From: Desulfobulbaceae bacterium | Lineage (GTDB): Bacteria > Desulfobacterota > Desulfobulbia > Desulfobulbales > SURF-16 | Reading direction: 5' to 3' | NCBI GenBank assembly: GCA_020444175.1 | Contig: JAHLLM010000032.1 | Span: 186 to 64,185 of the forward strand | DNA: 64,000 nt | Part shown: positions 1 through 64,000 of the stretch, one piece after another | Layout of the letters: every line of letters starts with the position of its first letter | Numbering within the stretch: the first letter of the stretch is position 1 | Translations under genes and position numbers: made by a program | The notes under the pieces: generated by a model | Told to the model about the DNA's origin: nothing | Database searches by the model: none | The model's input: only the letters and a program-made list of their open reading frames with translations

Positions 1-1
1 A

Positions 2-865
2 GTAAATTCATGCCAGGGAAGCTCCTGCTTTGAGCACATCAATACAGACCCTCTGCCTTCACGCCAACGGACAATTGACCTGATTGAACGTTGCCGCGAC
101 ATACTCTTTCCAGGCTACTTCCGCTGCCAGGACATTGACAAGACCAGCCTGAAGTATAAACTCGGCATGGATATTTCCATTTTTTACGATCTGCTTGCCG
201 CGGAAATAACGTACAGTATTCGCCATGAGTGCATGCGGCATGAACAATCATGCCAGCACTGCGAGGGCCAGGGAAAGGAAATTGCCTTTCAGTTCATCGA
301 AAAAATTACCGAACTGCGATCCATATTGGCAACTGATGTTCGGGCGGCCTATGACGGAGACCCGGCTGCCACCAATTACGATGAAATTATCTTCTGCTAC
401 CCAGGCATCTTTGCCATCACAGTCTATCGCATCGCCCACAGGCTCTATGAGCTGGCGGTTCCCGTGCTGCCGCGCATTATGACGGAATACGCCCACGGCA
501 TTACGGGTATTGATATTCATCCCGGAGCAAACATTGGTGAATCCTTTTTTATCGATCACGGTACAGGGGTGGTTATTGGAGAGACCTCCCAGATCGGCAA
601 AAGAGTAAAAATTTATCAGGGTGTCACTCTGGGGGCTTTGTCTTTCAAAAGAACCGAAACAGGGGAGCTTGACCGCAACAGCAAAAGGCACCCCACCCTG
701 GAAGACGATGTAACGGTTTATGCGGGTTCAACTATTCTCGGCGGCGAAACAGTCATCGGCGCCCGCTCCGTTGTTGGCGGCAACGTCTGGCTTACCGAGT
801 CCATTCCACCCGACACCAAGGTTCTGCTCAATCCTCCGGACCTGATATTGAAAAAAAGAGGATGA
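2..865 (+). CDS. cysE: serine O-acetyltransferase (CysE/EpsC type), 5' end outside window
   Basis: GIDIHPGA, FFIDHGTGVVIGET, IYQGVTLG and KRHPT motifs. The frame is open from base 2 (PLPSR...ILFPGYF), so the true start lies upstream of the window. Confidence 0.9.
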   Translation, partial: VNSCQGSSCFEHINTDPLPSRQRTIDLIERCRDILFPGYFRCQDIDKTSLKYKLGMDISIFYDLLAAEITYSIRHECMRHEQSCQHCEGQGKEIAFQFIEKITELRSILATDVRAAYDGDPAATNYDEIIFCYPGIFAITVYRIAHRLYELAVPVLPRIMTEYAHGITGIDIHPGANIGESFFIDHGTGVVIGETSQIGKRVKIYQGVTLGALSFKRTETGELDRNSKRHPTLEDDVTVYAGSTILGGETVIGARSVVGGNVWLTESIPPDTKVLLNPPDLILKKRG

Positions 866-869
866 ATTA

Positions 870-972
870 TGATGGTCTCGCAAAAAGCTCTCAAGCTGAC
901 CATCCGCCAACGCAATATCAACAAGTTACATACTTGTCGGCGGCGGTTGAGGGGGTTTTTACGAAACCGTCA
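870..972 (+). mobile_element. MITE family A, copy 1 (103 bp)
   Basis: Imperfect terminal inverted repeats TGATGGTCTCGCAAAAA / TTTTTACGAAACCGTCA; 4-bp flanking duplication ATTA; similar to five other copies in the window. Confidence 0.8.
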
Positions 973-1204
973 ATTATAAAGTCAGGATTTACAGAAAGTA
1001 AAGGAGTTAGAGAAGTTAGAGAAGTTAGAAAATTTCAGGATGGAATCAGTCTACTCTTCATTTTCAACGCAAAAACAACTGGAAATTATTCTTTTTATAT
1101 ATTATGAATACAGAATTTTGCTGTTATTGGTGCCTCCCCGGCACCCCGAATTCTGATATTCTTATCCCTTTCTAACTAACCTATAAACACGTTAAGGAGA
1201 AGTC

Positions 1205-4200
1205 ATGTCCAGAAAAATGGTCACCATTGATGGTAATCAGGCCTGCACCCACGTAGCCTATGCCACCAGCGAAATCATTACAATTTATCCCATCACCCCT
1301 TCTTCACCGATGGCAGCTGAGGCCGATGCCAAGGCAACAGCCGGCCAGAAAAACATCTGGGGCAGCGTCCCTGTTGTCACCCAGATGCAATCTGAAGGCG
1401 GTGTGGCAGGTTCTCTGCACGGTTCTTTAACCACAGGCGCTCTCTGTACAACTTTTACCGCTTCACAGGGACTTCTTCTGATGCTCCCCAACATGTACAA
1501 ACTTGCCGGTGAATTGACTCCGACAGTTTTTCATGTTACCGCGCGCTCACTTGCCTGCCAGGGTTTGTCCATTTTCGGTGACCACGGCGACGTTATGGCC
1601 GCCCGCCAGACCGGCTGGGGCATGCTCTGTTCTCAGAACGTTCAAGAATGCCAGGACATGGCACTCATTTCGACCCAGGCAGCACTGAAATCCCGTGTTC
1701 CGTTCATGCATTTCTTTGACGGCTTCCGTACCTCCCATGAGATCCAGAAAGTAGAGCAGCTTACAAACGACGACATGCACGCCATACTTGATGAGGATCT
1801 GGTCATTGATCACCGTTTACGCGGCCTGACTCCGGACCGCCCAAGAATGCGCGGTACCGCCCAGAACCCTGATGTTTATTTCACCGGTCGCGAGACAGTA
1901 AACAAATACTACAACGCAATTCCGGGCATCATCCAGGAAACCATGGACAAATTTGCCGCCCTTACCGGTCGTCAATACAACCTGTTCGATTACCACGGAG
2001 CCCCGGATGCAGAGGAAGTTGTCGTCATGATGGGTTCCGGTGCCGAGACTGTTGCCGCAACCGTTGACTACCTTGCTTCCCAGGGAAGAAAAGTCGGTCT
2101 TGTTATCGTTCGTCTCTTCCGCCCCTTTGACATGAAAGCAATGGTAAATGCCCTGCCTGCAACGGTCAACAGAATCACAGTTCTTGACCGCACCAAAGAG
2201 CCCGGAAGCGCCGGCGAGCCTCTGTACCTCGATGTCCGCGCCGCCGTTGGTGAAGCAGTTGAAACAAATACTTCAGCCTACATGCCCATTATCCTTTCCG
2301 GCCGTTACGGCCTCGGTTCTGCCGAGTTTACTCCGGCAATGGTCAAAGCTGTGTTTGACAACATGGCAGCCATGGCGCCGAAAAATCACTTCTGCGTCGG
2401 CCCCAACGATGACGTTACCTTCACCAGCCTGAACTATGACAAGAACTTCAACATCGAAGGTGATGATGTTTACCGCGCCATGTTCTACGGCCTCGGTTCC
2501 GACGGTACGGTTGGTGCCAACAAAAACACCATTAAAATCATTGGTGGAGAAACAGACAACAGCGCTCAGGGTTACTTTGTTTATGACTCCAAGAAATCAG
2601 GTTCCCTCACCGTCAGCCATCTGCGTTTCGGCGAGAACCAGGTTGTGGCCCCTTACCTTATCAACAAAGCAAGCTTCATTGCCTGCCACAACTTCACATT
2701 TCTCGATAAATACGACATGCTGTCCAACCTGGAGGAAGGCGGAACATTCCTGCTGACCACCTCGTACTCTGACAAACAGGTCTGGAAACAGCTGCCGGGA
2801 AGTGTTCAGAAACAGATCATCAACAAAAAAGCCAACTTCTACATTATTGATGCCATCAAACTTGCCGAAGCCATCGGTCTTGGCGGTCGCATCAATATGA
2901 TCATGCAGACTGCCTTCTTCCTTATCTCCGGTATTCTGACAGAGAAAGAGGCAATCAAAGCCATTAAGGACGCCATTAAGAAAACTTTCGGCAAAAAAGG
3001 CGACAAAGTCGTTAACATGAACTATGACGCTGTTGACGTTGCCGTAAAAAATATCGTTAAAGTGAAAGTACCAAAGAGCACTTCCGGCCACGAAATGCCT
3101 CCAACCGTTCCAGAGGATGCTCCTGATTTCGTTAAAAACGTCACTGCCAAAATGATTCAGGGCAAAGGCGAAGATATCAAGGTATCCGAGATGCCGGACG
3201 ACGGTACATGGCCCACAGCGACTACTCAGTACGAGAAACGCAACATCGCAGTCCATGTTCCCAACTGGATTCCTGAAAACTGCATCCAGTGCGGTCAGTG
3301 TTCCCTGATTTGTCCCCATGCTGCAATCCGCATGAAAGTTGTCAAAGCCGCTGATATGAAAAAAGCTCCCAAGGCTCTGAAATCAGTTGCTGCAGTGGGC
3401 AAACAGTTCAAAGGACGCAAGACCATAATTCAGGTTTTCACTGAAGACTGCTGTGGTTGTACCCTCTGTGCCAAAGTATGTCCTGCCAAGAAAAAAGCCC
3501 TTGAGATGGTTACCAACGACGAGACAATCCGCAAAACCGAGGCAGCAAATGTCAAATACTTCCTTGATCTGCCTGAAATGCCATACTCTGAAATCAACCC
3601 TTCCACCATTAAGGGAAGCCAGTTGATGCGTCCGCTGTTCGAGTTCTCCGGTGCCTGTGCAGGCTGCGGTGAAACACCGTATATCAAACTGGTTACCCAG
3701 ATGTTCGGAGATCGTATGTTTGTGGCCAATGCCACCGGCTGTTCCTCCATTTATGGCGGCAACCTGCCGACTACGCCGTACAGTAAACGTGCAGACGGTC
3801 GTGGACCAACCTGGTCAAACTCTCTGTTTGAAGATAATGCGGAATTTGGTCTCGGCATGCGTCAGACGGTGAACAAACTCTCCCTGCAGGCTGCAGAACT
3901 CCTTGATGAAGCTGTGAAGGCAAAACTGATCACCAAGAAGATGGCCACCGAGCTGCTGAAAGCATCCCAGAAAACCCAGGATGAAATCGAAGCACAGCGT
4001 GATCGTGTTGCCAAGCTGAAAGAAAAACTGGAAGAGGCAGGCAACAATGCCGTTGCGAAACGGCTCTACTACGTTGCCGACTATCTGGTGAAAAAATCAG
4101 TATGGATCTTTGGTGGCGACGGCTGGGCCTATGACATCGGCTACGGCGGACTTGACCATGTTCTTGCTTCCGGAGAGAACGTCAACGTCATGATCCTTGA

Positions 4201-4750
4201 CACCGAGGTTTACTCAAATACCGGCGGCCAGATGTCAAAATCAACACCCCGTGCGGCCACTGCGCAGTTTGCTGCCGGTGGAAAGAAAATGCCGAAAAAA
4301 GACATTGGTATGATTTTCTCCACCTATGGCAATGTTTATGTAGCCAAGGTATCCATGGGTGCCAATCCGGGACAGGTTGCCAAAGCGATTGCCGAGGCAG
4401 AGGCCTATGACGGGCCATCACTCATCATTGCCTACGCACACTGCATTAACCATGGCATCAACCTGGCTAATGGTGTTGAACAACAGAAAAAAGCGGTTGC
4501 CTCCGGTCACTGGCCGCTGTATCGCTACAATCCTGAACTCGAAGCAGAGGGCAAGAATCCTCTGCACATCGACAGCAAGGCTCCGTCCATTCCGTTTGCT
4601 GAATACGCTCTGGCTGAGAACCGTTACCGGATGCTGAAACTGACCAATCCGGCAATGGCTGACGAGCTTATGGAAATGTCCCAGAAGGATGTTATGAAAT
4701 CCTGGAAGTTCCTGGAAGGCCGGGCCAAAGCTCTTGAGCCGGAAAAATAA
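1205..4750 (+). CDS. nifJ: pyruvate:ferredoxin (flavodoxin) oxidoreductase, homodimeric type
   Basis: YPITPSS, GSDGTVGANK, two ferredoxin-type Cys clusters (CIQCGQC..CP, CCGCTLC..CP), GACAGCGE and GGDGWAYDIG TPP-binding motif; RBS AAGGAG. Confidence 0.97.
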   Translation: MSRKMVTIDGNQACTHVAYATSEIITIYPITPSSPMAAEADAKATAGQKNIWGSVPVVTQMQSEGGVAGSLHGSLTTGALCTTFTASQGLLLMLPNMYKLAGELTPTVFHVTARSLACQGLSIFGDHGDVMAARQTGWGMLCSQNVQECQDMALISTQAALKSRVPFMHFFDGFRTSHEIQKVEQLTNDDMHAILDEDLVIDHRLRGLTPDRPRMRGTAQNPDVYFTGRETVNKYYNAIPGIIQETMDKFAALTGRQYNLFDYHGAPDAEEVVVMMGSGAETVAATVDYLASQGRKVGLVIVRLFRPFDMKAMVNALPATVNRITVLDRTKEPGSAGEPLYLDVRAAVGEAVETNTSAYMPIILSGRYGLGSAEFTPAMVKAVFDNMAAMAPKNHFCVGPNDDVTFTSLNYDKNFNIEGDDVYRAMFYGLGSDGTVGANKNTIKIIGGETDNSAQGYFVYDSKKSGSLTVSHLRFGENQVVAPYLINKASFIACHNFTFLDKYDMLSNLEEGGTFLLTTSYSDKQVWKQLPGSVQKQIINKKANFYIIDAIKLAEAIGLGGRINMIMQTAFFLISGILTEKEAIKAIKDAIKKTFGKKGDKVVNMNYDAVDVAVKNIVKVKVPKSTSGHEMPPTVPEDAPDFVKNVTAKMIQGKGEDIKVSEMPDDGTWPTATTQYEKRNIAVHVPNWIPENCIQCGQCSLICPHAAIRMKVVKAADMKKAPKALKSVAAVGKQFKGRKTIIQVFTEDCCGCTLCAKVCPAKKKALEMVTNDETIRKTEAANVKYFLDLPEMPYSEINPSTIKGSQLMRPLFEFSGACAGCGETPYIKLVTQMFGDRMFVANATGCSSIYGGNLPTTPYSKRADGRGPTWSNSLFEDNAEFGLGMRQTVNKLSLQAAELLDEAVKAKLITKKMATELLKASQKTQDEIEAQRDRVAKLKEKLEEAGNNAVAKRLYYVADYLVKKSVWIFGGDGWAYDIGYGGLDHVLASGENVNVMILDTEVYSNTGGQMSKSTPRAATAQFAAGGKKMPKKDIGMIFSTYGNVYVAKVSMGANPGQVAKAIAEAEAYDGPSLIIAYAHCINHGINLANGVEQQKKAVASGHWPLYRYNPELEAEGKNPLHIDSKAPSIPFAEYALAENRYRMLKLTNPAMADELMEMSQKDVMKSWKFLEGRAKALEPEK

Positions 4751-4784
4751 AATGAGCTTGTCGTTCTAAAGCTTGTTTTGCAAT

Positions 4785-4817
4785 AAAAAAGCCGCTGGGT
4801 TCTCCAGCGGCTTTTTT
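4785..4817 (+). terminator. intrinsic terminator after nifJ
   Basis: AAAAAAGCCGCTGG-gttct-CCAGCGGCTTTTTT hairpin with U-tract. Confidence 0.85.
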
Positions 4818-4853
4818 ATTTTTGACTACCACTCATCTTCAGCCTTTTTAGAC

Positions 4854-4925
4854 GTCATTCCCGCGAAAGCGGGAATCTAGGCGGACGAGCCAACTACTCT
4901 GGATTCCCGCTTTCGCGGGAATGAC
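4854..4925. repeat. paired palindromic REP-like element (ATTCCC-N8-GGGAAT type)
   Basis: GTCATTCCCGCGAAAGCGGGAATC ... GATTCCCGCTTTCGCGGGAATGAC, two inverted copies. Confidence 0.8.
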
Positions 4926-5107
4926 TTTTGTGTAGACAGTATTTTTTGAATTATTAATGCATTACAGTACCTGCTGCAAGACTGGCTGAGTTTCAGTGGT
5001 AATCACATTTTTATTTGTCTTGCAAAAGTATGAAGCACCCCAACTTCGGAGTCTTGGGGTGGGGCGTGGTAAAAAAAACTCCTGTTACGTTATATTTTCT
5101 TTAATTT

Positions 5108-5210
5108 TGACGGTTTCGTAAAAACCCTCTCAACCGCCGCCGGAACGTGTGTAACTTGTTGATATTGCGCCGGCGGATGGTCAGTTACAGGACTTTTTGC
5201 GAGATTGTCA
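5108..5210 (-). mobile_element. MITE family A, copy 2 (103 bp)
   Basis: TGACGGTTTCGTAAAAA...TTTTTGCGAGATTGTCA; 4-bp duplication ATTT. Confidence 0.8.
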
Positions 5211-5230
5211 ATTTTCGCTCCCCGCCATTC

Positions 5231-5569
5231 TCACATTCCCGAAAAATTTGCCCGGATTGTTTCTCCTTCCAGGTTCAAAATCACATACAGAGTCTGTTTC
5301 TCCGTATCCTTTTCTTGCGGATTATGAAAGGCAACTTTCCAGTCACCATTATACTTATCCCGCATCCTCTTTTCGGCTTTTTCAGGTTTTACATCAGCCC
5401 AGGATGCATCGAGCTTGCCCTGTCGCACGAGTAAAGCAACGGTTTGGGAAGCGTTGGTGCGAAAAACTATCTCAGGGATCACCTCTTCACCGCCGCCGCC
5501 TCCTCCGGCATAGGACAGGACAGGCGAGACAGACAATAACATAATCAGCAAAACGATCATTCTGCGCAT
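5231..5569 (-). CDS. small exported protein, DUF6488-like
   Basis: Signal peptide; GKLDASW...W.V.F.N...QTLYV.L...G....ANFSG pattern recalled as DUF6488; last gene of the minus-strand cytochrome run. Confidence 0.6.
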   Translation of the reverse strand: MRRMIVLLIMLLSVSPVLSYAGGGGGGEEVIPEIVFRTNASQTVALLVRQGKLDASWADVKPEKAEKRMRDKYNGDWKVAFHNPQEKDTEKQTLYVILNLEGETIRANFSGM

Positions 5570-5600
5570 ACTCTTTTCCTTTTTTGATTTAAATGTGGAG

Positions 5601-7796
5601 TTAGGGTGCTTGGTCTCTCACTTCTTCTGTTACAATATCACTGGAATCGATTTCATCATCCCCTCCTGCAGACTCATCTACCTCCAACATTGTCAGTTTC
5701 AAATCCGCCTTGAAAACTTCAGGGGAGTCATCCTGTCCTTGCTCAGGGGATATTGAAAAATAAAAAACATATGTCCCCAACTCAAGCTCACTGGTGTCTC
5801 CATAGAAAATCGGTGATTCATCAAGATGAAAAAGTTTCCCATGGTACACCTGCGCTTCTTTTTCTTTTTCCCATTCGCCCTGCGGGGTAAGCCACCTTGC
5901 TATTCCGTCAGGAGCCACATACCATATCCTGAAAGTGGATGGTACTGGTCCGGTGACGTTCTCGATGGTCGCAGACAATGTGATCTTTTCACCCTGCCGG
6001 AGGACAATTTCACCTGTCTTTCCGTTCCCCAACAGAGAGGGCTGAGGCCGAACAGGCCCCGGGGCGTCCGGCTTCCTGACAGCCCAGACATGAAGCTCAA
6101 ATGATTCAGGATAATTTCGGGGCGTTCCCTGGCGAAAATTGTATGCCCAGGCATGATAAAGATTGAAAGTGTTCTCAACAGCTGTCCAATAGTCTCGGGG
6201 TATCAAATTCACAGCACCCTGACTGTTGAGCCATGCAGCCGGTTCGCCGTCTGCGGCTGCCATCAGATCTGCCAGCATGGACATCTCAGGAAGCTGCCAA
6301 TTTTCATAGCCGGCTGAATACTCCTCACACTTCAATTTCTCCGGAATGGTATTCAGCCACTCAATAACCTTGCCGGCATGCTTTTTCTTCTCCGGCTTAA
6401 AACAATTGCCGTCTTTAAGCCACATGAGTCCGGTAATATTATCCGTAAGCGTACCGTCACCGTTATCTGTAAAACGCTTGACCGGCCACTTCACTGCCAT
6501 GGCTGGCCCCAGGGTCTGGAGAAGATAGTAATCCGCCATTCTTGAAAGCGAGGTATCCACATCCTGCACTCTGGGTCGCTTGGTTCTTCCATCAGCATAT
6601 CGCACCGCCCAGACAGAACGTTTACTCATTTTATCAACGGCACTCAATTCACCTGACCCGAGAAAAACAGCATAGGCCGAGGAAGTCTGACTGGCAGCGG
6701 TTGTCGATGTCCAGTATCGGGGCTGCAGACCTATAAAAGGATTATCCGGTAGAGCGGGAAGGTCATTCCTGTGGTCAATAATGCTTCGCAATTCATTCCT
6801 GTTCGGCAAGGCCCAATCGGAAAAATTGACTGAAAGCTCCCGGCATTGAATTGTGTCCGCCCTCTTGTTAAAAAGGACAACTTCGCTCAAGGCTTCCTGC
6901 CAGGTACTCCTTCTTCCGAGGCAACCGGCATCTTTAAGCCACATGAGTCCGGTCCTGACATCAGTAACCGTACCATTGCCGTTATCAATAAAACGGGGTG
7001 TGTTATCCCGAGGAGCCGGAGTCGGTTCAAGGGTCTCATTCGGAGTTGTTGCCTCCCCTCTGCCGACAAGATCGGTTAATTTTTGCAGAATGCCGGAACC
7101 ATCCTTATCGTCCTGCACATCAACAGCATGGCCTCCTGCTTCTGCACTGTCATTTTTTTGCTGCTTTCGCACCAGAAGACAATAACGGAGTTCAACCCTG
7201 CTCACAGCTTCAACTCCTCCGGTATCAAAACGAAAGACCCATGAAGTATAGGGGTTGGGGGCAGTCGTTCGCGACCAGTAACCTGACGCCTGAATATTTC
7301 TGAAACGATGCCGGTTCAGCCAGTGGTCAGCAGAGGCTTCTTCTGCGTTAAACAAGGACTCAAGCTCTGTAATTTCCGGAACGGTCCAATCATCATAGAG
7401 AGAAACACCAGGGCAGGATTCACTCGTCATCTCAGTTGATTTTTCCGCAGTTTCCAAGGCACCATGCCAACTTAACCGCCCGAGACAGTTGCCGTTCTGA
7501 AGCCACATAAGTCCGGTGAGATTATCTGAAACAGTACCGTCCCCGTTATCCTTAAAGCGTGGCTCCGGCCAGACAACTCCGGCCTGCAGATCGCCATCCT
7601 GACCTGTTGCCGTATGCTCAACAACTTCTCCCTGCTGATCAAAACAGGAAAGCTGGCCGGTACGTGGAAGTTCGGCAAGGACATTTCCCACGCCAGAGAC
7701 AGTCATCAGGATGAAGCTGATTATGAAGGCCTTCAGAAGGCCGGGACAAAGACGTATCATTTTCAAGGCTATATACGCGTTTTGGCACCCGCGCAC
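5601..7796 (-). CDS. exported protein with three DUF1566 (Lcl C-terminal-like) repeats
   Basis: Three RF.DNG.GT..D..TGLMWL repeats, each followed by W..P...L and YW[ST] motifs; N-terminal hydrophobic segment; exact start uncertain. Confidence 0.8.
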   Translation of the reverse strand: MRGCQNAYIALKMIRLCPGLLKAFIISFILMTVSGVGNVLAELPRTGQLSCFDQQGEVVEHTATGQDGDLQAGVVWPEPRFKDNGDGTVSDNLTGLMWLQNGNCLGRLSWHGALETAEKSTEMTSESCPGVSLYDDWTVPEITELESLFNAEEASADHWLNRHRFRNIQASGYWSRTTAPNPYTSWVFRFDTGGVEAVSRVELRYCLLVRKQQKNDSAEAGGHAVDVQDDKDGSGILQKLTDLVGRGEATTPNETLEPTPAPRDNTPRFIDNGNGTVTDVRTGLMWLKDAGCLGRRSTWQEALSEVVLFNKRADTIQCRELSVNFSDWALPNRNELRSIIDHRNDLPALPDNPFIGLQPRYWTSTTAASQTSSAYAVFLGSGELSAVDKMSKRSVWAVRYADGRTKRPRVQDVDTSLSRMADYYLLQTLGPAMAVKWPVKRFTDNGDGTLTDNITGLMWLKDGNCFKPEKKKHAGKVIEWLNTIPEKLKCEEYSAGYENWQLPEMSMLADLMAAADGEPAAWLNSQGAVNLIPRDYWTAVENTFNLYHAWAYNFRQGTPRNYPESFELHVWAVRKPDAPGPVRPQPSLLGNGKTGEIVLRQGEKITLSATIENVTGPVPSTFRIWYVAPDGIARWLTPQGEWEKEKEAQVYHGKLFHLDESPIFYGDTSELELGTYVFYFSISPEQGQDDSPEVFKADLKLTMLEVDESAGGDDEIDSSDIVTEEVRDQAP

Positions 7797-7845
7797 TCTG
7801 CGGGGATCAATACATTCCTCTTCATGGTTACAAACACAAAAAAAC

Positions 7846-8268
7846 TCATCTCAATTTTCCATGACAGGCAAAACATAATTTCAACCCAGGGGAGCGACGA
7901 AGATAAGAGGGATACAGATCAACCGCTTTACCCGCTCCATCGTGAAATTTGTGACAGGTCATGCAACCCATTCTTTTCTCAGCATCCAGCGGCATATCGT
8001 CCGGAACTTCCAGGCTCGGAACAATACCAATGGGATGGCTGAAATAACTTGATTCTCCCCCGGTTTTGCAGGGATAGGCGTCATGGCACCTTAAACATAT
8101 ATCCGACACATCGTCATGCAAGGTAAGAGGTCGATTTTCCAGGGGCAATGCAATATGACAGTCAAGGCATCTCACTGCACTGTTGTCATGAACAGACCCT
8201 GCAAAAAGAAGCCCCGGCCAGCAAAACACCGCAAGCATCCCGAAAAGAAATCCCCACCGCATCCTCAT
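7846..8268 (-). CDS. tetraheme c-type cytochrome
   Basis: Signal peptide; CLDCH, CLRCH, CMTCH, CFACH. Confidence 0.9.
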   Translation of the reverse strand: MRMRWGFLFGMLAVFCWPGLLFAGSVHDNSAVRCLDCHIALPLENRPLTLHDDVSDICLRCHDAYPCKTGGESSYFSHPIGIVPSLEVPDDMPLDAEKRMGCMTCHKFHDGAGKAVDLYPSYLRRSPGLKLCFACHGKLR

Positions 8269-8825
8269 AGCTTCAGTGCCTTCATCTCGTACTTCAATGC
8301 GGCAAGATAAGATTTGAGCGGTCCCAGTTCAACATCTTTTCCAGACTCCATAGCCTGGCACCTTTCGCGCATTTTTTCCGCAGAATCATGTAGTTTTTGA
8401 AGTCTTGATCGCATACTGCCGACCATGGCATCCACTTCATTTGAGAAATCCTGAAACTCATCATTTTCTCTGAGTTTCACCTTGCTCTGCAAATCTCCGT
8501 CGCCAATATTGCCTATTGCTCCGGCCATTTTTTTAAGCGGACCATCAATGCGGGCGAAAATCATTTTTGCTGTGAGAGCAAAAAGCAGGATAACCAGAAA
8601 AGCAGTAATAAGGGACGTTATAAGCATTTCCTCCCGGAGCAGTGAACCAACAGGGACATCGGGCAACCGCATGGAGTAAAGTGTGGCAGCAAGTTTTTTG
8701 CGGGCAAGATATCTGAAACAAAAAACAGAAACAACGCCGCCAGCCATTGAAGCCAAGGCAAAGCCGGCCATAAAACGCCCCTGTGCACCCTTGTCGATAA
8801 AATAATTTCTGCGTTTAAAAGACAT
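8265..8825 (-). CDS. two-TM HAMP-domain membrane protein
   Basis: KRRNYFIDK N-terminus, two hydrophobic helices, HAMP-like GPL...IGDGDL...LRENDEF, short coiled coil; overlaps the next gene by 4 nt. Confidence 0.75.
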   Translation of the reverse strand: MSFKRRNYFIDKGAQGRFMAGFALASMAGGVVSVFCFRYLARKKLAATLYSMRLPDVPVGSLLREEMLITSLITAFLVILLFALTAKMIFARIDGPLKKMAGAIGNIGDGDLQSKVKLRENDEFQDFSNEVDAMVGSMRSRLQKLHDSAEKMRERCQAMESGKDVELGPLKSYLAALKYEMKALKL

Positions 8826-8894
8826 AATGAATTCTTGTTTTAAATTTAGTCTGTTGAGCCCTAAGTCCTCAGCACTCAGCCCTAAGCTCTTTTT

Positions 8895-9722
8895 TTATTG
8901 ATCCAACATATGGCAGGCAAAACACAGGGCACTGTGTTGGTTGGCCATGACAAGATCGTTATCAAGGTGCGAATAGGGATCATGACATGATCCACAACCG
9001 ATTTTGCCCTCAAAAAACTGAATACGCTGATCAACCTGTTCCACTGGGCGCAAATCAGTCTTTCTGCCGTAACGAAGCCGAGCCTGTTCATAATCTATGC
9101 CAATTGGGTGCTTTCGCCCCATGCCATCGCCGATATAATCACTGCTGTGCTGCCATACTCCGGTACTGATAGAAACAGAAGATGCATAGGAGCCATCATG
9201 GCATGAAATACAATTTTTCGAAGTTTCGTCTATTTCCTGACCATAACTGGAAGAAATATATTCCGATTGGAAATGCGCCTCACCCAAGGCAAATTCATGC
9301 CCCATGGTGCCAGACAAACCGCTTTGACTGTGACAGATCAAACAGAACTCCCGACCACGCAACTGCCGCCGCAGAAAATAGGTTTTTTCTGACAGAGGAT
9401 CCATATTGCCAGCATGGACGTCATGGCATGTGGTGCAGACAATCAGGCCGTTTGGGGAAAGAGGCATATCCATGGGAATCACCACCTTGTCCGGACGAAC
9501 ATCATAGGGGTGCATAAATCCTGATTCCAGAATAGCGGCATGACAGTTATTACAGGCAAGTGTAGGACTTGATTGTCCGAGGGAAAGAGTAGATGACGGA
9601 TCTCCCTGATGGCAGATGACACACTGATTTTCATTGAAATCATGGGGATTCTTCTCCAGGCAAAAAACTATCAGCCACAGGAAGGCGACAAATAAAAGAG
9701 AAAAGAAGAATATTTTTTTCAT
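8895..9722 (-). CDS. heptaheme c-type cytochrome
   Basis: N-terminal hydrophobic helix; CVICH, CNNCH, CTTCH, CLICH, CISCH, CGSCH, CFACH. Confidence 0.92.
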   Translation of the reverse strand: MKKIFFFSLLFVAFLWLIVFCLEKNPHDFNENQCVICHQGDPSSTLSLGQSSPTLACNNCHAAILESGFMHPYDVRPDKVVIPMDMPLSPNGLIVCTTCHDVHAGNMDPLSEKTYFLRRQLRGREFCLICHSQSGLSGTMGHEFALGEAHFQSEYISSSYGQEIDETSKNCISCHDGSYASSVSISTGVWQHSSDYIGDGMGRKHPIGIDYEQARLRYGRKTDLRPVEQVDQRIQFFEGKIGCGSCHDPYSHLDNDLVMANQHSALCFACHMLDQ

Positions 9723-9756
9723 GTTAAAATCGAGTTGTCTATCTTAAAAATTATGT

Positions 9757-9931
9757 ATCTATTCAGCGAGGGCTCGAAATGGGCCTCTACTCCAGGCCGT
9801 AACTATTCAGATGTGCCTTAGATTTGGACAAGCAGGCCTGCGAGGCAGGTAAGCGAGCTTGCGAGACTCCGATAGCCCGTCTATGTGAGCAGGCCTGATC
9901 GTTCAAAGATGAGGTGCAGCTGAATAGTTAC
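9757..9931 (+). mobile_element. MITE family B (GTAACTATTCAG ends)
   Basis: GTAACTATTCAG (9799) ... CTGAATAGTTAC (ends 9931) plus a 5' extension; near-identical inverted copy at 53905-54055. Confidence 0.75.
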
Positions 9932-9935
9932 GAAA

Positions 9936-10520
9936 TTATAACTTATACTTCCCGGTCAGAGCGGAAATCATCTCTGCGCCCGCTCCGATTTTTTCTAAAA
10001 TCTCCCGGCGAGGCTGATCATCTTTCTCAAGAAGTGCAATTTGATTTTCAAGCTCCTCAATCTGCTGGTTGATATTTCCCAGACTTTGCCTGAAATTATC
10101 TGCCATGTTGTTCATCTCAAGTGCCAGAGGATGTATGACGTCACTCCGGCGCAGGGTTACATTTGTACTGATATCCCCATTACGGATCTGGCCGGCAAAG
10201 AGACCTAATCGGTAAATAGGCCCGGCGACACGATGGGAGTAGAGCATGGTCATCAGTACAATGCAGCACAGAGCCACCAGAACCGTACTGCCATAAATGA
10301 TCAGGGATTTATAAAAGATTTCCTGATCCAATTGAGCCAACATACGAAATCCCTCGCCATACGTCGGACCAATGGGCTCCTTCATCATCAGATAGAAAAT
10401 GACTGCGGTAGCCATGAGACCAGCAATAATGACAAGTGTGCATTTTATAACCACACTGCGCAGATAGGAACTATCAACAACCTGATTTGCTCTGGTATCA
10501 CTCACAATAGAATCTCCCAC
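9936..10520 (-). CDS. two-TM HAMP-domain membrane protein
   Basis: Two hydrophobic helices, SHRVAGPIYRL...GDI...LRRSDV HAMP-like segment, short coiled coil. Confidence 0.75.
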   Translation of the reverse strand: MGDSIVSDTRANQVVDSSYLRSVVIKCTLVIIAGLMATAVIFYLMMKEPIGPTYGEGFRMLAQLDQEIFYKSLIIYGSTVLVALCCIVLMTMLYSHRVAGPIYRLGLFAGQIRNGDISTNVTLRRSDVIHPLALEMNNMADNFRQSLGNINQQIEELENQIALLEKDDQPRREILEKIGAGAEMISALTGKYKL

Positions 10521-10649
10521 ATTTCAGTCTTTCAGCGTTAAGACTATCAGCAAAGGCCAGTTTGACCTCTTTTGCCGCTTGCACTCTTCAGGCAAACTTA
10601 ATATCGATTTGATATCCGGTTTTCCCATTCGAAACCAGCTTCAGACTCT

Positions 10650-11336
10650 TTATTTCCTTGCCTTACGGTCATAACTCCGGGGATCATGGCAACCGGGAGC
10701 ACAACTGCCCCCTGTTTCTGTCTTGGTAAAATTCACCGGCATTTCCCAATTTCCAAAAGCAACGACGTCTGCCATCATCTTGGGTTTATTTGCCCCATGC
10801 ACTCCATGACAAAGCTTGCAGCTTCTCCCCCTGTTTTCCTTGTTCACATGGAAAAAATGAAGATTTTTTGTGCCATCGCGAAAACCTGTTGAATACGAGG
10901 TGTCAGGAAACATCAACAGGTCCCTCTTATGGCAGGAAAAGCACAGCTTATAGGAATCCTCCTCTTTATAGTCGACGAACAATCTGACAAAACTACAATC
11001 AGCTAATAACAACTGTTTCAGTTCACCGTGGGGATTGTGGCATAAGTGGCAGCTTTTTTTGGTTACAGGCTCATGATTGTATTTAAAATCAAGGACAGAA
11101 TCATGGCATGGCGTACACATTTTTTCACTTAAAACGGTTTTTTTCTTTCCTTCCGCATGGCTGTCCTGAACATCAAGGTGACAGTCGGCGCAGGTAAATT
11201 CTGCGGGATGGGCTCCGTTCTTTGCTTGAAAATCAGCATGGCAGTCAGATGTCACACAACTCTGCTGAGCAAAGACAAAGCTGTTCAGCAGAAAGAAAAA
11301 AATAAAAGAAATGTTTATCAAAAGTAATTTTGGCAT
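10650..11336 (-). CDS. multiheme c-type cytochrome (5 CxxCH + CX4CH + CX3CH)
   Basis: Signal peptide; CVTSDCH, CADCH, CTPCH, CHLCH, CFSCH, CKLCH, CAPGCH; C-terminal half is paralogous to 12114-13430. Confidence 0.92.
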   Translation of the reverse strand: MPKLLLINISFIFFFLLNSFVFAQQSCVTSDCHADFQAKNGAHPAEFTCADCHLDVQDSHAEGKKKTVLSEKMCTPCHDSVLDFKYNHEPVTKKSCHLCHNPHGELKQLLLADCSFVRLFVDYKEEDSYKLCFSCHKRDLLMFPDTSYSTGFRDGTKNLHFFHVNKENRGRSCKLCHGVHGANKPKMMADVVAFGNWEMPVNFTKTETGGSCAPGCHDPRSYDRKARK

Positions 11337-11403
11337 AATGTAACTTCTCTGAATTCTTTAAATTCCCTGACTTCTTTAAATTCTCTACCGTCTTCCCATC
11401 ATC

Positions 11404-12018
11404 CTACTTCAAGAAATACGGGGTGTCGCCACCATGGGCATCATGGCAGTTGACACACTCCATGTTGTTTTTCATGACAAGTTTATGCATTTCAGAAGCC
11501 AACCTTTCTTCCTGGTGGCACTTGGAGCAGATATCGCTGACACTCTCTTTAAGCAAAGATTTATACCCGGAACTGTGGGGAAGATGACAGGCAAGGCAAT
11601 CCCTTACAGAGACTGGCCCATGCACGAATTTTCCCTGGACGAAATCCACATGACATATTTCACACAGCTGATCAGGGGGTGCGATAAGAAGATTCTTCTG
11701 CTTAAAATTATGGCAGCCCTGGCAATTTTTTTCCGCATAGGGGCGATGACTGGAGCCGGCAAAAACAACCTTTTCTTCTTCAATGTCTCCGGCTTCGGCC
11801 TCGGCGAGACGCTTTTCATAATAGGTATTAAACATATCCGCCATATTGTCCTCGCACAGCTGTTCCAAAGGAGGCAGATCAGGGACCCCATCAAAAGCGT
11901 TCGTCAATATTTTATGCCGTTTCAGGGGATCATGAGAGCAACCGACCAGGACAAGAACTCCTGAGCATATGAGTGCAAATAGAGGCAGTAAGCGTTTCAT
12001 GTATTTTATATATCGCAT
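11404..12018 (-). CDS. pentaheme c-type cytochrome lipoprotein
   Basis: Lipobox LVGC; CQGCH, CEICH, CLACH, CSKCH, CVNCH. Confidence 0.9.
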   Translation of the reverse strand: MRYIKYMKRLLPLFALICSGVLVLVGCSHDPLKRHKILTNAFDGVPDLPPLEQLCEDNMADMFNTYYEKRLAEAEAGDIEEEKVVFAGSSHRPYAEKNCQGCHNFKQKNLLIAPPDQLCEICHVDFVQGKFVHGPVSVRDCLACHLPHSSGYKSLLKESVSDICSKCHQEERLASEMHKLVMKNNMECVNCHDAHGGDTPYFLK

Positions 12019-12113
12019 GTTAATTTATATAAAAATTTCGGTTTTCAGATTCTTCACTCCGAACTCAGAACTTTCAGAAACCGTTGTGATCCTTTTCATG
12101 AAGAAACCATACA

Positions 12114-13430
12114 TCACTTGGTTGGCGGCGGGGTATAGATAATCTTGCGTTCCTTTTTCTCCCCGTCCGCCTTGTCACTATTATCGATATACTCCGCCCG
12201 GTCATAGCTCATCCCACGATGACAACCCGGCATACAGCTCCCTCCTGTTTCAGTGGTCTCGAAACGTATAGGAATTTTCCAATCACCGAATTTTATTCCA
12301 TCCGGATTGATCAATTTTTGCCCATTGCTTGCATGAACACTATGACAGGAACGGCAGGTACGACCTTTTTGAGCTCGTGCCACATGCCGGTAATGAAGGT
12401 TTTCGTCTCCATTTCGGAAATCAGTTTGATTTGTTGCCGTTTCCGAGGTCAGCAACTCTTTATCATGGCATTGAAAACAGAAATCATACAAATTTTCCTC
12501 ATAGGCAGCATAAAATGACTGAGGATACGATCCCTTTAAAATACTTGCATAGCTGTTCCCGTGGGGATCATGACAGGCAATGCACTCGCCGTCGGCAACA
12601 GGACCATGCACAACTTCCTTATCTTCGATATCGTTCCGGATATTCCTCAAGCCTTCGGAACGGTTTGAATTATCTTCTCCGTGACATCCGTAACAAAGAT
12701 TCTCCCCTTCCCGCATGAGCAGAGAGGAATAAGTCGAATAATGAGCAAGATGGCAGTTTCCGCATTGTCTCTCTATATACAGGGCCTTATGCTTGTTAAG
12801 AGAGCTGTCGTATTTGGCCTTTAAATTCTTATGGCAATCAAAACAAAGTTCGGTTCCCTTTTTCTTCAGGAGTTTCGGTTCAACGCTGCTATGGGGCATA
12901 TGGCAGGAACTGCAATCCAGTTTCTGGATGGCACTGTGAATAAATTTTGCATCACGCATACTCTGGTCAAAATCACTGTGACAGCCAAGGCATATTTCCT
13001 GGAGAGGCATTCTCAGCAGGCTCTTCTGCTCGGAATCATGAGGATCGTGACAGGTCATGCAGGCACCCGACGCAGCCGGTCCATGTTTGTATCGGTTATT
13101 GAATTCAGTGTCGTCATGGCATGTAAAACAGAGAGAACCGCCCTTCGAAGTCAGGATAAAATCCCCCCCCTGTCCGGATGGATGGACTTCCTTCTGCTTC
13201 TGGTGGCAGCTAAGGCATTCATCTTCGGCTACCGGAGAATGTACAAACTGCTTTTGGCCTATTTCAGTATGGCAGCCATTAGAAATACATGCCGCCTGAA
13301 CCGGAAGCGGCAATGTAATAAAACAAACCACAAAGACACAAAGGCACAAAGAAAAAACGAACAGGCTTTGTGGCTGTGTGTCTTTGTGGTAACGCAGAGT
13401 CTTATATTTCAGATGGATATCAAAATGCAT
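12114..13430 (-). CDS. multiheme c-type cytochrome (11 CxxCH + CX4CH + CX3CH)
   Basis: Start moved to ATG 13430 (AAGGAAG upstream, removes overlap with the preceding gene); signal ending VQA; paired CxxCH..H motifs. Confidence 0.9.
   Translation of the reverse strand: MHFDIHLKYKTLRYHKDTQPQSLFVFSLCLCVFVVCFITLPLPVQAACISNGCHTEIGQKQFVHSPVAEDECLSCHQKQKEVHPSGQGGDFILTSKGGSLCFTCHDDTEFNNRYKHGPAASGACMTCHDPHDSEQKSLLRMPLQEICLGCHSDFDQSMRDAKFIHSAIQKLDCSSCHMPHSSVEPKLLKKKGTELCFDCHKNLKAKYDSSLNKHKALYIERQCGNCHLAHYSTYSSLLMREGENLCYGCHGEDNSNRSEGLRNIRNDIEDKEVVHGPVADGECIACHDPHGNSYASILKGSYPQSFYAAYEENLYDFCFQCHDKELLTSETATNQTDFRNGDENLHYRHVARAQKGRTCRSCHSVHASNGQKLINPDGIKFGDWKIPIRFETTETGGSCMPGCHRGMSYDRAEYIDNSDKADGEKKERKIIYTPPPTK
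13327..13390. repeat. 64-bp palindromic element inside a signal-peptide coding region
   Basis: ACCACAAAGACACAAAGGCACAAAG ... CTTTGTGGCTGTGTGTCTTTGTGGT; arms pair at 23 of 25 positions. Confidence 0.7.
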
Positions 13431-13440
13431 ACTGACTTCC

Positions 13441-14403
13441 TTATTTCTTATTTTTCCGCCTGTCCTCAATGACAAATCTATTTGTACTTGCCTCAGAGGC
13501 CCAAAGGTCGTGGGCAATATCATGACAATCGTTACATTGATCAAATTTTCCCCAGATATCTTCAGGATGCGGTATCCCGTGACAATCCTGACATTGCGGG
13601 ATCTTTCCATGGCTGCCGGCATGACAACGCACACATTTCACGTTTCTGTGTTTTGACCATGTCACAGCTATTGTTGCATAAACCTCTTCGTGACATGAAC
13701 CGCAATAATCAGAAGGGATATCCTCCCCGTAGGTAACGGCAAGAGGCATATGAGCCTTATGGCAGAAAAGACAGCTTTCCTGCCCCATGGTATCAGAGTG
13801 AGGGAGATGACAGTTCCGGCACGGTTGAATTTGACCATGATAGTAATGACATGCCGTACATTGGAGAAGTGAATGAATACTGGGATTGGCTTTCAGCTGT
13901 TCAGCCTGCTCTGAATGGCAGGTCAAACAAGGGGCGGTTATCTTTTTGGTCAGATGAATTTCCAGTGGTTTATGGGGATCGGCGTGGCAGTTAATGCAGC
14001 CTTGAAGAGAAAAATGCTCTTCTCCCTGATGACAACGGCTGCAGGCAGGGACGATCTCCATATCTGCAGGAGGATGTCCCTGGTGACACTGCATGCACAG
14101 CTGCTTATGGGCCTCCCCCTTCCTTTCCAGAATGAGAACTATATTCTCATGACATTTGCGGCAATCTTCTTCTGTAACAGTTGACTGGACAGTCACCGCT
14201 TCTGCAGTCTGAAATTCTGCAGCCTGTAAGGGATAGAAACCTCCGGAAGCTATAAGGCAGAAAACAAACAAAAGAGAGATAATAGTTTGATGATTTCTCA
14301 AAAAAAGGCTTCCCCCCCGCCAAGTACGTAACCTACTGATATTGCGCGGCCGGATGGTCAAATGCGTATTTTTTGGCGACTTGATCATATTTTGAGGTTT
14401 CAT
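13441..14403 (-). CDS. dodecaheme c-type cytochrome
   Basis: 12 closely spaced CxxCH (CRKCH to CNDCH). Start placed at ATG 14403 (MKPQ...); the signal peptide is interrupted by an in-frame MITE. Confidence 0.88.
   Translation of the reverse strand: MKPQNMIKSPKNTHLTIRPRNISRLRTWRGGSLFLRNHQTIISLLFVFCLIASGGFYPLQAAEFQTAEAVTVQSTVTEEDCRKCHENIVLILERKGEAHKQLCMQCHQGHPPADMEIVPACSRCHQGEEHFSLQGCINCHADPHKPLEIHLTKKITAPCLTCHSEQAEQLKANPSIHSLLQCTACHYYHGQIQPCRNCHLPHSDTMGQESCLFCHKAHMPLAVTYGEDIPSDYCGSCHEEVYATIAVTWSKHRNVKCVRCHAGSHGKIPQCQDCHGIPHPEDIWGKFDQCNDCHDIAHDLWASEASTNRFVIEDRRKNKK
14288..14387 (-). mobile_element. MITE family A, copy 3 (degenerate, in frame within a CDS)
   Basis: TGA...TCA ends and internal GATATTGCGCGGCCGGATGGTCA shared with other copies; 5-bp flanks AAATA/AACTA on the minus strand. 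Confidence 0.7.
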
Positions 14404-14566
14404 CACATGATTGTTGACAAAAAAACAAGGTAATGTCAAGTTTATAGCAATATGAAAGCGGTTTTTAAAACTCTGATTTCACATGCTAACTTTGACTTGA
14501 GTTCTCAATTTCGTATACTGTATTTATGGCAGCATATTTTCCACTTAACACATGTAAAGAGATCCC

Positions 14567-15544
14567 ATGAAAAAATATTCTTTCCTCATTCTGACTCTGT
14601 TTCTGGCCAGCGGTTGCTCCTGGTTCAAGGGAAACGATAAAACAACTGATTCCGCTCAAACATCCTCCAAAAAAATTGACGGCAGCTGTGCCAGCGGCGA
14701 CTGCCAGAACGGACAGGGCACCTGGCGTTATACTGACGGCAGAAGGTATGAAGGCTCCTTTATAGCCGGAAAGCCAAGTGGCACAGGGACACTTTTCATG
14801 CCTTCAGGATCAACCTATGAAGGCAAATTCAAATACGGTTTGTACGACGGCGACGGCTATGTCCTTTTTGCCGACGGCAGCGATGCAGAATGTGAACGCG
14901 GCAACTGTATCAATGGCCGCGGTGTTATGCTCTGGGACGACGGATCCCGATACAGCGGCGAATTCAAAAATGAAATCCGCGAAGGCTACGGCGGTATGGT
15001 TTTTGACGACGGCTCGAACTACTCAGGCGATTTTGCCGATAACAGCTACAATGGGGACGGAACCTTGACCTTGGCCGACGGCACCCAATACCGCGGAACA
15101 TTCAAAAACGGCAAAGCACATGGTGAAATTAAGGTTACTTTCCCTTCCCGGCACGAGTATTTTGGTCAGTTCAAAAACGGTGACGTCGTCAAAGGCCAGG
15201 GCCGAGTCACATTCCCGAACAACACAAGGGGAGAATGCAGCAAAGGCAACTGCATTAATGGAATCGGCACCCTGAAGCTGGAAGACGGCTCAAAGTATGA
15301 GGGTGAATTCCACAACTGCCGGCGCCACGGCTACGGAGTCTACACCTTTGCAAGCGGAGCAAGCTATGAAGGCGAATTCTTTGAGGGAAAACGCAACGGC
15401 AAAGGCATTTTCACATTCTCCACCGGTTTAAAATACGAGGGAACCTTCAAGGATGGCAAACGCCATGGGCAAGGAGTGTTTACCTTTCCCAACGGCGACA
15501 CCATCGAGGTTCTTTTCATAGATGGAGAAATGATAAAGAACTGA
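14567..15544 (+). CDS. MORN-repeat lipoprotein
   Basis: Lipobox LASGC; many YEGxFxxGxxxGxG repeats with interspersed C..G.C.NG.G units. Confidence 0.9.
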   Translation: MKKYSFLILTLFLASGCSWFKGNDKTTDSAQTSSKKIDGSCASGDCQNGQGTWRYTDGRRYEGSFIAGKPSGTGTLFMPSGSTYEGKFKYGLYDGDGYVLFADGSDAECERGNCINGRGVMLWDDGSRYSGEFKNEIREGYGGMVFDDGSNYSGDFADNSYNGDGTLTLADGTQYRGTFKNGKAHGEIKVTFPSRHEYFGQFKNGDVVKGQGRVTFPNNTRGECSKGNCINGIGTLKLEDGSKYEGEFHNCRRHGYGVYTFASGASYEGEFFEGKRNGKGIFTFSTGLKYEGTFKDGKRHGQGVFTFPNGDTIEVLFIDGEMIKN

Positions 15545-15711
15545 CGGTGTTCCATTTATGCCCTTTGCTGGTGTTTATCCCACTGCGGCTAAAAAATTAC
15601 CCAACAGACTGTATGATTCATTGAGAGTACACAACAGACGGTCGATACATTCCATGGCATTTTCCCGAGTTCAACAAGGTTGAATTTTGCCTTGCCCACA
15701 CTCCGTCTCTG

Positions 15712-16800
15712 TTATTCTCCTTTTTTCCCAGCCTGTTTATCTTCTTTCAAGTCATCAAGTAATATTTCAACGTCTGCGCCGTCTCGTAACTCCTTCATCC
15801 ATGCCTGACGCCGCTCCTCCTGAAAATAAGGGGCAAGCCGGTCCTCAATAAATCCCCTGGCCTCTTCAACAGTCATATCACGGGCAAGCTCATTCTTCGT
15901 TACCTCAAAAATATGGAAAGTGCCGTTATCCTCGACAACACCGCTGAAATCGCCAACTTTCATCTCAAGCATTTTTTCGTAAATAACAGGATATTTAGCT
16001 TTGCTGATTTTGCTCTTGCGAACAATAAAAGTGCCATCGAGAACGAGCTTGCCAAAATCATAATTTTTCGCTTTTAACTCGGCAAGAAGTGCCTGAGCAC
16101 GTTCGTGGGTGGCTTTTTCATTTTCAGCGTCCATAACTAGGATTTCTTTGACAAAAAACTCATCGGCTTTTTTTAATTTTCCCTCTTCCTTGTACTGGTC
16201 ATACATTTTTTGGACAACATCTTCCCTCTTGCCCACCTTCTGATATACTTCACGCCCGGTAATGCCTTCCAGGCGCCTGCTGCGGATAATTCTTTCCCGC
16301 AGTCCATCTTCAGTCAGTCCGGTCCCGTCAAGATAGCGCTGAAAACCTTCCGGGGTTTCATAGGCCTCTTTAATCTGGTCAATCACTTTCTGGACATCTT
16401 CCGGTTTGGGTTCGATACCCTGTTTCACAGCCTCCTTGACAGCCAGCTCTTCAAAAATGAGCCGATCCAGGGCACGCTGTTCAATCTCGCGGGTTACTTC
16501 CGCCGACGGTTCCTTAATATGTGAATAAAAGGCACTGTGAACCCGGTTCATCATACCTGTCAGGTCGTACATATTGATCGGAACTCCGTTCACTCTGGCG
16601 ACGACTTGTTTACGGGCCTCTTCGATTTTCTTTTTTTCATCGGCTGGAACAGCAGGAACATCATCCTGAATCATATCTGCCTGCTGTTCAGTGACTGCAG
16701 TTTCAGTTTTTGTATCATGGAGGGCGGTTGCCATAACCGGAGAGACAGCAAAGAAAGTACCGAAAAGTATTGCGGCAGCTGTATATCGCATGCGTTTCAT
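15712..16800 (-). CDS. SurA/PpiC-like exported foldase (degenerate parvulin domain)
   Basis: Signal peptide; VVARVNGVPI, ALDRLIFEEL SurA-N-like helices; VGDFSGVVE..GTFHIF parvulin tail. Confidence 0.75.
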   Translation of the reverse strand: MKRMRYTAAAILFGTFFAVSPVMATALHDTKTETAVTEQQADMIQDDVPAVPADEKKKIEEARKQVVARVNGVPINMYDLTGMMNRVHSAFYSHIKEPSAEVTREIEQRALDRLIFEELAVKEAVKQGIEPKPEDVQKVIDQIKEAYETPEGFQRYLDGTGLTEDGLRERIIRSRRLEGITGREVYQKVGKREDVVQKMYDQYKEEGKLKKADEFFVKEILVMDAENEKATHERAQALLAELKAKNYDFGKLVLDGTFIVRKSKISKAKYPVIYEKMLEMKVGDFSGVVEDNGTFHIFEVTKNELARDMTVEEARGFIEDRLAPYFQEERRQAWMKELRDGADVEILLDDLKEDKQAGKKGE

Positions 16801-16974
16801 AAGGACCCCTTGTGAAAATTAAGGTTATTTATCTGCAGACTCTTTACTTTGCAACTATGCTTTTAAGTTAGACAAAGGCCTACGCGAAAGGTTCGCGATT
16901 ATCATACTGAAATAATGTGCATGAACGTTAATTCGTAAAACTTTGTCTAATTTAAATCTTCAAGCAGAATTTTC

Positions 16975-17008
16975 AGAAAAAAGGCTGGGCGGAAAATCCG
17001 CCCAGCCT
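16975..17008 (-). terminator. intrinsic terminator after Sec cytochrome 1
   Basis: AGGCTGGGCGGA-N3-TCCGCCCAGCCT hairpin followed by a U-run on the minus strand. Confidence 0.85.
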
Positions 17009-17044
17009 GTTATGAGTTATAGGTTATATAACTTCTTTAAAGTT

Positions 17045-20000
17045 TTAGTTAATCGTTACTTGCAGATCACCGTCTTCGTTAAAAGTGTAATCGGTTCTGT
17101 TATGAAGTGAATCAAGAATCATAATCCTGATTCGGTAATCACCGGCACGATTATAGGAGTGATCGATTCCAGCGGCAATATCAGCTACAGGATCATTTGA
17201 AATGGTACGTGACCTGTCGCCCCAGTAAATGTAGGCGCGATATGCGGATGCATCAACTGTTCCTGAAAGAGTTACAGTATCAGCGGCAACTGCGGTAGCG
17301 AAATCTGCGGCCGCAACCGGATCTTCAACAACAACAGCGTTTGCGTCAACGCTTGCTGTATCACATACTGCTGACTCATCTGCACCAGTGGTAGCGTCAT
17401 CATTCAGACATACTGTAACGCTTGCCGGGTAAGCTCCTTCAGCAGAATACTGCATGATCTGAGTTGAACCAGCCGGGAAGAGCGGATTTTCACCAAGTAC
17501 GGATATACCAAGTGTTCCAGCGTTTGTATCCCAACTGTAGTTACAACCCTGTCCCCATGGAGTAAGCACACCGTCAATGAGTACAGAACAGCTTGAACGG
17601 CTTGCATTCAGCTCAACGACCATGTCATATTCCGTAGAAGAAAGAGCACTGAGCTGCGCTGTTGCCTGGTAGGTATTCTGAGCTTGAGCAACTCCAGGAG
17701 TCATCAACAGGTCAAGTGTCTGCTGCGGATAACCGAGGAACTGGTTGGCGCTCATAGCAGTAGCAATGTGACGTTTGCCGTCCATGGCAGTGGCTGCTGC
17801 GGAGTTACACGGAACAACCGCCGGAGTCATGGGATTAGGTCCGCCCAGGTAATCATAGCAGTAGGAAGCCTGATCCCAAGCTGCAACATGGTTCGGGTTA
17901 CTCGGATTCTGAGCACCACTTACACCCCATTTCACTTTCGGAGTACCGTCTGCCTTGTAAGACTGCTGCAGGTCGACCTTGAAGTGAGAAACTGCCTCGG
18001 CGCGGCCAAGCAGAAGACCCATAGGATTGTGTCCGATCTCTGCCATATCAGTCATGGCGCCTTCACAATCACCATCTTGCATACAGGCACCGTTGTTGCG
18101 GAAACCGCCAGTACATGCTCCAGGAATACCGTTACCAGGATCAGCACCAACACAGGTACCATTGATCATGCCAGCATACATTGCTGCAGAACCGGCACCC
18201 ATCATACCGTCGATAGCGGCTTCAACACCGGCATCTGCGTAGTTCGGCATACAGTTATTGACGCTCTGTCCAGCCATGGGGCTGAAGCTGATAGGACCTG
18301 CGAAAGGATTACATCCAAGTGTTCCACTTGTCTGCAGTTCTTTCAGAGCAAAGCCCTGGATACCGGCAACACCGTCATACATACCCATCTGCATTGCTGT
18401 TCCAGCCGGGAAGCCCATGGCCTGATCAAAGGTCGTAGACATCATACCGATTACATGCTGCAGTTGAGCGTTGCCGCCTGTTGTACCGAACATCGCGTTA
18501 TTGGAGAACCAGGACCATGAAGCACATTCTGCTGTCATGTTCGGCTCACCGGTCATGGGATTGAAGTAGAAATTATGATGGTCGGTATTTGGGTTAGCCA
18601 TTCCGCCCAAACCGTCATCAGCCATTTTGGATGGATCGCCTGCGCCACACATGGCGGCTGCATCGAAATCAGCAAACATGGCCATCCAGTTTTTAACGAT
18701 CTCATAACCGCCTACACCAAAGCCAGGAAGACCGGCATTGGCTACAGGCTGGGTGTAGCCTTCAAAGAAGCCCACTGAGAACGGTGAGTAGTTGGGGCTT
18801 GCAGCGTTCATTGAAGAGTGACAGCTTACGCAACCGCCGCGCTCGGAACCGCCAAGGGCCCATTCTTTCGGAACAACACCGTGGGTTACGTCAAAGTCAG
18901 CCTGAATAACGTTCAGGAAGGTGACGAAACGTGCATCAGAACCGTTTGCACCACTGTCAAAGGCAGCCATCATGGCATCGATCTCTTCTTCAGTGTCGAT
19001 TTCCCAGGAGTCAACAATCTGGAAACCGTCAAAAAGAGGTACGGTGTTGCCGCCGTTCAGACGCATATCAAACTGCGGGTTATTATCGCGAACAAATTCA
19101 GCAACACGCTGCAGGTCACGGTTTTTAACTGGTGACGGGAAAGCGGCTGTTGTAGCGTCAAGGATATTGTCCATCGGCTCGCCAGCGGCAACCATTCCGG
19201 CGTCGTCTTGTACCAATACGCCGCTGTTCGGCACCATCTCATACCAGGTGGGAAGCAGTGAAGGCAGAACAGGATAGATCTTGGTCTCGCCATTCTTGGT
19301 GGCCCATTTACGTACGGAAGGTACGCTGTTATGGGTACCGGTGACAAGGTCAAAGTTCCAGTCAAGAACGTTTCTGAAAGTTCCACGGGCAAAACCAGCG
19401 GTCCAGTCACGATATTTCAAACGGCCGGGAGCTGAATAAGTCTCAGGCACATGACAGGTCACACAACCGATTCTGTCAAGATGGAGCTGAGGCAGACCGT
19501 TATGCAGCGGAGTAGGAGCATCAAGAGTTCCGCCGTTGTCTACCAGTTTTGGGTTGTCTCGTTCAGTATGACAACCGCTGCAGCGAATCTTGGCATCCAG
19601 GTTGTTCTTTCCTTTGGTATCAGGGAAGGAATCCGCCTGGGCAAACTGATGATCCATGGCGTAAATACGCTCGGCAGGATAATCATAGCCATGATGCTCG
19701 CCGGCTGGGATATCTTCATAACCGGTTCCTGTTGTCGAACCAACTGCGTAATGACAGGTGGCACATTCCATACCGTTTTGGTCATGCACATCGATATCAG
19801 GCATCTTACCCTGAATCGGATCGCCGAAGTTCGGTACGGTATTAGGATCAGCATCAAGGGTTGAAGGAGCAAACATTGACATGCCCCAGCGACCGTTAAC
19901 ACCATAAGCATCGTTTTCTGCAGTTACTTTATGTGCACGTTTACCCATACCGGTCTTACAACCGAAATCGAACCAGTAATCGTCGTTTACAGCACCAGGA

Positions 20001-21433
20001 CCGTTGTCGGTATCAAGATCACTGCTTGCACCCATGTTTCCTGAAGGCATTGGATTTGAAGGATCATGAATAAGGCCGTAGTTACCATAACCGGTCTTCA
20101 TGGCCATCATGCCGGGGAGTCCCATGGTATTATCATCACGGGCGTGACATACGGAACAGTTCTCGCTCTTCGGTGTACCGGCGATTTGTGCGGATTCAAT
20201 CTTCACACAGTCTACGGAAGGACCGTTTACATAATAAGGTGTGGCATACTGGCCGGCACATTGGCCACCAGTAAAGGCCTGGTAGGAGTAGTCACCACAA
20301 CCGGAAACATTATATATAACGTCGCCGCTTACACATGTTCCAACGCCTGTTGTATCTCCACCAGGAGAAACAGCGCCTGCACCCCAGTCAACACCGGTCA
20401 AGTCATCAACAGCACCATCACCATCAGCATCAGTAAATGTACCTTTCGCACCGGCACCCATGGAAGCGATAAGGTCAAGACGACGCTGTTTCAGACCGAA
20501 GTTACGGTTATACATATCATATTCCGTAACACCATCGCCGATGGTAACTGTCCGGCCAGGACCTTGAGGTGTTCCTGAACATGTAGGATCAACCATCGGG
20601 CCGATTGGATTGGAAGGACCACAATCAAGGGTCTTCAACCAGGCGGAACCAGCGTTTGAACCGTCAAGATGACACATCAAACAGTCCATCTCGGCTTTAT
20701 TTGTTGCACTCATGTTGCCAACAGTGACGTTGGTCCATGATGTTTCGTCTTCAGCAGTGTTTGGATCATCGGGGCGTGCATATTTCAGAACATAGGTGTC
20801 GCCTGGTCCTTCACCTGCAGAGCCGTAGGCATTGAGATCGCGGTTATATTCCATCTGACCGCCACCAACATGACAAACGCCACAGGTGTTTACCCAGGAC
20901 TGGGCTCCCATCTCAACTGAAAGAGGATTTGTTAAAGGATCAGCATTTTTAGCCGCCAACTGGCGGTTTGAGGGAGGTCAGTACTTGCCGAACATACCGG
21001 GCGAGTTGGCCCAGAACTTACCATGAACTGCATGACGCAAATGATTGCCGTAGTCTTCATTACGACCTTCCTGGGAATGACGGCCAACAACGAAACCATG
21101 CTCATATGCGGTTGTTTCAAAGCTTACCCATTCAACTTCACCAGTTGTCTCATTCTGGATACCCTGTGTCTTAACAACTGTCCTTGTAGCTCCACCACCA
21201 TCGTAACTACCACGAGGTCCTGAAAGGCTTGTGCTGCCATCTGCCTCAACAACATGATCATGACACGCGCCACAGGTCATTTTAGGGCTGTAGGGTGTCG
21301 TAGAATCAGCAATGATAGTACCAGCAGTATCCCGCAAAGGAACTGACGGATGGGCAAATGCATTGCTGCCGGCCATCAGAGCTGCGGTTGCCAGGGCTGA
21401 AACAACTAAGCCACTTTTATACCTTTTTTTCAT
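17045..21433 (-). CDS. putative selenocysteine-containing exported octaheme cytochrome c, 1462 aa (U152), with C-terminal PKD-like domains
   Basis: ORFs 20978-21433 and 17045-20959 are in one frame joined by TGA at 20978-20980, reading GMFGKY*PPSNRQLAAKN. Signal peptide and CGACH lie upstream, 7 CxxCH downstream; SECIS-like hairpin; same junction in the paralog. Confidence 0.85.
20951..20980 (-). promoter_or_regulatory. UGA codon plus candidate bacterial SECIS element
   Basis: UGA-CCUCCCUCAAA-CCGCC-AGUU-GGCGG; the stem starts after an 11-nt spacer. Confidence 0.75.
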
Positions 21434-21599
21434 TTTTAACTCCTTCGGTTAACTTCTTCTTAGTTCGATTTTCCCAGTCACTCAATTCGGCTTGGGGGAG
21501 CCGCGGGAATTTTCGTTTTAGATCCCGACTATCAAGTTAACTGTGGACTATCTCATTCTTGTAACGCAAATCACAATTTGGGAATGTGCTTGCATAAGT

Positions 21600-21616
21600 A
21601 GCAATCTGTGTGCCCA
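21600..21616 (-). promoter_or_regulatory. sigma54 (-24/-12) promoter
   Basis: TGGGCACACAGATTGCT = GG-N10-GC, ~165 nt upstream of ATG 21433. Confidence 0.75.
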
Positions 21617-22501
21617 GTCTCAAAAAAAATATTTTTTTCTCGCTTAATACTATTCCAACATGTTGATAATTAAGAAATTATAAAAAAACCACCCTTTGTC
21701 AAATGGGGCGTATTCCCCCAACTACCACAAAGCGGCATTGGGTAGATCAACCCTGCCATTTCACACAAAATGACACCACTCACCCGGGGCATTTGCCCCG
21801 ATTTATGCATTTTCCCCCTTTAATTGGAAAAAATCCCCCTTCCTTCTCTTTCTCCATCTAGAAGGCCACACTCCTTGGCAATGAGGTTCCCAGCCATTTT
21901 CCACAACAAACAATCTTCCAGACAACAACCCGTAATAACGTAGAAAATACATTCTCCCTCCTCTCAGCACATGCGGGTCAAATTCCCCACCCAACAATCA
22001 AGTCCTCCACTTTCCCATCTTACGATGCATATTGCCTGAAAACGGAGTTTCTGATTTTTTTCAGGGGCAAATCAATTCCCATGGAACAGTGTCCTTCTTT
22101 CTTCAAACTCACTTTGAGACATACTCTGCCTCTCTCCATGGCATCTCAAGGCCGACCTGTTTCCCAAAGAACTGCAAATTCCAATTGGCACTAAAACCCA
22201 TAAACCTGTTTCTTTCGGTGTGATTTTTGCTTATCTTTGCTTATCTATAGAGCTGTTCAGCTGTACCGCACGGAGCATGCGCTTCACTCGTCGTGTGCTC
22301 AAGGGGCCGCTTACACGACCACATCTGAACAGCTGCAGTCCTGCATTCTGGTCAAACACACGTGCCCTTTTGACACGAAGGCAACCTGTCAGATATACGT
22401 TTTGGACTGTTGGTCAGCTTTGTAACTTTTAGAAAGTCCGTCAATTTTTCATAGAGTGAACGTAAAATCGGTCTATCATTTTCCGGAAGCAAGCAATGTG
22501 A

Positions 22502-24142
22502 ATGAGGAAAACTTTGAGTCTCAGAAACCTGAAGAGAAAGAAAATAAAATCGAAAAAAAACGACCAGCAAGAAGCCCAACGTTTTTTTAGTATCGCCATG
22601 GCTCATAAAACCGATGGTCGTCTTGATGAGGCAATCCTGTTTTTCAAGAAGACGCTGCAATTCAACCCCGAGCATGCCGAGGCCAGCAACAATCTCGGCA
22701 ACACCTTGCATCTCCAGGGTAAAACACATGATGCCCTCCCCTATTACCAGTCAGCCTGTGATCTTGTGCCGCTTGCCCCTGAGGTCCTTTTCAACTATGG
22801 CAGCGCCCTTTATCAGGAAGGTTATATAAACAAATCCATAGAAATACTTACCCAGGCAACCCGGATTGACGCCTCGCATTTTAAAGCCTTTGCCTCTCTG
22901 GGAGTTGCCTATCAGGCGCAAAACAACCTTGACAAAGCCTTCTCGTGTCTTGAACGCGCCATAGAGCTCAATCCACATTACCAGGAAGCCCACCGCTTTC
23001 TTGGACTTGTTTTAAAAGACCAGGGAAACATGGATGGAGCGCTTCACAAATTTCGCAGCATCCTGCGAGACGATCCTCAAGATGCATTCACCAGGTATCT
23101 GTTGTCCCGTTATACGAAATACACTTCCGAAGATGAAGCTGAAGTCCCTTTTCTGCTTTCTCTCCTTGATGCACATGATACGAGCAATGATGACGCCATT
23201 TTCCTGCACTTCAGCCTCGGTAAAATTTTTGATGACTTGAAACAGTATGAAAAGGCTTTTCATCATTATACACTTGCCAACCGAAAAAAAAGGGAGTCGC
23301 TTAACCGGATTTCAATTTCTCCGGGCATAGATCTTAAAGGCATAAAAGAGGTATTCACACCCCAGCTTTTTTCCCGCTATCACCCTGTAAGCAGTTCTGA
23401 GCTCCCGGTTTTCATCATTGGCATGCCGCGTTCCGGCACCACACTGGTTGAACAGATTTGCGCCAGCCATTCCCTGGTCCACGGGGCAGGTGAATTGAAA
23501 ATGATTCGAGGAGTGGTTGAGGGCCTTAAGGCGCAATATAAAAAGAAAGGCTACCCACACTGCTTGAATTCCCTGGCTCCGGAAACCCTGGATACAATAG
23601 CCAATACCTATCTGGAGGAGCTCAAAGCAGGCTGCCCGAAAAATATCAGCAGAATAACAGACAAGATGCCCACTAATTTTATTGAGCTTGGCTTGATACG
23701 CCTCATCTTTCCCCGGACCAAAATTATTCACTGCCTGCGTGATCCGCTGGACACATGCCTTTCCAATTTTTTCCAGAATTTTGAAGAGGGAAACGAATGT
23801 TCGTTTGACCTTGTTGAACTTGCCTACTACTACCGAAAATACAGAGAAGTGATGCAATTCTGGCAGACGGCGCTGCCAGGCAGAATTTTTGAAATTCGTT
23901 ATGAAAACCTGGTGGAAAACGTGGAGGAGGAATCAAAAAGACTTATTGACTTCCTCGGCCTGGAATGGCAGGAGAGTTGCCTTGCTTTTTTCAAGACAAA
24001 ACGGATGGTCCACACCTCAAGCGACTGGCAGGTCAGACAACCTATTTACAATAAATCCGTGCGCCGCTGGAAAAATTATGAAAAATTCCTGGAACCACTG
24101 AGCAAAGGACTGGGAGAGTATGCCGGCACGGTTGCCGGTTAA
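22502..24142 (+). CDS. TPR-repeat sulfotransferase family protein
   Basis: N-terminal TPRs; FIIGMPRSGTTLVEQI PAPS-binding loop, DKMPTNF, RDPLDTCLS, RYENLV, QVRQPIY. Confidence 0.92.
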   Translation: MRKTLSLRNLKRKKIKSKKNDQQEAQRFFSIAMAHKTDGRLDEAILFFKKTLQFNPEHAEASNNLGNTLHLQGKTHDALPYYQSACDLVPLAPEVLFNYGSALYQEGYINKSIEILTQATRIDASHFKAFASLGVAYQAQNNLDKAFSCLERAIELNPHYQEAHRFLGLVLKDQGNMDGALHKFRSILRDDPQDAFTRYLLSRYTKYTSEDEAEVPFLLSLLDAHDTSNDDAIFLHFSLGKIFDDLKQYEKAFHHYTLANRKKRESLNRISISPGIDLKGIKEVFTPQLFSRYHPVSSSELPVFIIGMPRSGTTLVEQICASHSLVHGAGELKMIRGVVEGLKAQYKKKGYPHCLNSLAPETLDTIANTYLEELKAGCPKNISRITDKMPTNFIELGLIRLIFPRTKIIHCLRDPLDTCLSNFFQNFEEGNECSFDLVELAYYYRKYREVMQFWQTALPGRIFEIRYENLVENVEEESKRLIDFLGLEWQESCLAFFKTKRMVHTSSDWQVRQPIYNKSVRRWKNYEKFLEPLSKGLGEYAGTVAG

Positions 24143-24148
24143 GATATT

Positions 24149-24251
24149 TGACGGTTTCGCAAAAACCCGCTCAACCGCCGCCGACACGTATGTAACTTGT
24201 TGATATTGCGTTGGCGGATGGTCAGCTTCAGGATTTTTTGCGAGATTGTCA
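24149..24251 (-). mobile_element. MITE family A, copy 4 (103 bp)
   Basis: TGACGGTTTCGCAAAAA...TTTTTGCGAGATTGTCA; 4-bp duplication TATT. Confidence 0.8.
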
Positions 24252-24326
24252 TATTTGCTTGTTTGCTTCGAATTTTATTTATGCATGGATAAATAAAGCT
24301 GTCCCAAAGCCGCGCATACATTTTTT

Positions 24327-24386
24327 GTAACTATTCAGCAAGAGCAAGGAATTGCTCTTAGCTCCAGAGTGTAACTGAATAGTTAC
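24327..24386. mobile_element. MITE family B, short copy
   Basis: Perfect 12-bp ends GTAACTATTCAG / CTGAATAGTTAC; ATTTTTT on both sides. Confidence 0.7.
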
Positions 24387-24415
24387 ATTTTTTTAACAAT
24401 AAAAGAGACCCAATC

Positions 24416-25858
24416 ATGACCCGAGAAAATGATCTTCTTTATTACCTGACCTGCTTTACCACCGGATTTGCCATCCTGGTCTTTGAACTCTTATCCTTTC
24501 GAATGCTGTCGCCCTATTTCGGCAACTCAAGTATTGTTATCGGCACAATTATCAACAGCATCCTGCTGGCCCTGTCTCTTGGTTATTATCTGGGCGGATA
24601 CATTGCTGACAAAAAAAAATCGAGCAAACTCATTTACTATGTCATCATATCCTCTTCCGCCTATATGTTTCTCGTCTACCTCACCTACCCCATCTTATTA
24701 AAAAGCATCGCCAAAATACCTGTTATAGCAGGATCGCTGCTTGCCATCATCATGCTCTTTTTTCTGCCCATGATACTTCTTTCTTTTGTGCCGCCTTATC
24801 TGATCAAGGTAATCTCCTCAAAGGACAATATCGGGGTAAGTTCAGGGAAAATTTTCTCCATCTCCACCTTGGGATCAATCATGGGGGGAATCTTTACCAC
24901 CTTTTTTCTCATACCCTATGCGGGAACAAAAGAAAGTATCCTGCTGACCTCAGTCCTTCTTTTTCTTCTGGGATGTGCCGGACTGAAAAGCGTCAAGCTC
25001 ATGCCGGTCCCGGCGGCCTTCTTACTTCTGGCCCCTTACGGACTTTCGGCAGGTTATGACCTGGATATCATTTATGAAGACGAATCAGTTTACAATATCA
25101 TTGCCGTGGAAGAGTATGATGGCAATAACTATTTAAAACTCAATGATCTTGCCGGACACCATTCGGTTTCAATTAATAAAAAGACCTGCCTGGCTGGAAC
25201 CTACACGGACATGCATTTATTTCCGCATATCTTTATTGATGCAGAGAAAACTCTCATATTGGGAAACGGCGCCGGCAACATCATGGAACAAGTTTCCTGT
25301 TTTTCCGGGACAAGCATTGACGGGGTTGAAATTGACAGGGAGATAACACAGGTGGGCAAGGAGTATTTCGGGCTTACTCTCAACGGCAAGAAAAAAGTCT
25401 ATCATGAAGATGCACGGGTTTTTTTACAAAAGAGCCAGACAAGATATGACGTTATCCACGTTGACCTTTTCGCCGGCAATCCATACATTCCCTTCCACCT
25501 CTCAACAGTGGAGTTTTTCCAGCAGATACACGACGCCCTTGAAGACCAAGGAGCCATGGTGGTCAATTACCCGAAGTTTCTGGCAAAGGATAAAGAGTTA
25601 TCCGACTTTTATCTGGGAACCATAGCCCAAGTATTTCCAACAACATTTCTTTCAGATGAGGCATTATTTTCTTTTAAAACGGATATTTCCGCACAGCAAG
25701 TCATGGACCAAGTGAGCTCGCGGCAACCAAGCGGCAGTCTTTTCATCGTTGCCAGAGATGCACTTGCCAAATTTGAGAAAATAGAACCAGGATCAAAGTC
25801 TTTCACCGACGACTATGCCCCAATTGAAATGCTGACCTACAAAGCATTGAAGAGATAG
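24416..25858 (+). CDS. fused membrane domain / spermidine-synthase-like SAM-dependent enzyme
   Basis: About seven hydrophobic helices (ELLSFRMLSPYFG, STLGSIMG), then LILGNGAG, GVEID, EDARVFL, YDVIHVDLF, FTDDYAP. Confidence 0.88.
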   Translation: MTRENDLLYYLTCFTTGFAILVFELLSFRMLSPYFGNSSIVIGTIINSILLALSLGYYLGGYIADKKKSSKLIYYVIISSSAYMFLVYLTYPILLKSIAKIPVIAGSLLAIIMLFFLPMILLSFVPPYLIKVISSKDNIGVSSGKIFSISTLGSIMGGIFTTFFLIPYAGTKESILLTSVLLFLLGCAGLKSVKLMPVPAAFLLLAPYGLSAGYDLDIIYEDESVYNIIAVEEYDGNNYLKLNDLAGHHSVSINKKTCLAGTYTDMHLFPHIFIDAEKTLILGNGAGNIMEQVSCFSGTSIDGVEIDREITQVGKEYFGLTLNGKKKVYHEDARVFLQKSQTRYDVIHVDLFAGNPYIPFHLSTVEFFQQIHDALEDQGAMVVNYPKFLAKDKELSDFYLGTIAQVFPTTFLSDEALFSFKTDISAQQVMDQVSSRQPSGSLFIVARDALAKFEKIEPGSKSFTDDYAPIEMLTYKALKR

Positions 25859-25967
25859 GGAGGGGAAGAGAATATCGAATGTTGAACAAGGAATGTCGAA
25901 TGTCAAAGTGAAATATCACTTCTGCTGTTCGACATCCCCTGTTCATTATTCTGCGGGTCGTTTCTTG

Positions 25968-26963
25968 TTAACTCAGGGTCCGCTCAATCTTGGCATTCTT
26001 TTTCAGATCTTCCAGGTAGGTATTGAATTTTTTCTCAATCTCCTGTTGTTTGAGCCACGGTATCAATTTTTCTTTAACCTCATCAAAAGTCATTGTGCCT
26101 TCAGCTTTCTTGTCGGTCAGTTTGATAATATGGTAGCCGAATTTCGTTTCCACCACATCGCTCACATCACCCACATTCATTGAGAAAGCGGCATCCTCAA
26201 AAGGTTTGACCATCTGGCCTTTGCCGAAAAAGCCGAGGTCGCCGCCATTGGCACTGCTGGGACAGGAAGAATTGGTTTTAGCAAGCTCTGCAAAATCACC
26301 GCCATCCTTAATCTGCTTGCCAACGCTCTCAATCTTTTCATGAGCTTCTTTCTTTGTGGCTTCATCCGCATTTTCATCTACGGAAACAAGGATATGACTG
26401 GCCTTAACCTGCTCAGGCTGTTTGAACATATCCTGGTTCTCGGCATAAAATTTCTCTGCATCTTTATCAGTGACAACCGTGGTTTCGGTAAATTCAACTT
26501 TTAAAATATCCTGCAGTTTTTTCAGGGCCATGCTTTTTTCTATTTCAGCCTTCATCTCTTCTTCAGAAACCTGTTTCTCTTTTAAAAAGTCCTGAAACGC
26601 GGCCTCATCGGGAAACTGTTTTTTAAACCCGGCAACCGTATCGTCAACCTCTTTTGGATCAATAACGATACCCTGCTTGCTGCTCTGCTGATGAAGCAGT
26701 TCAACATTGATTAAGCGATCAAGGACCTTATCGTTCAGCTCAGTCATTTTAGCAGGATCCGATTCCTGCCAGCCGACTTTGGCAAACTGCTCTTTGGCGG
26801 CTAAAAGATTCCTGTCAAATTCCTCTTTACTGATTTTTACACCGTTGACAGTGGCCACACTGTCATCCTCTGCAGCACCAGCTCCTGTCACGCTCACAAC
26901 AAAAAACATTGAGAGCATAAGAAGGGTTGCTATCAGATTTTTTCTCCAGACTGTTTTTTTCAT
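25968..26963 (-). CDS. peptidyl-prolyl cis-trans isomerase, PpiC/SurA-PrsA type
   Basis: Start ATG 26963 (AGGAG RBS); signal peptide; canonical ASHILV, GGDLGFF, MVKPFEDAAF, FGYHII. Confidence 0.93.
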   Translation of the reverse strand: MKKTVWRKNLIATLLMLSMFFVVSVTGAGAAEDDSVATVNGVKISKEEFDRNLLAAKEQFAKVGWQESDPAKMTELNDKVLDRLINVELLHQQSSKQGIVIDPKEVDDTVAGFKKQFPDEAAFQDFLKEKQVSEEEMKAEIEKSMALKKLQDILKVEFTETTVVTDKDAEKFYAENQDMFKQPEQVKASHILVSVDENADEATKKEAHEKIESVGKQIKDGGDFAELAKTNSSCPSSANGGDLGFFGKGQMVKPFEDAAFSMNVGDVSDVVETKFGYHIIKLTDKKAEGTMTFDEVKEKLIPWLKQQEIEKKFNTYLEDLKKNAKIERTLS

Positions 26964-27367
26964 GATTTCTCCTAACCCAGATGAACTGGTTGATTGAGAT
27001 TTGGTTCTTTTCAGTTTGTGCAGTTGGAGAATAGGATCATCCAAAAATGCCCAGGCAACTGAAACGCAAAAAGCTTTAGTGTCTCATAACGAAACTGAAT
27101 GCCATAAATTCCTAATGGATTCGCACTGTCAATCCATGATCCTTCCCTCTTCAAAAAAAGCAAGAGGAGCCCCCCAACATTGGCTTGACACTTAACTCTG
27201 CGAAATGATAGAAAATGAAAGACATCAGCAAAAAAGATATTTATACATAGTTACTTATGTTGTGGAAATAGACAACATTTTCCGTTAAAGGTTTCAAGTT
27301 CTACAAAAAAAGATACAGAACATCAATACGGAGTGTGAAGTTAAGATTCAACAGGAGGGAACTTTCA

Positions 27368-28546
27368 ATGGTATCACTTTCGCAAATGCTTTGTTTTATT
27401 TTCACTTTTTTTCTTTCAGGTGCTCTGGCCTCAACGGGATTTGCCCATAACCCTATTCTTGACAAAGGAAAAGACAAACACAAAGACCCAGAGAAGCTGA
27501 TGAACAAGAGTTCCTTCTGTATTGAATGCCATCAAGAAGAAACTCCTGGAATTTTTGAAGAATGGCTGAAATCAACCCATGCCAGAACAGGAGTGGGCTG
27601 TGCCGATTGTCATGCCACAGACGCGAAAGAATATGATACTTTTCTCCATGCAGAAAAACATTATATACGGACCGTTGTCAGCCCGATAATTTGCGCCAAA
27701 TGCCACAAAGACATACAGCGCGACTACTTCACAAGCGGTCATGCACAAGCTCTTGAGGTTCTGAAAACTATAAAAGAGGATGATCCCAGGTTTCCAGTCG
27801 TCTCTCTTTATAAGGATGATAACTTCCAGCAATGCTCCGGTTGTCACGGCGGCGAGGTCGCACTTGACGACAACCATCTTCCGGATGAGGCTACCTGGCC
27901 TGATAGCGGAGCCGGACGCATCAACCCCAATACAAGTCACGGCAACTGCTCTTCATGTCATCTCGGTCACCGCTTCTCCTCTGCAGCCGCCCGCCAGCCG
28001 GAAACATGCCTTCGCTGCCACGACGGCAGGAACTACCCGGAAGGAGATATCTACCGCAGTTCTGCCCACGGAATGGTTTATGCCACTCAGACAGACAAAG
28101 AAAACCTTGGAAAACTTGGATTTTACTTTACCGGCAAAGACATGGTTGCCCCCACCTGCGCTTTTTGCCATTTCAACGGATCAGGACATGGCCAGCGGAC
28201 CCGCCACAATGGAGCATGGCGTCTGCCCCGGGATCTCACCCACCCGGAAGCCCCCATGGCCCCTAAAAATGCCGACAAACTGCGAAGCAACATGAAAGCA
28301 GTGTGCAACCAGTGCCATGCCAAAACTGTTATTAATCGCTTTTTTGATAATGCGGACAAAAGACTTGCCGAATATCAGGAAAAAACGGTACAGCCAAAAC
28401 TGAAAGAATACCGCCGCAAACTTGCGGAAGTAAAAGAAGGGACTGAGCGGGAAAATATCATTAAAGAGTACACACGATTTCTTGCTGAGGGTAAACGCTA
28501 TCGCATGAATCTCTATATGGGAAATATCGGGCGCACCCAGAGATAG
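27368..28546 (+). CDS. octaheme cytochrome of the hydroxylamine oxidoreductase (HAO)-like family, short C-terminus
   Basis: Start ATG 27368 after AGGAGG; signal peptide; CIECH, CADCH, CAKCH, CSGCH, CSSCH, CLRCH, CAFCH, CNQCH with WP.SG.GRINP, HRFS...AR.PETC and APTCA spacing. Confidence 0.82.
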   Translation: MVSLSQMLCFIFTFFLSGALASTGFAHNPILDKGKDKHKDPEKLMNKSSFCIECHQEETPGIFEEWLKSTHARTGVGCADCHATDAKEYDTFLHAEKHYIRTVVSPIICAKCHKDIQRDYFTSGHAQALEVLKTIKEDDPRFPVVSLYKDDNFQQCSGCHGGEVALDDNHLPDEATWPDSGAGRINPNTSHGNCSSCHLGHRFSSAAARQPETCLRCHDGRNYPEGDIYRSSAHGMVYATQTDKENLGKLGFYFTGKDMVAPTCAFCHFNGSGHGQRTRHNGAWRLPRDLTHPEAPMAPKNADKLRSNMKAVCNQCHAKTVINRFFDNADKRLAEYQEKTVQPKLKEYRRKLAEVKEGTERENIIKEYTRFLAEGKRYRMNLYMGNIGRTQR

Positions 28547-28647
28547 GTCACAAGGCTTCTCAGCCTGCAACTCTGTTTTTACCACCAAGTTCACGAAGAG
28601 AAAAACTCGTATTCTTCGTGGGCTTGGTGTTTTTTAAGCATATTCGT

Positions 28648-28701
28648 ATCTATTCTGCGAAGGCTCGAAATGGGCCTCAACTCCAGGCCGTAACTATTCA
28701 G
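28648..28701 (+). repeat. partial MITE family B
   Basis: Matches 9757-9810 and ends in GTAACTATTCAG. Confidence 0.65.
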
Positions 28702-28706
28702 CTTAA

Positions 28707-30440
28707 ATGAACGGCAATGAGACGTGCATGTCAAAAAAGATAAAAAAGCTTGCCCGAAAAAAAAATCTCAGAAAACCTATCTTGCCGGATGGCAAAACGG
28801 ATACGCTCTTTCAACTGGCCGTACAGCACCACCAGGCAGGAAGATTCCTGGAAGCTGAGCAGCTTTATCAAAAGGTGCTTGCCAGCCATCCAAACCATGC
28901 CGATGCCAATCATTTTCTTGGACTTATTGCCCATCAGATGGATAAGAACGACACAGCTGTGCGGCTTATCAAAAAGGCAATTCGTGCCAACCCCCGCCTT
29001 GCTAATGCCCATAACAGCCTGGGTGCCGTTTATAGAAAAACAGGCAAACTGAAAGATGCGCTCACCCATTACAAAAGAGCCATCACACTACAGGCCGATT
29101 TTGCCGAGGCTCACAGCAACCTTGGCAACGTTTTTAACGAACTTGGACTTTTCGATGAGGCAATTGACTCGTACCGAAAAGCGCTGGCCATAAATCCCAA
29201 TGACAGTGAGGCCCACTCCAGCCTTATTTTTGCCTTAAACTATCACCCCGACGTCAGCCCTGAAGATATCTACAAGGAATCAGTGAGCTGGTCAAAACAT
29301 CACAGCAGACAACGAAATGACAATGAAACCACAACAGAGAAGCGGGCTTCCAAACGACTATTAAGGATAGGCTACGTATCCCCTGATTTTTATCATCACC
29401 CGGTAGGCCGCTTTCTCCTGCCTGTTCTGCAAGAACACGACCGCAGCGCATTTGAAATTTTCTGTTATTCAAACACCTCAAAAAATGATGCCTGGACAGA
29501 AAAAATAAGAGCAAACTGCGATCACTGGTTTGACATCACCAGTAAAACTGATGACGCAACGTGCAAGCAAATAACAGAAGACAGGATAGATTTACTTATT
29601 GATCTTGCCGGCCACAGCGGAGGAAACCGGCTCGGCATTTTTTCGGGCAGGGCGGCACCTGTTCAGGCCAACTGGCTTGGCTACGTGAATACAACCGGCC
29701 TTGCTGCCATGGATTACCGAATTACGGATGACATTGTCGACCCTCCGGGCAGTTCCGAGAATCATTACACCGAAAGCCTGATACGTCTCCCTGACGGTTT
29801 CTTTTGTTTTTCGCCACCCGAACAATCCCCGAAAATAGTGGAACCGCCTGCCCAGAAAACAGGCATGGTTACCTTTGGCTCAACAAATAACATCAGCAAA
29901 CTCAACTCAAATGTTATTTCTCTCTGGTCACAAATTCTGGTCTCAATCCCTAAGTCCAGGCTGCTGATAAGAAGCAAGGCCTGTACAGATGCTGCAGTGA
30001 GGAAAAACCTCCTTGCCCAATTCTGCAGAAGAGGAGTGGCCGCCCATTGTATTGAATTTCTGCAAGGGACCACCTTTGACAATTACCTCAGAGCCTATAA
30101 CGAAATCGATATTTGCCTCGATACTTTCCCCCATAACGGACACACAGTCTCATGTGACGCACTGTGGATGGGGTGCCCCATCATTACCTTGCGGGGAAAC
30201 CGTTATGCTGGACGAATGGGGGCCGATCTGCTCAGCCGGCTCGATCTTGCTGAGCTTATAGCGGAAACAGAAAAACAATACATCGACATTGCAACGGCAC
30301 TTGCTGGTGATCTCAACCGACTTGCCATGTTAAGGAGTGAAATACGCCCCCGCTTTCTCCATTCTTCACTTTGTGATGCAAAACGTTTTACCCATTCTCT
30401 TGAGACGGCGTTTCAAAAGATAATTAAAGAGAAATATTAA
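28707..30440 (+). CDS. TPR-repeat O-GlcNAc transferase-like glycosyltransferase (GT41/SPINDLY family)
   Basis: TPRs, then RIGYVSPDF..HPVG, DLAGHS, APVQANWLGY..TTGL, LDTFP.NG..DALWMGCP; start could be 28728. Confidence 0.9.
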   Translation: MNGNETCMSKKIKKLARKKNLRKPILPDGKTDTLFQLAVQHHQAGRFLEAEQLYQKVLASHPNHADANHFLGLIAHQMDKNDTAVRLIKKAIRANPRLANAHNSLGAVYRKTGKLKDALTHYKRAITLQADFAEAHSNLGNVFNELGLFDEAIDSYRKALAINPNDSEAHSSLIFALNYHPDVSPEDIYKESVSWSKHHSRQRNDNETTTEKRASKRLLRIGYVSPDFYHHPVGRFLLPVLQEHDRSAFEIFCYSNTSKNDAWTEKIRANCDHWFDITSKTDDATCKQITEDRIDLLIDLAGHSGGNRLGIFSGRAAPVQANWLGYVNTTGLAAMDYRITDDIVDPPGSSENHYTESLIRLPDGFFCFSPPEQSPKIVEPPAQKTGMVTFGSTNNISKLNSNVISLWSQILVSIPKSRLLIRSKACTDAAVRKNLLAQFCRRGVAAHCIEFLQGTTFDNYLRAYNEIDICLDTFPHNGHTVSCDALWMGCPIITLRGNRYAGRMGADLLSRLDLAELIAETEKQYIDIATALAGDLNRLAMLRSEIRPRFLHSSLCDAKRFTHSLETAFQKIIKEKY

Positions 30441-30653
30441 ATTTGGGTATTTCACCCCTATTTTTTTCAAATTGGGCAATTAACCCGCCAAGCATTGCGG
30501 ACATTCCCCCTACATGATACCCTGTGGCATGCCCAACAAAGCGTGAAATGAAGCTTATTGTGTTGAAAAAATTTTTTTCCCCGCCTCTAACCCCCTGACA
30601 TAAAAAGACAAGACAAAAACCATTGGGTAATTCACCCGCCACCTTCCCATCCA

Positions 30654-30669
30654 AGGCACACTGCTTGCT
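30654..30669 (+). promoter_or_regulatory. sigma54 (-24/-12) promoter
   Basis: AGGCACACTGCTTGCT = GG-N10-GC, ~170 nt upstream of ATG 30839. Confidence 0.75.
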
Positions 30670-30838
30670 ATAAAGCTCATGTGAGTTCCCCACTCATGAA
30701 GTGCGCGTTACTAGTTGTGTGATTTCTCTACACCAATTGGATTGGGTGCAAAATGAATGGACCCGGTCGGCACACCCCCCAAAGCTGCTATCAAATGGTG
30801 TTGAAAAATCAAAAAAAAGAAAACTTAAGGAGTTAAAA

Positions 30839-33800
30839 ATGAAAAAAAGCTATAAAAGCGGTCTGATAGTCTCAGTCATAGCCGCAGCAGCGTTTATGGT
30901 GAGTGCCTCAGCTCAGGCCTTTACCCATGATCGTGTCACCTTGCGGGATGCCTCAGGTGCTGCTCTTGCCGCTGTTGATACTGATGCTGACGGCATCGGC
31001 GATGCAGTTCCGGCTACTGCTCCTGCGTACAGCGCCAAAGAAACGTGTGGCGCGTGTCATGCCTATGATGCTATTGAGCGTCATTCTTTCCATGCTCAGC
31101 TCGGGGCCAACGAGCACAAAGGTTGGAATGCCTGGGCAATGGGTAACTGGAACTCTATTGCTACGAAAGGAAAACCCTGGGTTCAGTCGCCAGGACATGC
31201 AGGCAAGTGGTGACCTCCTTCTGCTCGGCAGTTTGCTCGAGTATTCGGAAATGATATGTCATCCTTTAACGCTGCTGATAAAGGCAAGTACTACAGTGAT
31301 AACGACAATGATGGTTCTTATGATGGCGGCACTGTAGATAAAATGTGTAACCCTTTTGGTGTCCAGATGGTTCCAGGCTGGCCAAAACCTGGCTGTGTCA
31401 ACGTTAAACCTCTGACCCAGGCCCCGGTCGACTTTGCTGCCGGACCTTTTGACTTTGGTTCAACCACTGCCTTTGCAGCCAAGGTGGACAACTCAGTAGC
31501 CGGCCAGATGCGTGACTGTGCTGAATGTCACGTTGGTGGCGGCATGATGGAATACATCCCAGTATCCGGCTCCACTGATCTATCCGCCGGAACATGCGAA
31601 ACCAGGACAGAATTCTTTGACTCAGACAAAGACGGTGTTGCTGAGCAATATGACTCTAACGGCGGCGTAGCATGTGATGCCTCTGATCAGGGCACGCAAA
31701 TCTGCGGAACCTATCCCTACACATATGGCACCAAAAACTTTCAGTGCATCCCTGCCAACAGTCGTCAGGAACTGCGTAGCGCAACCCTTACCGGCGTCAA
31801 TACCTTTAATTATTTCATCGACCAGTATGATGAGAACAACGACGGTTCTATCGGCGAGGTTATTGCTCAGGACTATAATGACACCGGTGTTCTGGAGATG
31901 GACTGCCTGATGTGCCATCTTGACGGATATTCCTGGGAAGACAGGAAAGAAGCCATACGCAAAGGCCGCTTTGATGCGTCCCGTGCCCAAGGTGCCGGGA
32001 TTGGTGTCGTTGTTGACGCAAGCGGCGACGGCATGATCGGTGCCGGTGACGGCAATGTAGTTTCCTATGATGCCGCGGCTATCAGCGTAAATTCAAGCGG
32101 CGAGTTGACCCTGGGCGCCACCGGACTTAACGTTCACGGCTCAACTCCAAGTGAAAACTGTAACAGCTGTCATGGTGACCTGCACCAGGTTGACTGGAAG
32201 AAACGCGGTGACTCATGGACCGGCGACTACGGCAACGATGTCCATGCTGCAATCGGCTGTATCGGTTGTCATGATCCTTCAGTTAAATGGGCTGCAGACG
32301 GTACTGACGCTGACCACGGCTGGCGTGACTACATGGAAAGCCTGAACCTTGACGGTAAGGGATCCAGCGCAGTACTTGGCCACGACCCTGCTAAAGGAAA
32401 TGCCCCATACAGTTCACTGTGGAACAAGACAGACAACTCAATCGTTGGCTGTGCGGGCTGTCACTCCGGTGCTCCTACAGCAGCTGAAACCTTTGATGCT
32501 GCCGATCCAACTGCAAAGCATGAGGCTTTGGGCCTGACTTCCATCATCGCCCAGGACGGCCGTGACGGTGTCCGCGATATAAGCCATATCGAGCTCCTCG
32601 ACTGCTCCGTCTGCCATGTGCGCAAACTTGGCCGCGGGCCTTCCGCAGTTGAAGGCGGCACAACACACGGTTCACTCTACGAGTGGGGTACCGGTGGCGC
32701 CATGGTTGACTCCACCGGCACCGACGCTGATGGACGCCTGACCGACCACGAGAACCTCTATGTAGAGCGTACCATGGAAGACAACCTGTGCTACTCATGG
32801 CAGGGTTCCAAGCTCACAGCGAGAAACGCCCTGGTTACCATGTTCTGGCGTGACAAAGACGACAACTTTGCAAATGGCGGAGATCCGGCTTACTTTGACG
32901 TCAATGCTGATGGCCAGACAGGTGCTATGGATGCGGTTAATCCATCCCATGTCCGTGATGCCATGGCTGCTGCGAATCTTGATGTTCTGACCCACGATGG
33001 TATTATCGATGACGCTGAAATAGCTGCCCAGCAGACTGCACTGGCTAACTACCTTGCTGATAACGATGCAGATGGATACAGTGACATTCTTGGCACCTGT
33101 ATGTCCACCTCCTGTGGTAATGTTGCAGACTGGACAAAAGGCAAATTAAAACTGTCCTTCATGGGTGTTACATTCAAGGTTAACCATAACATCAGTCCTG
33201 CGGGTACTGCCCTGGGTAAAGGTGGTTGTCTTGACTGTCATGGTGCCGGTACTGTTTACAGCGGCTCCTACGATCTCAAGCCACGCGACCTGGATGCAAG
33301 CTGGGACAACACCTCTCCAACAGGCGAGAACAAATGGGTTGTTCCTTTCACCAAGGTTAACAATGCTGATTACGACGGCGACGGCGTAGTTGAAGGCGGC
33401 GACAAAGGGGACTGGCAGTTTTCTGACTTCCATCCAACTCTGTTTGCCAAAGGCCTGAAAGGACGTTCCATTGCTGTAACTGCTGCTAAAGGCGGCGCGG
33501 ACACTATTCGAACCATCGATCGTTCCGAGCTTCTTTATGAAGGCGACTCCACAGTAACTGGTGGTCCTGGTGCACGTACCATGGTTGACGGTACAGTGGC
33601 CACTGGTCGTGCAGCAATCGTTGCGGCTCTTGACAACGTTACCGACGCTATGCATAACCGTCATGTTGCTGCCGGCTATGGTAAGTGTTCAACCTGTCAT
33701 GACAACGGTGCAGGCGGACTGAATCTGTCCAAAGCGGGCGTATCTGATCTCGGATCCCTGTATGCTTTTACAGTAGTTGATGACGGTCTTGGCAACCCGC

Positions 33801-34450
33801 TGACCTGTTCAGCCAATGCCTGTCATGGCGACAACGGTTTCTCTGATGATGTTGCCTGGGAACTGGCAAGTGAAGTCAGTGTAACCCCGTACCTCAGCGC
33901 TCTTGCCGACCAGGATTATGATATGGTTGTTGAGCTCAACGCCAGCAGGTCAAACTGCGATAACGGTTGCGTGAGTTACAGTTGGGACACTTCAGGCGGT
34001 ACTGTACTTGGTGAACCGACGGACGAATTTGGCGCTCTCCTTTATCCCGCCGGTTCCGCGCTAGTTGTCCAGTACGGAGACACCAGTCAACACACTGCGT
34101 CTATTACGGTTACGGATGCTTCTGGTGAAATGAGGGCAACAAGCGTCAGCTTTACTCCTCAGATCGTTACTGATCCGGTAACAGGAGCTGATTTTACTTC
34201 TGCGGTTGCCGGGAATGACGTGACTCTTTCAGCAACAGTTGATGCATCTGCTTATCGCGCCTACATTTACTGGGGCGACAGGTCACGTACCATTTCCAAT
34301 GATCCTGTAGCCGATCTTGCTGCTGGAATCGCTCACACCTATAATCGTGTCGGCGATTACCGAATCAGGGTTATGGTTCTTGATTCACTTCATAACAGAA
34401 CCGATTACACTTTTAACGAGGACGGTGATCTGGAAGTAACGATTAATTAA
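30839..34450 (+). CDS. putative selenocysteine-containing exported multiheme cytochrome c, 1203 aa (U125; 9 CxxCH + CX4CH), with C-terminal PKD-like domains
   Basis: Start ATG 30839 (AAGGAG). TGA at 31211-31213 is in frame with ORF 31256-34450, reading SPGHAGKW*PPSARQFARVF. Signal peptide occurs only upstream of the TGA; SECIS-like hairpin follows. Confidence 0.85.
31211..31242 (+). promoter_or_regulatory. UGA codon plus candidate bacterial SECIS element
   Basis: UGA-CCUCCUUCU-GCUCG-GC-AGUUU-GC-U-CGAGU; hairpin with a bulged U. Confidence 0.75.
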
Positions 34451-34487
34451 CCTTCTCATACGCTAGATAAAACTTAAAACCTTTATC

Positions 34488-34522
34488 AAACAAGGCAGGC
34501 GGAATATCCGCCTGCCTTGTTT
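34488..34522 (+). terminator. intrinsic terminator after Sec cytochrome 2
   Basis: AAACAAGGCAGGCGGA-ata-TCCGCCTGCCTTGTTT. Confidence 0.85.
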
Positions 34523-34648
34523 TGTTTAGGGTTGGCTTTATAGAGCATGTTGAGTATAAAGTTTATTGTAAGAATTACGTATTAAGCTGGTGGATGAGAA
34601 TAATCCATGACTCTCATCTTACACCTTACCCCTCATTCCTCGCACATT

Positions 34649-36724
34649 ATGAGCCTCAGAAAACTCAAACGCAAACGTTCAAAAAGTGCCCAGAAAAATC
34701 TGACCAGATCCTTTGGGACAGCCGACCCGGACCAGCTTCTTCAAATCGCCCAAAAACACCATCATGCCGGGGATCTTGGGCAGGCTGAAAAGGCTTACAG
34801 GGAATTACTCCGGGCCTTTCCGAATCATGCGGCGGGCCACAATGATCTTGGTGTTCTTTTTCACAGCCTGAACCAACCCCAAAAAGCTCTTTTCCACTAC
34901 AAAAAAGCTGTATCTCTCAAGGCGGATTACCCACAGGCTCTTATCAACTCAGGCATCATCCTCATGGACCAGGGAGAATTTGATGAAGCGGTTGGCCTTT
35001 TTCAGCGAGTGCTCGACTCCGCCCCCACCGACATAGCAGCCCTGACCAACTTAGGCACAGCACAACACAGGCAGGGTAAACTTAGCGAGGCACTTGACTC
35101 GTTTCGTCAGGTTTTGGCCCTTGACCCCAATGATCTTTACGGGCTGAACAATCTGGCCCTTGTTTTGAAAGACCTTGGCGAGCTTGAGGAGGCCGAATCG
35201 ATCTTTAGTAAGGTAATCAGGCTGCAGCCCAGCGCAGAAGCCCATCATGGTCTTGGCCTTATCCACCGCAAACAGGGCAAACAGAATGATGCTGTTCAGT
35301 CCTTTCAGAAAGCCCTTGAGATAAACCCGGACGGAATTGATTCCTGGAGAAACATCGGCATTATTTATACCGAAAAAATGGAATTCGAAAAGGCCATTGA
35401 CGTTTATGAAAAAATCATCAACCAAAAACCTGATGATACGGAAAGCCTGAATAAACTTGGCTTGTTACACCAGAAATGCGGGAAACTGGAGGAGGCTGTT
35501 TCCTTCTTTCGGAAGGCCCTGCAGCTACAACCCGATTTTCTTGAAGCCCGAGCAAGTTTTGCCGAAACATTAGAAAAATACAACAAACCCGAAGAAGCCT
35601 ATCAAGAGGTCCTTAACGGTCTTGAAATCGCCCCACACGATATAGAACTGCAAACCATCGCGGCAACCTGCGAGAGGCGTCTCGGCAAGCAAACTGAGGC
35701 CCTTGAACGCCTCAGCCGACTGGAAACATCGGACCTGCAACCGGATCTGCAGAGAATGCTTTTCTTTGAGCTCGGTTATCTCCATAATAAATCCGGCAAT
35801 ACGGAAAAGGCATACAGTGCTTTTGCCGCAGCCAACCGTGCCTCGCAAACCATTAACAGCACTATTGATAAAGATTTTTTTACGCGCCGCATCGATCTGC
35901 TGCAGGAAGAATTTCAAAACATTACCTCCTTGCCCGAAATTGCTCCCGAGCTCCTGGGCAGAGCCCCTGTCTTCCTGGTCGGTTTTCCACGCTCAGGCAC
36001 CACACTGCTTGATCAAATTCTTGACAGCCATCCCCTGGTGCAGACCATGGAGGAAAAAGACATTCTTGCCCGGCTTGAAAACAAAGTGGCTGCCCCTTTT
36101 GAAAACTACCTTGCAGCCTGGCAGAAACTGACAAAAGAAAATATCACCGAACTGCAGGAAGAGTATTATCAGGGGGCTGCCCAGTATCTCACACATGAAC
36201 CTGGAACGATTTTAATTGACAGAAACCCCTACAATACCATGCGATCCTCGCTCATATGGCGGCTTTTCCCTGATGCGAAAATCATACTGGCCATACGGCA
36301 TCCTTTGGATGTCTGTCTCAGTTGTTTTATGCAGAATTTTAAAATCAATGTTGCCAATGCAAATTTCTTCACCATCGACGATGCAGCTGAATTCTACCGA
36401 AAAATCATGCAATTATGGCAGCTTTTCGAGAAAACGCTTCCCCTGAATTATCACATTGTCAGATATGAAGACCTGGTTGCTGATCTTGAAGGAGAAGCAC
36501 GAAAAGTCATTGATTTTCTTGAACTGGAATGGGACGAAAGAAGCCTTGCCTTTCATGAACACGCCCAAGCTAAAAGCCGCATCAAGACAGCGAGCTATCA
36601 TCAGGTGACGCAACCGATATATAAAGATGCAAGATACCGCTGGCTCAGGTATGAAAAATACGTTGGGGCTGCCAGGGAAAAGCTGGCGCCATTTATAACG
36701 TATTTTGGCTATGAGAATGTGTGA
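34649..36724 (+). CDS. TPR-repeat sulfotransferase family protein
   Basis: Long TPR array; FLVGFPRSGTTLLDQI, RHPLDVCLS, RYEDLV, QVTQPIY; start 34649 or 34607. Confidence 0.92.
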   Translation: MSLRKLKRKRSKSAQKNLTRSFGTADPDQLLQIAQKHHHAGDLGQAEKAYRELLRAFPNHAAGHNDLGVLFHSLNQPQKALFHYKKAVSLKADYPQALINSGIILMDQGEFDEAVGLFQRVLDSAPTDIAALTNLGTAQHRQGKLSEALDSFRQVLALDPNDLYGLNNLALVLKDLGELEEAESIFSKVIRLQPSAEAHHGLGLIHRKQGKQNDAVQSFQKALEINPDGIDSWRNIGIIYTEKMEFEKAIDVYEKIINQKPDDTESLNKLGLLHQKCGKLEEAVSFFRKALQLQPDFLEARASFAETLEKYNKPEEAYQEVLNGLEIAPHDIELQTIAATCERRLGKQTEALERLSRLETSDLQPDLQRMLFFELGYLHNKSGNTEKAYSAFAAANRASQTINSTIDKDFFTRRIDLLQEEFQNITSLPEIAPELLGRAPVFLVGFPRSGTTLLDQILDSHPLVQTMEEKDILARLENKVAAPFENYLAAWQKLTKENITELQEEYYQGAAQYLTHEPGTILIDRNPYNTMRSSLIWRLFPDAKIILAIRHPLDVCLSCFMQNFKINVANANFFTIDDAAEFYRKIMQLWQLFEKTLPLNYHIVRYEDLVADLEGEARKVIDFLELEWDERSLAFHEHAQAKSRIKTASYHQVTQPIYKDARYRWLRYEKYVGAAREKLAPFITYFGYENV

Positions 36725-36922
36725 AGGTCCGGCAAGTATGTGCTAAATGAGCCGGGGCAATACGGCAAATCAACAAATCAGGAGGCCGGAGACTGGCATA
36801 ACCGTATTTCTTCAATTGTGCAATGGTTGCTCCTCGCTTCCCTGGCCGCAAGCGAAAATGCATAGCCTGATGAGCTGAAAAATAAAGAGAAGAGTTCCCA
36901 CGAGGGGAAGAAAAGTAAAAAT

Positions 36923-36954
36923 AAAAAAAGGGAACCCAATGGGCTCCCTTTTTT
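36923..36954 (-). terminator. intrinsic terminator after the OmcE-like gene (possibly bidirectional)
   Basis: AAAAAAAGGGAACCC-aat-GGGCTCCCTTTTTT. Confidence 0.75.
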
Positions 36955-36978
36955 GTTTCTATCTTAAATTGATTCTGC

Positions 36979-37806
36979 TTATTTAAGATGACAGGTCAGA
37001 CAGAAACCACTGTTGCGGTCAGACTTCCACAGGAAGGTCTCACCGGTGTTTTTGGTGTTATGTACGTCATGACATGTTACACATTCCATCATCTCGCCCC
37101 CATAAAGCAGGGATTTGATGGTGGTCATCTCTTTTGCGCCTGCACCGGCACCATTAATGACGGTATCAGGATCGGCAATTTCGTCGTCCACGCTTGCTAC
37201 ATCAAGATAGCTGAAGCCGATTGGATGATGGTTGACCAGGTTACCGCCGCCACCGATTTTAAACTGATCAGCGATGAAATGGGTACCGGCGCTCTGTGAA
37301 TTTGAACGCTGCGGATCAAAACCATACTCGTTAACTGCTACAGTACCATCATGACAGCTCAGACAGAGACGTGAAACAGAGCCCGGCTCGCCTTGTGTAT
37401 CCCTGCCGTTGAACAGGTGACGATCTGCAAATTGTTCCGTATCACTCACTGTTCCAACACCAGCAAGACCAGAGGCGGTTGGTCCTTCGCCGAAATCACT
37501 CTCATACAGGTTATAGAACTGTGTGGTTACACCATGGTTCCACAGGGGCAGATATTTGATACCTGCAGCATCAGCTTCCTGAAGAGCGTGATGAGGTGCA
37601 TGACAGTAAATACAGATACGATCCAGAGAATCAGTCTGACCGTAAGAGCCACCAATACCGGTAGCAATACTCAGGTCATGCTTGGAACCAACAATGCCTG
37701 TACCAGCAGCAGCATTAAAAGAACCAGTAGTTGAATTCTGAGCTTGAGCAGTCCCAACGACAAGAAGTCCAAAGGCGGCTGCTAAGAGAATACTTTTTTT
37801 CATCAT
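36979..37806 (-). CDS. OmcE-like tetraheme c-type cytochrome
   Basis: Start ATG 37806/37803 after GGAGG; signal ending AQA; SKHDLS, ICIYCHAPH, PLWN, LCLSCHDG, NHHPIGF, ECVTCHDVH, FCLTCH in the order recalled for Geobacter OmcE. Confidence 0.8.
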   Translation of the reverse strand: MMKKSILLAAAFGLLVVGTAQAQNSTTGSFNAAAGTGIVGSKHDLSIATGIGGSYGQTDSLDRICIYCHAPHHALQEADAAGIKYLPLWNHGVTTQFYNLYESDFGEGPTASGLAGVGTVSDTEQFADRHLFNGRDTQGEPGSVSRLCLSCHDGTVAVNEYGFDPQRSNSQSAGTHFIADQFKIGGGGNLVNHHPIGFSYLDVASVDDEIADPDTVINGAGAGAKEMTTIKSLLYGGEMMECVTCHDVHNTKNTGETFLWKSDRNSGFCLTCHLK

Positions 37807-37958
37807 CTTTCCTCCAACTTGCGACATTAGTCATTTTGACATTTGTCACTTTTTTACAATTAGCTGTTCTCAAATAGAACAGCTTCCCATGAATTTCCCC
37901 AAATTACATGAGCGCGTTACAAGTATGATCACGTAAAGATCATTCTGCGGAGGAGTAT

Positions 37959-37974
37959 TGCACACTTTGTGCCA
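37959..37974 (-). promoter_or_regulatory. sigma54 (-24/-12) promoter
   Basis: TGGCACAAAGTGTGCA = GG-N10-GC upstream of the OmcE-like gene. Confidence 0.75.
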
Positions 37975-38434
37975 CAGCACAGCAGCCAAAAGGCCTCGAG
38001 ATGAAAACCTCGAAAGAACAGCAAGTTAGACAGAGAAACACGATCACCGGAATTACTAACAATGAATTTTATAGGGGGGTTTCCCCCTATGAATGCGTTT
38101 TATCACCCAAGAGGCCGGAATCATGAGTATGTACAACTATCGCGAACACGACGCACCTTCCCATAAAGATCTTGATTTTTTTGCGTTTTGACAGCATCAT
38201 TGTTAGAAATGTGGTGATTTTTCAAAAAAGATTGTGCATCAGGCACATTTTTTGAATACAAAAGGACCTTAACGCAAAATTTGCATTACTCATTTTTTTT
38301 ACATTCATGCCTTTCAATTCTCCTTACTGCCGGGTTTATTTAAAAAATACCTGGAACTAATTTTGGACAAAGGGCACCTTAACTACTACAGAGTCGGAAC
38401 TTTCTTGAGATTAACATTCAACATGGTTGGGCAA

Positions 38435-39703
38435 ATGAGCAGAATTAATAATTTCTTGTATCAAAGTTTGATGAAGTCGCAAAAAGTCCTGAGGTTGACC
38501 ATCCGCCAACGAAATATCAACAACTTACACACGTTTCGGCGGCGGTCGAAAGGTTTTTTACGAGACCGTCAAAGTTTGTTACTTGTATTTCTGATGACAT
38601 TTACGATTCTCAGTGGCTGCGTGTCAACTCCTGAACCAGTTGAGAACGACGAAGCTGTTTTCTTCCCCGATCCCCCTGCTCCTCCCCGGGTCCAATTTCT
38701 GACAAGTTTTACCTCTTCTACCGATATAACTGAAGAAGGAAGCGCTTTTGACTCATTTTTAACCGGCAGCACAAGCGAGGGGTATCACCTTGTTAAACCT
38801 TATGGAGCAACCATTCATGATGGCAAAATTTATGTTTGCGATTCTCAATCAACGGTTGTTGTTTTTGATGTAAAAAATAAAAAATTCCATCAGCTTGAAG
38901 GCGCAAAAGGACTGGGGAAAGTTGTTCAGCCGTTAAATATTTATCTTGATGCAGACAATAACAAGTTTGTGGCCGATCCTGTCCGCGGTGAAGTGCTCAT
39001 GTATGACAAAAACGACTTCTATGTCAAAAGCTTCGGACTCCCAGGCAGTTGGAAACCCGTTGATGCAGTTTCCTATGAAGGGCTTCTCTATGTCGTTGAT
39101 TCAGAGGCTCGAGAAATAAAGGTTTTTGATATTGAGACAGGTGAAAAAATCACTTCCTTTGGCAGAAACAACAAACCGGAAGAAAATCTTGGCTTACCAA
39201 CAGGCATAACAATAGGGCCGGACGAACTTCTCTATATCAGCGACTCCGGAAGATTCCAGGTTGTCATCTATGACCGGGACGGCCATGAAAGGGGAGCCAT
39301 CGGCAAACCGGGCGCTAATCTCGGCCATTTTGCCAGACCAAGGGGAGTTGCTGTTGATCGAACAGGTCGTGTTTTTGCTGTGGATGCAGCCTTTGAAAAT
39401 GTGCAGATTTTCCGCAATGACGGACAGCTTCTTCTCTTCTTCGGCGGCTCAGGAACCACTCCGGGAAGACTTTTTCTCCCTGCCGACGTTTCCATCGACT
39501 ATGACAATATTGAATATTTCAAACAGTACGCCGACCCTAACTTTGACATCGAATTTCTTGTCATCGTAACAAGCCAGTTTGGTCAACGCCTTGTCAATGT
39601 CTACGGTTTTGGTAAAGAAAGAGGGAGAACCTACCCCAGCGAAGATGAGCTGCTGCAAAAATCGGAAGAAAAACTGCAGAAATGGTTGAAACAGAGCAAG
39701 TAA
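38435..39703 (+). CDS. NHL-repeat beta-propeller lipoprotein
   Basis: Lipobox LSGC; FPDPP.PPRVQFL; P.G...D/G..YV.D repeats, GHFARPRGVAVD. Start uncertain; the signal peptide is interrupted by an in-frame MITE. Confidence 0.85.
   Translation: MSRINNFLYQSLMKSQKVLRLTIRQRNINNLHTFRRRSKGFLRDRQSLLLVFLMTFTILSGCVSTPEPVENDEAVFFPDPPAPPRVQFLTSFTSSTDITEEGSAFDSFLTGSTSEGYHLVKPYGATIHDGKIYVCDSQSTVVVFDVKNKKFHQLEGAKGLGKVVQPLNIYLDADNNKFVADPVRGEVLMYDKNDFYVKSFGLPGSWKPVDAVSYEGLLYVVDSEAREIKVFDIETGEKITSFGRNNKPEENLGLPTGITIGPDELLYISDSGRFQVVIYDRDGHERGAIGKPGANLGHFARPRGVAVDRTGRVFAVDAAFENVQIFRNDGQLLLFFGGSGTTPGRLFLPADVSIDYDNIEYFKQYADPNFDIEFLVIVTSQFGQRLVNVYGFGKERGRTYPSEDELLQKSEEKLQKWLKQSK
38469..38571 (+). mobile_element. 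MITE family A, copy 5 (103 bp, in frame within a CDS)
   Basis: TGATGAAGTCGCAAAAA...TTTTTACGAGACCGTCA; 5-bp duplication AAGTT. Confidence 0.8.
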
Positions 39704-39721
39704 AATATTGGTTTATTGCAA

Positions 39722-41815
39722 ATGGAGGCCTCGTCAGCCTGGGATAAAGAAACCAGGATAGAATTTATAATTTTTCTAGCGGCAATACTCGGCTGCATTC
39801 TTTTTGCCCAAAATGCCTGGGGCAGCTACAGGCAATTTATTCCGAAGTATCTTGATTTTTCAGCAGAAATGGGGGTCAATTCACTTTATGAGTGGAACAA
39901 GAATGAATCTGATTCTTCATCTTCCACCAGAAGCGACCTTACCCTTTTTGAAGGGATGAAAGTTACGGGTCTTGGCTATATCTACAGCCCTCTCTTTGTC
40001 AGCCTGAAAACAGTTGTCGGACTCGGTCTGATTCAGGAAAGAATTGAAAGAGACGGGGAAACTTACACTGCCCGGGGCGATGGGCATTCTTTTCTGCAGG
40101 AGGCAAAAATCCTGCCCACCCATCCTTATAATCTGGATTTATTTTTTCAGAGGGCAATTCCCATTACAGCCGGACAGGAAGGAGAAAGCGGCACCGTTGT
40201 CATATACAGTTACGGGGCTGACGCGCGCTATGAAAAGCGCCCATGGGCAACGACCCTGACCTACACTGGTCGCAAAAGGGAAGCTGTCACCACTGCAGAA
40301 ACAAATTCTCTGCTCTACAACTTTCATTACTTTCATTCCGGCGCAAGCTTTTCCGGCTTATTCCACCATTCTGAAGGCTTTCGCGATGACGGGAATGACA
40401 CCACCGAGCGCGACATGTACAGCCTCTCGCTTCTCAAAGAACTTGAAAAAATTCGTTTTTCCTCCCGCTGGACCCATGACCAGGAGGATGAAGACAACAC
40501 GGGAGGAGTCAATTATTTCTCCTCCAATATTGAAAGCGATGAGTTTACAGGAGAAGTATCCTTTGATCTGCCTTACAAATTTAAATCCCACATATCCTAT
40601 ATTAATCTTGACAGAAGGACAAACACGTCACTCAATGATCGCTCCCAGCAATCCTACAGCAAGTCGGAAAATTACAATTTCAGACTCTCCCACCGGCTCT
40701 ATGAAAGTCTGCAATCAGCTATCCAGGCCGGATATAATACAATCGACTCCGTCAGTGGACAAACAAACCTGGACAACTACCGGCTGACCCTGGATTACAC
40801 AAAGAAAATTCCATGGGGAAGCGTTTCTCTCGGATTCTCAAACAGTCTCTCCCTGCTTGACAACACAGGGGCTCCCTTGACAATTGCTCCTCAAACAATT
40901 GCCCAATCCGCAACCTCAGTAGCCACCAAATTCGGGCCGGCTTTTTTAATTAACATCAATGACCAGACTGTTGACGAGTCAACCATACTCGTTCGGGCGT
41001 CTGATCCTGAATTCCCCGGCAGGCAGATATTTTTAACAAGAGGGATCGACTATGAATATGATGATGTCGACAAAATCCTCTATATCCTGGACACAGGCAT
41101 TACCCCCCCCGGACTCGACCCGGATACAGACTACCCTCGAGGCTATTCATTTACCCTGGAGTACTCCTCTATCTGGGCTGAATATGAACTGCAGACCGAT
41201 GCGTGGGGGACAACCCTGCAGCTCCCCCTGTTCGACAATTTAATTACTCCGCATTATTCCTATATGCAGAGCGACCAGAAAGTCACATCCGGGAATTATC
41301 CGGGCGAACCGGCAAACTCAAAAATACATTCCATAGGCCTCTCCCTGATCAAAGTCCCATTCAAGGCAGACATATCACGAAGCTGGCTCAGATCGAACAC
41401 CAATTCAGAGGACAGGTTGCTTTTCAGCACAAGTTACAGCAAAGCGATAACTCCGTTCACAACAGGATTCCTCAGCTTTTCTTTTGAAGACTCCCAAACA
41501 GAACAGCACGAAACCGGAACCACAGAGGAACAGACGACAAACCTTTCAGAACAAATTTATAATTTCCAGGCCCAGATACAAACCATTATTCCCGAAAAAA
41601 ACATAACGGCTTCACTTACCTCAAATTACTCGCTTTACATGGGGACAGGAGAAACCACAAACTTTTCTTTATACTCTACCCTCATATGGCATGTCGGCAA
41701 ACTTGATGTTGACCTGTCTGCAACGTATTCCACGACAGACTCCAAAGTGGCCGACAGTGAAACGCAGAGACAAAATGCTCTTGTAAAATTAATGATACGA
41801 AGGGAATTATTTTAA
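39722..41815 (+). CDS. putative outer-membrane beta-barrel protein
   Basis: Signal peptide; S/T/Y/N-rich alternating amphipathic strands; C-terminal ...KLMIRRELF ending in Phe; located between NHL and foldase genes. Confidence 0.7.
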   Translation: MEASSAWDKETRIEFIIFLAAILGCILFAQNAWGSYRQFIPKYLDFSAEMGVNSLYEWNKNESDSSSSTRSDLTLFEGMKVTGLGYIYSPLFVSLKTVVGLGLIQERIERDGETYTARGDGHSFLQEAKILPTHPYNLDLFFQRAIPITAGQEGESGTVVIYSYGADARYEKRPWATTLTYTGRKREAVTTAETNSLLYNFHYFHSGASFSGLFHHSEGFRDDGNDTTERDMYSLSLLKELEKIRFSSRWTHDQEDEDNTGGVNYFSSNIESDEFTGEVSFDLPYKFKSHISYINLDRRTNTSLNDRSQQSYSKSENYNFRLSHRLYESLQSAIQAGYNTIDSVSGQTNLDNYRLTLDYTKKIPWGSVSLGFSNSLSLLDNTGAPLTIAPQTIAQSATSVATKFGPAFLININDQTVDESTILVRASDPEFPGRQIFLTRGIDYEYDDVDKILYILDTGITPPGLDPDTDYPRGYSFTLEYSSIWAEYELQTDAWGTTLQLPLFDNLITPHYSYMQSDQKVTSGNYPGEPANSKIHSIGLSLIKVPFKADISRSWLRSNTNSEDRLLFSTSYSKAITPFTTGFLSFSFEDSQTEQHETGTTEEQTTNLSEQIYNFQAQIQTIIPEKNITASLTSNYSLYMGTGETTNFSLYSTLIWHVGKLDVDLSATYSTTDSKVADSETQRQNALVKLMIRRELF

Positions 41816-41825
41816 AAAAAACTCA

Positions 41826-41942
41826 TAGTGTCATGTCAAATGCCTTTTGACGCCTGCTGTAGGTCGGGAACCCATTCCCGACACTGAAGAGTCGCCATGG
41901 GTACGGCGATCTACACGACAATTGAAGCTTGACATGACACTA
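41826..41942. mobile_element. MITE with 14-bp perfect inverted ends (TA-bounded, IS630-like)
   Basis: TAGTGTCATGTCAA ... TTGACATGACACTA; internal GTAG-GTCGGGAA-ccca-TTCCCGAC hairpin. Confidence 0.65.
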
Positions 41943-41996
41943 GCTGTAAACGGCGTTTTACCAGCTGACAAAAAATTACTTTTAAGGATTATCCAG

Positions 41997-43058
41997 ATGA
42001 AACTCATTCGCACCACCTGTACAGGAATTCTAACGGCCCTCTTTTGCAGCCTTGTTATTGCAACAGTCACTCCAGTTCATGCCTTCAAAGGAATCGGCTC
42101 CAGCGGTGGGGCAATGATGAACCAGGATGACGGCACCCCCCAGAACATTACCATCGAGGGGCATGGGGAAAACGCCGATGTGGTTGTTGCGACTGTCAAC
42201 GGCGTCAAGATCACCATGGGAACACTGATGAATTCCATGATGGAGAACATCGTGCAAAAAGGGTACAGCATGGACAATCTCTCTTCAGAGCTGACCAGAC
42301 GTATCCGCAGTGAATCCCTTGAGCAGCTTGCCCTGGAGGAATTGGCCTACCAACGCGCCATATCTCTGGGCATTTCCGCTGATCCGGCTGTTGTCCAGGC
42401 TCAACTTGATGCCCAGATACAAAGCAAGGGAAGCCGCGAAGCACTGGATGCTGACCTGTCTAAAAAGAATAAAAGCTTTGACGATTTGAAAAATGAAATC
42501 ACCCGTTATATGATCATCAAGCAACTGATCAGGCAGGAAGTTAACGACAATGTTACGGTTTCACCAGAGGAAATTGATACTGTATACCAAAATAACAGAG
42601 ACGAGTTTGTCACCAAAGAACGGGTTGTAGTGACTGACATCACCTTTTTTCTTGATCCCGCCGACCCTGCTTCAAGAGAGAGAGTTCTGGCTGTAAAAAA
42701 AGAAATCTTGCAGGAGCATGGGGGCGACCCAACTGCATTAACACCTCAAGGCTTTGTAGTGCGGAATCAGATCAATGTTTCTACAGAGAACCAAAACCCG
42801 CTTTACGATGCGGCAAAAAAGCTTGAGGTGGGCTCTTTCTCCGACCCACTGGTAATCGACGGCACGCTGCACCTTATAAAATTTGATTTCCATGAACCCC
42901 GCACAGAAAAACCTGTTAAAGAAGCAAAGGCCTATGTTGCACAAAAGATAAAAGCGGCCAAACACCGGGAACTCCTAGCCAACTGGCGCAAAAGCCTTAT
43001 CGACGAAGCTGACATTAAAATTGTCCACGAAATGCTGCAGGATAAGCACGAGGACTGA
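41997..43058 (+). CDS. SurA/PpiC-like exported foldase (degenerate parvulin domain)
   Basis: Start ATG 41997 (the upstream extension runs through a MITE); signal peptide; VVATVNGVKIT, LEQLALEELAYQRA, VGSFSDPL..DGTLHLI. Confidence 0.78.
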   Translation: MKLIRTTCTGILTALFCSLVIATVTPVHAFKGIGSSGGAMMNQDDGTPQNITIEGHGENADVVVATVNGVKITMGTLMNSMMENIVQKGYSMDNLSSELTRRIRSESLEQLALEELAYQRAISLGISADPAVVQAQLDAQIQSKGSREALDADLSKKNKSFDDLKNEITRYMIIKQLIRQEVNDNVTVSPEEIDTVYQNNRDEFVTKERVVVTDITFFLDPADPASRERVLAVKKEILQEHGGDPTALTPQGFVVRNQINVSTENQNPLYDAAKKLEVGSFSDPLVIDGTLHLIKFDFHEPRTEKPVKEAKAYVAQKIKAAKHRELLANWRKSLIDEADIKIVHEMLQDKHED

Positions 43059-43077
43059 GGACTGAGAGTAAAATATT

Positions 43078-44157
43078 ATGGAAATTACTGCAAAGAGCAA
43101 AACGCCATTTATCCGCTTATTTAGTCTTTTAATACTGCTTGCGGCGTTTACAGGTTGCGCCTCCACCGAATGGCAACCCGTTACCCTCAAAATGGGTGAG
43201 ATATCCTGGCCGCCCCCACCGAATACAAAGGTGCGCTATTTAGGCGAAATAACAGAATTTGAACAAACAAGCAAATCCTTAAAAACAATACTTATCGGCA
43301 AAAGTCAGGCAGGTAGAATTCTCAAACCGGTTGCCGTAACATCCGGACCGGGAAACCGCATGGCCATTGCCGATCAGGACAGAAAAGGCGTTCATTTTTA
43401 TGACCCAGCCAGCAAGACGTATAAGTTTCTTTTCATAGCAGGCAAGGAAAAAATTGAAACTCCGGTTGGTGTTGCCTTTGACGATGCCGGCAACCTCTAT
43501 GTCACGGATTCGCAGCTAAAAAAAATAATCATATACGACTCCCAGGCTACTTTTCTTAAATCCCTGGACCATGCCGGGGAACTGCCGCTGCTCAGACCAT
43601 CAGGTATTACCTTTAATCAGTTTGACAGCCGAATCTATGTTTCCGACACTCTGCGCCACCAGATTCTGGTCTTCAGCAGACTTGGTGAATTCATAACCCG
43701 CATCGGCCAGAGAGGAGAGAGTATTGGATCTCTCAACTTTCCCACCCACATCAGTTCTGACCTGTATGGCAAGATTTACATTACTGATTCCATGAACTTT
43801 CGCACCCAGATCCTTTCGCCTAAAACCCTTAAATGGCAGACATTCGGTCGCCATGGAAACGGCTCCGGCGATTTTGCCAGTCCCAAAGGAATCGGGGTTG
43901 ACAGCAACGGCTACATCTATGTAGCCGAAACCTTGTTTGATAATATACAAATTTTTACTGACGCAGGAACCTACATGCTGCCCGTTGGTTCGCAAGGAAC
44001 CGGCCCAGGTCAGTTCTGGATGCCGTCCGGTCTTTTTATCGACAAGAGTGACAAACTTTTTGTCTGCGATACCTACAACGCAAGGGTTCAAATCTTCCAG
44101 CTTTCAACAGGTTCATCCATTGATCGGAAGCAGACGAAAGGGAGTACGGAAATATGA
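43078..44157 (+). CDS. NHL-repeat beta-propeller lipoprotein
   Basis: Lipobox FTGC; WPPPP; P.G.AFD..GNLYVTD, GDFASPKGIGVD, GQFWMPSGL repeats. Confidence 0.9.
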   Translation: MEITAKSKTPFIRLFSLLILLAAFTGCASTEWQPVTLKMGEISWPPPPNTKVRYLGEITEFEQTSKSLKTILIGKSQAGRILKPVAVTSGPGNRMAIADQDRKGVHFYDPASKTYKFLFIAGKEKIETPVGVAFDDAGNLYVTDSQLKKIIIYDSQATFLKSLDHAGELPLLRPSGITFNQFDSRIYVSDTLRHQILVFSRLGEFITRIGQRGESIGSLNFPTHISSDLYGKIYITDSMNFRTQILSPKTLKWQTFGRHGNGSGDFASPKGIGVDSNGYIYVAETLFDNIQIFTDAGTYMLPVGSQGTGPGQFWMPSGLFIDKSDKLFVCDTYNARVQIFQLSTGSSIDRKQTKGSTEI

Positions 44158-45866
44158 GACTTTTCAATGGAATTCGCCTTCTGCTTTTCATCCATTTCAT
44201 GGCAGGATATGCCATGGCTGATATGAGCATAGTGAATTCAAAACATAACCTCTCGGTCAGCGGACCCGGAGAAGTACGGGCACTTAACGAGGACCGCATC
44301 TGCATTTTCTGCCATACTCCTCATAGCGCCACACCGTACACGCCCCTCTGGAATAAGAAACTGGAACCGACCAATTATATCCTCTATCAAAGCAGCACAT
44401 TAAGCGCCTCACCCCAGCAGCCTTCCGGCCCTACCCGGCTCTGTCTGAGCTGCCACGACGGGACAATCGCTCTGGGTGACGTCCTGAAACCGGCCGAAGG
44501 AATACTGATGACAATGGAAATCACGGCAAGTCGAAGAACCTACCTCGACACCGACATATCCGATGACCATCCTGTTTCCTTCAACTATTATGACGCCCTG
44601 CCAAATCCTGAATTGGCCCCTGCTATTCCTCAGGGTCTGATTACCTATGGCGAAGGCAATATCCACTGTACGACCTGTCATGACCCCCACGATGATACAT
44701 ATGGAAATTTTCTGATTAAGGACAACAAGTATTCCGCCCTCTGCACAACCTGCCATGTCAACATTGCCGGCTGGAATACTTCAAGTCACTCATTATCCAC
44801 CAAGATCTGGAGTGATCCTGCAAACAAAGTGCAGACTGTTGCGGAGCATGGCTGTGAAAGCTGTCACACCCCCCATGGAGCAGGAGGCCCGCAACGTCTT
44901 CTTTATCAACTGGAAGAGGAAAAAAACTGCTATCCTTGCCACGACGGAACAGTTGCCAGTCAAAACATCAAAGCCCAGTTTTCAAAATTTTCGCATCATC
45001 CCATTGAAGCAACGACCATTGACGTGACAGGCAACGCCCATGATCCGGCAGAAGATGTCAGTTTTCTGCAATGGCATGTTGAGTGTGTTGACTGCCACAA
45101 CCCCCATGCAGGCAACAGTAGCGAAGCTGCACCCCCTACTGCGTCGGGAAGGCTTAACCTGATTGCCGGGATAGACCAGAGTGGCGCGGTTGTTGATCCA
45201 CTTGTCTATGAATACGAACTCTGCTTTAAATGCCATGGAGACTCCAGCAGCTCCGTTCCTGTCATTAGCCGCTGGATCAATGAAAACAATACATTACTTG
45301 AGTTTGCGCCATCGAACCCTTCATATCACCCTGTTATTGCCATGGGACGCAATACAGATATGCCGAGCCTGCCGAGCACCTACGAACCAGAGCTGACTTC
45401 GACAAGCATAATCACCTGCATCGACTGTCACGACAGCGACGCAACGAGCACTCTGGGCGGCAGTGGGCCTCGTGGACCGCATGGTTCCATTTACAGGCCT
45501 ATCCTGAGACAGCGCTATGACACAATTGACAGACTGCCGGAAAGTGAGGCATCCTACGCGCTCTGTTACCGATGTCATGACCGCACCAAACTTCTTGACG
45601 ATCAAGGAATTTACAACGCCAGCGGACACAAACAGCATGTCGTTGATGCAAGGGCTCCCTGCTCAGTCTGCCATGATCCACATGGTGTCCAGGCAGACGG
45701 CAATGGAGATCATACCCATCTTATCAACTTTGACAGGGTCATTGTCCAACCCTATGGAAGCAACTCCACTCCCATCTTCACAGATCTCGGTCTCAGGGCA
45801 GGAAGATGCACCCTGGTATGCCATGGCGTTGTCCATGATGGCAGTTCGGCTTACACCTATCCCTAA
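44154..45866 (+). CDS. multiheme c-type cytochrome (11 CxxCH + CX3CH) with an OmcE-like N-terminal module
   Basis: Signal peptide; SKHNLS, ICIFCHTPH, PLWN, LCLSCHDG, DDHPV, then further heme motifs; 4-nt overlap with the NHL gene. Confidence 0.92.
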   Translation: MRLFNGIRLLLFIHFMAGYAMADMSIVNSKHNLSVSGPGEVRALNEDRICIFCHTPHSATPYTPLWNKKLEPTNYILYQSSTLSASPQQPSGPTRLCLSCHDGTIALGDVLKPAEGILMTMEITASRRTYLDTDISDDHPVSFNYYDALPNPELAPAIPQGLITYGEGNIHCTTCHDPHDDTYGNFLIKDNKYSALCTTCHVNIAGWNTSSHSLSTKIWSDPANKVQTVAEHGCESCHTPHGAGGPQRLLYQLEEEKNCYPCHDGTVASQNIKAQFSKFSHHPIEATTIDVTGNAHDPAEDVSFLQWHVECVDCHNPHAGNSSEAAPPTASGRLNLIAGIDQSGAVVDPLVYEYELCFKCHGDSSSSVPVISRWINENNTLLEFAPSNPSYHPVIAMGRNTDMPSLPSTYEPELTSTSIITCIDCHDSDATSTLGGSGPRGPHGSIYRPILRQRYDTIDRLPESEASYALCYRCHDRTKLLDDQGIYNASGHKQHVVDARAPCSVCHDPHGVQADGNGDHTHLINFDRVIVQPYGSNSTPIFTDLGLRAGRCTLVCHGVVHDGSSAYTYP

Positions 45867-46134
45867 TCTTGGAGTTCTGCGTTCTGCGTTTTAAATTGAT
45901 GCCCGTTGTCTTTTTCTAATGGCAACGGGCCTTAACGCAGAACACACGGAACTCAGGTCTTTTTTCTTCACAGGCTTTTCCTGACCACCATTGGGTCAAA
46001 CAACCCACACTTGGGGTATCTAACCCTAACACCTTCCTTTACCCCACTTTTTTTCGTGTAAAAAATAATTCCTGACAAGCCAAAAAGCATGCCCTATCAA
46101 AAGGTTACGAAGCAGCAATGTTTCCGCGTACTTT

Positions 46135-46150
46135 CGGCATATTTTTTGCA
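46135..46150 (+). promoter_or_regulatory. sigma54 (-24/-12) promoter
   Basis: CGGCATATTTTTTGCA = GG-N10-GC, ~125 nt upstream of 46275. Confidence 0.7.
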
Positions 46151-46274
46151 AGAATAATACAGACTTACCCTTTAAAAGGGAAAAGATTATCAATTTTGAC
46201 TTTTCAGTCAAATATTTAATGACTTCTTTATCTTCTAGGAGGAGAAGAGAGGGAAGGAGGAGGAGGGAGAAAAC

Positions 46275-48449
46275 GTGAGGAAAACAAATTTTATTCAAAT
46301 CTTCAGTATTGTCGGGCTGCTCATGACGACAATACCTGCTGCCGGTTCAGGCGGTTGCCTGGACTGCCACGAAACAACCGGCTGCCTGACGCCGACGAAA
46401 CCGCAAGGCACTTGCGCAAGCTGCCATCTCGACAGTGCAGACGTAAATGACTACCTGATGAACTTTACCGCTGCTACCATTGACAGCGGGGAATGGCAGA
46501 CCGAAGGCCATGGCCAATCAGGGATCGCCATGGAATGTGAATACTGTCATGATTATGATGTAAGACACGGTGAACCGACAAACCCTTTCCGGCTGGCCAA
46601 CACTTCCACTCCTGGGGCTGCCGGACAAAATACGAATTGCCTGGCATGCCACGGAACAGATTCCGCAGGTTTTGATCCGGACGGAGCGGACACGACATTT
46701 TCTCTTTTCAACTCAGTTGTTAAAATTGATTCTAATCATGCAGGAAGTCGGCATAATGATCTCACCGACGGAGGATATTTCTGCTGGGACTGTCACGACC
46801 CCCATGGAGACACCAACAGAAGCATGATCCACGACGAAGTCTCCCGGCAAACCGACGGAGAATTCGGCATTCCGACACTTACTGCCCCAGTCAGTTTTAT
46901 TGCCAATCTAACGGGCACGGATTATGCCGGTTCAACAGCACCTTTCGACGGGATATGTCAAGCCTGCCATACATCAGCCAATCATTACACGTCAACTTCC
47001 GGGGACAGGCATAATGAACAATACAGATGCGTAACCTGCCACGAGCATCAGGATGGCTTCAAACCAAACTGTAACGCCTGTCACGGCTATCCTCCGGAAG
47101 TCGATACTCCACAGGGCGTGGACGGACTGGTGGTTATTCCTCAAGCAACAGGTTCTTTTACAGCGGGAGCCCACGCCACCCATGCTGTCGATTATGGCTA
47201 CTCCTGTTACACCTGTCATTTTGACGGCATGCCGGACACGCCGATTTTTGACGATTACCGCATCCAGATGGGTTTTGACATTTTAGGCTTCAACGGGGCC
47301 GGCTCAACCTACAATGGCCAATCCTCCCTGAACGCCGCATACTCATACCAGGGCACCAACGGTACTGCTATCTCAAACACCGGCACACCAACAACCTGTA
47401 CAAATATTTATTGCCATAGCAATGGTACGGCAGTAGCAACCAGTTTTGCCGACCCGACTAATTTTCCTGGTCCGAACCAGAGTTCTCCAGCATGGGATGG
47501 ATCAACGGGCTGCACCTCCTGTCACAATTACGGGCCAGCCTATGCCGAAGACCAACCCAAAGCAAATAAACATGGGCGACATCTCAATCTCTTTACCAAT
47601 CTGCAGTTAAACTATGATGAGAACCCCTGCCACTTCTGTCACTACAATACCACAACTGACGGAATGACAATCACCAACCGCGCCAACCATGTCAACCGCC
47701 AGTATGATGTTACACCAGACACAGGGGCCATTTTTTTCCAGAATGCAACAACCCCGATTCCCGTGAATTTCAGCTACAGTTTTGATCCCGGCGGAGGCAC
47801 ATGCTCGAATATCAGCTGCCATCAGGGAATCATGACGGAAACAGCCAACTGGGGCAGCAATATTGAAGCAAGCTATTCCTGGTCAGCAGGAAGCGGCTGC
47901 GGATCGGTCAGTTTCACAATATTCGTCACATCGGCCAATGCCGAACCGCCCTACCAGTACAAAATCGACTGGGAAAGTGACGGAGTTTGGGATTACGAAG
48001 GCCCTGATAATCAGAACCTGCACACGTATTCCGATACAGCAACGCAATATATTACTTTCTCGGTCAGAGATGCTAACGGTCGTACTTTAGCAGGTGATGG
48101 TTCAGAACAGACGGGGCCAATTAACCCACCGTCAACCAATGCCCTGCCTGTGGTAGCAGTGAGTGCTTCGACAAGCGGTTATACCGTCACCCTTACAGAT
48201 CAATCATTCGATCCGGATTATAACAGCTGCGGCCACACTGGATCAGGCCGCGTCATGATTGACTGGGGTCCGGGAGGCTATGTCTATTATGATTTTGATC
48301 CTCCCCTTTCAGACAGCCCGTCAGGCCAACAGTTCTCCCACACGTACTCCAGCAGCGGGCCTTTCACCATCCGTTACGGGGTCTATGATAATGTCATCAC
48401 CTATCCCGTGTTCCATGACAACATCAGAGTGACTGTTCCTCAAAACTGA
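46275..48449 (+). CDS. CxxxxCH/CxxCH-type multiheme cytochrome (11 CxxCH + 2 CX4CH) with C-terminal PKD-like domains
   Basis: GTG start after GGAGG; signal peptide; CTNIYCHSNG...W...CTSCH and CSNISCH; IDW..DG..HTY repeats. Confidence 0.9.
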   Translation: MRKTNFIQIFSIVGLLMTTIPAAGSGGCLDCHETTGCLTPTKPQGTCASCHLDSADVNDYLMNFTAATIDSGEWQTEGHGQSGIAMECEYCHDYDVRHGEPTNPFRLANTSTPGAAGQNTNCLACHGTDSAGFDPDGADTTFSLFNSVVKIDSNHAGSRHNDLTDGGYFCWDCHDPHGDTNRSMIHDEVSRQTDGEFGIPTLTAPVSFIANLTGTDYAGSTAPFDGICQACHTSANHYTSTSGDRHNEQYRCVTCHEHQDGFKPNCNACHGYPPEVDTPQGVDGLVVIPQATGSFTAGAHATHAVDYGYSCYTCHFDGMPDTPIFDDYRIQMGFDILGFNGAGSTYNGQSSLNAAYSYQGTNGTAISNTGTPTTCTNIYCHSNGTAVATSFADPTNFPGPNQSSPAWDGSTGCTSCHNYGPAYAEDQPKANKHGRHLNLFTNLQLNYDENPCHFCHYNTTTDGMTITNRANHVNRQYDVTPDTGAIFFQNATTPIPVNFSYSFDPGGGTCSNISCHQGIMTETANWGSNIEASYSWSAGSGCGSVSFTIFVTSANAEPPYQYKIDWESDGVWDYEGPDNQNLHTYSDTATQYITFSVRDANGRTLAGDGSEQTGPINPPSTNALPVVAVSASTSGYTVTLTDQSFDPDYNSCGHTGSGRVMIDWGPGGYVYYDFDPPLSDSPSGQQFSHTYSSSGPFTIRYGVYDNVITYPVFHDNIRVTVPQN

Positions 48450-48468
48450 TCTGAAAAGGAGAAAAAAC

Positions 48469-50601
48469 ATGAAAAAGATCATCGCGAATAGCCTGCTGGT
48501 GCTGGGAACAATAACTTTGCCGCAGATTGCCCTTGGCAATGCGGCACCGCATTGGACGGTTAATAATATAGACTGTATTGACTGCCACCAGAACCACATG
48601 GGCCCCAAAACGGCCTGTGAGTTCTGCCACAACAACGACACAGGTGCTCAGTTTTCAAAAACAAGCGCCCCGGAAATGCTGACCCATTCAAGTGCCGTCA
48701 TCGGGAGCAATCGATATGGCTCATGGGAACGACAATGTGTTGATTGTCACGACCCCCATGTTTCCGCCCAATGCGACACGCCTCTGGTAAGCGGAAATTT
48801 TGCCGGCTACAGCCCAGGGGCAGGCACAACGACATTTATTCTGGACAGCACAACAGTGCATGACATCAGCTGGCAGAACCCGGAGGACTGGAATTCCAAA
48901 ACAGGACCCGAACGGGGTCTCATTTTCCTTGTTGAAGGAATGCTATGGGATGCTGAACAAAATCGCTACGTTGATTTTTCATCAGAAATTATCAGTGCGA
49001 CGGCAACAAGTATTACGGTTCAAGGTGAAGTGACGGAAATTTCTCTTGCCAGGGATTTTAAAATCTTATACGGACAGTACATTAAAACCGAGATCGATAA
49101 CAGGACCGTTACTTTTAACAGCAGCCCAGCCGGGCTTGCCTTTAATGATGCAGCGCCGTCCGCCGACCCGACTCCTGACGGTGTATGCCAGGTATGCCAC
49201 ACCCAGACCAAATACTGGCGTAACGACGGAAGCCGGGCTGTTCATTTCAACGGTGAAGACTGCACAACCTGCCATGAACATGAACTCGGCTTCCGGCCAA
49301 GCTGCAATGCCTGTCACGGATATCCTCCTGTAATTGATACACCGGGTCAAATTGACGGACTTGTCTGGACCCCGGAAGAAACAGGAGCAAGCAGCGCAGG
49401 GGCCCATGGGGTCCATGCCGTTGAAAATGGTATCCCATGCGAAAGCTGCCATGACAGCGGCATGCCGGTAACACCTATTGTTGATGATTACAAATTACAG
49501 ATTGGATTTAATATCGCCGGCCAGTATACAGCCGGAAACTCCTACGACGGTCAAGCCCTGAATCCGGCATACTGCTATGAAGGAACCAATGGCACCACTG
49601 TAACCACAGGGGGTTCCATGAGTTGCGTTGTCTACTGTCACAGTGACGGCACCTCGATCTCCACGGGCTCCCTTGGCAGTCAACCATCACCATCATGGGT
49701 CACAGGCAACACCGACTGCAACACCTGTCATAGTTATCCGCCTGCCTATGCCCAGGATGCACCAAAATCCAATAGCCACCAGCGTCATATAAATGCGGGC
49801 TTCAGCTGTGAAACATGCCACAACGCCACAACAACAGACGGAACCACCATTGTTTCAACCGGCAATCACGGCAATGGGCAATATGATATTGTCGGTGCCC
49901 CCACATTTTTGGCTAATAATCAGGAGCACCAACTCGACCTTGTCTATGTTTTTGACGCAGGAGGAGGCACCTGTTCCCTGAACTCATGCCATGGTTACTT
50001 CGGTTTCAATACACCCATACGCTGGGGCAATTTCTACCTCTATGCTTCACCGTCAATACATCTTGGGGATGAATCAAATGAAATAGACTTCCAGGTTACG
50101 GTGACGGATTGCGGCAATACAGGGACATGCAATACCCCCTTCACCTGTTCTTTTGACTGGGGAGACGGCACCAGCGAAACAGGAATCAGCTGTTCTGCCA
50201 GTCATATCTATCCAGCCCCAGGTGATTATCTTGTTACCTGGAACGTCTGGGATTCCAAAAATCATTCCATGGCAAACGACAAAACAAATCCCGTTACAGT
50301 GGAAGAGGTCATCCCTGACCCGGACGTTACTCTCGGGGCTGTTGTTGATGCCGCAACCGGAATTGTCACGGTGTCTGTACCCGAGACCACCACGGCAGGG
50401 GTACCGGTTGCCAGGGTATACATTTACTGGGGAGACCGCTCGCGAACAATTATTTCACCGCCAATCCTTCCAGCCGAACACGCCTATGCAAATAATGGCA
50501 TTTACCAGATCAAAGTCATTGTCTATGATCAGAATTACGGCAAGATAACTTACACCTATCAGGAAGAGCCGTCACTGGAAGTAACCATTACAAACCCATA
50601 A
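48469..50601 (+). CDS. CxxxxCH/CxxCH-type multiheme cytochrome (9 CxxCH + CX3CH + CX4CH) with C-terminal PKD-like domains
   Basis: Signal peptide; core paralogous to 46275-48449 (CNACHGYPP..DTP...DGLV); FDWGDG..HIY and YIYWGDRSR..HAY. Confidence 0.9.
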   Translation: MKKIIANSLLVLGTITLPQIALGNAAPHWTVNNIDCIDCHQNHMGPKTACEFCHNNDTGAQFSKTSAPEMLTHSSAVIGSNRYGSWERQCVDCHDPHVSAQCDTPLVSGNFAGYSPGAGTTTFILDSTTVHDISWQNPEDWNSKTGPERGLIFLVEGMLWDAEQNRYVDFSSEIISATATSITVQGEVTEISLARDFKILYGQYIKTEIDNRTVTFNSSPAGLAFNDAAPSADPTPDGVCQVCHTQTKYWRNDGSRAVHFNGEDCTTCHEHELGFRPSCNACHGYPPVIDTPGQIDGLVWTPEETGASSAGAHGVHAVENGIPCESCHDSGMPVTPIVDDYKLQIGFNIAGQYTAGNSYDGQALNPAYCYEGTNGTTVTTGGSMSCVVYCHSDGTSISTGSLGSQPSPSWVTGNTDCNTCHSYPPAYAQDAPKSNSHQRHINAGFSCETCHNATTTDGTTIVSTGNHGNGQYDIVGAPTFLANNQEHQLDLVYVFDAGGGTCSLNSCHGYFGFNTPIRWGNFYLYASPSIHLGDESNEIDFQVTVTDCGNTGTCNTPFTCSFDWGDGTSETGISCSASHIYPAPGDYLVTWNVWDSKNHSMANDKTNPVTVEEVIPDPDVTLGAVVDAATGIVTVSVPETTTAGVPVARVYIYWGDRSRTIISPPILPAEHAYANNGIYQIKVIVYDQNYGKITYTYQEEPSLEVTITNP

Positions 50602-50765
50602 AACAAGAGGGCTTTACTGTGCAGATTCCCCAGAAAGCCCTCATATAAAAAAATATAAGAATAAAACCGACTTTTCCCCAAATTCAAGCGCCAGGCTATC
50701 CTGTCTGCTACGCGGCAGGACAGGCCGTTTTAAGAGGTAATTCTATGACTTAAACAGGAGTAAAA

Positions 50766-51821
50766 ATGAAAAAAAGATATCTATCGATGCTGGCAGCCGG
50801 GCTGTTTGTGGCTGCAGGTGTACTTTCGGCCCAGGCCGATGTCATCCTGATGCCCAATTTTAATGGTACGGCGGATGATACAATTGATTTAATTGTAAAC
50901 TTTGACGCCACACAAGCATCCTGCTACCAGAAGACATATCCGGTAACCGACGACGGAATTGACATATCCTGCGATGCCGGATTTTGTGCAAATGCCGCAA
51001 CCGCGAGCTGCAATACCTACAGGGACTGTCTCGCCACCTGTGGAGGCAACTCAACCTGTATCGATGCAAACGGCAGTGATACAGGATTTTCCTGCGTCGC
51101 AGACGGCGATTGCTGGGGTGTTATCGAGTTTGACAAAGACAACCCGATTATCACTCAGCTTGGCTGCGATTATAATTGGGACACGTCTGCCGGAACGGGT
51201 GTACAGGTAGGCGGCAGCGGAACTGACACCATCGTAGTACAATACGGTGCTCCGGGCACATATGAGGCCATCCTCACTATGTCAGTTGCCGACCCCGAAA
51301 ACCCAGGCGAAACTGTTACCGCCAGCAGGACAACACAGGTTAGCCCGGTTGACCTGCCAGATCCTCCAGTACTAGGCGCTACTTTCACCTTGAACTACAC
51401 AGCTGCAACATGTGGAAACATGACCTGCTTCGGCGGCCTTAATCCAGGCAGTGCATGTTCCGCCCACGCAGACTGTTTGGGGAACGGAGAAGACATTGCT
51501 GACGGACGCTGTTATGGTGAATGCGTTGGCGGCACAAAGGATGGAATAGGCTGCGATGACATTCTGGCTGCCGATGAACTCCCTGGACCGGAATGCCCTG
51601 GGGCGGATGTTACCCTTACCATTGACAGCATGGATTCTTCCGGCGGAGGGATTGCCCGTGCCTATGTCAACTGGGGTGACAGATCGAGGAAGATTCTCAA
51701 TTATCCGGCGGTAAACGATGCAACCGCGCACACCTATAATCGAGATCGGCATTACAATGGAAGGGTTACCCTTATTGATTATGATCGGAACAAAACGATA
51801 ATTCCGCTTTCAATTAATTAA
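50766..51821 (+). CDS. exported heme-free Cys-rich protein with two PKD-like domains
   Basis: Signal peptide; 18 Cys, no CxxCH; CDYNWDT and RAYVNWGDRSR...HTYNR motifs shared with the Sec cytochromes. Confidence 0.8.
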   Translation: MKKRYLSMLAAGLFVAAGVLSAQADVILMPNFNGTADDTIDLIVNFDATQASCYQKTYPVTDDGIDISCDAGFCANAATASCNTYRDCLATCGGNSTCIDANGSDTGFSCVADGDCWGVIEFDKDNPIITQLGCDYNWDTSAGTGVQVGGSGTDTIVVQYGAPGTYEAILTMSVADPENPGETVTASRTTQVSPVDLPDPPVLGATFTLNYTAATCGNMTCFGGLNPGSACSAHADCLGNGEDIADGRCYGECVGGTKDGIGCDDILAADELPGPECPGADVTLTIDSMDSSGGGIARAYVNWGDRSRKILNYPAVNDATAHTYNRDRHYNGRVTLIDYDRNKTIIPLSIN

Positions 51822-51835
51822 GTTACTTCCTTGTT

Positions 51836-51880
51836 AAAGAGAGCTGGCGGGGCAATTTTTTGCTCAACCAGCTCTCTTTT
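51836..51880. terminator. hairpin between convergent genes
   Basis: AAAGAGAGCTGG...CCAGCTCTCTTT. Confidence 0.6.
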
Positions 51881-51910
51881 CTATCAAAAACCCAACGCTA
51901 ACCGGATGCC

Positions 51911-52744
51911 TTATCTAGCAGGCTGCAAGACATCCTTTATTCGAATCTCAAACAGCCTGCTCCATCGCTTCCCGGTAACGTAGATCCGCTCATGATCCGC
52001 ATCATAAGCTATGCCGTTCAAAACGTTGTCATTTCCGTCAGGGGCAGCCTCCGCAACAAGCTTTTCAAGATCAATCCAGCCTGTAACCTTCCCGGTACCA
52101 GGATCAATGCGGACAATGCGATTTTCCTGCCATATATTCGCCCACACTTCATTATGAATATATTCGAGCTCATTAAGTCGAGTCAGAGGGATATCATTTT
52201 CAGTGACTAAAATTTTCTTTTCCAATTCAAACCTGTCCGGATCCAGAAAAAAAAGCATTGAGCTCCCATCACTCATGATTAAATGACGACCATCATGGGT
52301 AATTCCCCATCCCTCTCCAGGGTAGGAAAAGAGCCTGATAAGCTCCAACTTTTTTTTATCCCAGACAAGACCCACCTTTGATTTCCATGTGAGCTGTATG
52401 ATTGTATCTTTAAAAACCGTTATCCCTTCACCAAAAAAATGCTTTGGCAGCAAACGAATCTGCAAATCTTCACCGGTTAATTTCATCCGCCGAAGAGATG
52501 AGAATCCATACAGCCCTGTCCCCTCATAGAGCACACCATCAGCAAAACAAAGCCCCTGGGTGAAAGCTCCCTGATCATGGGGTTTGGATGAAATCACCTC
52601 ATAGTCATACTGGACCGGGACGCTTGCTTCTCCTTGTGCCACAGGACAGCCTCCCCACGGTAAAAACATCCAAAACAGGAGGTGAAAAAAGTAAAACAGG
52701 GTGGTTCTTCTCCAAGTCATCAAACATTTAGGTCCAGTTAACAT
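51911..52744 (-). CDS. glutaminyl-peptide cyclotransferase (bacterial/plant-type glutaminyl cyclase)
   Basis: HD..AFTQGL, LYEGTGLYG, FFGEGIT, GEGWGIT, LNELEY, VLNGIAYD, VTGKRW. Confidence 0.93.
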   Translation of the reverse strand: MLTGPKCLMTWRRTTLFYFFHLLFWMFLPWGGCPVAQGEASVPVQYDYEVISSKPHDQGAFTQGLCFADGVLYEGTGLYGFSSLRRMKLTGEDLQIRLLPKHFFGEGITVFKDTIIQLTWKSKVGLVWDKKKLELIRLFSYPGEGWGITHDGRHLIMSDGSSMLFFLDPDRFELEKKILVTENDIPLTRLNELEYIHNEVWANIWQENRIVRIDPGTGKVTGWIDLEKLVAEAAPDGNDNVLNGIAYDADHERIYVTGKRWSRLFEIRIKDVLQPAR

Positions 52745-52804
52745 ATGAGAATCTGCTTGATTTGCTTTCAGGAGTTGGGCGTATTATCCAAGAGAAAGAG
52801 CGAT

Positions 52805-52843
52805 TTTGAAAGACAGGGCGGAGCCGCATCCTGTCTTTCAAAA
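52805..52843. terminator. intrinsic terminator-like hairpin
   Basis: TTTTGAAAGACAGG...CCTGTCTTTCAAAA downstream of the VPLPA-CTERM gene. Confidence 0.65.
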
Positions 52844-52880
52844 TCAACGTAAAAAAAGAAATGACGGTAAAACGAACATC

Positions 52881-53480
52881 TTATTTATTCTTACCGCGCA
52901 GACCTCTAAGACCAAGCAAGCCTGCTCCCAACATCCAGACCGCACCTGGCAGAGGAACAGGGGAGGTACTTCCCGGCGCCGGAAGGTTAAGACTTGCCTC
53001 TATCCAATCGAGGCCTTCAAGAGAAAAATCTGCAAGCTCAAAATAAATATCACCTGTTTGACTGAAACCGTAAAATGGGTCGGTTGTAGCATAGATTGAC
53101 CAATCAGTGCCTGCGACACCATCAACAGTGGCACCCCACCAATCCAGTTCAAAACCGTCAATAACGCCATCGCTAAAATGAGCAGTTGGATTATCCCCAG
53201 TATGCGGTGATGATTGAGTCAGCCTCAGACCATCAAAATCAATAGTCATGGAGCTCAATGTCAAAAATGTCTCCCCTACAGAACTGACGGCACCATCCGC
53301 CCACCCTAAGGTCACGGAGAGAGGGGAACTATATGTAATTCCAGTCAGTGTACTGTCCCAGATGTCGTCGACCTGGCCATTTAAAGTTACAGACCCGGCA
53401 CTGGCCTGTGAGGCAGAGAGAAGCATCAGGACTGCGATTGTGGAAAAAATCTTTTTTGTACTGATTTTTTTTGTATTCAT
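52881..53480 (-). CDS. exported protein with VPLPA-CTERM (PEP-CTERM-like) sorting signal
   Basis: Start ATG 53480 (GGAG); signal peptide; C-terminal PVPLPGAVWMLGAGLLGL-RGLRGKNK. Confidence 0.88.
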   Translation of the reverse strand: MNTKKISTKKIFSTIAVLMLLSASQASAGSVTLNGQVDDIWDSTLTGITYSSPLSVTLGWADGAVSSVGETFLTLSSMTIDFDGLRLTQSSPHTGDNPTAHFSDGVIDGFELDWWGATVDGVAGTDWSIYATTDPFYGFSQTGDIYFELADFSLEGLDWIEASLNLPAPGSTSPVPLPGAVWMLGAGLLGLRGLRGKNK

Positions 53481-53554
53481 TTTAGTCTCCTTCTTTTTCT
53501 TTTGTATCAAACGAATAATGTCTTTATACCCTTGGTCATTTTTCATTGTGTAAA

Positions 53555-53570
53555 TGCACTATTCATACCA
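53555..53570 (-). promoter_or_regulatory. possible sigma54 promoter
   Basis: TGGTATGAATAGTGCA = GG-N10-GC, ~75 nt upstream of ATG 53480. Confidence 0.55.
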
Positions 53571-53852
53571 CCAACAACTCAAAACACATTCCCACTGCAA
53601 AAGAGCCTTAATATAAAGAGATTATCGTTCAAATTTGCTCCCTTCAGATAATCCCCTCATAATAAACGAACATATATTCAGTTCTGCGGAAACAGCATGC
53701 AGCACAACCCAAAGACAGCCAGATGCGGATACCAGCGGGGATATCTGCTTTTTTCCGCCAATAGCAGGAGAGGGTCTTTTCCCCCACTTTTATCTCCCGC
53801 AGTGCCGAACAAAACGGGGCAAATCACCCTCGCGCGTCAGAAAAAACACAAA

Positions 53853-53882
53853 AAAAAGGCGACGTTTTAAGGTCGCCTTTTT
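53853..53882 (-). terminator. intrinsic terminator
   Basis: AAAAAGGCGAC-N8-GTCGCCTTTTT. Confidence 0.7.
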
Positions 53883-53904
53883 CCCTCACAAGATTAAAAA
53901 AACT

Positions 53905-54055
53905 GTAACTATTCAGCTGCACCTCATCTTTGAACGATCAGGCCTGCTCACATAGACGGGCTATAGCCTTGCAGGCCTGCTTGTTCAAATCTAAGGCACA
54001 TCTGAATAGTTACGGCCTGGAGTTGAGGCCCATTTCGAGCCCTCGCTGAATAGAT
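53905..54055 (-). mobile_element. MITE family B
   Basis: Inverted copy of 9757-9931 with an internal deletion; TAAAAAAACT on both sides. Confidence 0.75.
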
Positions 54056-54084
54056 TAAAAAAACTTAGCCTTCTTTCATATGTC

Positions 54085-54729
54085 CTACCAGACACCGCCA
54101 AAATTAAAGGCAACATCTTCAAGGAGGTCTCCACCTGCACTCCATAACGCGAGGTCGACTCCATCAACATCCTGATCAGTATCCTGATCACCAGCCACAA
54201 GGGGAGGCACAGCACCAGGAGGGAATTCAAGATGGCCTTCAAACCAGGCACTCGTGGCTGAATATTCATCAATAAATTCCCATTGCATCTGGGTATCCCC
54301 ACCACTTGCCAGCCCAGAAACATAAACCAGCCAGGTGTTACGAGTCGATCCATTTACTGAAGCGTCATACCAATACAATTGAAACTCATCAAGAATGCCA
54401 TCAACAAATGTGGCATACGGAAGCGCTCCTATGTGCGAATGAGAGCTGGTCAAGGACAATCCGCCAACTGTGAAATTAAAAGTATTCCCCCAATCAGGGT
54501 TGAAATTAACCACTGAGACACCTTGAGCTGCTATAATGGAATCATTGTTCCAGCTTAACTCCAGAGACACAGGAGAAGCCAACGTTACGCCCGTCGTTCC
54601 CGGGCTCTCGATATAATCGACGGCACCATCCAGAATAAGACTACCGGCACCAGCGTTCGTGGCAACGAGAAACATCAAAGTGCTGATAAAGGCAAACAGC
54701 TTCACTTCAGAAAATTTTCTCAACTTCAT
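54085..54729 (-). CDS. exported protein, paralog of 52881-53480, with a dockerin/EF-hand-like tail
   Basis: Signal peptide; GAGG RBS; C-terminal GDQDTDQDVDGVDLAL...NFG. Confidence 0.8.
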   Translation of the reverse strand: MKLRKFSEVKLFAFISTLMFLVATNAGAGSLILDGAVDYIESPGTTGVTLASPVSLELSWNNDSIIAAQGVSVVNFNPDWGNTFNFTVGGLSLTSSHSHIGALPYATFVDGILDEFQLYWYDASVNGSTRNTWLVYVSGLASGGDTQMQWEFIDEYSATSAWFEGHLEFPPGAVPPLVAGDQDTDQDVDGVDLALWSAGGDLLEDVAFNFGGVW

Positions 54730-54821
54730 GAGGTATTCCTCCTTTATTTATTTCATCAAAGCTTCATCCCAAAAGCATCTTAACAGGCATCAACCTGTAA
54801 GACCTTTCAACAAGGGGGTAA

Positions 54822-54837
54822 TGCAAATTCGAAACCA
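54822..54837 (-). promoter_or_regulatory. possible sigma54 promoter
   Basis: TGGTTTCGAATTTGCA = GG-N10-GC, ~90 nt upstream of 54729. Confidence 0.55.
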
Positions 54838-55208
54838 TGCAGACAAAGCTGATAAAAAAAAAGGATATTCATCTGAGATGATAAATTGTCAGGCACGTAT
54901 ACTCTGTTGAAAGTATATGAAAAAATATGACTTTCGATCTGTCCATTTCAGACCAGAAATAGAATTCAAACGACGGGTGTTTTGGAGATGTTCCGAAAAA
55001 CCCACCCCTGCAGAAGGGTGAAAAAACCCATTTTGCATTAATGGAGCAGAAAGAAGTGATGAAACAGGTGAATTGGCAAAAAACGTGAAGAAGCCTGGCA
55101 ACAGGGGCTATACGGTGCGGGACGGCGAATTTCGTACCCACCCGAAACCAGGTGTATTTGATATGCGGAGAATTTTTTCGTTCAGACTGATAAGAAACGT
55201 ACTGCGTT

Positions 55209-56639
55209 TTACATGCTTCTCCCTATGTCCTGCATGCCAAACTTTTTGATGCGATAGCGAAGTGTGTCACGGGACATCTTTAAACACTGGGCAGCTTTTG
55301 TCTGGTTGCCGTTATAACGCTCAAGAGCCTGCTCAATGAGCTGCCTTTCAACCTCTTCGATGGAGATTCCTTCGGGCGGCAGATTGATATAACCGTCTTT
55401 CCCCACCGCAAATGCCTGTCCGCCTTCCCCTGCTATCGCCGGCCCGGAAACTTCAGAAACACAGTCCCGGATCTCACGGCTGAAATAATCAGGGGTCAGC
55501 TGTGCTTCAATTTCAAGCATCATGGCCCTTTCCATGGCATTGCGCAGTTCACGAACATTGCCGGGCCACTCATAGCGCTGCAGGCAACGAAGGGCTTCCG
55601 GAGTAATTCCTTCAACACCGCGGCCATACTCTTCATTAAGCCTGCCGATAAAGTAATTTGCCAGGGCCGGGATATCCTCTTTGCGTTCTCTCAGGGGAGC
55701 AAGAGGAAGGGTCATGACATTGAGGCGGAAAAAGAGATCCCCTCTAAAGGTGCCTTCCTTGACCATGCCGGGCAAATCCTGATTGGTTGCGGCAATAATC
55801 CTCACGTCAACATCAATATCCCGCGCACCACCGAGACGTCGAAACTGTTGGGAATCAATAACCTTTAAGATTTTGGCCTGCATGGGCAGAGGCATGTCAC
55901 CGATCTCATCTAAAAAGACCGTACCGCCTTCAGCCGCCTCAAATATTCCCTTATGACTTTTCGAGGCATCGGTATAAGCACCTCTTTCATGCCCAAAAAG
56001 CTCATTTTCCAGCAAATTATCGGGGATTGCCGCACAGTTCAGCTCAATAAAAGGCTCCTGGGACCTGGCGCTGTGATAATGCACGGCCCTGGCAACGAGC
56101 TGCTTGCCGGTACCAGACTCACCGAGCACCAGAACAATCTTGGCATCCGTTTCAGCGCAGACCTTGATCATCTTAAAGACTTCAATCATCTTTGAAGAAT
56201 TGCCGATAAGATTGTCATAATCATATTTCTTGCGCAATTCCCGTCTGAAAAAACTCACTTCCTTGCGCAGCTTTTTCTTTTCAAAAGACTGTTCAACAAC
56301 ATGCTTGATATTTTCAATATCAAAAGGCTTGCCAATGTAGTCATCCGCCCCGAGCTTCAGGGCGTTAACGGCTGAGTCGGCATCTGCATAAGCAGTAATC
56401 ATGACAACAACGACGTCTTCATCCAGCTCCTTGAATTCACCAAGCAACTCAACTCCATTGGCATCGGGGAGACGAACATCGAGCAGGACCATTTCCGGGT
56501 TGAATTCACTAAACGTTGCCCTGGCTTCAGCTCCACTCATTGCAGTCTGAACGGCAAAGCCAGCATCGGTGAGCATCTGGCTCAGTGACCAACAAACCAG
56601 TTTTTCGTCATCAACTACAAGTACACGATGTTCTCTCAT
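55209..56639 (-). CDS. sigma54-dependent response regulator (NtrC family: REC, AAA+, Fis-HTH)
   Basis: VLVVDDE..LLDVRLPD receiver; GESGTGKQ, ELFGHERGAYTDA, FLDEIGD, WPGNVREL; NQTKAA..L..SR.TLRY. Confidence 0.96.
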   Translation of the reverse strand: MREHRVLVVDDEKLVCWSLSQMLTDAGFAVQTAMSGAEARATFSEFNPEMVLLDVRLPDANGVELLGEFKELDEDVVVVMITAYADADSAVNALKLGADDYIGKPFDIENIKHVVEQSFEKKKLRKEVSFFRRELRKKYDYDNLIGNSSKMIEVFKMIKVCAETDAKIVLVLGESGTGKQLVARAVHYHSARSQEPFIELNCAAIPDNLLENELFGHERGAYTDASKSHKGIFEAAEGGTVFLDEIGDMPLPMQAKILKVIDSQQFRRLGGARDIDVDVRIIAATNQDLPGMVKEGTFRGDLFFRLNVMTLPLAPLRERKEDIPALANYFIGRLNEEYGRGVEGITPEALRCLQRYEWPGNVRELRNAMERAMMLEIEAQLTPDYFSREIRDCVSEVSGPAIAGEGGQAFAVGKDGYINLPPEGISIEEVERQLIEQALERYNGNQTKAAQCLKMSRDTLRYRIKKFGMQDIGRSM

Positions 56640-56804
56640 GAGTTCTCTCTGTATATAAATCACGCTCTTCTTCTCAAGCATGCAGTTCAAGGATTCTCAG
56701 CTACTGAGAAAAAAGCGTCTTTCACGGTTTGAGTGCTTTAACCAATTGATAATCTACGAGTTATCACATCACTCTATTATGATATATGAAGTTTACCATA
56801 AAGA

Positions 56805-58790
56805 TCAAGGTCTGCATACTGGAAGGCAGACAATAAAATTTGATCCCACCTCCGGCTCGCTCTCAACAATTATCGTCCCACCATGCTGCTCCAGAATACG
56901 ATGCGATATTGAGAGGCCAAGCCCTGTCCCATTGCCTTTTGTTGTATGAAATGGATTAAAAATCATTTCCATGGAGTCAGGATCAATACCGCTGCCGGTG
57001 TCCTGGACAGCTACTTTGAAATAGCCATTCATTGAACGGCACGAGGGACTCATGCACTCATTCCTGCTGCGGATAGTGCCTGACTCCTTATCCAGATAGC
57101 TGCGAATCGTCAGAACTCCATCCTTGCCCATGGAATCTATGGCATTCAAAACAATATTGAGAAAAACCTGCTGCAGCTGCCCGTCATCGCCTTGCACAAT
57201 AGGAGCATCCGACTCATAACTCTCAATCACCTTTATTTCTTTATCATCGATGCGGGGTGCTGAAAGGAAAAGAGCCTTTTTAACGATGGCAATCAAATCA
57301 ACCTCGGAAAACTGAGACTGGCCGGGCTTGGCAAATTGCAACAGGCTGTTAATGAAATTGTCGAGGCGCTTTACCTGACTCTGCACCTCATTAAATATAA
57401 GTTGATTTGTGTCGCCCTGGTCAAAATTGCGGGCCAGTATCTGCATGGCTCCGGAAATTCCAGCCAGCGGGTTTTTTATCTCATGGGCCATGCCGGCTGC
57501 CATCTCTCCAAGGGAAGCCAGCTTATCAACCCTGGCAAGATCCTGCTCAAGAACTTTTTTTGCCGTAATATCCCGGAAGATACAGCTTAATCCGGTAACA
57601 GTATCCGAACTGTCAGTAATGACGGAAAAACAGACCTCGGACGGAAAAAGATCGCCGCTCTTTTTCTTCATCGGCACCTCTGAAAGATGCCCCATTGTAT
57701 TATCCATTTCATCCGCAGCATCAAGAAAAAGGCATTTTTTCCCATCCATTGGTGAAAGAAAATCATCCAGAGGCTTTGACAGCATCTCTTCTCTTTTGTA
57801 GCCGAGTATTATCTCCGCAGCCTTATTGACATCAGTAATTTTCATGAATTGATCTACAGTTATCAAGCCACTGCGGAGATTCTGAATAATACTCTCATAA
57901 AAACTTTTCAGGTATTCAATCTCAGCCAGTTGCCGGGCAATCTTCCTGAGCATGCTTTTTTGCTTCAAAGCTCTGCCTATGGCCAAGGCAGAATGGCTGG
58001 CAATGGCAGAGGAAAGTCTGATTTCCTCATAACTCACTGGCTGGTTAGTAAATGCCTTGTCAGCAAGAACATACCCATAAAAATCGTTATTATCACAGAT
58101 TGGCAGGATGAGAAAAGAACTCACATCCCCCATGAGGAATTTAACCGTCTTATCATGGGCATCTAAATCCATCACCGAGAAATGACGAAAACGGGAATAC
58201 TTTTTAAGCTCTACATCTTCGGAAGCAAAATCAGGGACGCAGAGATTGACCCGCTGCCTTCTGTTCTGCCGGTTGCCACTTCCTCTGTAATCATCCCGAA
58301 GTATCCCGCAGGTGCGCGGTACTGTCTGGTCTGCCTCTGGCAAATCGGAAAAGCCGACAACATTGAGCGGTTCCTGTTCTGTGTACACTTTGCGCAACAA
58401 GCCGTTGACCTGTTGAAAATCAACACTGAAAGGACGCTTGCCAACCTCCTTGAAACCATAAAAAACCTGGGTTTCCAAATTCCTTCCCTGTTCGTCAAGC
58501 TTCAGGACCAAAACCCGTTCGAGCTCAGTACAACTGACAATATCCTCGACAAGATAATCCATCAATACCATTACTTCATCAGATCTGCCCATACGCCTTG
58601 CACTGCGGTAAAGCGAACGCAGATCAGTAACTGTTCTTTCCACGAGTCCTTCCCTCTTATCGTTAACTCTCAATAAACCAAGTAAATCCTGCAGCCATTC
58701 ATTCTTTCCTTCACAAAGAGACATTGCCTGTCTCTCATTTATGCGGCATGGATATATGGCAGCTTCACGACTTTTAGCAACCGCATTCAA
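56805..58790 (-). CDS. cytoplasmic sensor histidine kinase (GAF-like, PAS, HisKA, HATPase)
   Basis: AHEIKNPL H-box, QVFLNIVLNA, DTGSGI, IFNPFHTTK, GTGLGL; PAS VNKAAEIILGY; no obvious TM helix; start uncertain. Confidence 0.93.
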   Translation of the reverse strand: MNAVAKSREAAIYPCRINERQAMSLCEGKNEWLQDLLGLLRVNDKREGLVERTVTDLRSLYRSARRMGRSDEVMVLMDYLVEDIVSCTELERVLVLKLDEQGRNLETQVFYGFKEVGKRPFSVDFQQVNGLLRKVYTEQEPLNVVGFSDLPEADQTVPRTCGILRDDYRGSGNRQNRRQRVNLCVPDFASEDVELKKYSRFRHFSVMDLDAHDKTVKFLMGDVSSFLILPICDNNDFYGYVLADKAFTNQPVSYEEIRLSSAIASHSALAIGRALKQKSMLRKIARQLAEIEYLKSFYESIIQNLRSGLITVDQFMKITDVNKAAEIILGYKREEMLSKPLDDFLSPMDGKKCLFLDAADEMDNTMGHLSEVPMKKKSGDLFPSEVCFSVITDSSDTVTGLSCIFRDITAKKVLEQDLARVDKLASLGEMAAGMAHEIKNPLAGISGAMQILARNFDQGDTNQLIFNEVQSQVKRLDNFINSLLQFAKPGQSQFSEVDLIAIVKKALFLSAPRIDDKEIKVIESYESDAPIVQGDDGQLQQVFLNIVLNAIDSMGKDGVLTIRSYLDKESGTIRSRNECMSPSCRSMNGYFKVAVQDTGSGIDPDSMEMIFNPFHTTKGNGTGLGLSISHRILEQHGGTIIVESEPEVGSNFIVCLPVCRP

Positions 58791-58830
58791 AATCGTGTTT
58801 CAAAGACATGATGACGTGCTGAGAGTTAAC

Positions 58831-58846
58831 AGCAAGAAATGTACCT
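58831..58846 (-). promoter_or_regulatory. possible sigma54 promoter of the kinase/regulator pair
   Basis: AGGTACATTTCTTGCT = GG-N10-GC. Confidence 0.55.
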
Positions 58847-59192
58847 CACATTAAAACATATAAAATAAATGACACATTGCAGGACAAGAGAGGAAGGCAT
58901 CACCTCTGTTCAAGGCGAAGACAATGAAGTAAATTTTTTCCAGGAATACACCATATTCAACGACGGAAGGATTCAGACAAAATGGAACCGGGACAATTAC
59001 ACCGACATTGCCTATTTAATTATGGAAAGTGGAAAAAAATCAATTATGAACGCATGTCCCATGTTGCGATTTGCAGCAAGGGACTGATGATTTTTTTGAA
59101 CAACTTAAAAAAGCGGAGGTCACAAAAAGGGTGATTTGCCCCGGCCTGAAAAGCAGGGACAGAAAAAAAATGGGCCAAATGGCCCATAAAGT

Positions 59193-60410
59193 TCAGACAA
59201 ACTTTACTTTGCCGAATCTACGTTTACCAACTTTAAGAAGCACCTCTCCAGCTGCCTTAACATTGTAATTAACATCGTTAATTTTTTCACCGTCAACAGT
59301 AACAGCATTTTGCTTGATCATACGGCGTGCATCACCGGTACCATTGACGAGACCGGCATCAACAAGAAGCCGTGGGAGCCACATCGTCTCCTCTGCAATG
59401 GATATTTCTATTTCCGGCACATCTTCAGGAGTATCATGCTTTTTAAAAATCCTCTCAAAATTCTCTTCTGCGGCTTGAGCGGCATCGTCATCATAAAAAC
59501 GGGCCGTCAGTTCACGGGCAAGCCTCATTTTGACTTCTTTGGGATGAATGTCTCCATTCTCCATATCACGCTTCAGAGAAACTATTTCATCACTTGATAA
59601 ATCGCTGAGCAGTTCATAATAACGGAACATCAATTCGTCAGAGACGGAAAGCACCTTGCCATAGATATCGTCAGCCCTGTCAGTGATACCAATGTAATTA
59701 CCCAAGGATTTACTCATTTTATTAACCCCGTCAAGCCCTTCTAAAAGGGGCATGGTAACGACAACCTGGGGTTCCTGCCCCCATGTCCGCTGCAGGTCTC
59801 TCCCCATGAGCACATTAAAAAGCTGGTCAGTGCCCCCAAGCTCAACATCGGCCTTCATGGCCACGGAATCATATCCCTGAATGAGTGGATAAAGAAATTC
59901 ATGAATGCTGATTGGACGTTGATTTTCAAAGCGCTCCCGAAAGTCCTCCCTCTCAAGCATTCTGGCAACTGTTAATTGTGAAGCAAGTTGCACGAACTCA
60001 TGTGATGTCATATTGCCCAGCCAATCGCTGTTAAACATAATGGTGGTTCTTTCCGGGTCGAGAATCTTAAAAATCTGTTCTTTGTAGGTTTCGGCATTTC
60101 GGGCAACATCTTCAGGAGTAAGGGGCTTTCTTGTTTCAGATTTTCCGGTTGGGTCGCCGATCATGCCGGTAAAATCGCCGATCAGAAATAAAACATCATG
60201 CCCAAGGTCCTGGAAATGTTTCAACTTTTGAATAAGAACAGTATGACCGAGATGAAGATCAGGTGCCGTTGGATCGAACCCGGCCTTGACTCGTAAGGGC
60301 ACACCGGTTTCTTCGGATTTTTTCAGTTTTTTGACAAGATCGTCGCGAGAGATAACATCAACCGCTCCACGCTCAATAAGGGCAACCTGTTCTTCTATGG
60401 TGTATTTCAT
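59193..60410 (-). CDS. tyrS: tyrosine--tRNA ligase
   Basis: [29 protein letters not shown]-terminal S4 domain ending KVGKRRF. Confidence 0.97.
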
Positions 60411-60538
60411 TGGAATATTTAAAACCTGAATTTATTAAAGGATAAAAGTTAAAGAAGCTAGATGCTCCAGACAAGAACCCATCTCCAACTCTTTTACTTC
60501 TTTAACTCCTATTACTTCTCTAACTCCTGTTACTCCTG

Positions 60539-62113
60539 TTACTTCGCATATTCTACGGAGCGCATCTCCCGAATAACGGTTACGCGAATCTGTCCTGGAT
60601 ATGTCAGCTCTTTTTCTATTTTTTTGGCTATATCCTGACTCATGATTGCCGCTTCGCTGTCCGATACGTTTTCACTGTTAACAACAATACGGATCTCACG
60701 CCCGGCCTGGATGGCAAATGATTTTTCAACTCCCTTGAATGAATGAGCTATGTTTTCAAGATCCTCAAGTCGTTTAACGTAGGTCTCAAGCATCTCTTTA
60801 CGTGCCCCGGGTCGTGCTCCGGATAGAGCATCAGCAGACTGGACGAGGACATCAAGAATTCCCTCAGGGGGCACATCCTCGTGATGGGCGGCAATGGCGT
60901 GCACTATTGCAGGCGATTCGCCATATTTTGTAGCCAAATCAGCACCGATACTGGCATGTGAGCCTTCAACCTCGTGGTCAACCGCCTTCCCGATGTCATG
61001 AAGTAAACCGGCCCTCTTGGCCAGCTTTACATCAAGTCCGAGCTCAGCAGCCATAACACCACAAAGAAAGGCAACTTCAAGAGAGTGCTGCAAAACATTC
61101 TGCCCGTAGCTTGTACGATATTTCAAGCGACCAAGCAGCATAATCACTTCAAGGTGTACACCATGTGCACCAACATCAAAAGTGGCCTGCTCTCCAGCTT
61201 CACGCATTGTAACTTCAAGTTCTTTCTCAACTTTTTCAACAATTTCTTCAATACGGGCAGGATGGATACGACCATCAGCAATAAGTCTCTCAAGTGATTG
61301 TCGTGCAACTTCTCGCCGTACCGGGTTAAAGCCGGACAAGATAACGGCCTCGGGTGTGTCATCGATAATGACATCAATACCCGTTGCTGCCTCTATTGCA
61401 CGAATGTTACGCCCTTCACGACCGATTATGCGACCCTTCATCTCGTCGTTGGGTAACGAAACAACAGAAACCGTTTTTTCTGCCACATATTCACCGGCAT
61501 ATCGTGCAATAGCAAGGGCAAGAATATTTTTAGCCTTTCGGTCAGCCTGAATTTTCATCTCGTTCTCAATGCGAACGACTGACTTGGCAGCTTCCATCCG
61601 AGCTTCACTCTCGATACTCTCGGTCAGCAATTTCTTTGCTTCCTCCCGTGAAATACCGGATATTTTTTCCAGCTGTATACGCTGTTCCTCGACCAGGGAA
61701 TCGATTTTATGACGTCTTTCTCCAATCTTCTTTTCCTCAATTGCAAAAGTCTTTTCCTTACCGCGGAGATCAACTTCCCGTTTATCGAGTAAATCAATTT
61801 TGCGTTCAATCTGTTCAGCTTTTTGGGCAAGACGCTGCTCTTCACTAATAACACCGGACTTGAGTTGTTTAATCTCTGCCTCGGCTTCCTGCTTCAGTTT
61901 GAAGCCATCTTCTTTAGCCTGAAGCAAAGCTTCTTTTCTTATCTTTTCAGCCTCATCAAGGGCATTTGCAATGAGTTTTCTTCCCTGCTCTTCGATATTA
62001 TTCTGCCGATCTTCAATAAATTTTTTCCGAACTAAAAAACCAACATAGACTCCCACGGCAAGAGCCAGAAGAACACTTATTATTTGATATAGGGTCACGG
62101 AGATGAACCTCAC
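60539..62113 (-). CDS. rny: ribonuclease Y
   Basis: N-terminal TM helix, coiled coil, KH ([14 protein letters not shown]), HD (LLHDIGKA), [11 protein letters not shown]. Confidence 0.97.
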
Positions 62114-62520
62114 GATAAAATTAAAAAAAGAGTGAAACGGAGAGGTGACCCCAAGAGAAGGAAAAAAGATTGAAATTCAATAAAGGAGGAAATGTATACG
62201 CGGGATGGGCGGCACTACTAAAAAAAGTATACCCAAAAAAGCAGTCAGCTGGTGGCCCCAAAGGGATTTGCAGGATAATACACGTTATATAGAATCACAA
62301 ATCATCTTTTTGGATGTTAATTTTTTTATATAAACCTGAAATCCAGGGGTAACAAGGCTAAAGCGTAGTATCTTTCGTCCTTCAAAACATGAAAGAGGCA
62401 TCTTCCAACTCCCTCACCATATTCACGCATGAGGGGGCACATCCTGTTCACTACATATTTATTTATAAAAACTGCCTTTCCTTTAGTAACCCAGAGAAAA
62501 GGGCAGAGTATTAATAACAA

Positions 62521-62698
62521 ATCCCCCGCCAAAACCGTGTGAACAGCGACATCGAACCTAACTATGTAGGTGGGATAAGCTCTTATTCCACGCAAGTTCT
62601 TTCGCAAAAGCGAAACATCTTTTATGGAGCAGAGGAGACTCCCTCGATGCTCGTGTTGGCTCAATAATGCTGAACATCACCAATCAGGCAGGGGAACT
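62521..62698 (-). ncRNA. ssrS: 6S RNA
   Basis: ~180 nt between zapA and rny; complementary ends (TTCCCCTGCC / GGCGGGGGAT), internal TTGAGCC..GGGAG and CCCACC..GGTTCGA typical of 6S; ends approximate. Confidence 0.85.
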
Positions 62699-62720
62699 CT
62701 ATATATATAAATGAAAAAGC

Positions 62721-63008
62721 TTATGATTGATTTAAAGAATTATCAATCTTCGTTTTCATTAAGACTGCAGTCTCATCAACTTTAAGCTTGTACTTCTCAA
62801 AATCTCTTTTCAATTTAACATATTTTCCTGCCATATTTAAACTCGTTAATATGGCAAGCTTATTAGCAGGCAAAGTTGCTGATGACTTTGCATAACTTTC
62901 GATCTGATCTCTGACCAATGCCAGAATTTCTTGAACATCTTCTTCAGGTGCGTCAGTATAGAGAGGGTATTCCTGGCCGAGCACTTCAAATTTGACCAAC
63001 CGTTCCAA
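62721..63008 (-). CDS. zapA: cell division protein ZapA
   Basis: V.FEVLGQEY, KLAILTSLNMA, coiled coil; directly upstream of 6S RNA. Confidence 0.88.
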   Translation of the reverse strand: MERLVKFEVLGQEYPLYTDAPEEDVQEILALVRDQIESYAKSSATLPANKLAILTSLNMAGKYVKLKRDFEKYKLKVDETAVLMKTKIDNSLNQS

Positions 63009-63082
63009 AGCAGCACCTTTAAATACAAAATATCGGACAATAGTCGTTTAGTCAAATCAACAACAACGAACATACTCAATCT

Positions 63083-63205
63083 TGATGGATTCGCCTTTAT
63101 GCCCTCAAGAGTATAAAAGAGCCTGAAACAGTCAATCCGTCAGCTCAACAGCAGCAAGTCCAAATGCATGTCGGTGGCGGTTGACTGTTTTTTACGAAAC
63201 CGTCA
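63083..63205 (+). mobile_element. MITE family A, copy 6 (degenerate, 123 bp)
   Basis: TGATGGATTCGC...TTTTTACGAAACCGTCA; 4-bp duplication ATCT. Confidence 0.65.
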
Positions 63206-63255
63206 ATCTTAATTATTTGTTACCAAAATAAAGTCATAGAGGCAACTGTTTAAAT

Positions 63256-63582
63256 TTAAACATCCATGGAAAAAAGCTGTGAATCAGCATGAGTTGCCGT
63301 CTCAGATGTCTTTTCTTCCGGAGATTTTTTTTCTTCGGCAAGTTGGCTTTTTTCCCATTCATCTATTGACCCAAGTATACCGGAAACTCTTTCATAAACA
63401 TCCGACTTTTCTTCATTTAAAGAAGAAACTGATTCCTGAAGTTCTTTAATCTGCTCCTCTTTAGCCGCAAGTGTGAGCAAAAGATCTTCTTTTTCCTCTT
63501 TTAATTTGTTAAACCTGGAAAGCATATCCTCGACAACACTTGCAAGTTTTGTCAGATCATTATTTTGTTCCATACGTTGCAA
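63256..63582 (-). CDS. ZapB-like coiled-coil cell division protein
   Basis: Short all-helical heptad protein directly upstream of zapA. Confidence 0.7.
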   Translation of the reverse strand: MQRMEQNNDLTKLASVVEDMLSRFNKLKEEKEDLLLTLAAKEEQIKELQESVSSLNEEKSDVYERVSGILGSIDEWEKSQLAEEKKSPEEKTSETATHADSQLFSMDV

Positions 63583-63600
63583 CTCCTTATCTAAAATAGT

Positions 63601-63999
63601 TCATTCTTTATTATTTATAACTGTGTGAGGAGGGATATGCACGTCATCGGAGATAGATGCTCCGTTCAAAAAGGAGCCAGCTCCAATGAAGACATTATCA
63701 CCCACCTGACAATCATCAAGATAGGAAAATGGGAATATCCGACACCCTTCACCAATTTTTGTTTGCCCGCACAGGTGTACATTTGGTTCAATCACTGTAT
63801 CGCGTCCTATGCTTACGGAGTCCTGTACACTGATAGTTGCAGGTTGGAGCAAAGAGACACCAGAAGCCATCAATTGGCTATGAACCCGGGACTGAAGGCA
63901 GGAATGAGCCTGGGCCATTTCAATTCGTGAATTGACCCCAAGAACCTCATCTGCATTATCACATACGTACTTATTGACCTGCAAACCTGATGAATGAGC
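63601..63999 (-). CDS. glmU: GlmU-like protein, 3' part (short hexapeptide domain); 5' end outside window
   Basis: EVLGVNSR..M A...LM.SGV....P....V.IGRDTVIEPNV.L.G.T.IG..C.I linker and LbH start; frame open to the window edge. Confidence 0.75.
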   Translation of the reverse strand, partial: AHSSGLQVNKYVCDNADEVLGVNSRIEMAQAHSCLQSRVHSQLMASGVSLLQPATISVQDSVSIGRDTVIEPNVHLCGQTKIGEGCRIFPFSYLDDCQVGDNVFIGAGSFLNGASISDDVHIPPHTVINNKE

Positions 64000-64000
64000 A

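What the first reader, a model, noticed from the sequence alone, without database searches (positions are those of the whole stretch)
5231..58846. A ~54 kb self-contained extracellular electron-transfer island built around two selenocytochromes
Seen: 13 multiheme cytochromes (my count 104 CxxCH + 10 CX3-4CH), two NHL lipoproteins, a beta-barrel, three foldases, modifying enzymes and a sigma54 kinase/regulator pair, all between housekeeping genes. Knowledge: Geobacter omcS/omcE nanowire loci are, as I recall, accompanied by NHL propellers, foldases, a barrel and multiheme cytochromes. Inference: one co-regulated system exports and assembles an OmcE-like wire together with >120 kDa PKD-tailed selenoenzymes that could be extracellular terminal catalysts (e.g. 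for sulfur or selenium species, or minerals). I do not know this combination as a described system.
Basis: partly seen in the sequence, partly recalled or inferred. Interest (0 to 1): 0.85.

Follow-up and report, generated by a model that had tools for sequence, protein, structure and literature searches.

The report
Selenocytochromes beside an OmcE nanowire cluster
A 54-kb gene island joins a known type of cytochrome "nanowire" and outer-membrane conduit cluster to two giant selenium-containing cytochromes, distant relatives of tetrathionate reductase that gene callers routinely cut in two at the selenocysteine codon.

Summary
The stretch is a true insertion. A family relative has PFOR and TyrRS about 1.8 kb apart, and a sister species keeps only remnants.

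Both large cytochromes are real selenoproteins. The TGA is conserved in 39 of 40 homologous frames. Cys and Asp variants exist, a SECIS-like hairpin shows compensatory changes, and selA, selB, selD and tRNA-Sec are present.

New here: both are expanded homologs of octaheme tetrathionate reductase (OTR). All eight haem motifs are colinear (hhalign 97-98%), and OTR is the only PDB fold match (Z 8.7). They are not MccSep/ExtKL.

The right-hand module is the published OmcE gene cluster: an OmcE homolog, two NHL lipoproteins, an MtrB-like barrel and multihaem cytochromes.

The island is modular. The selenocytochrome-2 module lies elsewhere in two relatives, and the TPR enzymes are not conserved partners. 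Even so, selenocytochrome genes recur beside OmcE-module genes in 18 of 51 loci, including Geomonas and Malonomonas.

Most likely, Sec-dependent terminal oxidoreductases for sulfur or selenium species are wired to the conduit. Location, substrate and co-expression remain untested.

The parts
5231..7796 (-). Left edge of the island: a small secreted DUF6488 protein (5231-5569) and a 731-aa secreted protein with three Lcl_C repeats (5601-7796)
   Evidence: Pfam PF20098 E 1.2e-15 and PF07603 E 2.4e-58 with 3 stretches. The Lcl_C gene lies next to PFOR in G009 as well.
7846..14439 (-). Left cytochrome module. It holds a 4-haem protein (7846-8268), a TM+HAMP-like 186-aa protein (8265-8825), a 7-haem protein (8895-9722), a TM+HAMP-like 194-aa protein (9936-10520), a 5+2-motif cytochrome (10650-11336), a 5-haem lipoprotein (11404-12018), an 11+2-motif DmsE/MtrA-like cytochrome (12114-13634) and a 12-haem cytochrome (13441-14439).
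   Evidence: Motif counts. Pfam Paired_CXXCH_1, c3 and c7 hits. NCBIfam TIGR03508 at 158.8 bits, below its cut-off of 192, for 12114-13634. The same gene order is found in G009. Homologs of cyt5lipo, cyt7, unk194 and cyt11+2 sit beside selenocytochrome genes in other taxa.
14567..16800 (.). MORN-repeat lipoprotein (14567-15544, +) and SurA/PpiC-like foldase 1 (15712-16800, -)
   Evidence: Pfam MORN E 8.8e-43; SurA_N_3 and Rotamase_2. Lipobox LASGC. Both are syntenic in G009.
17045..21433 (-). Selenocytochrome 1 (SeMHC1): 1462 aa, signal peptide, 8 CxxCH, Sec152 encoded by the TGA at 20978-20980, PKD-like tail
   Evidence: There are 87 homologs; most are annotated only from just after the TGA, and two full-length ones have Cys at the site. 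The TGA is kept in G009, G018, G024, G004 and G012. hhalign to the OTR family gives probability 98.3%, E 1.7e-14, over q1-885 / t1-463.
20952..20967 (-). SECIS-like hairpin 13 nt downstream of the SeMHC1 TGA
   Evidence: columns 14-19 pair with 24-29 of alignment A2.
21601..21615 (-). Sigma54-type -24/-12 motif about 170 nt upstream of SeMHC1
   Evidence: The 5' region resembles that of SeMHC2, including an identical 12-nt stretch before the ATG.
22502..24142 (+). Cytoplasmic TPR-sulfotransferase 1
   Evidence: Pfam Sulfotransfer_3 E 4.7e-46 plus TPRs. A 57%-identical homolog lies next to OmcE in G009. None is found near selenocytochrome-2 homologs elsewhere: 0 of 51 loci.
24416..27044 (.). 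Fused MFS/spermidine-synthase-like membrane protein (24416-25858, +) and SurA/PpiC foldase 2 (25968-27044, -)
   Evidence: NCBIfam NF037959 at 159 bits, above its cut-off of 40. Pfam Rotamase_3 E 6.5e-34. Both are conserved next to selenocytochrome-2 homologs in G009 and G018. A SurA2 homolog is present in 19 of 51 loci.
27335..28546 (+). HAO-family octahaem cytochrome (cyt8), 403 aa, the usual upstream neighbour of selenocytochrome 2
   Evidence: PDB 4QO5_A E 6.1e-22 and 1FGJ_A E 1e-19. 8 CxxCH. Adjacent to selenocytochrome-2 homologs in 14 of 51 loci and in G009 and G018.
28707..30440 (+). Cytoplasmic TPR-GT41 (O-GlcNAc-transferase-like) enzyme
   Evidence: Pfam PF13844 E 5.1e-62. Not conserved near selenocytochrome-2 homologs: 0 of 51 loci.
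30654..30668 (+). Sigma54-type -24/-12 motif about 170 nt upstream of SeMHC2
   Evidence: A like motif stands upstream of 11 of 39 homologous genes, against 0 of 39 antisense windows and 9 of 264 coding windows.
30839..34450 (+). Selenocytochrome 2 (SeMHC2): 1203 aa, signal peptide, 9 CxxCH + 1 Cx4CH (8 conserved), Sec125 encoded by the TGA at 31211-31213, PKD-like tail
   Evidence: AF2 model pLDDT 73.5, pTM 0.80. OTR (1SP3_A) is the only one of 48,161 chains with Z >= 2: Z 8.7, rmsd 4.9, 347 aligned. hhalign to the OTR family gives 96.9%, E 1.7e-10.
31224..31239 (+). SECIS-like hairpin region downstream of the SeMHC2 TGA (variant stem in this copy)
34607..36724 (+). Cytoplasmic TPR-sulfotransferase 2
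   Evidence: Pfam Sulfotransfer_3 E 3.8e-41 plus TPRs.
36979..37827 (-). OmcE homolog (4 haems, signal peptide), with a sigma54-like motif at 37960-37974 upstream
   Evidence: PDB 7TFS_A E 4e-17 and 9YUQ_N E 4.5e-14. Motif.
38363..39703 (+). NHL beta-propeller lipoprotein 1
   Evidence: Pfam NHL E 2.2e-12. Lipobox ILSGC. 78% identical homolog in the G018 cluster.
39716..41815 (+). MtrB-like outer-membrane beta-barrel
   Evidence: No Pfam, NCBIfam or PDB sequence match. The AF2 model is all-beta with about 30 long strands, pLDDT 72.3. Best Foldseek match is 6R2Q_B (MtrB), E 2.2e-9. The C-terminal residue is Phe.
41847..43058 (+). SurA/PpiC-like foldase 3
   Evidence: Pfam Rotamase_2 and SurA_N_3.
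43078..44157 (+). NHL beta-propeller lipoprotein 2
   Evidence: Pfam NHL E 1.4e-20. Lipobox AFTGC. Homologs in 14 of 51 selenocytochrome loci.
44154..50601 (+). Three large cytochromes: 11+1 motifs (44154-45866), 11+2 motifs (46275-48449), and 9+2 motifs with a PKD tail (48469-50601)
   Evidence: The tail of 48469-50601 matches the SeMHC2 tail (E 5.9e-20). A cyt11+1 homolog is present in 15 of 51 loci.
50766..51821 (+). Secreted 351-aa protein carrying the same PKD-like tail
   Evidence: (repeat family D5).
51911..54729 (-). Secreted glutaminyl cyclase (51911-52744) and two secreted proteins of no known family (52881-53546 and 54085-54729)
   Evidence: Pfam PF05096 E 4.7e-94. No Pfam hit for the other two. 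Termini.
55209..58790 (-). Sigma54-dependent response regulator (55209-56690) and PAS histidine kinase (56805-58790)
   Evidence: Both are retained next to TyrRS in G001.

Best explanation
The stretch is a mosaic genomic island inserted between the PFOR and TyrRS genes. It has three modules.

(1) The right module is a canonical OmcE gene cluster. It holds an OmcE filament-subunit homolog, two NHL beta-propeller lipoproteins, an MtrB-like outer-membrane barrel, a SurA-like foldase and periplasmic and outer multihaem cytochromes. This is an outer-membrane electron conduit with a cytochrome wire.

(2) The left module holds further multihaem cytochromes, which in other lineages are interleaved with the OmcE-cluster genes.

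(3) There are two paralogous giant selenocytochromes. Each is an expanded member of the octahaem tetrathionate reductase (OTR) superfamily. Both keep the eight OTR haems in order, and both carry large insertions and a PKD-like tail; SeMHC2 also has two further C-terminal haem motifs. The same tail occurs on two other secreted island proteins.

The selenocysteine sits in a nearly invariant loop (SPG-x-x-G-K-[W/Y]-U-P-P-S-x-R-Q) between haem motifs 1 and 2. This is the N-terminal module, which in OTR holds the catalytic haem.

Inferred mechanism: the Sec selenolate attacks an S-S or Se-O bond of a sulfur or selenium species such as polysulfide, elemental sulfur, tetrathionate or selenite. The adduct is then resolved with electrons passed along the eight-haem chain. 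These electrons are exchanged with the cell through the neighbouring HAO-like octahaem, the periplasmic cytochromes and the barrel and OmcE system. Expression is probably driven by sigma54 promoters under the island's kinase and regulator pair.

Shown: gene identities, Sec decoding signals, OTR homology, insertion-site polymorphism and recurrent gene neighbourhood.

Inferred: physical or functional coupling to the conduit, cellular location, substrate and regulation.
For: Sec decoding:
- One in-frame TGA each.
- Of 40 homologous frames found by a Sec-site pattern in 36 of 51 loci, 39 have exactly one TGA at that site and 1 has Asp.
- Database homologs are mostly annotated from just after the TGA. 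Full-length ones carry Cys (P0047; P0106, P0110) or Asp (P0043).
- All 8 N-terminal matches to SeMHC2 in 7 relatives contain one TGA. 5 of 7 N-terminal matches to SeMHC1 outside the window do too; the other two, G018:C33 and the own genome's C37, have no stop.
- The downstream hairpin is paired in 91.7% of cells. It has 13 double-change cells against 2.7 in shuffles (0 of 500 shuffles reach this), and two pairs show compensatory types.
- selB, selA, selD and tRNA-Sec all score above their cut-offs in the genome.

OTR relationship:
- 1SP3_A is the only chain of 48,161 with Z >= 2: Z 8.7, 347 of 436 residues aligned.
- It is also the top Foldseek row, at E 0.027.
- hhalign of family profiles against 18 OTR-family sequences gives 96.9% (E 1.7e-10, 407 columns) for SeMHC2 and 98.3% (E 1.7e-14, 454 columns) for SeMHC1. 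All eight CxxCH motifs are colinear.
- The OTR catalytic haem lies in the N-terminal module (bioRxiv 10.1101/2022.02.24.481543, passages read).

Precedents:
- MccSep is a Sec plus haem polysulfide reductase (PMC13510729, introduction and results read).
- A Sec form of the OTR family is listed as GenBank-annotated in a 2026 review (PMC13188914, passage read).

OmcE cluster: set against PMC13712944 section 8.

Linkage.

Island status.

Shared tail.

Sigma54:
- Motifs lie 130-190 nt upstream of SeMHC1, SeMHC2 and OmcE on the right strand.
- The two selenocytochrome leaders are alike.
- The motif stands upstream of 11 of 39 homologs, against 0 of 39 antisense windows and 9 of 264 coding windows.
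Against: - The modules are separable. In G009 and G018 the selenocytochrome-2 module lies on a different contig from the OmcE island.
- 33 of 51 selenocytochrome-2 loci show no OmcE-module gene within 10 kb, although 16 of the 51 loci are shorter than 12 kb.
- G004, G016 and G025 have a selenocytochrome but no OmcE hit. G030 and G035 have OmcE but no selenocytochrome.
- Neither selenocytochrome reaches any NCBIfam model, including TIGR04315. No PDB chain matches by sequence.
- The Sec loop is modelled at pLDDT about 30. The two family-to-OTR alignments place this loop differently, so its position at the catalytic haem is inferred, not seen.
- The Lys two residues before Sec is Ser or Asn in Geobacteraceae members.
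- Both characterised analogues, OTR and MccSep, are periplasmic, so an extracellular location is not implied.
- OTR also reduces nitrite and hydroxylamine (title of a reference listed in PMC8840924), and the neighbour is HAO-like, so nitrogen substrates are not excluded.
- The sigma54 motif count over the whole window is not above chance: 8 against 5.78 expected.
- RNA-library contigs cover coding and cytoplasmic genes alike and cannot show transcription.
Confidence: 0.6

Rival explanations
1. Chance neighbourhood. The island is a hot spot between PFOR and TyrRS that has collected several independent cytochrome modules. The selenocytochromes would be periplasmic OTR-like enzymes with their own HAO-like partner and foldase, working independently of the OmcE and porin system.
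For: The core conserved in the closest relatives is only MFS/SpdSyn, a response regulator, SurA2, cyt8 and selenocytochrome 2, on a contig without OmcE genes. 33 of 51 loci show no OmcE-module gene nearby. OTR and MccSep are periplasmic (PMC13510729 read; OTR location recalled). The genome is full of dispersed repeats that could drive rearrangement.
Against: Selenocytochrome 1 lies inside the same island as the OmcE cluster in G009 and G018. In Geomonas, Geobacteraceae and Desulfuromonadales loci the selenocytochrome-2 gene directly follows OmcE, NHL and cytochrome genes in the same orientation. Four island proteins share one tail domain. Genome-level co-occurrence is 7 of 10 against 2 of 30.
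Confidence: 0.25
2. The selenocytochromes act on nitrogen oxides (nitrite, hydroxylamine or NO) together with the HAO-like octahaem, as a detoxifying or respiratory nitrite/hydroxylamine reductase pair.
For: The neighbour cyt8 belongs to the HAO/IhOCC family. OTR reduces nitrite and hydroxylamine in vitro (title of the Atkinson 2007 paper, seen in the reference list of PMC8840924).
Against: No known nitrite or hydroxylamine reductase needs Sec. The one characterised Sec plus haem enzyme acts on polysulfide and selenite and showed no activity with nitrite or nitrate (PMC13510729, results read). Named carriers belong to genera known for sulfur or iron respiration: Desulfuromonas, Malonomonas, Desulfocapsa, Desulfurivibrio, Geomonas (titles; their physiology is recalled).
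Confidence: 0.1
3. The TGA codons are true stops. Each 'selenocytochrome' would then be two genes: a 125-152-aa monohaem protein followed by a large cytochrome.
For: Public gene calls treat them this way. Most database homologs start just after the TGA.
Against: The TGA is conserved at one alignment column in 39 of 40 frames from distant taxa, with strong conservation on both sides. Cys and Asp full-length homologs exist. The SECIS-like hairpin covaries. The full Sec machinery is present. The OTR profile aligns across the TGA, from haem 1 to haem 8.
Confidence: 0.03

Closest known systems
Octahaem tetrathionate reductase (OTR, Shewanella oneidensis; PDB 1SP3; NCBIfam TIGR04315)
   Same: Eight CxxCH motifs in the same order along the whole OTR length. 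OTR is the only PDB fold match. The functional loop lies between haems 1 and 2, in the N-terminal module that holds the OTR catalytic haem (bioRxiv 10.1101/2022.02.24.481543). A Sec-containing form of the family is listed as GenBank-annotated (PMC13188914).
   Different: The selenocytochromes are 2.5 to 3 times larger, with long insertions, extra C-terminal haem motifs in SeMHC2, and a PKD-like tail. Neither matches the TIGR04315 model at E <= 0.01. The same genome has a separate canonical OTR at 579 bits. The Sec-loop sequence differs from the OTR loop. Their gene neighbourhood is the OmcE and porin cluster.
MccSep / ExtKL (Geobacter sulfurreducens GSU2937-2936; NF040886; PDB 9WT8)
   Same: A multihaem c-type cytochrome with one catalytic Sec encoded by a TGA that gene callers split. 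Found in Desulfobacterota. A Pro follows Sec, and an Arg lies five residues after it, in both (PMC13510729 peptide compared).
   Different: MccSep has five haems, about 49 kDa, and Sec in a C-terminal Ig-like domain. It is a periplasmic tetramer. There is no HMM match and no PDB sequence match. The own genome has no ExtKL above the cut-off. Here Sec is N-terminal, in an OTR-type octahaem core.
OmcE gene cluster of Desulfuromonadia (G. sulfurreducens, Desulfuromonas soudanensis; PMC13712944)
   Same: An OmcE homolog, two beta-propeller lipoproteins, a large beta-barrel and multihaem cytochromes, inserted between conserved housekeeping genes in some genomes only. TPR and glycosyl-transfer genes are often nearby.
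   Different: This one is in a Desulfobulbales genome, at a different insertion site (PFOR/TyrRS). It has three SurA-like foldases, sulfotransferases and GT41 rather than GT2/4/39, and two selenocytochromes. In the passages I read the paper does not mention selenocytochromes. Its Fig. 4D and supplement were not visible to me.
Uet complex of Ca. Tenderia electrophaga and the NHL-cytochrome clusters of Desulfovibrio ferrophilus IS5
   Same: Undecahaem 'doubled CXXCH' cytochrome, extracellular tetrahaem, PPIase, beta-barrel and NHL proteins (PMC10734462 passages). NHL plus outer-membrane cytochromes (PMC5815863 passages).
   Different: No sequence comparison with Uet or DFE proteins was possible here. 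Those systems are proposed for electron uptake, and no selenoprotein is reported in the passages read.

Membership tests
Bacterial selenoprotein (Sec decoded at UGA) | In-frame UGA conserved at one site among homologs | tested here: met
   39 of 40 frames. 8 of 8 N-terminal matches to SeMHC2 in relatives. 5 of 7 N-terminal matches to SeMHC1 outside the window; the other two have no stop.
Bacterial selenoprotein (Sec decoded at UGA) | Cys-containing homologs at the same position | tested here: met
   P0047 (Cys) and P0043 (Asp) for family 2. P0106 and P0110 (Cys) for family 1.
Bacterial selenoprotein (Sec decoded at UGA) | SECIS stem-loop just downstream of the UGA | tested here: met
   A 6-bp hairpin 13 nt after the UGA with a 4-nt apical loop (AGUU in most copies). 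91.7% of cells paired; compensatory pairs UA/GC and CG/AU; 0 of 500 shuffles reach the covariation score. The window's SeMHC2 copy has a variant stem.
Bacterial selenoprotein (Sec decoded at UGA) | selA, selB, selD and tRNA-Sec in the genome | tested here: met
   367.8, 621.9, 379.1 and 67.2 bits for selB, selA, selD and tRNA-Sec, all above their cut-offs.
Bacterial selenoprotein (Sec decoded at UGA) | Selenium in the protein | not testable with these tools
   Needs mass spectrometry, 75Se labelling or ICP-MS.
OTR family (TIGR04315) | Score above the family model's cut-off | tested here: not met
   No NCBIfam hit at E <= 0.01 for P0001, and only a weak unrelated domain hit for P0002. They are therefore superfamily relatives, not members of TIGR04315.
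OTR family (TIGR04315) | Eight colinear CxxCH haem motifs and the OTR fold | tested here: met
   hhalign 96.9% and 98.3% over nearly the full OTR length. VIA Z 8.7, the only hit.
OTR family (TIGR04315) | Lys-ligated catalytic haem 2 (recalled from Mowat et al. 2004, not read) | tested here: inconclusive
   In the SeMHC1 alignment the G-K before Sec aligns with the G-K of the OTR loop. The SeMHC2 alignment differs, the Lys is not invariant, and the loop is poorly modelled.
MccSep / ExtKL (NF040886) | Family model match; five haems; Sec in a C-terminal Ig-like domain | tested here: not met
   No hit. No PDB sequence hit to 9WT8. Sec lies between haems 1 and 2 of an eight-haem core.
OmcE gene cluster (PMC13712944) | OmcE subunit homolog with four CxxCH | tested here: met
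   7TFS_A E 4e-17 and 9YUQ_N E 4.5e-14, aligned over both halves. 4 CxxCH.
OmcE gene cluster (PMC13712944) | Two beta-propeller lipoproteins | tested here: met
   NHL hits. Lipoboxes ILSGC and AFTGC.
OmcE gene cluster (PMC13712944) | Large beta-barrel protein | tested here: met
   AF2 all-beta model. Best match is MtrB 6R2Q_B, E 2.2e-9.
OmcE gene cluster (PMC13712944) | At least two multihaem cytochromes in the cluster | tested here: met
   44154-45866, 46275-48449 and 48469-50601.
OmcE gene cluster (PMC13712944) | Polymerisation into an extracellular filament | not testable with these tools
   Needs cryo-EM of sheared appendages.
HAO/IhOCC octahaem family (for cyt8, 27335-28546) | Sequence similarity to solved members and eight CxxCH | tested here: met
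   4QO5_A E 6.1e-22 and 1FGJ_A E 1e-19. 8 CxxCH. At 403 aa it is shorter than the 500-580-aa solved members. The cross-linking Tyr was not examined.
Uet complex (Ca. Tenderia electrophaga) | Homology to UetA-J proteins | not tested
The resemblance is by composition only (PMC10734462 passages).

The most novel reading that the evidence does not exclude
The selenocytochromes are surface-exposed catalytic heads of the OmcE and porin wiring. In this reading they are OTR-derived Sec enzymes, docked through the PKD-like tail that four island proteins share. They would let the cell reduce or oxidise solid elemental sulfur, polysulfide or selenium species outside the cell or at the end of a cytochrome filament. 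This would be the first case of a selenoenzyme working as the terminal catalyst of an extracellular electron-transfer chain. It would also offer a candidate answer to the open question, raised in PMC13712944, of what sits at the tip or base of OmcE nanowires.
Probability: 0.18. Interest if true: 0.9.

Novelty: new variant of a known kind. Interest (0 to 1): 0.72.

Why it matters
Selenium-dependent haem catalysis in respiration was shown only in 2026, for the small periplasmic enzyme MccSep. This work finds two further, unrelated families of Sec multihaem enzymes.

- They are built on the OTR fold.
- They are invisible in annotation, because the genes are split at the TGA and labelled 'PKD domain-containing' or 'hypothetical'.
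- They are repeatedly encoded next to the OmcE nanowire and outer-membrane conduit genes of sulfur- and metal-respiring Desulfobacterota.

If the link is functional, three things follow. It would give extracellular electron transfer a dedicated catalytic end-piece. It would offer a molecular route for attacking insoluble sulfur. It would also give OTR-type cytochromes, whose physiological role has stayed unclear, a defined context.

Cultured carriers make this directly testable: Malonomonas rubra DSM 5091, several Geomonas species, Geotalea toluenoxydans, and Thiovibrio sp. JS02 for family 1.

The family is small. In 1.84 billion representatives, 51 reach E <= 1e-30.

Tried and rejected
- Foldseek of the selenocytochrome-2 model against the PDB gave no row at E <= 0.001. 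Only OTR appeared, at E 0.027. The unbiased VIA search was needed.
- A profile of alignment A3 against PDB sequences found only PKD domains and no cytochrome relative. The single sequence found nothing.
- No Pfam, NCBIfam or PDB sequence hit for the 699-aa barrel. The protein-atlas look-alikes were unnamed clusters, with only a weak lead to Porin_4 at 0.89.
- The sigma54 consensus scan over the whole window is not above chance: 8 against 5.78 expected, and 21 of 100 shuffles reach 8. Only the placement of three hits, together with the comparison, is suggestive.
- Expression. Four RNA-seq libraries from one freshwater-sediment study hold 31-47% of the sampled words of selenocytochrome 2. Their contigs lie at 0 differences over 28-30 of 30 bins of 27300-47299. 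They are contigs, DNA carry-over cannot be excluded, and depth cannot rank genes. I therefore draw no conclusion on co-expression.
- TPR sulfotransferase and GT41 genes as conserved partners of selenocytochrome 2: rejected, 0 of 51 loci.
- The 110-nt and 56-nt repeats at module junctions as island-specific recombination sites: rejected. Both are genome-wide families; 42 and 40 matches are listed, of 211 and 152 first-look candidates.
- Fifteen of the 51 loci gave no match to my Sec-site pattern. I did not examine them further. Some are cut by contig ends, and L075 shows a degenerate site with another stop.
- Four full-coverage homologs of selenocytochrome 1 (P0146, P0154, P0157, P0158) did not match the pattern and were not inspected at the site.
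- I could not get a residue-level structural alignment to 1SP3, and I could not read Mowat et al. 2004. The OTR residue roles are recalled.
- Complex prediction was not used. No binding claim is made.
Data S1/S2 of PMC13510729 and Fig. 4D and the supplement of PMC13712944 may already show these genes beside OmcE clusters.
- Literature searches that found no description of these large Sec cytochromes.

Full report
**Observation**

I re-called the genes of the window and counted haem motifs. Between 5231 and 58846 there are 13 ORFs with two or more CxxCH.

Pfam and NCBIfam scans confirm the rest of the inventory:
- two NHL proteins;
- three SurA/PpiC-like foldases;
- two TPR-sulfotransferases and a TPR-GT41;
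- a fused MFS/spermidine-synthase-like protein;
- a glutaminyl cyclase;
- a sigma54-type response regulator with a PAS kinase.

The flanks are PFOR on the left and TyrRS and RNase Y on the right. Both NHL proteins carry lipoboxes.

**It is an island**

In G004, a relative of the same family, the order is hexapeptide transferase, PFOR, TyrRS, RNase Y, with about 1.8 kb between PFOR and TyrRS. This is an empty site.

In G001 (same genus) only the kinase, the regulator, the cyclase and fragments of two cytochromes and of the Lcl_C protein remain between them.

In G009 and G018 the same site holds long syntenic versions:
- G009: PFOR, Lcl_C, the whole left cytochrome module, MORN, SurA1, selenocytochrome 1, a PKD cytochrome, a TPR-sulfotransferase, OmcE.
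- G018: selenocytochrome 1, a PKD cytochrome, OmcE, NHL1, barrel, SurA3, NHL2, three cytochromes, with TyrRS further along the same contig.

In these two genomes the middle module (MFS/SpdSyn, a response regulator, SurA2, the octahaem cyt8, selenocytochrome 2) lies on another contig. The window's island is therefore a mosaic of at least three modules, not an indivisible unit.

**The two selenocytochromes are real**

Each long frame has one TGA. The flanking sequence is nearly the same in both paralogs: SPG-x-x-G-K-[Y/W]-U-P-P-S-x-R-Q.

Selenocytochrome 2:
- A database search returned 78 proteins. Most cover only the part after the TGA. Two are full-length, with Cys (P0047) or Asp (P0043) at the site.
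- In 40 relatives, all 8 matches to the N-terminal part, in 7 genomes, contain one TGA.
- A scan of one genome per species found 51 loci. The carriers include Desulfobulbia, Desulfuromonadales (Malonomonas rubra DSM 5091, Desulfuromonas, Desulfuromusa), Geobacteraceae (at least eight named Geomonas species, plus Geotalea toluenoxydans) and one Thiobacillaceae MAG.
- A Sec-site pattern found 40 frames in 36 of these loci. 39 have exactly one TGA, at that site, and read through into a frame of 900-1300 aa with a signal peptide. One, the fourth tandem copy in Malonomonas, has Asp. The other 15 loci were not examined further.

Selenocytochrome 1:
- 87 database relatives behave the same way, and two are full-length Cys forms.
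- One of the Cys forms is a paralog in the window's own genome, on contig C37.
- Relatives G009, G018, G024, G004 and G012 keep the TGA.

SECIS and Sec machinery:
- Thirteen nucleotides after the TGA there is a 6-bp hairpin with a 4-nt apical loop, AGUU in most copies.
- Over 40 distinct sequences, 91.7% of cells pair. Two pairs switch between UA/GC and CG/AU. Double changes number 13, against 2.7 in shuffles, and 0 of 500 shuffles reach this.
- selB, selA, selD (itself with a TGA) and tRNA-Sec are all present above their cut-offs.

**What they are**

No NCBIfam model and no PDB sequence matches them. They are not ExtKL/MccSep. The model NF040886 does not hit them, the genome has no ExtKL above the cut-off, and in MccSep the Sec lies in a C-terminal Ig-like domain of a five-haem protein (PMC13510729, introduction and results read).

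An AlphaFold model of residues 26-945 of selenocytochrome 2 has pLDDT 73.5 and pTM 0.80, but the Sec loop is poorly modelled.
- In an all-against-representatives structural search, one chain of 48,161 scored Z >= 2. It is 1SP3_A, the octahaem tetrathionate reductase of Shewanella: Z 8.7, rmsd 4.9, 347 of 436 residues aligned, spanning model residues 2-910.
- The same chain is the top Foldseek row, at E 0.027.

The genome holds a canonical OTR (TIGR04315, 579 bits). I collected 18 OTR-family sequences from the order and compared profiles.
- Selenocytochrome-2 family against OTR: 96.9%, E 1.7e-10, 407 columns, covering OTR 1-456 of 478.
- Selenocytochrome-1 family against OTR: 98.3%, E 1.7e-14, 454 columns.
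- In both, all eight CxxCH motifs align in order. The built-in comparison gave 91%.

So both proteins are much-expanded OTR-superfamily octahaems, and selenocytochrome 2 also has two further C-terminal haem motifs. Both carry a PKD-like tail. That tail also occurs on the 9+2-motif cytochrome at 48469-50601 and on the secreted protein at 50766-51821.

The Sec loop lies between haem motifs 1 and 2. OTR's catalytic haem is in the N-terminal module, and OTR is a structural outlier among multihaem enzymes (bioRxiv 10.1101/2022.02.24.481543, passages read). That makes a unique OTR hit meaningful.

In the selenocytochrome-1 alignment, the G-K preceding Sec aligns with a G-K of the OTR loop. I recall, but could not verify, that this loop supplies the Lys ligand and a nearby Cys of the catalytic haem. 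The selenocytochrome-2 alignment places the loop differently, so this point is inconclusive.

[quoted passage not shown] Sec in an OTR fold therefore has a precedent. The large PKD-tailed families do not appear in the passages I saw, nor in four literature searches.

**The neighbours**

- The 282-aa four-haem protein is an OmcE homolog: 7TFS_A E 4e-17, and 9YUQ_N, the Desulfuromonas soudanensis OmcE bundle, E 4.5e-14.
- The 699-aa protein without any family is predicted as a barrel of about 30 long strands ending in Phe. Its best structural match is MtrB of the Mtr complex, E 2.2e-9.
- With the two NHL lipoproteins and the cytochromes downstream, this is exactly the minimal OmcE cluster described in 2026: two multihaem cytochromes, two beta-propeller lipoproteins, OmcE and a large barrel. 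That cluster is often followed by glycosylation and TPR genes, and is present in only some genomes, between conserved genes (PMC13712944, section 8 read).
- It also resembles by composition the Uet complex and the NHL-cytochrome clusters of Desulfovibrio ferrophilus (PMC10734462 and PMC5815863, passages read).
- The octahaem just upstream of selenocytochrome 2 belongs to the HAO/IhOCC family.

**Are the modules linked?**

Within 10 kb of the 51 selenocytochrome-2 homologs I found the following:

| Neighbour | Loci of 51 |
|---|---|
| SurA2-type foldase | 19 |
| cyt11+1 | 15 |
| cyt8 | 14 |
| NHL2 | 14 |
| sigma54-type regulator | 12 |
| 5-haem lipoprotein | 11 |
| NHL1 | 10 |
| OmcE | 8 |
| any OmcE-module gene | 18 |
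| TPR enzymes | 0 |
| barrel, at E <= 1e-10 | 0 |

Sixteen of the 51 loci are shorter than 12 kb.

In Geomonas paludis, G. diazotrophica and several Geobacteraceae and Desulfuromonadales MAGs the order is cyt11+2, OmcE, NHL1, 5-haem lipoprotein, NHL2, cyt11+1, (cyt8), selenocytochrome, all on one strand. Genes that the window splits between its left and right modules are thus contiguous with a selenocytochrome elsewhere.

Among the 40 relatives, 10 have a selenocytochrome of either family and 9 have OmcE. Seven have both, 3 have only a selenocytochrome, 2 have only OmcE, and 28 have neither. Kin are not independent.

Against a single system: the modules separate in G009 and G018, and 33 loci show no OmcE-module gene nearby.

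**Regulation and expression**

- A sigma54 consensus scan is not enriched overall: 8 hits against 5.78 expected.
- Three of those hits, however, lie 130-190 nt upstream, on the right strand, of selenocytochrome 1, selenocytochrome 2 and OmcE.
- The two selenocytochrome leaders are visibly alike.
- A like motif stands upstream of 11 of 39 homologs, against 0 of 39 antisense windows and 9 of 264 coding windows.
- This fits the island's sigma54-dependent regulator but does not show co-regulation.
- Contigs from four RNA libraries of one freshwater-sediment study cover the region at full identity. They cannot prove transcription.

**Mechanism I commit to**

The selenocytochromes are Sec-dependent terminal oxidoreductases on an OTR scaffold. 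Sec is the nucleophile toward S-S or Se-O bonds at the N-terminal catalytic haem. The eight-haem chain connects this site to the HAO-like octahaem, the periplasmic cytochromes and the barrel and OmcE conduit.

Support comes from three directions:
- the MccSep chemistry;
- OTR's tetrathionate activity;
- the sulfur- and metal-respiring lineages that carry the genes.

My confidence by step:

| Step | Confidence |
|---|---|
| Sec enzymes are real | about 0.93 |
| OTR superfamily | about 0.85 |
| OmcE cluster identity | about 0.9 |
| Functional coupling to the conduit | about 0.55 |
| Sulfur or selenium substrate | about 0.35 |
| Extracellular location | about 0.3 |

**Novelty and verdict**

The OmcE, NHL, barrel and PPIase cluster is known. 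Sec multihaem enzymes are known (MccSep). A Sec form of OTR is annotated.

New here are two large, mis-annotated Sec families of the OTR superfamily, their shared tail, and their recurrent placement beside OmcE clusters. The selenocytochrome-2 family is small: 51 representatives at E <= 1e-30 among 1.84 billion.

I rate this a new variant of a known kind, with interest 0.72.

Noticed in passing
window 5106-5215 and 24147-24256; also 9755-9810, 24327-24382, 28646-28701 and about 54002-54055: There are two families of short intergenic repeats, 110 nt and 56 nt. They sit at module junctions but are dispersed genome-wide: 42 and 40 matches are listed, of 211 and 152 candidates. They show very high word depth and many loose ends in the RNA-library contigs. 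They may explain part of the large genome (5.4 Mb, against 2-4.5 Mb in relatives).
   Followed up: partly
window 52881-53546 (-): This secreted 221-aa protein of no family ends in a Pro-Leu-Pro-Gly, hydrophobic, Arg/Lys-rich tail. It looks like a PEP-CTERM-type sorting signal (recalled motif). The NHL proteins' best NCBIfam hit is also a 'VPEP' PEP-CTERM protein (ScyF), below its cut-off.
   Followed up: no
G000:C37:146118-150305 and G000:C90:3277-4584: The same genome encodes a Cys paralog of selenocytochrome 1 (open frame 1397 aa, no stop) and a canonical OTR (TIGR04315, 579 bits), plus three 12-haem OTR-like proteins. Sec and Cys forms coexist in one organism.
   Followed up: partly
L057 (Malonomonas rubra DSM 5091, NZ_FQZT01000002.1): A cultured strain carries four selenocytochrome-2-family genes close together, one of them separated by another cytochrome gene. 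Three have TGA and one has Asp at the site. They lie next to a 5-haem lipoprotein, NHL2 and cyt11+1 homologs.
   Followed up: partly
L086 (G001:C34:4866-10217): In the sister species the island is reduced to the kinase (in three frame pieces), the regulator, the cyclase and short fragments of two cytochromes and of Lcl_C. PFOR is also split. This is either decay after a deletion or poor MAG sequence.
   Followed up: no
window 36979-37827 and 51911-52744: If the OmcE homolog is cleaved after AQA, its mature N-terminus would be Gln. A secreted glutaminyl cyclase is encoded in the island and is kept even in the reduced G001 version. N-terminal pyroglutamate on the filament subunit is a possibility.
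   Followed up: no
window 22502-24142, 28707-30440, 34607-36724: The three cytoplasmic TPR enzymes (two sulfotransferases and one GT41) all begin with a similar Lys/Arg-rich N-terminal stretch before the TPRs. This suggests a common origin or a common localisation signal.
   Followed up: no
window 20978-20980 and 31211-31213, compared with the MccSep peptide in PMC13510729: The residues after Sec are U-P-P-S-x-R here and U-P-T-P-N-R in MccSep, although the proteins are unrelated in fold. This could be convergence of the active-site loop or a constraint from the SECIS.
   Followed up: no
window 8265-8825 and 9936-10520: Two small membrane proteins consist only of a transmembrane segment and a HAMP-like stretch. 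They are interleaved with the cytochromes, and their homologs travel with cyt7 and the 5-haem lipoprotein next to selenocytochrome genes in L055, L065, L070 and L085.
   Followed up: partly

What the first reader, a model, noticed from the sequence alone, without database searches (positions are those of the whole stretch)
17045..21433. Hidden 1462-aa selenocysteine multiheme cytochrome (paralog 1): in-frame UGA joins two 'separate' ORFs
Seen: GGC AAG TAC TGA CCT CCC TCA AAC CGC CAG TTG GCG reads GKY*PPSNRQLA in one frame. The upstream piece has the only RBS and signal peptide plus one heme motif; the 1304-aa downstream piece has 7 heme motifs but no export signal, though heme c attachment needs export. 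The paralog conserves protein sequence on both sides of the same stop, which a nonsense mutation would not explain. Knowledge: UGA plus a 3' hairpin encodes Sec; a different multiheme selenoprotein (ExtKL) is known in Geobacter. From memory, Cytochrome_cB-like proteins (YSPK.TCG.CH...W-C-S-P) have Cys at this position; this needs checking. The Sec is outside any CxxCH, so it may be an axial heme ligand or a catalytic residue.
Basis: partly seen in the sequence, partly recalled or inferred. Interest (0 to 1): 0.95.

Follow-up and report, generated by a model that had tools for sequence, protein, structure and literature searches.

The report
Giant selenocysteine multiheme cytochrome gene
Two adjacent "genes" are really one gene for a very large exported eight-heme cytochrome whose in-frame UGA almost certainly codes for selenocysteine, and it belongs to a widespread selenoprotein family that databases currently split into two hypothetical proteins.

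Summary
On the minus strand, one frame runs from ATG 21433 to TAA 17045 with a single in-frame TGA (20978-20980). It joins a 151-aa piece (RBS, signal peptide, heme 1) to a 1304-aa piece (hemes 2-8, no start signal).

The evidence for selenocysteine is strong.
- TGA sits at the same column in 22 of 26 places in Desulfobulbales genomes, and in 36 of 64 loci from species genomes (Desulfobulbales, Nitrospirota, Geomonas).
- Cys (TGC/TGT) occupies that column in paralogues, and Ser in Acidobacteriota.
- A 5-bp hairpin starts 11 nt after the UGA. It is frozen at synonymous sites in 32 distinct Sec-type sequences, degraded in 4 of 5 distinct Cys forms, and shows two compensatory pairs.
- The genome has selA, selB, selD and tRNA-Sec.
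- TGA is otherwise an ordinary stop.
- Metatranscriptome contigs bridge the UGA unchanged.

The protein is not a member of MccSep/ExtKL, the GSU2204 family or the OTR family, and no NCBIfam model covers it. It is therefore a new family of Sec-containing multiheme cytochromes, which public sources label "hypothetical protein".

The chemical role of the Sec is unresolved: it could be a catalytic nucleophile beside a heme or a heme ligand. Two AlphaFold2 models were too poor to decide.

The parts
17045..21433 (-). Single CDS of the Sec-containing octaheme cytochrome (1462 aa + TAA stop), read through one UGA
   Evidence: orthologues give open frames of about 1350-1670 aa with '1 TGA' where the contig holds the whole gene
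21440..21445 (-). Ribosome-binding site AAGGAG, 6 nt upstream of the ATG
   Evidence: read
21353..21433 (-). Signal peptide (residues 1-27, ...SNAFA/HPS); not a lipobox
   Evidence: read; 33 of 33 homologue N-termini kept begin with a basic then hydrophobic leader, but my start-codon rule in that script selected for such a leader, so this is supportive rather than independent
20978..20980 (-). In-frame UGA = Sec152
20953..20966 (-). SECIS-like hairpin CCGCC-AGUU-GGCGG, 11 nt after the UGA (-9.4 kcal/mol); the spurious 'TTG start' at 20959 lies inside it
   Evidence: meets the bSECIS constraints quoted in PMC13188914
21260..21274 (-). Heme-binding motif 1 (CGACH, residues 54-58), upstream of the UGA
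18818..20884 (-). Region holding heme motifs 2-8 (residues 184, 251, 426, 557, 618, 657, 868) and the conserved GCKTGMGK motif (C492)
17048..17662 (-). C-terminal PKD-like tandem domains (about residues 1258-1462), 58% identical to the C-terminus of paralogue 2
   Evidence: ColH PKD domain, E 1.2e-8 with the family profile
15712..16800 (-). SurA-like peptidyl-prolyl isomerase directly downstream; conserved neighbour of the Sec-type gene
30839..34450 (+). Paralogue 2: 1203-aa Sec-containing cytochrome (9 CxxCH + one CxxxxCH), UGA at 31211-31213, its own hairpin at about 31222-31243
38363..43058 (+). NHL beta-propeller (38363-39703), 699-aa protein of no family (39716-41815) and a SurA-like PPIase (41847-43058); this module sits next to the Sec-cytochrome in Nitrospirota loci too

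Best explanation
Window 21433..17045 (-) is one gene. The ribosome starts at ATG 21433. At UGA 20978-20980 SelB with Sec-tRNA(Sec) is recruited by the hairpin CCGCC-AGUU-GGCGG 11 nt downstream and inserts selenocysteine as residue 152. Translation then continues to TAA 17045. The 1462-aa product is exported by its N-terminal signal peptide, receives eight c-type hemes and ends in PKD-like domains, which suggests an envelope or surface location. Those steps are shown by sequence and comparative evidence. The next step is inferred. The Sec sits in an invariant loop (G146-M-x-G-x-x-U152-x-P-x-x-R157-Q158) between hemes 1 and 2. I propose it is a redox-active catalytic residue wired to the heme chain, working like Sec325 of the polysulfide reductase MccSep: a selenolate attacks a chalcogen substrate (polysulfide, S0 or a related species) and the adduct is reduced or oxidised through the hemes. 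The family occurs mainly in sulfur- and iron-cycling taxa and lies here inside a cytochrome, NHL and SurA-like island typical of envelope electron-transfer systems. My confidence is about 0.93 for 'one gene, Sec-decoded' and about 0.4 for the catalytic-nucleophile mechanism. The figure below is for the statement as a whole, weighted to the first part.
For: One frame with one TGA. TGA at the same column in 22 of 26 places from 22 of 401 Desulfobulbales genomes, Cys in the other 4. Among 64 loci from species-representative genomes: U only 32, U+S 3, U+C 1, C only 4, S only 20, other 1, column not found 3. In 32 distinct Sec-type 60-mers, codons +1 to +3 (P, P, S) use all four synonymous codons, while codons +4 to +8 are AAC CGC CAG TTG GCG in 31-32 of 32. 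The 5 distinct Cys-type sequences vary there (Leu TTG 2, CTG 2, CTT 1; Arg CGC 4, AGA 1). The stem is paired in 80 of 80 cells of 16 distinct sequences, with 2 pairs changed on both sides and 2 G-U cells; 6 of 500 shuffles reach this. Paralogue-2-type genes have different stems with the same CAGUU centre. The hairpin meets the published bSECIS rules (loop 3-9 nt, stem 4-16 bp, G in the first two loop positions, 16-37 nt from UGA to loop, MFE <= -7.5; passage seen): loop AGUU, 5 bp, 16 nt, -9.4 kcal/mol. selA, selB, selD and tRNA-Sec all score above their cut-offs in the genome. TGA is a normal stop: it ends 11 of 37 window ORFs and 310 of 918 long frames genome-wide. PPSNRQ, which lies between the TGA and the first possible start, is conserved as protein across phyla. 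The downstream piece has no RBS or signal peptide. Cys forms are nested in Sec clades at 4 separate places among 33 rows. RNA-library contigs from 4 runs of 1 study bridge the UGA with 0 differences (X1 20372-21576, X2 18979-21588, X3 20825-21175, X4 20536-21245). For the mechanism: MccSep shows that Sec beside a heme performs polysulfide reduction (PMC13510729; Results and Discussion read). The local motif U-P-x-x-N-R is shared (UPPSNR here, UPTPNR in 8 of 8 MccSep homologues). Neighbours are cytochromes, NHL propellers and SurA-like PPIases.
Against: No experiment shows Se in this protein. The hairpin is short, and its folding energy alone is unremarkable (z -1.21 and -0.81 against shuffles). 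No Cys lies near the Sec in the sequence as an obvious resolving partner. Acidobacteriota homologues keep 8 CxxCH but have Ser at the column, so the residue is not indispensable to the fold and may be lost with the function. The conserved lone Cys492 (GCKTGMGK), a candidate heme-ligating Cys as in MccSep, is absent from paralogue 2 and from the Geomonas Sec forms, so a MccSep-like Cys/Sec pair cannot be general. There is no detectable homology to MccSep, so the analogy rests on chemistry and a 6-residue motif. Both AlphaFold2 models are poor in the Sec loop (pLDDT <50). The substrate is unknown. The RNA contigs come from one study, and RNA libraries can contain DNA.
Confidence: 0.8

Rival explanations
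1. The gene is a real selenoprotein, but the Sec is the distal axial ligand of one of the eight hemes (His/Sec ligation), tuning its potential or acting as a ligand switch, rather than a free nucleophile.
For: In subfamily 1 there are 8 CxxCH motifs but only 7 invariant His outside them (H112, H119, H550, H595, H644, H651, H851), so the invariant U/C152 would complete the set of ligands. His/Cys-ligated hemes are the catalytic hallmark of sulfur-converting cytochromes such as TsdA, SoxAX and MccSep heme 2 (named in PMC13510729, Introduction and Discussion read). The Sec lies outside any CxxCH motif, in a rigid conserved loop.
Against: Near-invariant H501 (42 of 47), H701 (40 of 47) or conserved Met residues could supply the eighth ligand. 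Ser replaces U/C in about 20 Acidobacteriota loci that keep 8 CxxCH, and Ser is not a heme ligand. I recall no natural Sec-ligated heme. No coordinates were available to test distances.
Confidence: 0.2
2. The gene is a real selenoprotein whose hemes form only an electron conduit to extracellular acceptors (iron oxides, electrodes, partner cells). The Sec then acts as a redox switch or protective residue (a selenenyl-sulfide with a distant Cys), not as a substrate-converting site.
For: Paralogue 2 matches the MtrC/MtrF domain II/IV family above its cut-off (40.5 bits against 30). There are PKD-like C-terminal domains. The gene sits in an island of seven other multiheme cytochromes, NHL propellers and SurA-like chaperones. 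Desulfurivibrionaceae are reported to respire iron oxides through multiheme cytochrome networks (PMC12545173, passages seen). Several conserved Cys lie outside heme motifs (C271, C285, C492, C929 and others).
Against: Sec is costly and in known enzymes is almost always catalytic. The strict conservation of the whole loop, and repeated Sec-to-Cys (not Sec-to-anything) replacement, point to a chemically active thiol or selenol. P0001 itself scores below the MtrC-domain cut-off (22.8 against 30).
Confidence: 0.15
3. The UGA is read through, but by near-cognate suppression or another recoding (Cys, Trp or Arg inserted), and the hairpin only slows termination; no selenium is involved.
For: Sec insertion was not measured. 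The hairpin has only 5 bp, and its energy is not exceptional against shuffles.
Against: The complete Sec machinery is present. The hairpin has the position, loop G-U and energy of bacterial SECIS elements, and its sequence conservation is lost in 4 of the 5 distinct sequences where the codon has become TGC/TGT. Cys, the classical Sec counterpart, is the alternative residue. Other selenoprotein genes (MccSep with 1 TGA) occur in 20 of 40 genomes of the same family.
Confidence: 0.04
4. It is a pseudogene or two separate genes: a nonsense mutation, or a real stop followed by an independently translated 1304-aa protein.
For: Gene callers and public annotations split it. 97 clusters of 116-232-aa N-terminal fragments and 54 downstream pieces are filed separately; all N-terminal fragments that carry a name, and most named downstream pieces, are called 'hypothetical protein'.
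Against: The same TGA occurs at the same column in 32 distinct sequences across three phyla, with purifying selection on both sides. PPSNRQ between the TGA and the first start codon is conserved as protein. The downstream piece has 7 heme motifs but no signal peptide or RBS, and its 'start' lies inside the hairpin. Full-length Cys homologues exist.
Confidence: 0.03

Closest known systems
MccSep / ExtKL (GSU2937-2936; NCBIfam NF040886; PDB 9WT8-9WTC), the pentaheme polysulfide-reductase selenoprotein of Geobacter sulfurreducens (PMC13510729)
   Same: Both are exported multiheme cytochromes c with one Sec encoded by an in-frame UGA that splits the gene into two annotated ORFs. Both have Sec/Cys homologue pairs with Cys forms nested in Sec clades. 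Both occur in Desulfobacterota and Nitrospirota linked to sulfur metabolism. The local motif U-P-x-x-N-R is shared (UPTPNR against UPPSNR). The two genes co-occur in the same genomes (G153, G053, G004, G044, G144, G181).
   Different: There is no detectable homology. P0001 (phmmer) and the family profile do not hit 9WT8/9WT9, although the PDB copy holds them. BLASTP gives a best E of 0.33 and hhalign 16.8% probability. NF040886 does not match either gene here. The architectures are not collinear: MccSep is ~450 aa with 5 hemes and then Sec in a C-terminal Ig-like domain; this protein is 1462 aa with Sec after heme 1 of 8 and PKD-like domains at the end. The SECIS sequences differ. The MccSep survey dropped hits under 200 aa and required the five heme motifs (Methods read), so it could not have collected this family.
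Other heme-related selenoprotein families listed in the 2026 review of prokaryotic selenoproteomes (PMC13188914): GSU2204 family CXXCH protein (NF041027) and Sec forms of the tetrathionate-reductase octaheme family (TIGR04315)
   Same: CxxCH-containing proteins of anaerobes with one Sec; the OTR family also has eight hemes.
   Different: P0001 scores 10.1 bits against the TIGR04315 cut-off of 375 and does not match NF041027 at E<=1. The best NF041027 match in the genome is elsewhere (88 bits against 350).
MtrC/OmcA-type outer-membrane multiheme cytochromes (Pfam PF22113, domains II/IV)
   Same: Large secreted multiheme proteins. Paralogue 2 matches PF22113 above its cut-off (40.5 bits). The genomic setting includes NHL propellers and chaperones, as in envelope electron-transfer clusters.
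   Different: P0001 is below the cut-off (22.8 against 30). Heme density is low (8 hemes in 1462 aa). No Sec is known to me in MtrC/OmcA (recalled). No fold match could be obtained.

Membership tests
Bacterial selenoprotein (UGA decoded as Sec via SECIS and SelB) | In-frame UGA with conserved coding sequence on both sides | tested here: met
   32 distinct Sec-type sequences; flanks GMFGKY / PPSNRQLA conserved
Bacterial selenoprotein (UGA decoded as Sec via SECIS and SelB) | Homologues with Cys aligned to the UGA | tested here: met
   TGC/TGT in L034, L045-L047, L069, L070, L072, L093, P0009, P0015, P0035, P0061
Bacterial selenoprotein (UGA decoded as Sec via SECIS and SelB) | [quoted passage not shown] | tested here: met
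   5 bp, loop AGUU, 16 nt, -9.4 kcal/mol; synonymous-site conservation; 2 compensatory pairs
Bacterial selenoprotein (UGA decoded as Sec via SECIS and SelB) | selA, selB, selC and selD in the genome | tested here: met
   all above the family cut-offs
Bacterial selenoprotein (UGA decoded as Sec via SECIS and SelB) | Selenium demonstrated in the protein | not testable with these tools
   needs 75Se labelling or MS of the YUPPSNR peptide
MccSep / ExtKL (NF040886) | Score at or above the NCBIfam cut-off (250 bits), or similarity to 9WT8 | tested here: not met
   no NF040886 hit at E<=1; the genome search gives no match on either gene; PDB searches miss 9WT8 although it is in the copy; hhalign 16.8%
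MccSep / ExtKL (NF040886) | Five conserved CxxCH motifs followed by the Sec in a C-terminal Ig-like domain, ~450 aa | tested here: not met
   Sec152 lies between heme 1 (residue 54) and heme 2 (residue 184) of eight; 1462 aa
MccSep / ExtKL (NF040886) | His/Cys-ligated active-site heme adjacent to the Sec | not testable with these tools
   AF2 models have pLDDT <50 at the Sec loop and no coordinates are returned; candidate C492 exists only in subfamily 1
MccSep / ExtKL (NF040886) | Sec-site motif G-U-P-T-P-N-R | tested here: inconclusive
   here Y-U-P-P-S-N-R: U, P, N and R match in register; too short to prove common origin
Tetrathionate-reductase family octaheme cytochrome (TIGR04315) | Score at or above 375 bits | tested here: not met
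   10.1 bits
GSU2204 family CXXCH selenoprotein (NF041027) | Score at or above 350 bits | tested here: not met
   no hit for P0001; genome best is 88 bits on another contig
MtrC/MtrF-like outer-membrane cytochrome domain (PF22113) | Pfam gathering score of 30 bits | tested here: inconclusive
   P0001 22.8 bits; paralogue 2 40.5 bits
PKD domain (PF00801 / PF18911) | Pfam gathering score, or profile match to solved PKD domains | tested here: inconclusive
   P0001 22.2 bits against 23.5; the family profile hits the ColH PKD domain at E 1.2e-8; paralogue 2 31.8 bits

The most novel reading that the evidence does not exclude
The selenocysteine is the distal axial ligand of one of the eight c-type hemes. 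That would be a natural His/selenolate-ligated heme, to my knowledge so far made only by protein engineering. It would sit in a cell-envelope enzyme that sulfur-disproportionating and iron-respiring bacteria use on extracellular sulfur or metal-sulfide species. Even without ligation, this would be a second, independently evolved Sec-heme catalytic centre alongside MccSep.
Probability: 0.18. Interest if true: 0.9.

Novelty: new variant of a known kind. Interest (0 to 1): 0.72.

Why it matters
Until 2026 the combination of selenocysteine and c-type hemes was a bioinformatic curiosity. MccSep then showed that it is the long-sought catalyst of sulfur respiration.

This locus reveals a second, unrelated and much larger family with the same ingredients. 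It is spread over Desulfobulbales (relatives of Desulfurivibrio and cable bacteria), Nitrospirota (Thermodesulfovibrionales, Ca. Sulfobium) and cultured Geomonas species.

Three consequences follow.
- Annotation: about a hundred database clusters hold the N-terminal fragment, and dozens hold signal-less "7-heme hypothetical proteins". These are halves of one exported selenoprotein. Cytochrome censuses and localisation predictions for these organisms are therefore wrong for this protein.
- Evolution: Sec-heme chemistry appears to have arisen at least twice, with a similar U-P-x-x-N-R loop.
- Testability: the family occurs in cultured Geomonas strains and in Thiovibrio sp. JS02, and the tools used for MccSep can be applied directly. 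The role of Se in extracellular sulfur and iron redox chemistry can therefore be tested.

Tried and rejected
Structure. AlphaFold2 on the first 1200 residues with 47 rows gave mean pLDDT 55.3 and pTM 0.46. On the first 720 residues with 33 full N-terminal rows it gave mean pLDDT 56.4 and pTM 0.67. Both had pLDDT <50 at the Sec loop. Foldseek against the PDB gave 0 matches at E<=0.001 for either model. Nothing can be concluded about the fold or about Sec-heme distances, and the tool returns no coordinates.

Sequence searches against solved structures. P0001 gave 0 hits at E<=1. The family profile hit only PKD domains and trivial CxxCH stretches.

Rfam. The gathering-threshold scan of the window found no SECIS family, only a 6S RNA.

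Folding energy alone does not single out the hairpins.

The idea of a general MccSep-like Cys(heme ligand)/Sec pair using C492 was dropped, because paralogue 2 and the Geomonas Sec forms lack the GCKTGMGK motif.

A general reassignment of TGA (code 4 or 25) was rejected.

A fixed-register pair count could not include paralogue 2, L041 and L042, because their stems carry a bulge or an insertion. I left these three out and describe them only.

Literature. Seven searches found no description of this family. The deep-Sep paper has no occurrence of 'cytochrome' or 'heme'. Supplementary tables of PMC13510729 (data S1, S2) and of the selenoproteome surveys could not be seen; they might list a member, although the stated filters of PMC13510729 make that unlikely.

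Parts of the cytochrome gene without RNA-contig cover in single runs are not interpreted.

Slips. An earlier count gave the TGA coordinates two bases off. Entry 2 says 19 places with '1 TGA'; the correct count is 20. The first row of alignment A2 starts 2 nt before the TGA.

Full report
OBSERVATION

The finding lies on the minus strand. Under table 11 the region holds two same-frame ORFs: 20978..21433 (151 aa, ATG) and 17045..20959 (1304 aa, nominal TTG start). Translating 21433..17045 with TGA=U gives 1462 residues with a single non-standard step, U152.

- The TGA is at 20978-20980.
- An AAGGAG box lies 6 nt before the ATG.
- The N-terminus (MKKRYKSGLVVSALATAALMAGSNAFA/HPS) looks like a cleavable signal peptide.
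- CxxCH motifs are at residues 54, 184, 251, 426, 557, 618, 657 and 868, so one lies before the UGA and seven after it.
- The nominal TTG start of the downstream ORF lies inside the hairpin described below and has no RBS.
- A paralogue on the plus strand (ATG 30839 to 34450) has a TGA at 31211-31213 in the context GKW-U-PPSARQFA. The two proteins align across the stop and are 58% identical over their last ~210 residues.

IS THE UGA A SEC CODON?

Four independent lines say yes.

1. Recurrence of the column. I searched 401 genomes of the same order with the first 330 residues. This gave 26 places in 22 genomes; 20 were reported with exactly '1 TGA' and 6 with none.
- Reading the loci showed TGA at the same column in 22 of the 26 places. 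That includes two places whose match had stopped short of the column.
- The other 4 places have Cys (TGC/TGT). One of them is a third paralogue in the window's own genome, on another contig.
- A pattern scan of one genome per species returned 64 loci. Their states at the column were: U only 32, U plus a Ser-type neighbour 3, U plus a Cys-type neighbour 1, Cys only 4, Ser only 20 (all but one are Acidobacteriota-type records, the exception being a Geobacteraceae MAG), Ile 1, and not found 3.
- The U forms come from Desulfobulbales (Desulfurivibrionaceae, Desulfocapsa and relatives), Nitrospirota (Thermodesulfovibrionales, Ca. Sulfobium) and four Geomonas records, three of them cultured strains.
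- In the protein database, 54 of 59 hits to residues 1-330 cover only the part after the UGA. Three full-length hits plus one more distant hit carry Cys in ...GKYCPPSNRQLA.
- 97 clusters of 116-232-aa proteins correspond to the N-terminal fragment alone. Every one that has a name is called 'hypothetical protein'.

2. The RNA element. Eleven nucleotides after the UGA lies CCGCC-AGUU-GGCGG (-9.4 kcal/mol).
- In 32 distinct Sec-type 60-mers, the three codons after the UGA (Pro, Pro, Ser) use all four synonymous codons.
- The next five codons are AAC CGC CAG TTG GCG in 31-32 of 32, although Arg and Leu each have six codons.
- The five distinct Cys-type sequences vary at those very positions. One of them (L034/L069) still has the intact hairpin and sits next to a Sec-type sister, as expected for a recent conversion.
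- Over 16 distinct sequences the 5-bp stem is paired in 80 of 80 cells. It has two both-side changes (C-G to U-A in L043 and L078) and two G-U cells; 6 of 500 shuffles reach that, and slid registers pair far worse.
- Paralogue-2-type genes carry other stems around the same CAGUU centre. Three of these were left out of the formal count because of a bulge or an insertion.
- The element meets the bacterial SECIS constraints quoted in the 2026 review (passage seen).
- Against this, the folding energy alone is not exceptional, and Rfam has no matching family.

3. The machinery. tRNA-Sec (67.2 bits; ARAGORN SeC, anticodon tca), selB (367.8 bits), selA (621.9 bits) and selD (379.1 bits, itself with one in-frame TGA) are all present above their cut-offs.

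4. TGA is otherwise a stop. It ends 11 of 37 window ORFs and 310 of 918 long open frames in the genome. A reassigned code is therefore excluded.

Two further observations fit.
- A maximum-likelihood tree of 33 N-terminal sequences places the 6 Cys rows at four separate positions inside Sec clades. This is the usual pattern of Sec loss.
- Contigs of four metatranscriptomic runs (one study) cover the gene with no differences and bridge the UGA. The adjacent SurA-like gene lies on separate contigs of about five-fold higher depth, which argues weakly that this is RNA rather than contaminating DNA.

WHAT IT IS NOT

It is a tetrameric pentaheme polysulfide reductase in which Cys239 ligates heme 2 and Sec325, in a C-terminal Ig-like domain, is the catalytic nucleophile (PMC13510729; Introduction, Results, Discussion, bioinformatics Methods and data statement read; supplements not seen). 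I tested membership directly.
- The NCBIfam model NF040886 does not match P0001 or either gene in the genome search.
- A bona fide MccSep homologue from a related genome hits PDB 9WT8/9WT9 at about 1e-153, so the PDB copy contains MccSep. Neither P0001 nor the family profile hits it.
- BLASTP gives nothing better than E 0.33, and hhalign gives 16.8% probability.
- The architectures are not collinear.
- MccSep genes (about 450 aa, 1 TGA) occur in 20 of 40 genomes of the same family, several of which also carry the present gene. They are separate genes. The window's own genome has no MccSep above the cut-off (best 33 bits).
- The other heme-related selenoprotein families in the review's table, GSU2204 (NF041027) and the OTR family (TIGR04315), are also not matched.
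- No NCBIfam model of release 20 covers the protein.
- Pfam sees only a cytochrome c7-like stretch and sub-threshold MtrC-domain and PKD hits. Paralogue 2 passes the MtrC-domain and PKD cut-offs, and the family profile matches solved PKD domains.

WHAT IT PROBABLY DOES

Shown or strongly supported: this is one exported polypeptide with eight heme-binding motifs, one Sec in an invariant loop (G146, M147, G149, U/C152, P154, R157 and Q158 are invariant in 33 sequences), and PKD-like C-terminal domains.

Context:
- The window is a cytochrome island. It holds seven further multiheme cytochromes, two NHL propellers, three SurA-like PPIases, two TPR-sulfotransferases and a TPR-GT41 glycosyltransferase.
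- A SurA-like PPIase is adjacent to the Sec-type gene in 9 of the 9 Sec-type stretches fetched that reach beyond the gene. It is absent at both Cys-type stretches.
- In Nitrospirota loci the NHL protein, the 699-aa protein of no family and often the PPIase are again neighbours.

Inferred: by analogy with MccSep, and given the taxa, I think the Sec is a catalytic selenolate acting on a chalcogen substrate and coupled to the heme chain. The taxa are sulfur disproportionators, sulfide oxidisers and iron reducers; Desulfurivibrionaceae link sulfide oxidation to iron-oxide respiration through multiheme cytochromes (PMC12545173, passages only). The six-residue register U-P-x-x-N-R is shared with MccSep. 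That may be convergence or chance.

Alternatives:
- A ligand count (8 hemes, 7 invariant non-motif His) leaves room for the Sec as an axial ligand. However, near-invariant H501 and H701 or Met residues could serve instead. The Ser-type Acidobacteriota homologues, which keep eight motifs, also argue against an obligatory ligand.
- A lone conserved Cys492 in GCKTGMGK could be a MccSep-like heme ligand in subfamily 1. It is missing in paralogue 2 and in Geomonas.

Two AlphaFold2 attempts failed in the relevant regions, and Foldseek found nothing. The choice between these readings needs an experiment or a heme-aware model.

NOVELTY AND VERDICT

Seven full-text searches and the passages read found no description of this family. 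Public sources call most of its halves 'hypothetical protein', and two downstream pieces 'InlB B-repeat-containing protein'. I could not see supplementary tables, which might list members.

I rate it a new variant of a known kind: Sec-containing multiheme cytochromes, but a new family with a different architecture. It is very likely real as a selenoprotein gene, of clear interest to selenium and sulfur- or iron-cycle specialists, and directly testable in cultured Geomonas strains. Its interest score of 0.95 is somewhat high, because the kind is no longer unprecedented and the mechanism is still open.

Noticed in passing
window 30839-34450 (+), TGA 31211-31213: Second Sec-containing cytochrome (1203 aa, 9 CxxCH plus one CxxxxCH). 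Its hairpin is differently built (bulged stem, same CAGUU centre). Its closest relatives include Geomonas genes with the site GKWUPPSLRQVA.
   Followed up: partly
own genome, contig C37:146118-150300 (locus L047/L056), outside the window: Third paralogue (1396-1397 aa, = P0015) with Cys (TGT) at the Sec column and a degraded hairpin. No SurA-like neighbour was found in the 16.5 kb fetched.
   Followed up: partly
window 22502-24142 (+), 34607-36724 (+), 28707-30440 (+): TPR-sulfotransferase genes flank both Sec-cytochrome paralogues, and a TPR-GT41 (O-GlcNAc-transferase-like) gene lies between them. A TPR-sulfotransferase is also next to the orthologue in L049 and L052/L076. They may modify the secreted cytochromes after translation.
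   Followed up: no
window 38363-43058 (+) and loci L075, L079, L083, L087, L091-L094: An NHL propeller, a 699-aa protein of no known family and a SurA-like PPIase form a module. It recurs beside the Sec-cytochrome in Nitrospirota (50-57% and 25-28% identity). The 699-aa protein might be an outer-membrane component.
   Followed up: partly
loci L117, L118, L120 (Geomonas): In Geomonas the Sec-type gene lies within a few kb of a Ser-type paralogue (GKWSP.YNRQL), so U and S forms coexist in tandem.
   Followed up: no
loci L068 and L069 (two contigs of one MAG): A Sec form and a 90%-like Cys form occur in the same MAG. The Cys form (TGC) still carries the intact CCGCCAGTTGGCGG hairpin, which suggests a very recent Sec-to-Cys conversion or strain variation.
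   Followed up: no
Sec site of this family compared with MccSep homologues (L131-L138): Both unrelated families have U-P-x-x-N-R after the Sec (UPPSNR against UPTPNR). This is unexplained: it may be convergence on an anion-binding or loop geometry, or it may be chance.
   Followed up: partly
own genome, contig C79:89271-90194 (locus L018): The selD gene itself contains one in-frame TGA, so the selenophosphate synthetase of this organism is probably a selenoprotein.
   Followed up: no
window 62519-62697 (-): 6S RNA (Rfam RF00013, 54.1 bits, above the gathering score).
   Followed up: no
window 15600-16853 compared with 17051-21588: In four metatranscriptome runs the SurA-like gene lies on contigs of depth 51-80, and the cytochrome gene on contigs of depth about 5-17. 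RNA contigs end near 21576-21588, about 150 nt upstream of the ATG, which may mark the 5' end of the transcript.
   Followed up: no
window 5601-7796 (-) and 1205-4750 (+): A 731-aa protein has three Lcl C-terminal domains (Pfam PF07603, E 2.4e-58). An 1181-aa ORF looks by eye like pyruvate:ferredoxin oxidoreductase (recalled resemblance, not scanned).
   Followed up: no

Follow-up and report, generated by a model that had tools for sequence, protein, structure and literature searches.

Predicted SECIS hairpins after in-frame UGA codons in two multiheme cytochrome genes of a Desulfobulbaceae bacterium

Two neighbouring genes for multiheme c-type cytochromes in a 64,000-nucleotide stretch of Desulfobulbaceae DNA (the window) each contain a single in-frame UGA, and each UGA is followed by a hairpin that is very probably a functional bacterial SECIS element. 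Selection acting on the RNA has preserved these hairpins among UGA-bearing homologs. They constitute evidence for selenoprotein status that is separate from the protein alignment, and both "split" genes are, judging from sequence, almost certainly intact selenoprotein genes. They represent a selenocytochrome family with a canonical SECIS, for which no name was found in those parts of the selenoprotein catalogues that were compared. The SECIS reading of the original prediction draws its support from retention of the hairpin in TGA-containing homologs, frozen synonymous sites, compensatory changes and fit to the published bacterial SECIS (bSECIS) model. By the established bacterial pathway, SelB-GTP with Sec-tRNA(Sec) would bind, at the UGA, the apical G-U-containing loop and the upper stem; the stem 11 nt and loop 16 nt downstream of the UGA form the predicted SelB site. 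SelB would then deliver selenocysteine in place of termination, and each gene would yield one full-length selenocysteine multiheme cytochrome.

Two genes and two hairpins in the window

The gene for paralog 1 lies on the minus strand (window positions 21433 to 17045, listed as 17045..21433) and comprises 1462 codons when read through its single TGA (U152); the gene for paralog 2 lies on the plus strand (30839..34450) and comprises 1203 codons, with its single TGA as U125. Translation with TGA as U encounters that one TGA and zero other stops in the 1462 codons of paralog 1, and one TGA in the 1203 codons of paralog 2; a wrong frame of the same DNA holds 18 TGAs. Orthologs of paralog 2 in related genomes, 1136 to 1180 codons long, also have one TGA each. 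Paralog 1 is a multiheme c-type cytochrome with a PKD tail (Pfam: Cytochrome_C7, MtrC/MtrF domain II/IV, PKD), and so, by its translation and Pfam, is paralog 2. The N-terminus of paralog 1 looks, by eye, like a signal peptide, and both proteins are predicted to be large, secreted multiheme cytochromes. The predicted Sec codons are at 20978..20980 (minus strand), in the motif SPGMFGKY-U-PPSNRQLA, and at 31211..31213 (plus strand), in SPGHAGKW-U-PPSARQFA.

The coordinates bear out the claim that exactly 16 nt separate UGA from AGUU in each paralog. These nucleotides are CCTCCCTCAAACCGCC in paralog 1, followed by AGTT and then GGCGG, and CCTCCTTCTGCTCGGC in paralog 2, followed by AGTT at 31230. 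Both claimed hairpins are also the minimum-energy structures given by RNAfold, with energies computed on the UGA plus 37 nt. Hairpin 1 (CCGCC-AGUU-GGCGG, 20953..20966, minus strand) starts its stem 11 nt and its loop 16 nt past the UGA; CCGCC (20966..20962) pairs with GGCGG (20957..20953) around a 4-nt loop (20961..20958), giving 5 bp and -9.4 kcal/mol. Hairpin 2 (UGCUCGGC(A)-GUU-(U)GC-U-CGAGUA, 31222..31243, plus strand) has 9 bp and -13.0 kcal/mol, with one U bulged out of its 3' arm. Its loop, 16 nt past the UGA, is GUU closed by an A-U pair, that is, AGUUU (5 nt when that pair is left open).

The bSECISearch model (Zhang and Gladyshev 2005), as set out in the legend to Fig. 2A of PMC13188914, specifies a loop of 3 to 9 nt, a stem of 4 to 16 bp, a G at loop position 1 or 2, usually then G or U, 16 to 37 nt from UGA to apical loop (a spacing given in PMC10778597 too) and a minimum free energy of -7.5 kcal/mol or lower. 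Both hairpins agree with every sequence and structure constraint in that legend. Each is a stem-loop immediately 3' of the in-frame UGA and inside the coding region; loop and stem measure 4 nt and 5 bp in hairpin 1, 3 nt and 9 bp (with one bulge) in hairpin 2; the loops AGUU and AGUUU carry the G; the 16-nt spacing is the lower bound in both paralogs; and both energies lie below -7.5 kcal/mol. Hairpin 1, at 5 bp, is short as well as being at the lower limit of the spacing rule.

Judged from the window alone, the two hairpins are evidence of little weight. Taken singly they are only mildly unusual and near chance: Z-scores range from -1.3 to -2.1, with folds just as good in 7 to 22 of 200 shuffles. 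A comparable hairpin, defined by the same structural rule, follows 403 of the 2780 TGA triplets in the window (14.5%), and 169 triplets (6.1%) if the energy must also reach -7.5 kcal/mol; "TGA N16 AGTT" occurs 10 times, with about 10.9 expected. No Rfam family was matched. The identical placement of AGUU arises because the underlying Gln-Leu/Phe codons are homologous (cAG-TTg, Gln-Leu, in paralog 1; cAG-TTt, Gln-Phe, in paralog 2). The claim that the two hairpins covary fails for the two paralogs by themselves: their stem registers differ by one base, and the pair alone therefore offers no strict covariation. That claim does hold family-wide, in the compensatory changes described below, and it is the comparative data that, as we read the sequences, decide the SECIS question.

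Retention of the hairpin among homologs

Extraction of the Sec column by HMM from all fetched loci gave 209 hits: 181 TGA, 14 Cys and 14 other codons. One cut context was dropped and duplicates were removed, leaving 158 distinct contexts, of which 131 have TGA, 13 have Cys and 14 have Ser, Gln, Met or Phe. A G-containing loop on a stem of no fewer than 5 bp is present at 121 of the 131 TGA sites, as against 3 of the 27 non-TGA sites (Cys, 2 of 13; other residues, 1 of 14); at a threshold of at least 4 bp the TGA count rises to 129 of 131. Neither of the outcomes that the original prediction had named as fatal was found, namely TGA homologs devoid of the hairpin or Cys homologs keeping it equally. 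Two non-TGA homologs (L081, with Cys, and L155, with Ser) have the hairpin nearly intact. The pattern that marks a SECIS, with Cys at the UGA position in some homologs and the hairpin selected only where UGA is present, is seen here, with an underpowered paired phylogenetic test: the Sec-versus-Cys contrast rests on about 9 Sec/non-Sec transitions on the tree, and over 7 independent pairs hairpin state differed in the same direction in 3.6, in the opposite direction in 1.0 and not at all in 2.4 (p about 0.375, not significant).

At the 129 TGA sites whose stem reaches 4 bp, the loop reads AGUU in 106 cases, AGGU in 7 and AGGC in 3, and it lies 16 nt past the UGA in 103 and 22 nt past it in 18. 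The 22-nt offsets belong to subfamilies with two extra codons; the hairpin thus shifts along with the insertion. In the first set of orthologs, hairpin 1 is identical in 18 of 18, with zero synonymous variation over 5 codons.

The genome is equipped for selenocysteine insertion: selB (367.8 bits, above cut-off), tRNA-Sec (67.2 bits) and selA (621.9 bits) were found, selD carries one TGA itself, and what is required of a host (selA, selB, selC and selD) is all present. Three fdhA-like genes have one TGA each. This inventory bears on the possibility that the hairpin aids some other event at the UGA, dispensing with SelB: near-cognate readthrough inserting Trp or Cys, or a pausing or attenuation device tuning short versus full-length product. 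In other systems, readthrough of a stop codon can be enhanced by RNA structure downstream of it, and termination is weak at a UGA followed by C; of the 131 TGA sites, 112 have C and 19 have A directly after the UGA, and the presence of selenium in the protein is itself a prediction from sequence. Set against this are the Cys at the homologous position in 13 distinct homologs, which is the classic Sec/Cys signature, the full Sec machinery and further selenoprotein genes of the genome, and the match of loop sequence, position and energy to the bSECIS model and to the genome's own fdhA hairpins. We consider such SelB-free recoding unlikely, although it is the best placed of the alternatives to selenocysteine insertion.

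Synonymous constraint and compensatory changes

The stem and loop sit exactly on the codons of a conserved peptide, Arg-Gln-Leu-Ala (RQLA in 98 of 129 TGA contexts with the Gln anchor), and such hairpins follow TGA by chance often enough in the window that one could suppose this hairpin to be a passive by-product of a peptide with self-complementary codons, having no RNA function. Protein conservation cannot explain the codons chosen, however. At TGA sites the Leu of the peptide is TTG without exception (114 of 114), a codon that serves for 23 of the 294 other Leu in those contexts (8%) and for 6 of 15 in homologs without TGA. GCG makes up 111 of 122 Ala codons there and 53 of 437 elsewhere; all 129 Gln codons are CAG and all 119 Arg codons CGN. 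The background of the flanking codons argues against a genome-wide preference for these codons. In two clades (18 and 9 sequences) codon entropy is 0 across five consecutive codons, while the flanks have 1 to 1.7 bits. These synonymous sites are frozen in TGA genes only. Non-TGA homologs keep NRQLAAK with drifted codons (AGA-CAG-CTT in L102, CGC-CAG-CTG-GCC in L080). Synonymous recoding of TGA sites gave a median z of -1.9, with 69 of 131 in the lowest 5%; the corresponding values were +0.24 for Cys sites (1 of 13) and -0.19 for other residues (2 of 14). When synonymous changes in the Gln and Leu codons are placed on the tree, 7 of 8 are assigned to non-TGA branches, whose share of the tree's length is 19% (binomial P of about 7e-5, by simple arithmetic).

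Where the codons do vary, pairing is kept by synonymous or compensatory combinations that the peptide does not dictate. Arg CGC goes with Ala GCG in 91 sequences and Arg CGT with Ala GCG in 7 (a U-G pair); Arg CGA has Ser TCG as its sole partner (4 of 4, giving A-U), Ser AGC is accompanied by Ala GCT in 7 of 8 (likewise A-U), and Arg CGG by Phe TTT in 3 of 3, through a register shift. All 3 distinct Phe-variant sequences combine Arg CGG, TTT and GCT or GCC and so adopt the shifted register of hairpin 2. Across the family, each of the five core pairs is formed in 122 to 126 of the 129 sequences, and pair 5 is C-G in 55, U-A in 54 and G-C in 9. Over 49 sequences, 81.2% of cells are paired, compared with 70.5% in shuffles, and the covariation score is 0.254, compared with 0.119; none of 500 shuffles reaches either value, and controls in which the structure was slid had at most 62.7% paired and at most 0.115 covariation. 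The RNAalifold consensus comprises the inner 3 pairs only. The synonymous-site data largely refute the by-product explanation, which we regard as very improbable.

Least probable of all, and by our estimate extremely so, is that each TGA is a true stop separating a small haem protein (124 to 151 aa) from a large cytochrome, with the hairpin intercistronic: public gene calls do begin after the TGA, and the top database hits, named "hypothetical protein" or "PKD domain-containing protein", span only 19 to 78% of residues 1 to 330, but the frame is unbroken, with no other stop, in 131 distinct homologs, the downstream "ORF" would start at the TTG in the hairpin loop and lack its own signal peptide, each homolog of the Cys or Ser type is encoded by one uninterrupted gene, and no U run follows either hairpin.

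Reading the UGAs as selenocysteine codons corrects a systematic annotation error: public gene calls that start after the UGA lose the signal peptide and the first haem. Of 401 genomes sampled from the phylum, 81 contain a match to a profile of the first haem motif with G-K-[WY]-U-P-P-S, in most cases with TGA. It is conceivable, though we lean slightly the other way, that this module marks a very widespread superfamily of Sec multiheme cytochromes, unnamed in the catalogues compared, in which the Sec is catalytic or haem-proximal. In that event, presumed passive extracellular electron conduits would, by analogy with the selenoprotein MccSep (see below), be surface or periplasmic selenoenzymes; as a corollary, Arg-Gln-Leu-Ala, which is often replaced in non-TGA homologs, would be conserved after the Sec for the RNA (SECIS) and not for the protein. 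The uniformity of the element (CGCC-AGUU-GGCG, 16 or 22 nt after UGA) makes it a simple, specific search pattern for new members, and the cytochrome SECIS offers a clean natural system for seeing how a signal in the RNA limits the sequence of the protein encoded across it.

Relation to known SECIS elements and haem selenoproteins

Comparison with the genome's own fdhA SECIS elements, which had been proposed as a check, revealed a resemblance. The loop of the fdhA hairpin on contig C44 (GGUGGC-AGGU-GUCGCC) and that on contig C84 (loop AGGUCUU) start 17 nt after the UGA, and that on contig C1 (GGCC-AGUUU-GGCC) starts 18 nt after it; the C1 loop is identical to that of hairpin 2, and AGGU is also the loop of 7 of the 129 cytochrome homologs. 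The fdhA stems differ in lying on other codons (Val-Ala-Gly) and in being often lengthened by a lower helix. Features of the E. coli fdhF SECIS are G23/U24, a bulged U17 on its 5' arm and an 11-nt spacer, whereas in hairpin 2 it is the 3' arm that carries the bulged U. With the consensus bacterial SECIS, as outlined in the sources cited above, the cytochrome hairpins share a coding-region site after the UGA, a small loop with G then U, and an upper stem of 5 to 9 bp; they differ in lying at the very bottom of the spacing range. Bacterial SECIS elements are generally poorly conserved between families (according to PMC12013277), whereas the cytochrome core CGCC-AGUU-GGCG is unusually uniform and is kept across two Desulfobacterota classes.

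As a large secreted multiheme cytochrome, the selenoprotein predicted here would join a short list of haem selenoproteins, of which only MccSep has a known activity. The table in PMC13188914 includes two haem-related entries, the GSU2204 family (NF041027) and the octaheme cytochrome of the tetrathionate reductase family (TIGR04315), which resemble the window proteins in being CXXCH-containing selenoproteins of the same phylum. Neither paralog matched either model. The genome's own TIGR04315 matches are on other contigs, and none of its NF041027 matches is on the window's contig; on the Cys paralog (contig C37) there is only an 18.5-bit match to TIGR04315, and hhalign put the probability of a relationship between the Sec-bearing N-terminal profile and the TIGR04315 protein of this genome at 4%. 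A PDB sequence search with the N-terminal profile and the whole protein returned no match. Identity with MccSep (ExtKL, GSU2937-2936) was likewise rejected: an NCBIfam scan (E up to 0.01) gave no NF040886 match for either paralog, and the architecture differs from that of a five-haem protein of about 450 aa. MccSep, as described in PMC13510729, is a pentaheme selenoprotein polysulfide reductase of about 49 kDa whose Sec is found close to the C-terminus, in ...IPDG-U-PTPNR. Like the window proteins, it is a secreted multiheme c-type cytochrome of the Desulfobacterota, with one Sec from an in-frame UGA and a predicted stem-loop, with Cys-type relatives and with a gene that is split in public annotation. 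The window proteins are distinguished by their 1203 and 1462 residues, by their C-terminal PKD domains and by a predicted Sec that is placed not near the C-terminus but after the first haem motif, in GK[WY]-U-PPS.

Two divergent cytochrome genes and the Sec machinery

Paralogs 1 and 2 are divergently placed in the window and encode very large secreted multiheme c-type cytochromes. With TGA translated as U, paralog 1 (21433..17045, minus strand) has 1462 codons and paralog 2 (30839..34450, plus strand) has 1203; each contains a single in-frame TGA (U152 and U125, respectively) and no other stop, and read in a wrong frame this DNA has 18 TGAs. The two proteins share a signal-peptide-like N-terminus, the first CXXCH and the motif SPG..GK[YW]-U-PPS.RQ[LF]A. 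Pfam finds cytochrome c7, MtrC/MtrF-type haem domains and C-terminal PKD domains, and an NCBIfam scan gives neither protein a name. Sequence searches of the PDB returned no match for the N-terminal profile or for the whole protein of paralog 2 (P0002), and the AlphaFold2 model of the 244-residue N-terminal domain (16-row alignment) has a mean pLDDT of 50.6, with the Sec region below 50, too low to be of use.

The PKD tails of the two paralogs are 58% identical. This PKD-bearing C-terminal tail of ~200-270 residues (window loci 17233..18084 on the minus strand, and 49953..50774 and 51779..51985 on the plus strand) recurs in many other proteins of the window, of the rest of the genome and of relatives; the related-genome search gave matches to residues 937 to 1202 by the dozen. 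The tail resembles a mobile module for surface display or anchoring. The selenocytochrome genes themselves sit within a gene cluster (12114..16800, minus strand; 22502..30440; 34607..39703) that includes other multiheme cytochromes (12114..13634, 13441..14439, 27335..28546), two SurA-like peptidyl-prolyl isomerases (15712..16800, 25968..27044), two TPR-sulfotransferase proteins (22502..24142, 34607..36724), a TPR-GT41 glycosyltransferase (28707..30440) and an NHL beta-propeller protein (38363..39703).

The genome (5.4 Mb, 90 contigs) has matches to selB (367.8 bits), tRNA-Sec (67.2 bits) and selA (621.9 bits); its selD gene itself has a TGA, and three fdhA-like genes have one TGA apiece. Six genomes (G414, G491, G478, G511, G573 and G730) each yield two distinct selB matches, both full-length and over the family cut-off, which suggests that Sec-specific elongation factors are duplicated in some Desulfobacterota.

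Hairpins 1 and 2 in the window

The spacing from UGA to AGUU is exactly 16 nt in both paralogs, as originally predicted, and the predicted hairpins are the RNAfold minimum-energy structures. Hairpin 1, CCGCC-AGUU-GGCGG (-9.4 kcal/mol), starts 11 nt past the UGA of paralog 1; in hairpin 2, of paralog 2, the loop (A)GUU(U) is enclosed by 9 bp of stem that include one bulged U (-13.0 kcal/mol). On their own, these two hairpins are weak evidence. Their z-scores are -1.3 to -2.1; of 2780 TGA triplets across the window, 14.5% precede a comparable hairpin and 6.1% one that reaches -7.5 kcal/mol as well; and 'TGA N16 AGTT' occurs there at chance frequency (10 observed, ~10.9 expected). An Rfam scan of window positions 16000..36000 at E up to 10 gave only chance-level matches and no SECIS family. 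The AGUU is common to the two paralogs because it lies in homologous codons, cAG-TTg (Gln-Leu) in paralog 1 and cAG-TTt (Gln-Phe) in paralog 2. Because the stem registers are offset by a single base, covariation does not emerge from the two paralogs by themselves, and that part of the original prediction has to be carried by the family as a whole.

Conservation of the hairpin among homologs

Whole-genome six-frame searches of 61 related genomes found orthologs in 20, with exactly one TGA in every match spanning the N-terminus. Searched with a profile of 16 N-terminal domains, 401 genomes of the class gave matches in 39, and 401 of the phylum in 81. The named carriers are, in Desulfobulbia, MAGs (Desulfobulbaceae, Desulfurivibrio, Desulfocapsa, Ca. 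Desulfobia) and, in Desulfuromonadia, Malonomonas rubra DSM 5091, several Geomonas species and Geotalea toluenoxydans; all of these have the TGA and the same hairpin. In public annotation, the gene calls of relatives start past the TGA and are labelled 'hypothetical protein' or 'PKD domain-containing protein'. HMM alignment assigned the Sec-column codon in 209 hits (181 TGA, 14 Cys codons, 14 others); with one context at a contig end dropped, the other 208 reduce to 158 distinct 150-nt contexts, comprising 131 TGA, 13 Cys, 7 Ser, 4 Gln, 1 Met and 2 Phe. Of the 131 TGA contexts, 112 have C directly 3' of the UGA and 19 have A, none G or U; the two codons after the UGA nearly always encode Pro-Pro.

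Hairpins were scored by a rule tied to the published SECIS model; a generic finder, used first, sometimes took an alternative overlapping stem. Stems of at least 5 bp are present at 121 of 131 TGA sites, 2 of 13 Cys sites and 1 of 14 sites with other residues (at least 4 bp: 129, 4 and 6, respectively). Thus, neither of the outcomes that the original prediction had named against itself, TGA homologs lacking the hairpin and Cys homologs retaining it equally, came about. Of the 129 TGA sites with stems of 4 bp or longer, 106 have the loop AGUU; UGA and loop are offset by 16 nt at 103 of the 129 and by 22 nt at 18. The longer offset belongs to subfamilies with two extra codons between Sec and hairpin; the hairpin therefore travels with the insertion.

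Codon usage in the hairpin is severely restricted. Two [NY]RQLA clades, of 18 and 9 distinct sequences, have no synonymous variation at all in the five hairpin codons, against 1 to 1.7 bits in the Pro, Ser, Ala, Lys and Asn codons on either side. The hairpin Leu codon is TTG in 114/114 TGA sequences, versus 23/294 of the remaining Leu codons of those contexts, and in 6/15 non-TGA homologs; Gln is CAG in 129/129, Arg is CGN in 119/119 and Ala is GCG in 111/122 (elsewhere, 53/437). Family-wide, changed stem codons come with changed partner codons: Arg CGC is paired with Ala GCG in 91 sequences, Arg CGT with Ala GCG in 7 (a U-G pair), Arg CGA solely with Ser TCG (4/4, A-U) and Ser AGC with Ala GCT (7/8, A-U), and Arg CGG occurs solely with Phe TTT variants that pair one base out of register (3/3, paralog 2 included). 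The five core pairs form in 122 to 126 of the 129 sequences, the fifth as C-G in 55, U-A in 54 and G-C in 9.

From a 49-sequence alignment RNAalifold recovers 3 inner pairs and no more (-3.41 kcal/mol), since the register and the outer pairs differ between sequences; a named 7-bp helix was tested in its place. In this helix 81.2% of cells are paired (70.5% in shuffles) and the covariation score is 0.254 (0.119 in shuffles), values reached by 0/500 shuffles; all slid controls are lower. Covariation, which fails as a claim about two paralogs, is borne out by compensatory codon pairs across the family. When each sequence was synonymously recoded 200 times, TGA genes had a median z of -1.9, with 69/131 in the lowest 5%; the median z was +0.24 for Cys genes and -0.19 for other residues. 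Judging from these comparisons, the hairpins of UGA-bearing homologs are maintained by selection on RNA. In the YRQLAA subfamily (L161, L163, L166 and similar loci), the core hairpin stands on a long lower helix, e.g., CCUCCCUCUUA paired with UAAGAGGGAGA, whose base lies just past the UGA, making a two-tier structure with an MFE down to -28 kcal/mol.

A third paralog in the same genome (L102; contig C37, ~146118..150305, outside the window; 1397 codons) has TGT (Cys) at the Sec site; Sec and Cys forms therefore coexist in one genome. It retains the NRQLAAK peptide, encoded by AAC-AGA-CAG-CTT-GCG, in which AGA and CTT have drifted, and no hairpin follows its Cys site. Related Cys genes have CAG-CTG-GCC or CAG-CTG-GCG, and in other Cys, Ser and Gln lineages the peptide is lost altogether. 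Two non-TGA genes that keep the hairpin look like recent conversions: L081 (Cys) has a TGA sister copy in its own genome, and the Ser codon of L155 is one base from TGA. An approximate FastTree phylogeny of 157 N-terminal domains requires 9 changes between TGA and non-TGA states; a sign test on 7 independent pairs, which compares TGA state with hairpin state, is not significant (p ~0.375). Seven of 8 synonymous Gln/Leu codon changes fall on non-TGA branches, which constitute 19% of tree length (P ~7e-5 on this approximate tree, one change being on an internal branch reconstructed as TGA). Non-TGA homologs could not be put down to a lost Sec trait: selB is above cut-off in 10/10 non-TGA genomes tested and does not discriminate. 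In genome family f28 (11 of 11 genomes sampled), the homologs (L162, L167, L170, L176 to L180, L190, L191, L206) are shorter (~600 to 650 codons) and have Ser, Gln, Met or Phe, not Sec or Cys, at the site, so that the redox-active residue may be dispensable there, or function may have changed.

Comparison with haem selenoproteins and known SECIS elements

MccSep/ExtKL is described as a 49-kDa pentaheme selenoprotein polysulfide reductase with Sec near its C-terminus (PMC13510729, 2026), and a 2026 review names three haem-related selenoprotein families: ExtKL (NF040886), the GSU2204 family (NF041027) and octaheme TIGR04315 (PMC13188914). None of these three models matches either window protein. 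A relation to octaheme tetrathionate reductase found no support in the Sec-bearing N-terminal domain, for which hhalign gives 4% probability against the TIGR04315 protein of the same genome. A literature search yielded no paper joining selenoprotein, c-type cytochrome and Desulfobulbaceae. Neither 'cytochrome' nor 'heme' is used in the main text of the deep-Sep paper or of the BSepDB paper; these hairpins belong to a widespread selenoprotein family that is absent from the published main texts and tables examined, and that supplementary tables could list.

The E. coli fdhF SECIS has G23/U24, a bulged U17 and an 11-nt spacer; the stem of hairpin 1 likewise opens 11 nt past its UGA. The published bacterial SECIS model specifies 3 to 9 nt for the apical loop and 4 to 16 bp for the upper stem (PMC13188914, Fig. 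2A legend), a G in the first two loop positions, usually then G or U, an MFE of -7.5 kcal/mol or lower (PMC13188914) and 16 to 37 nt from UGA to loop (PMC13188914; PMC10778597). Hairpins 1 and 2 fall within all these limits, their 16-nt spacing being the lower bound: they are real and fit the canonical bacterial model. The SECIS reading of the original prediction is supported, by the family-wide comparison and not by the two paralogs alone; SelB would presumably bind these hairpins and selenium be incorporated into the cytochromes. The suggested comparison with fdh elements of the same genome finds fdhA hairpins with loops AGGU, AGGUCUU and AGUUU and an onset 17 to 18 nt past the UGA; one of these fdhA loops is identical to that of hairpin 2.
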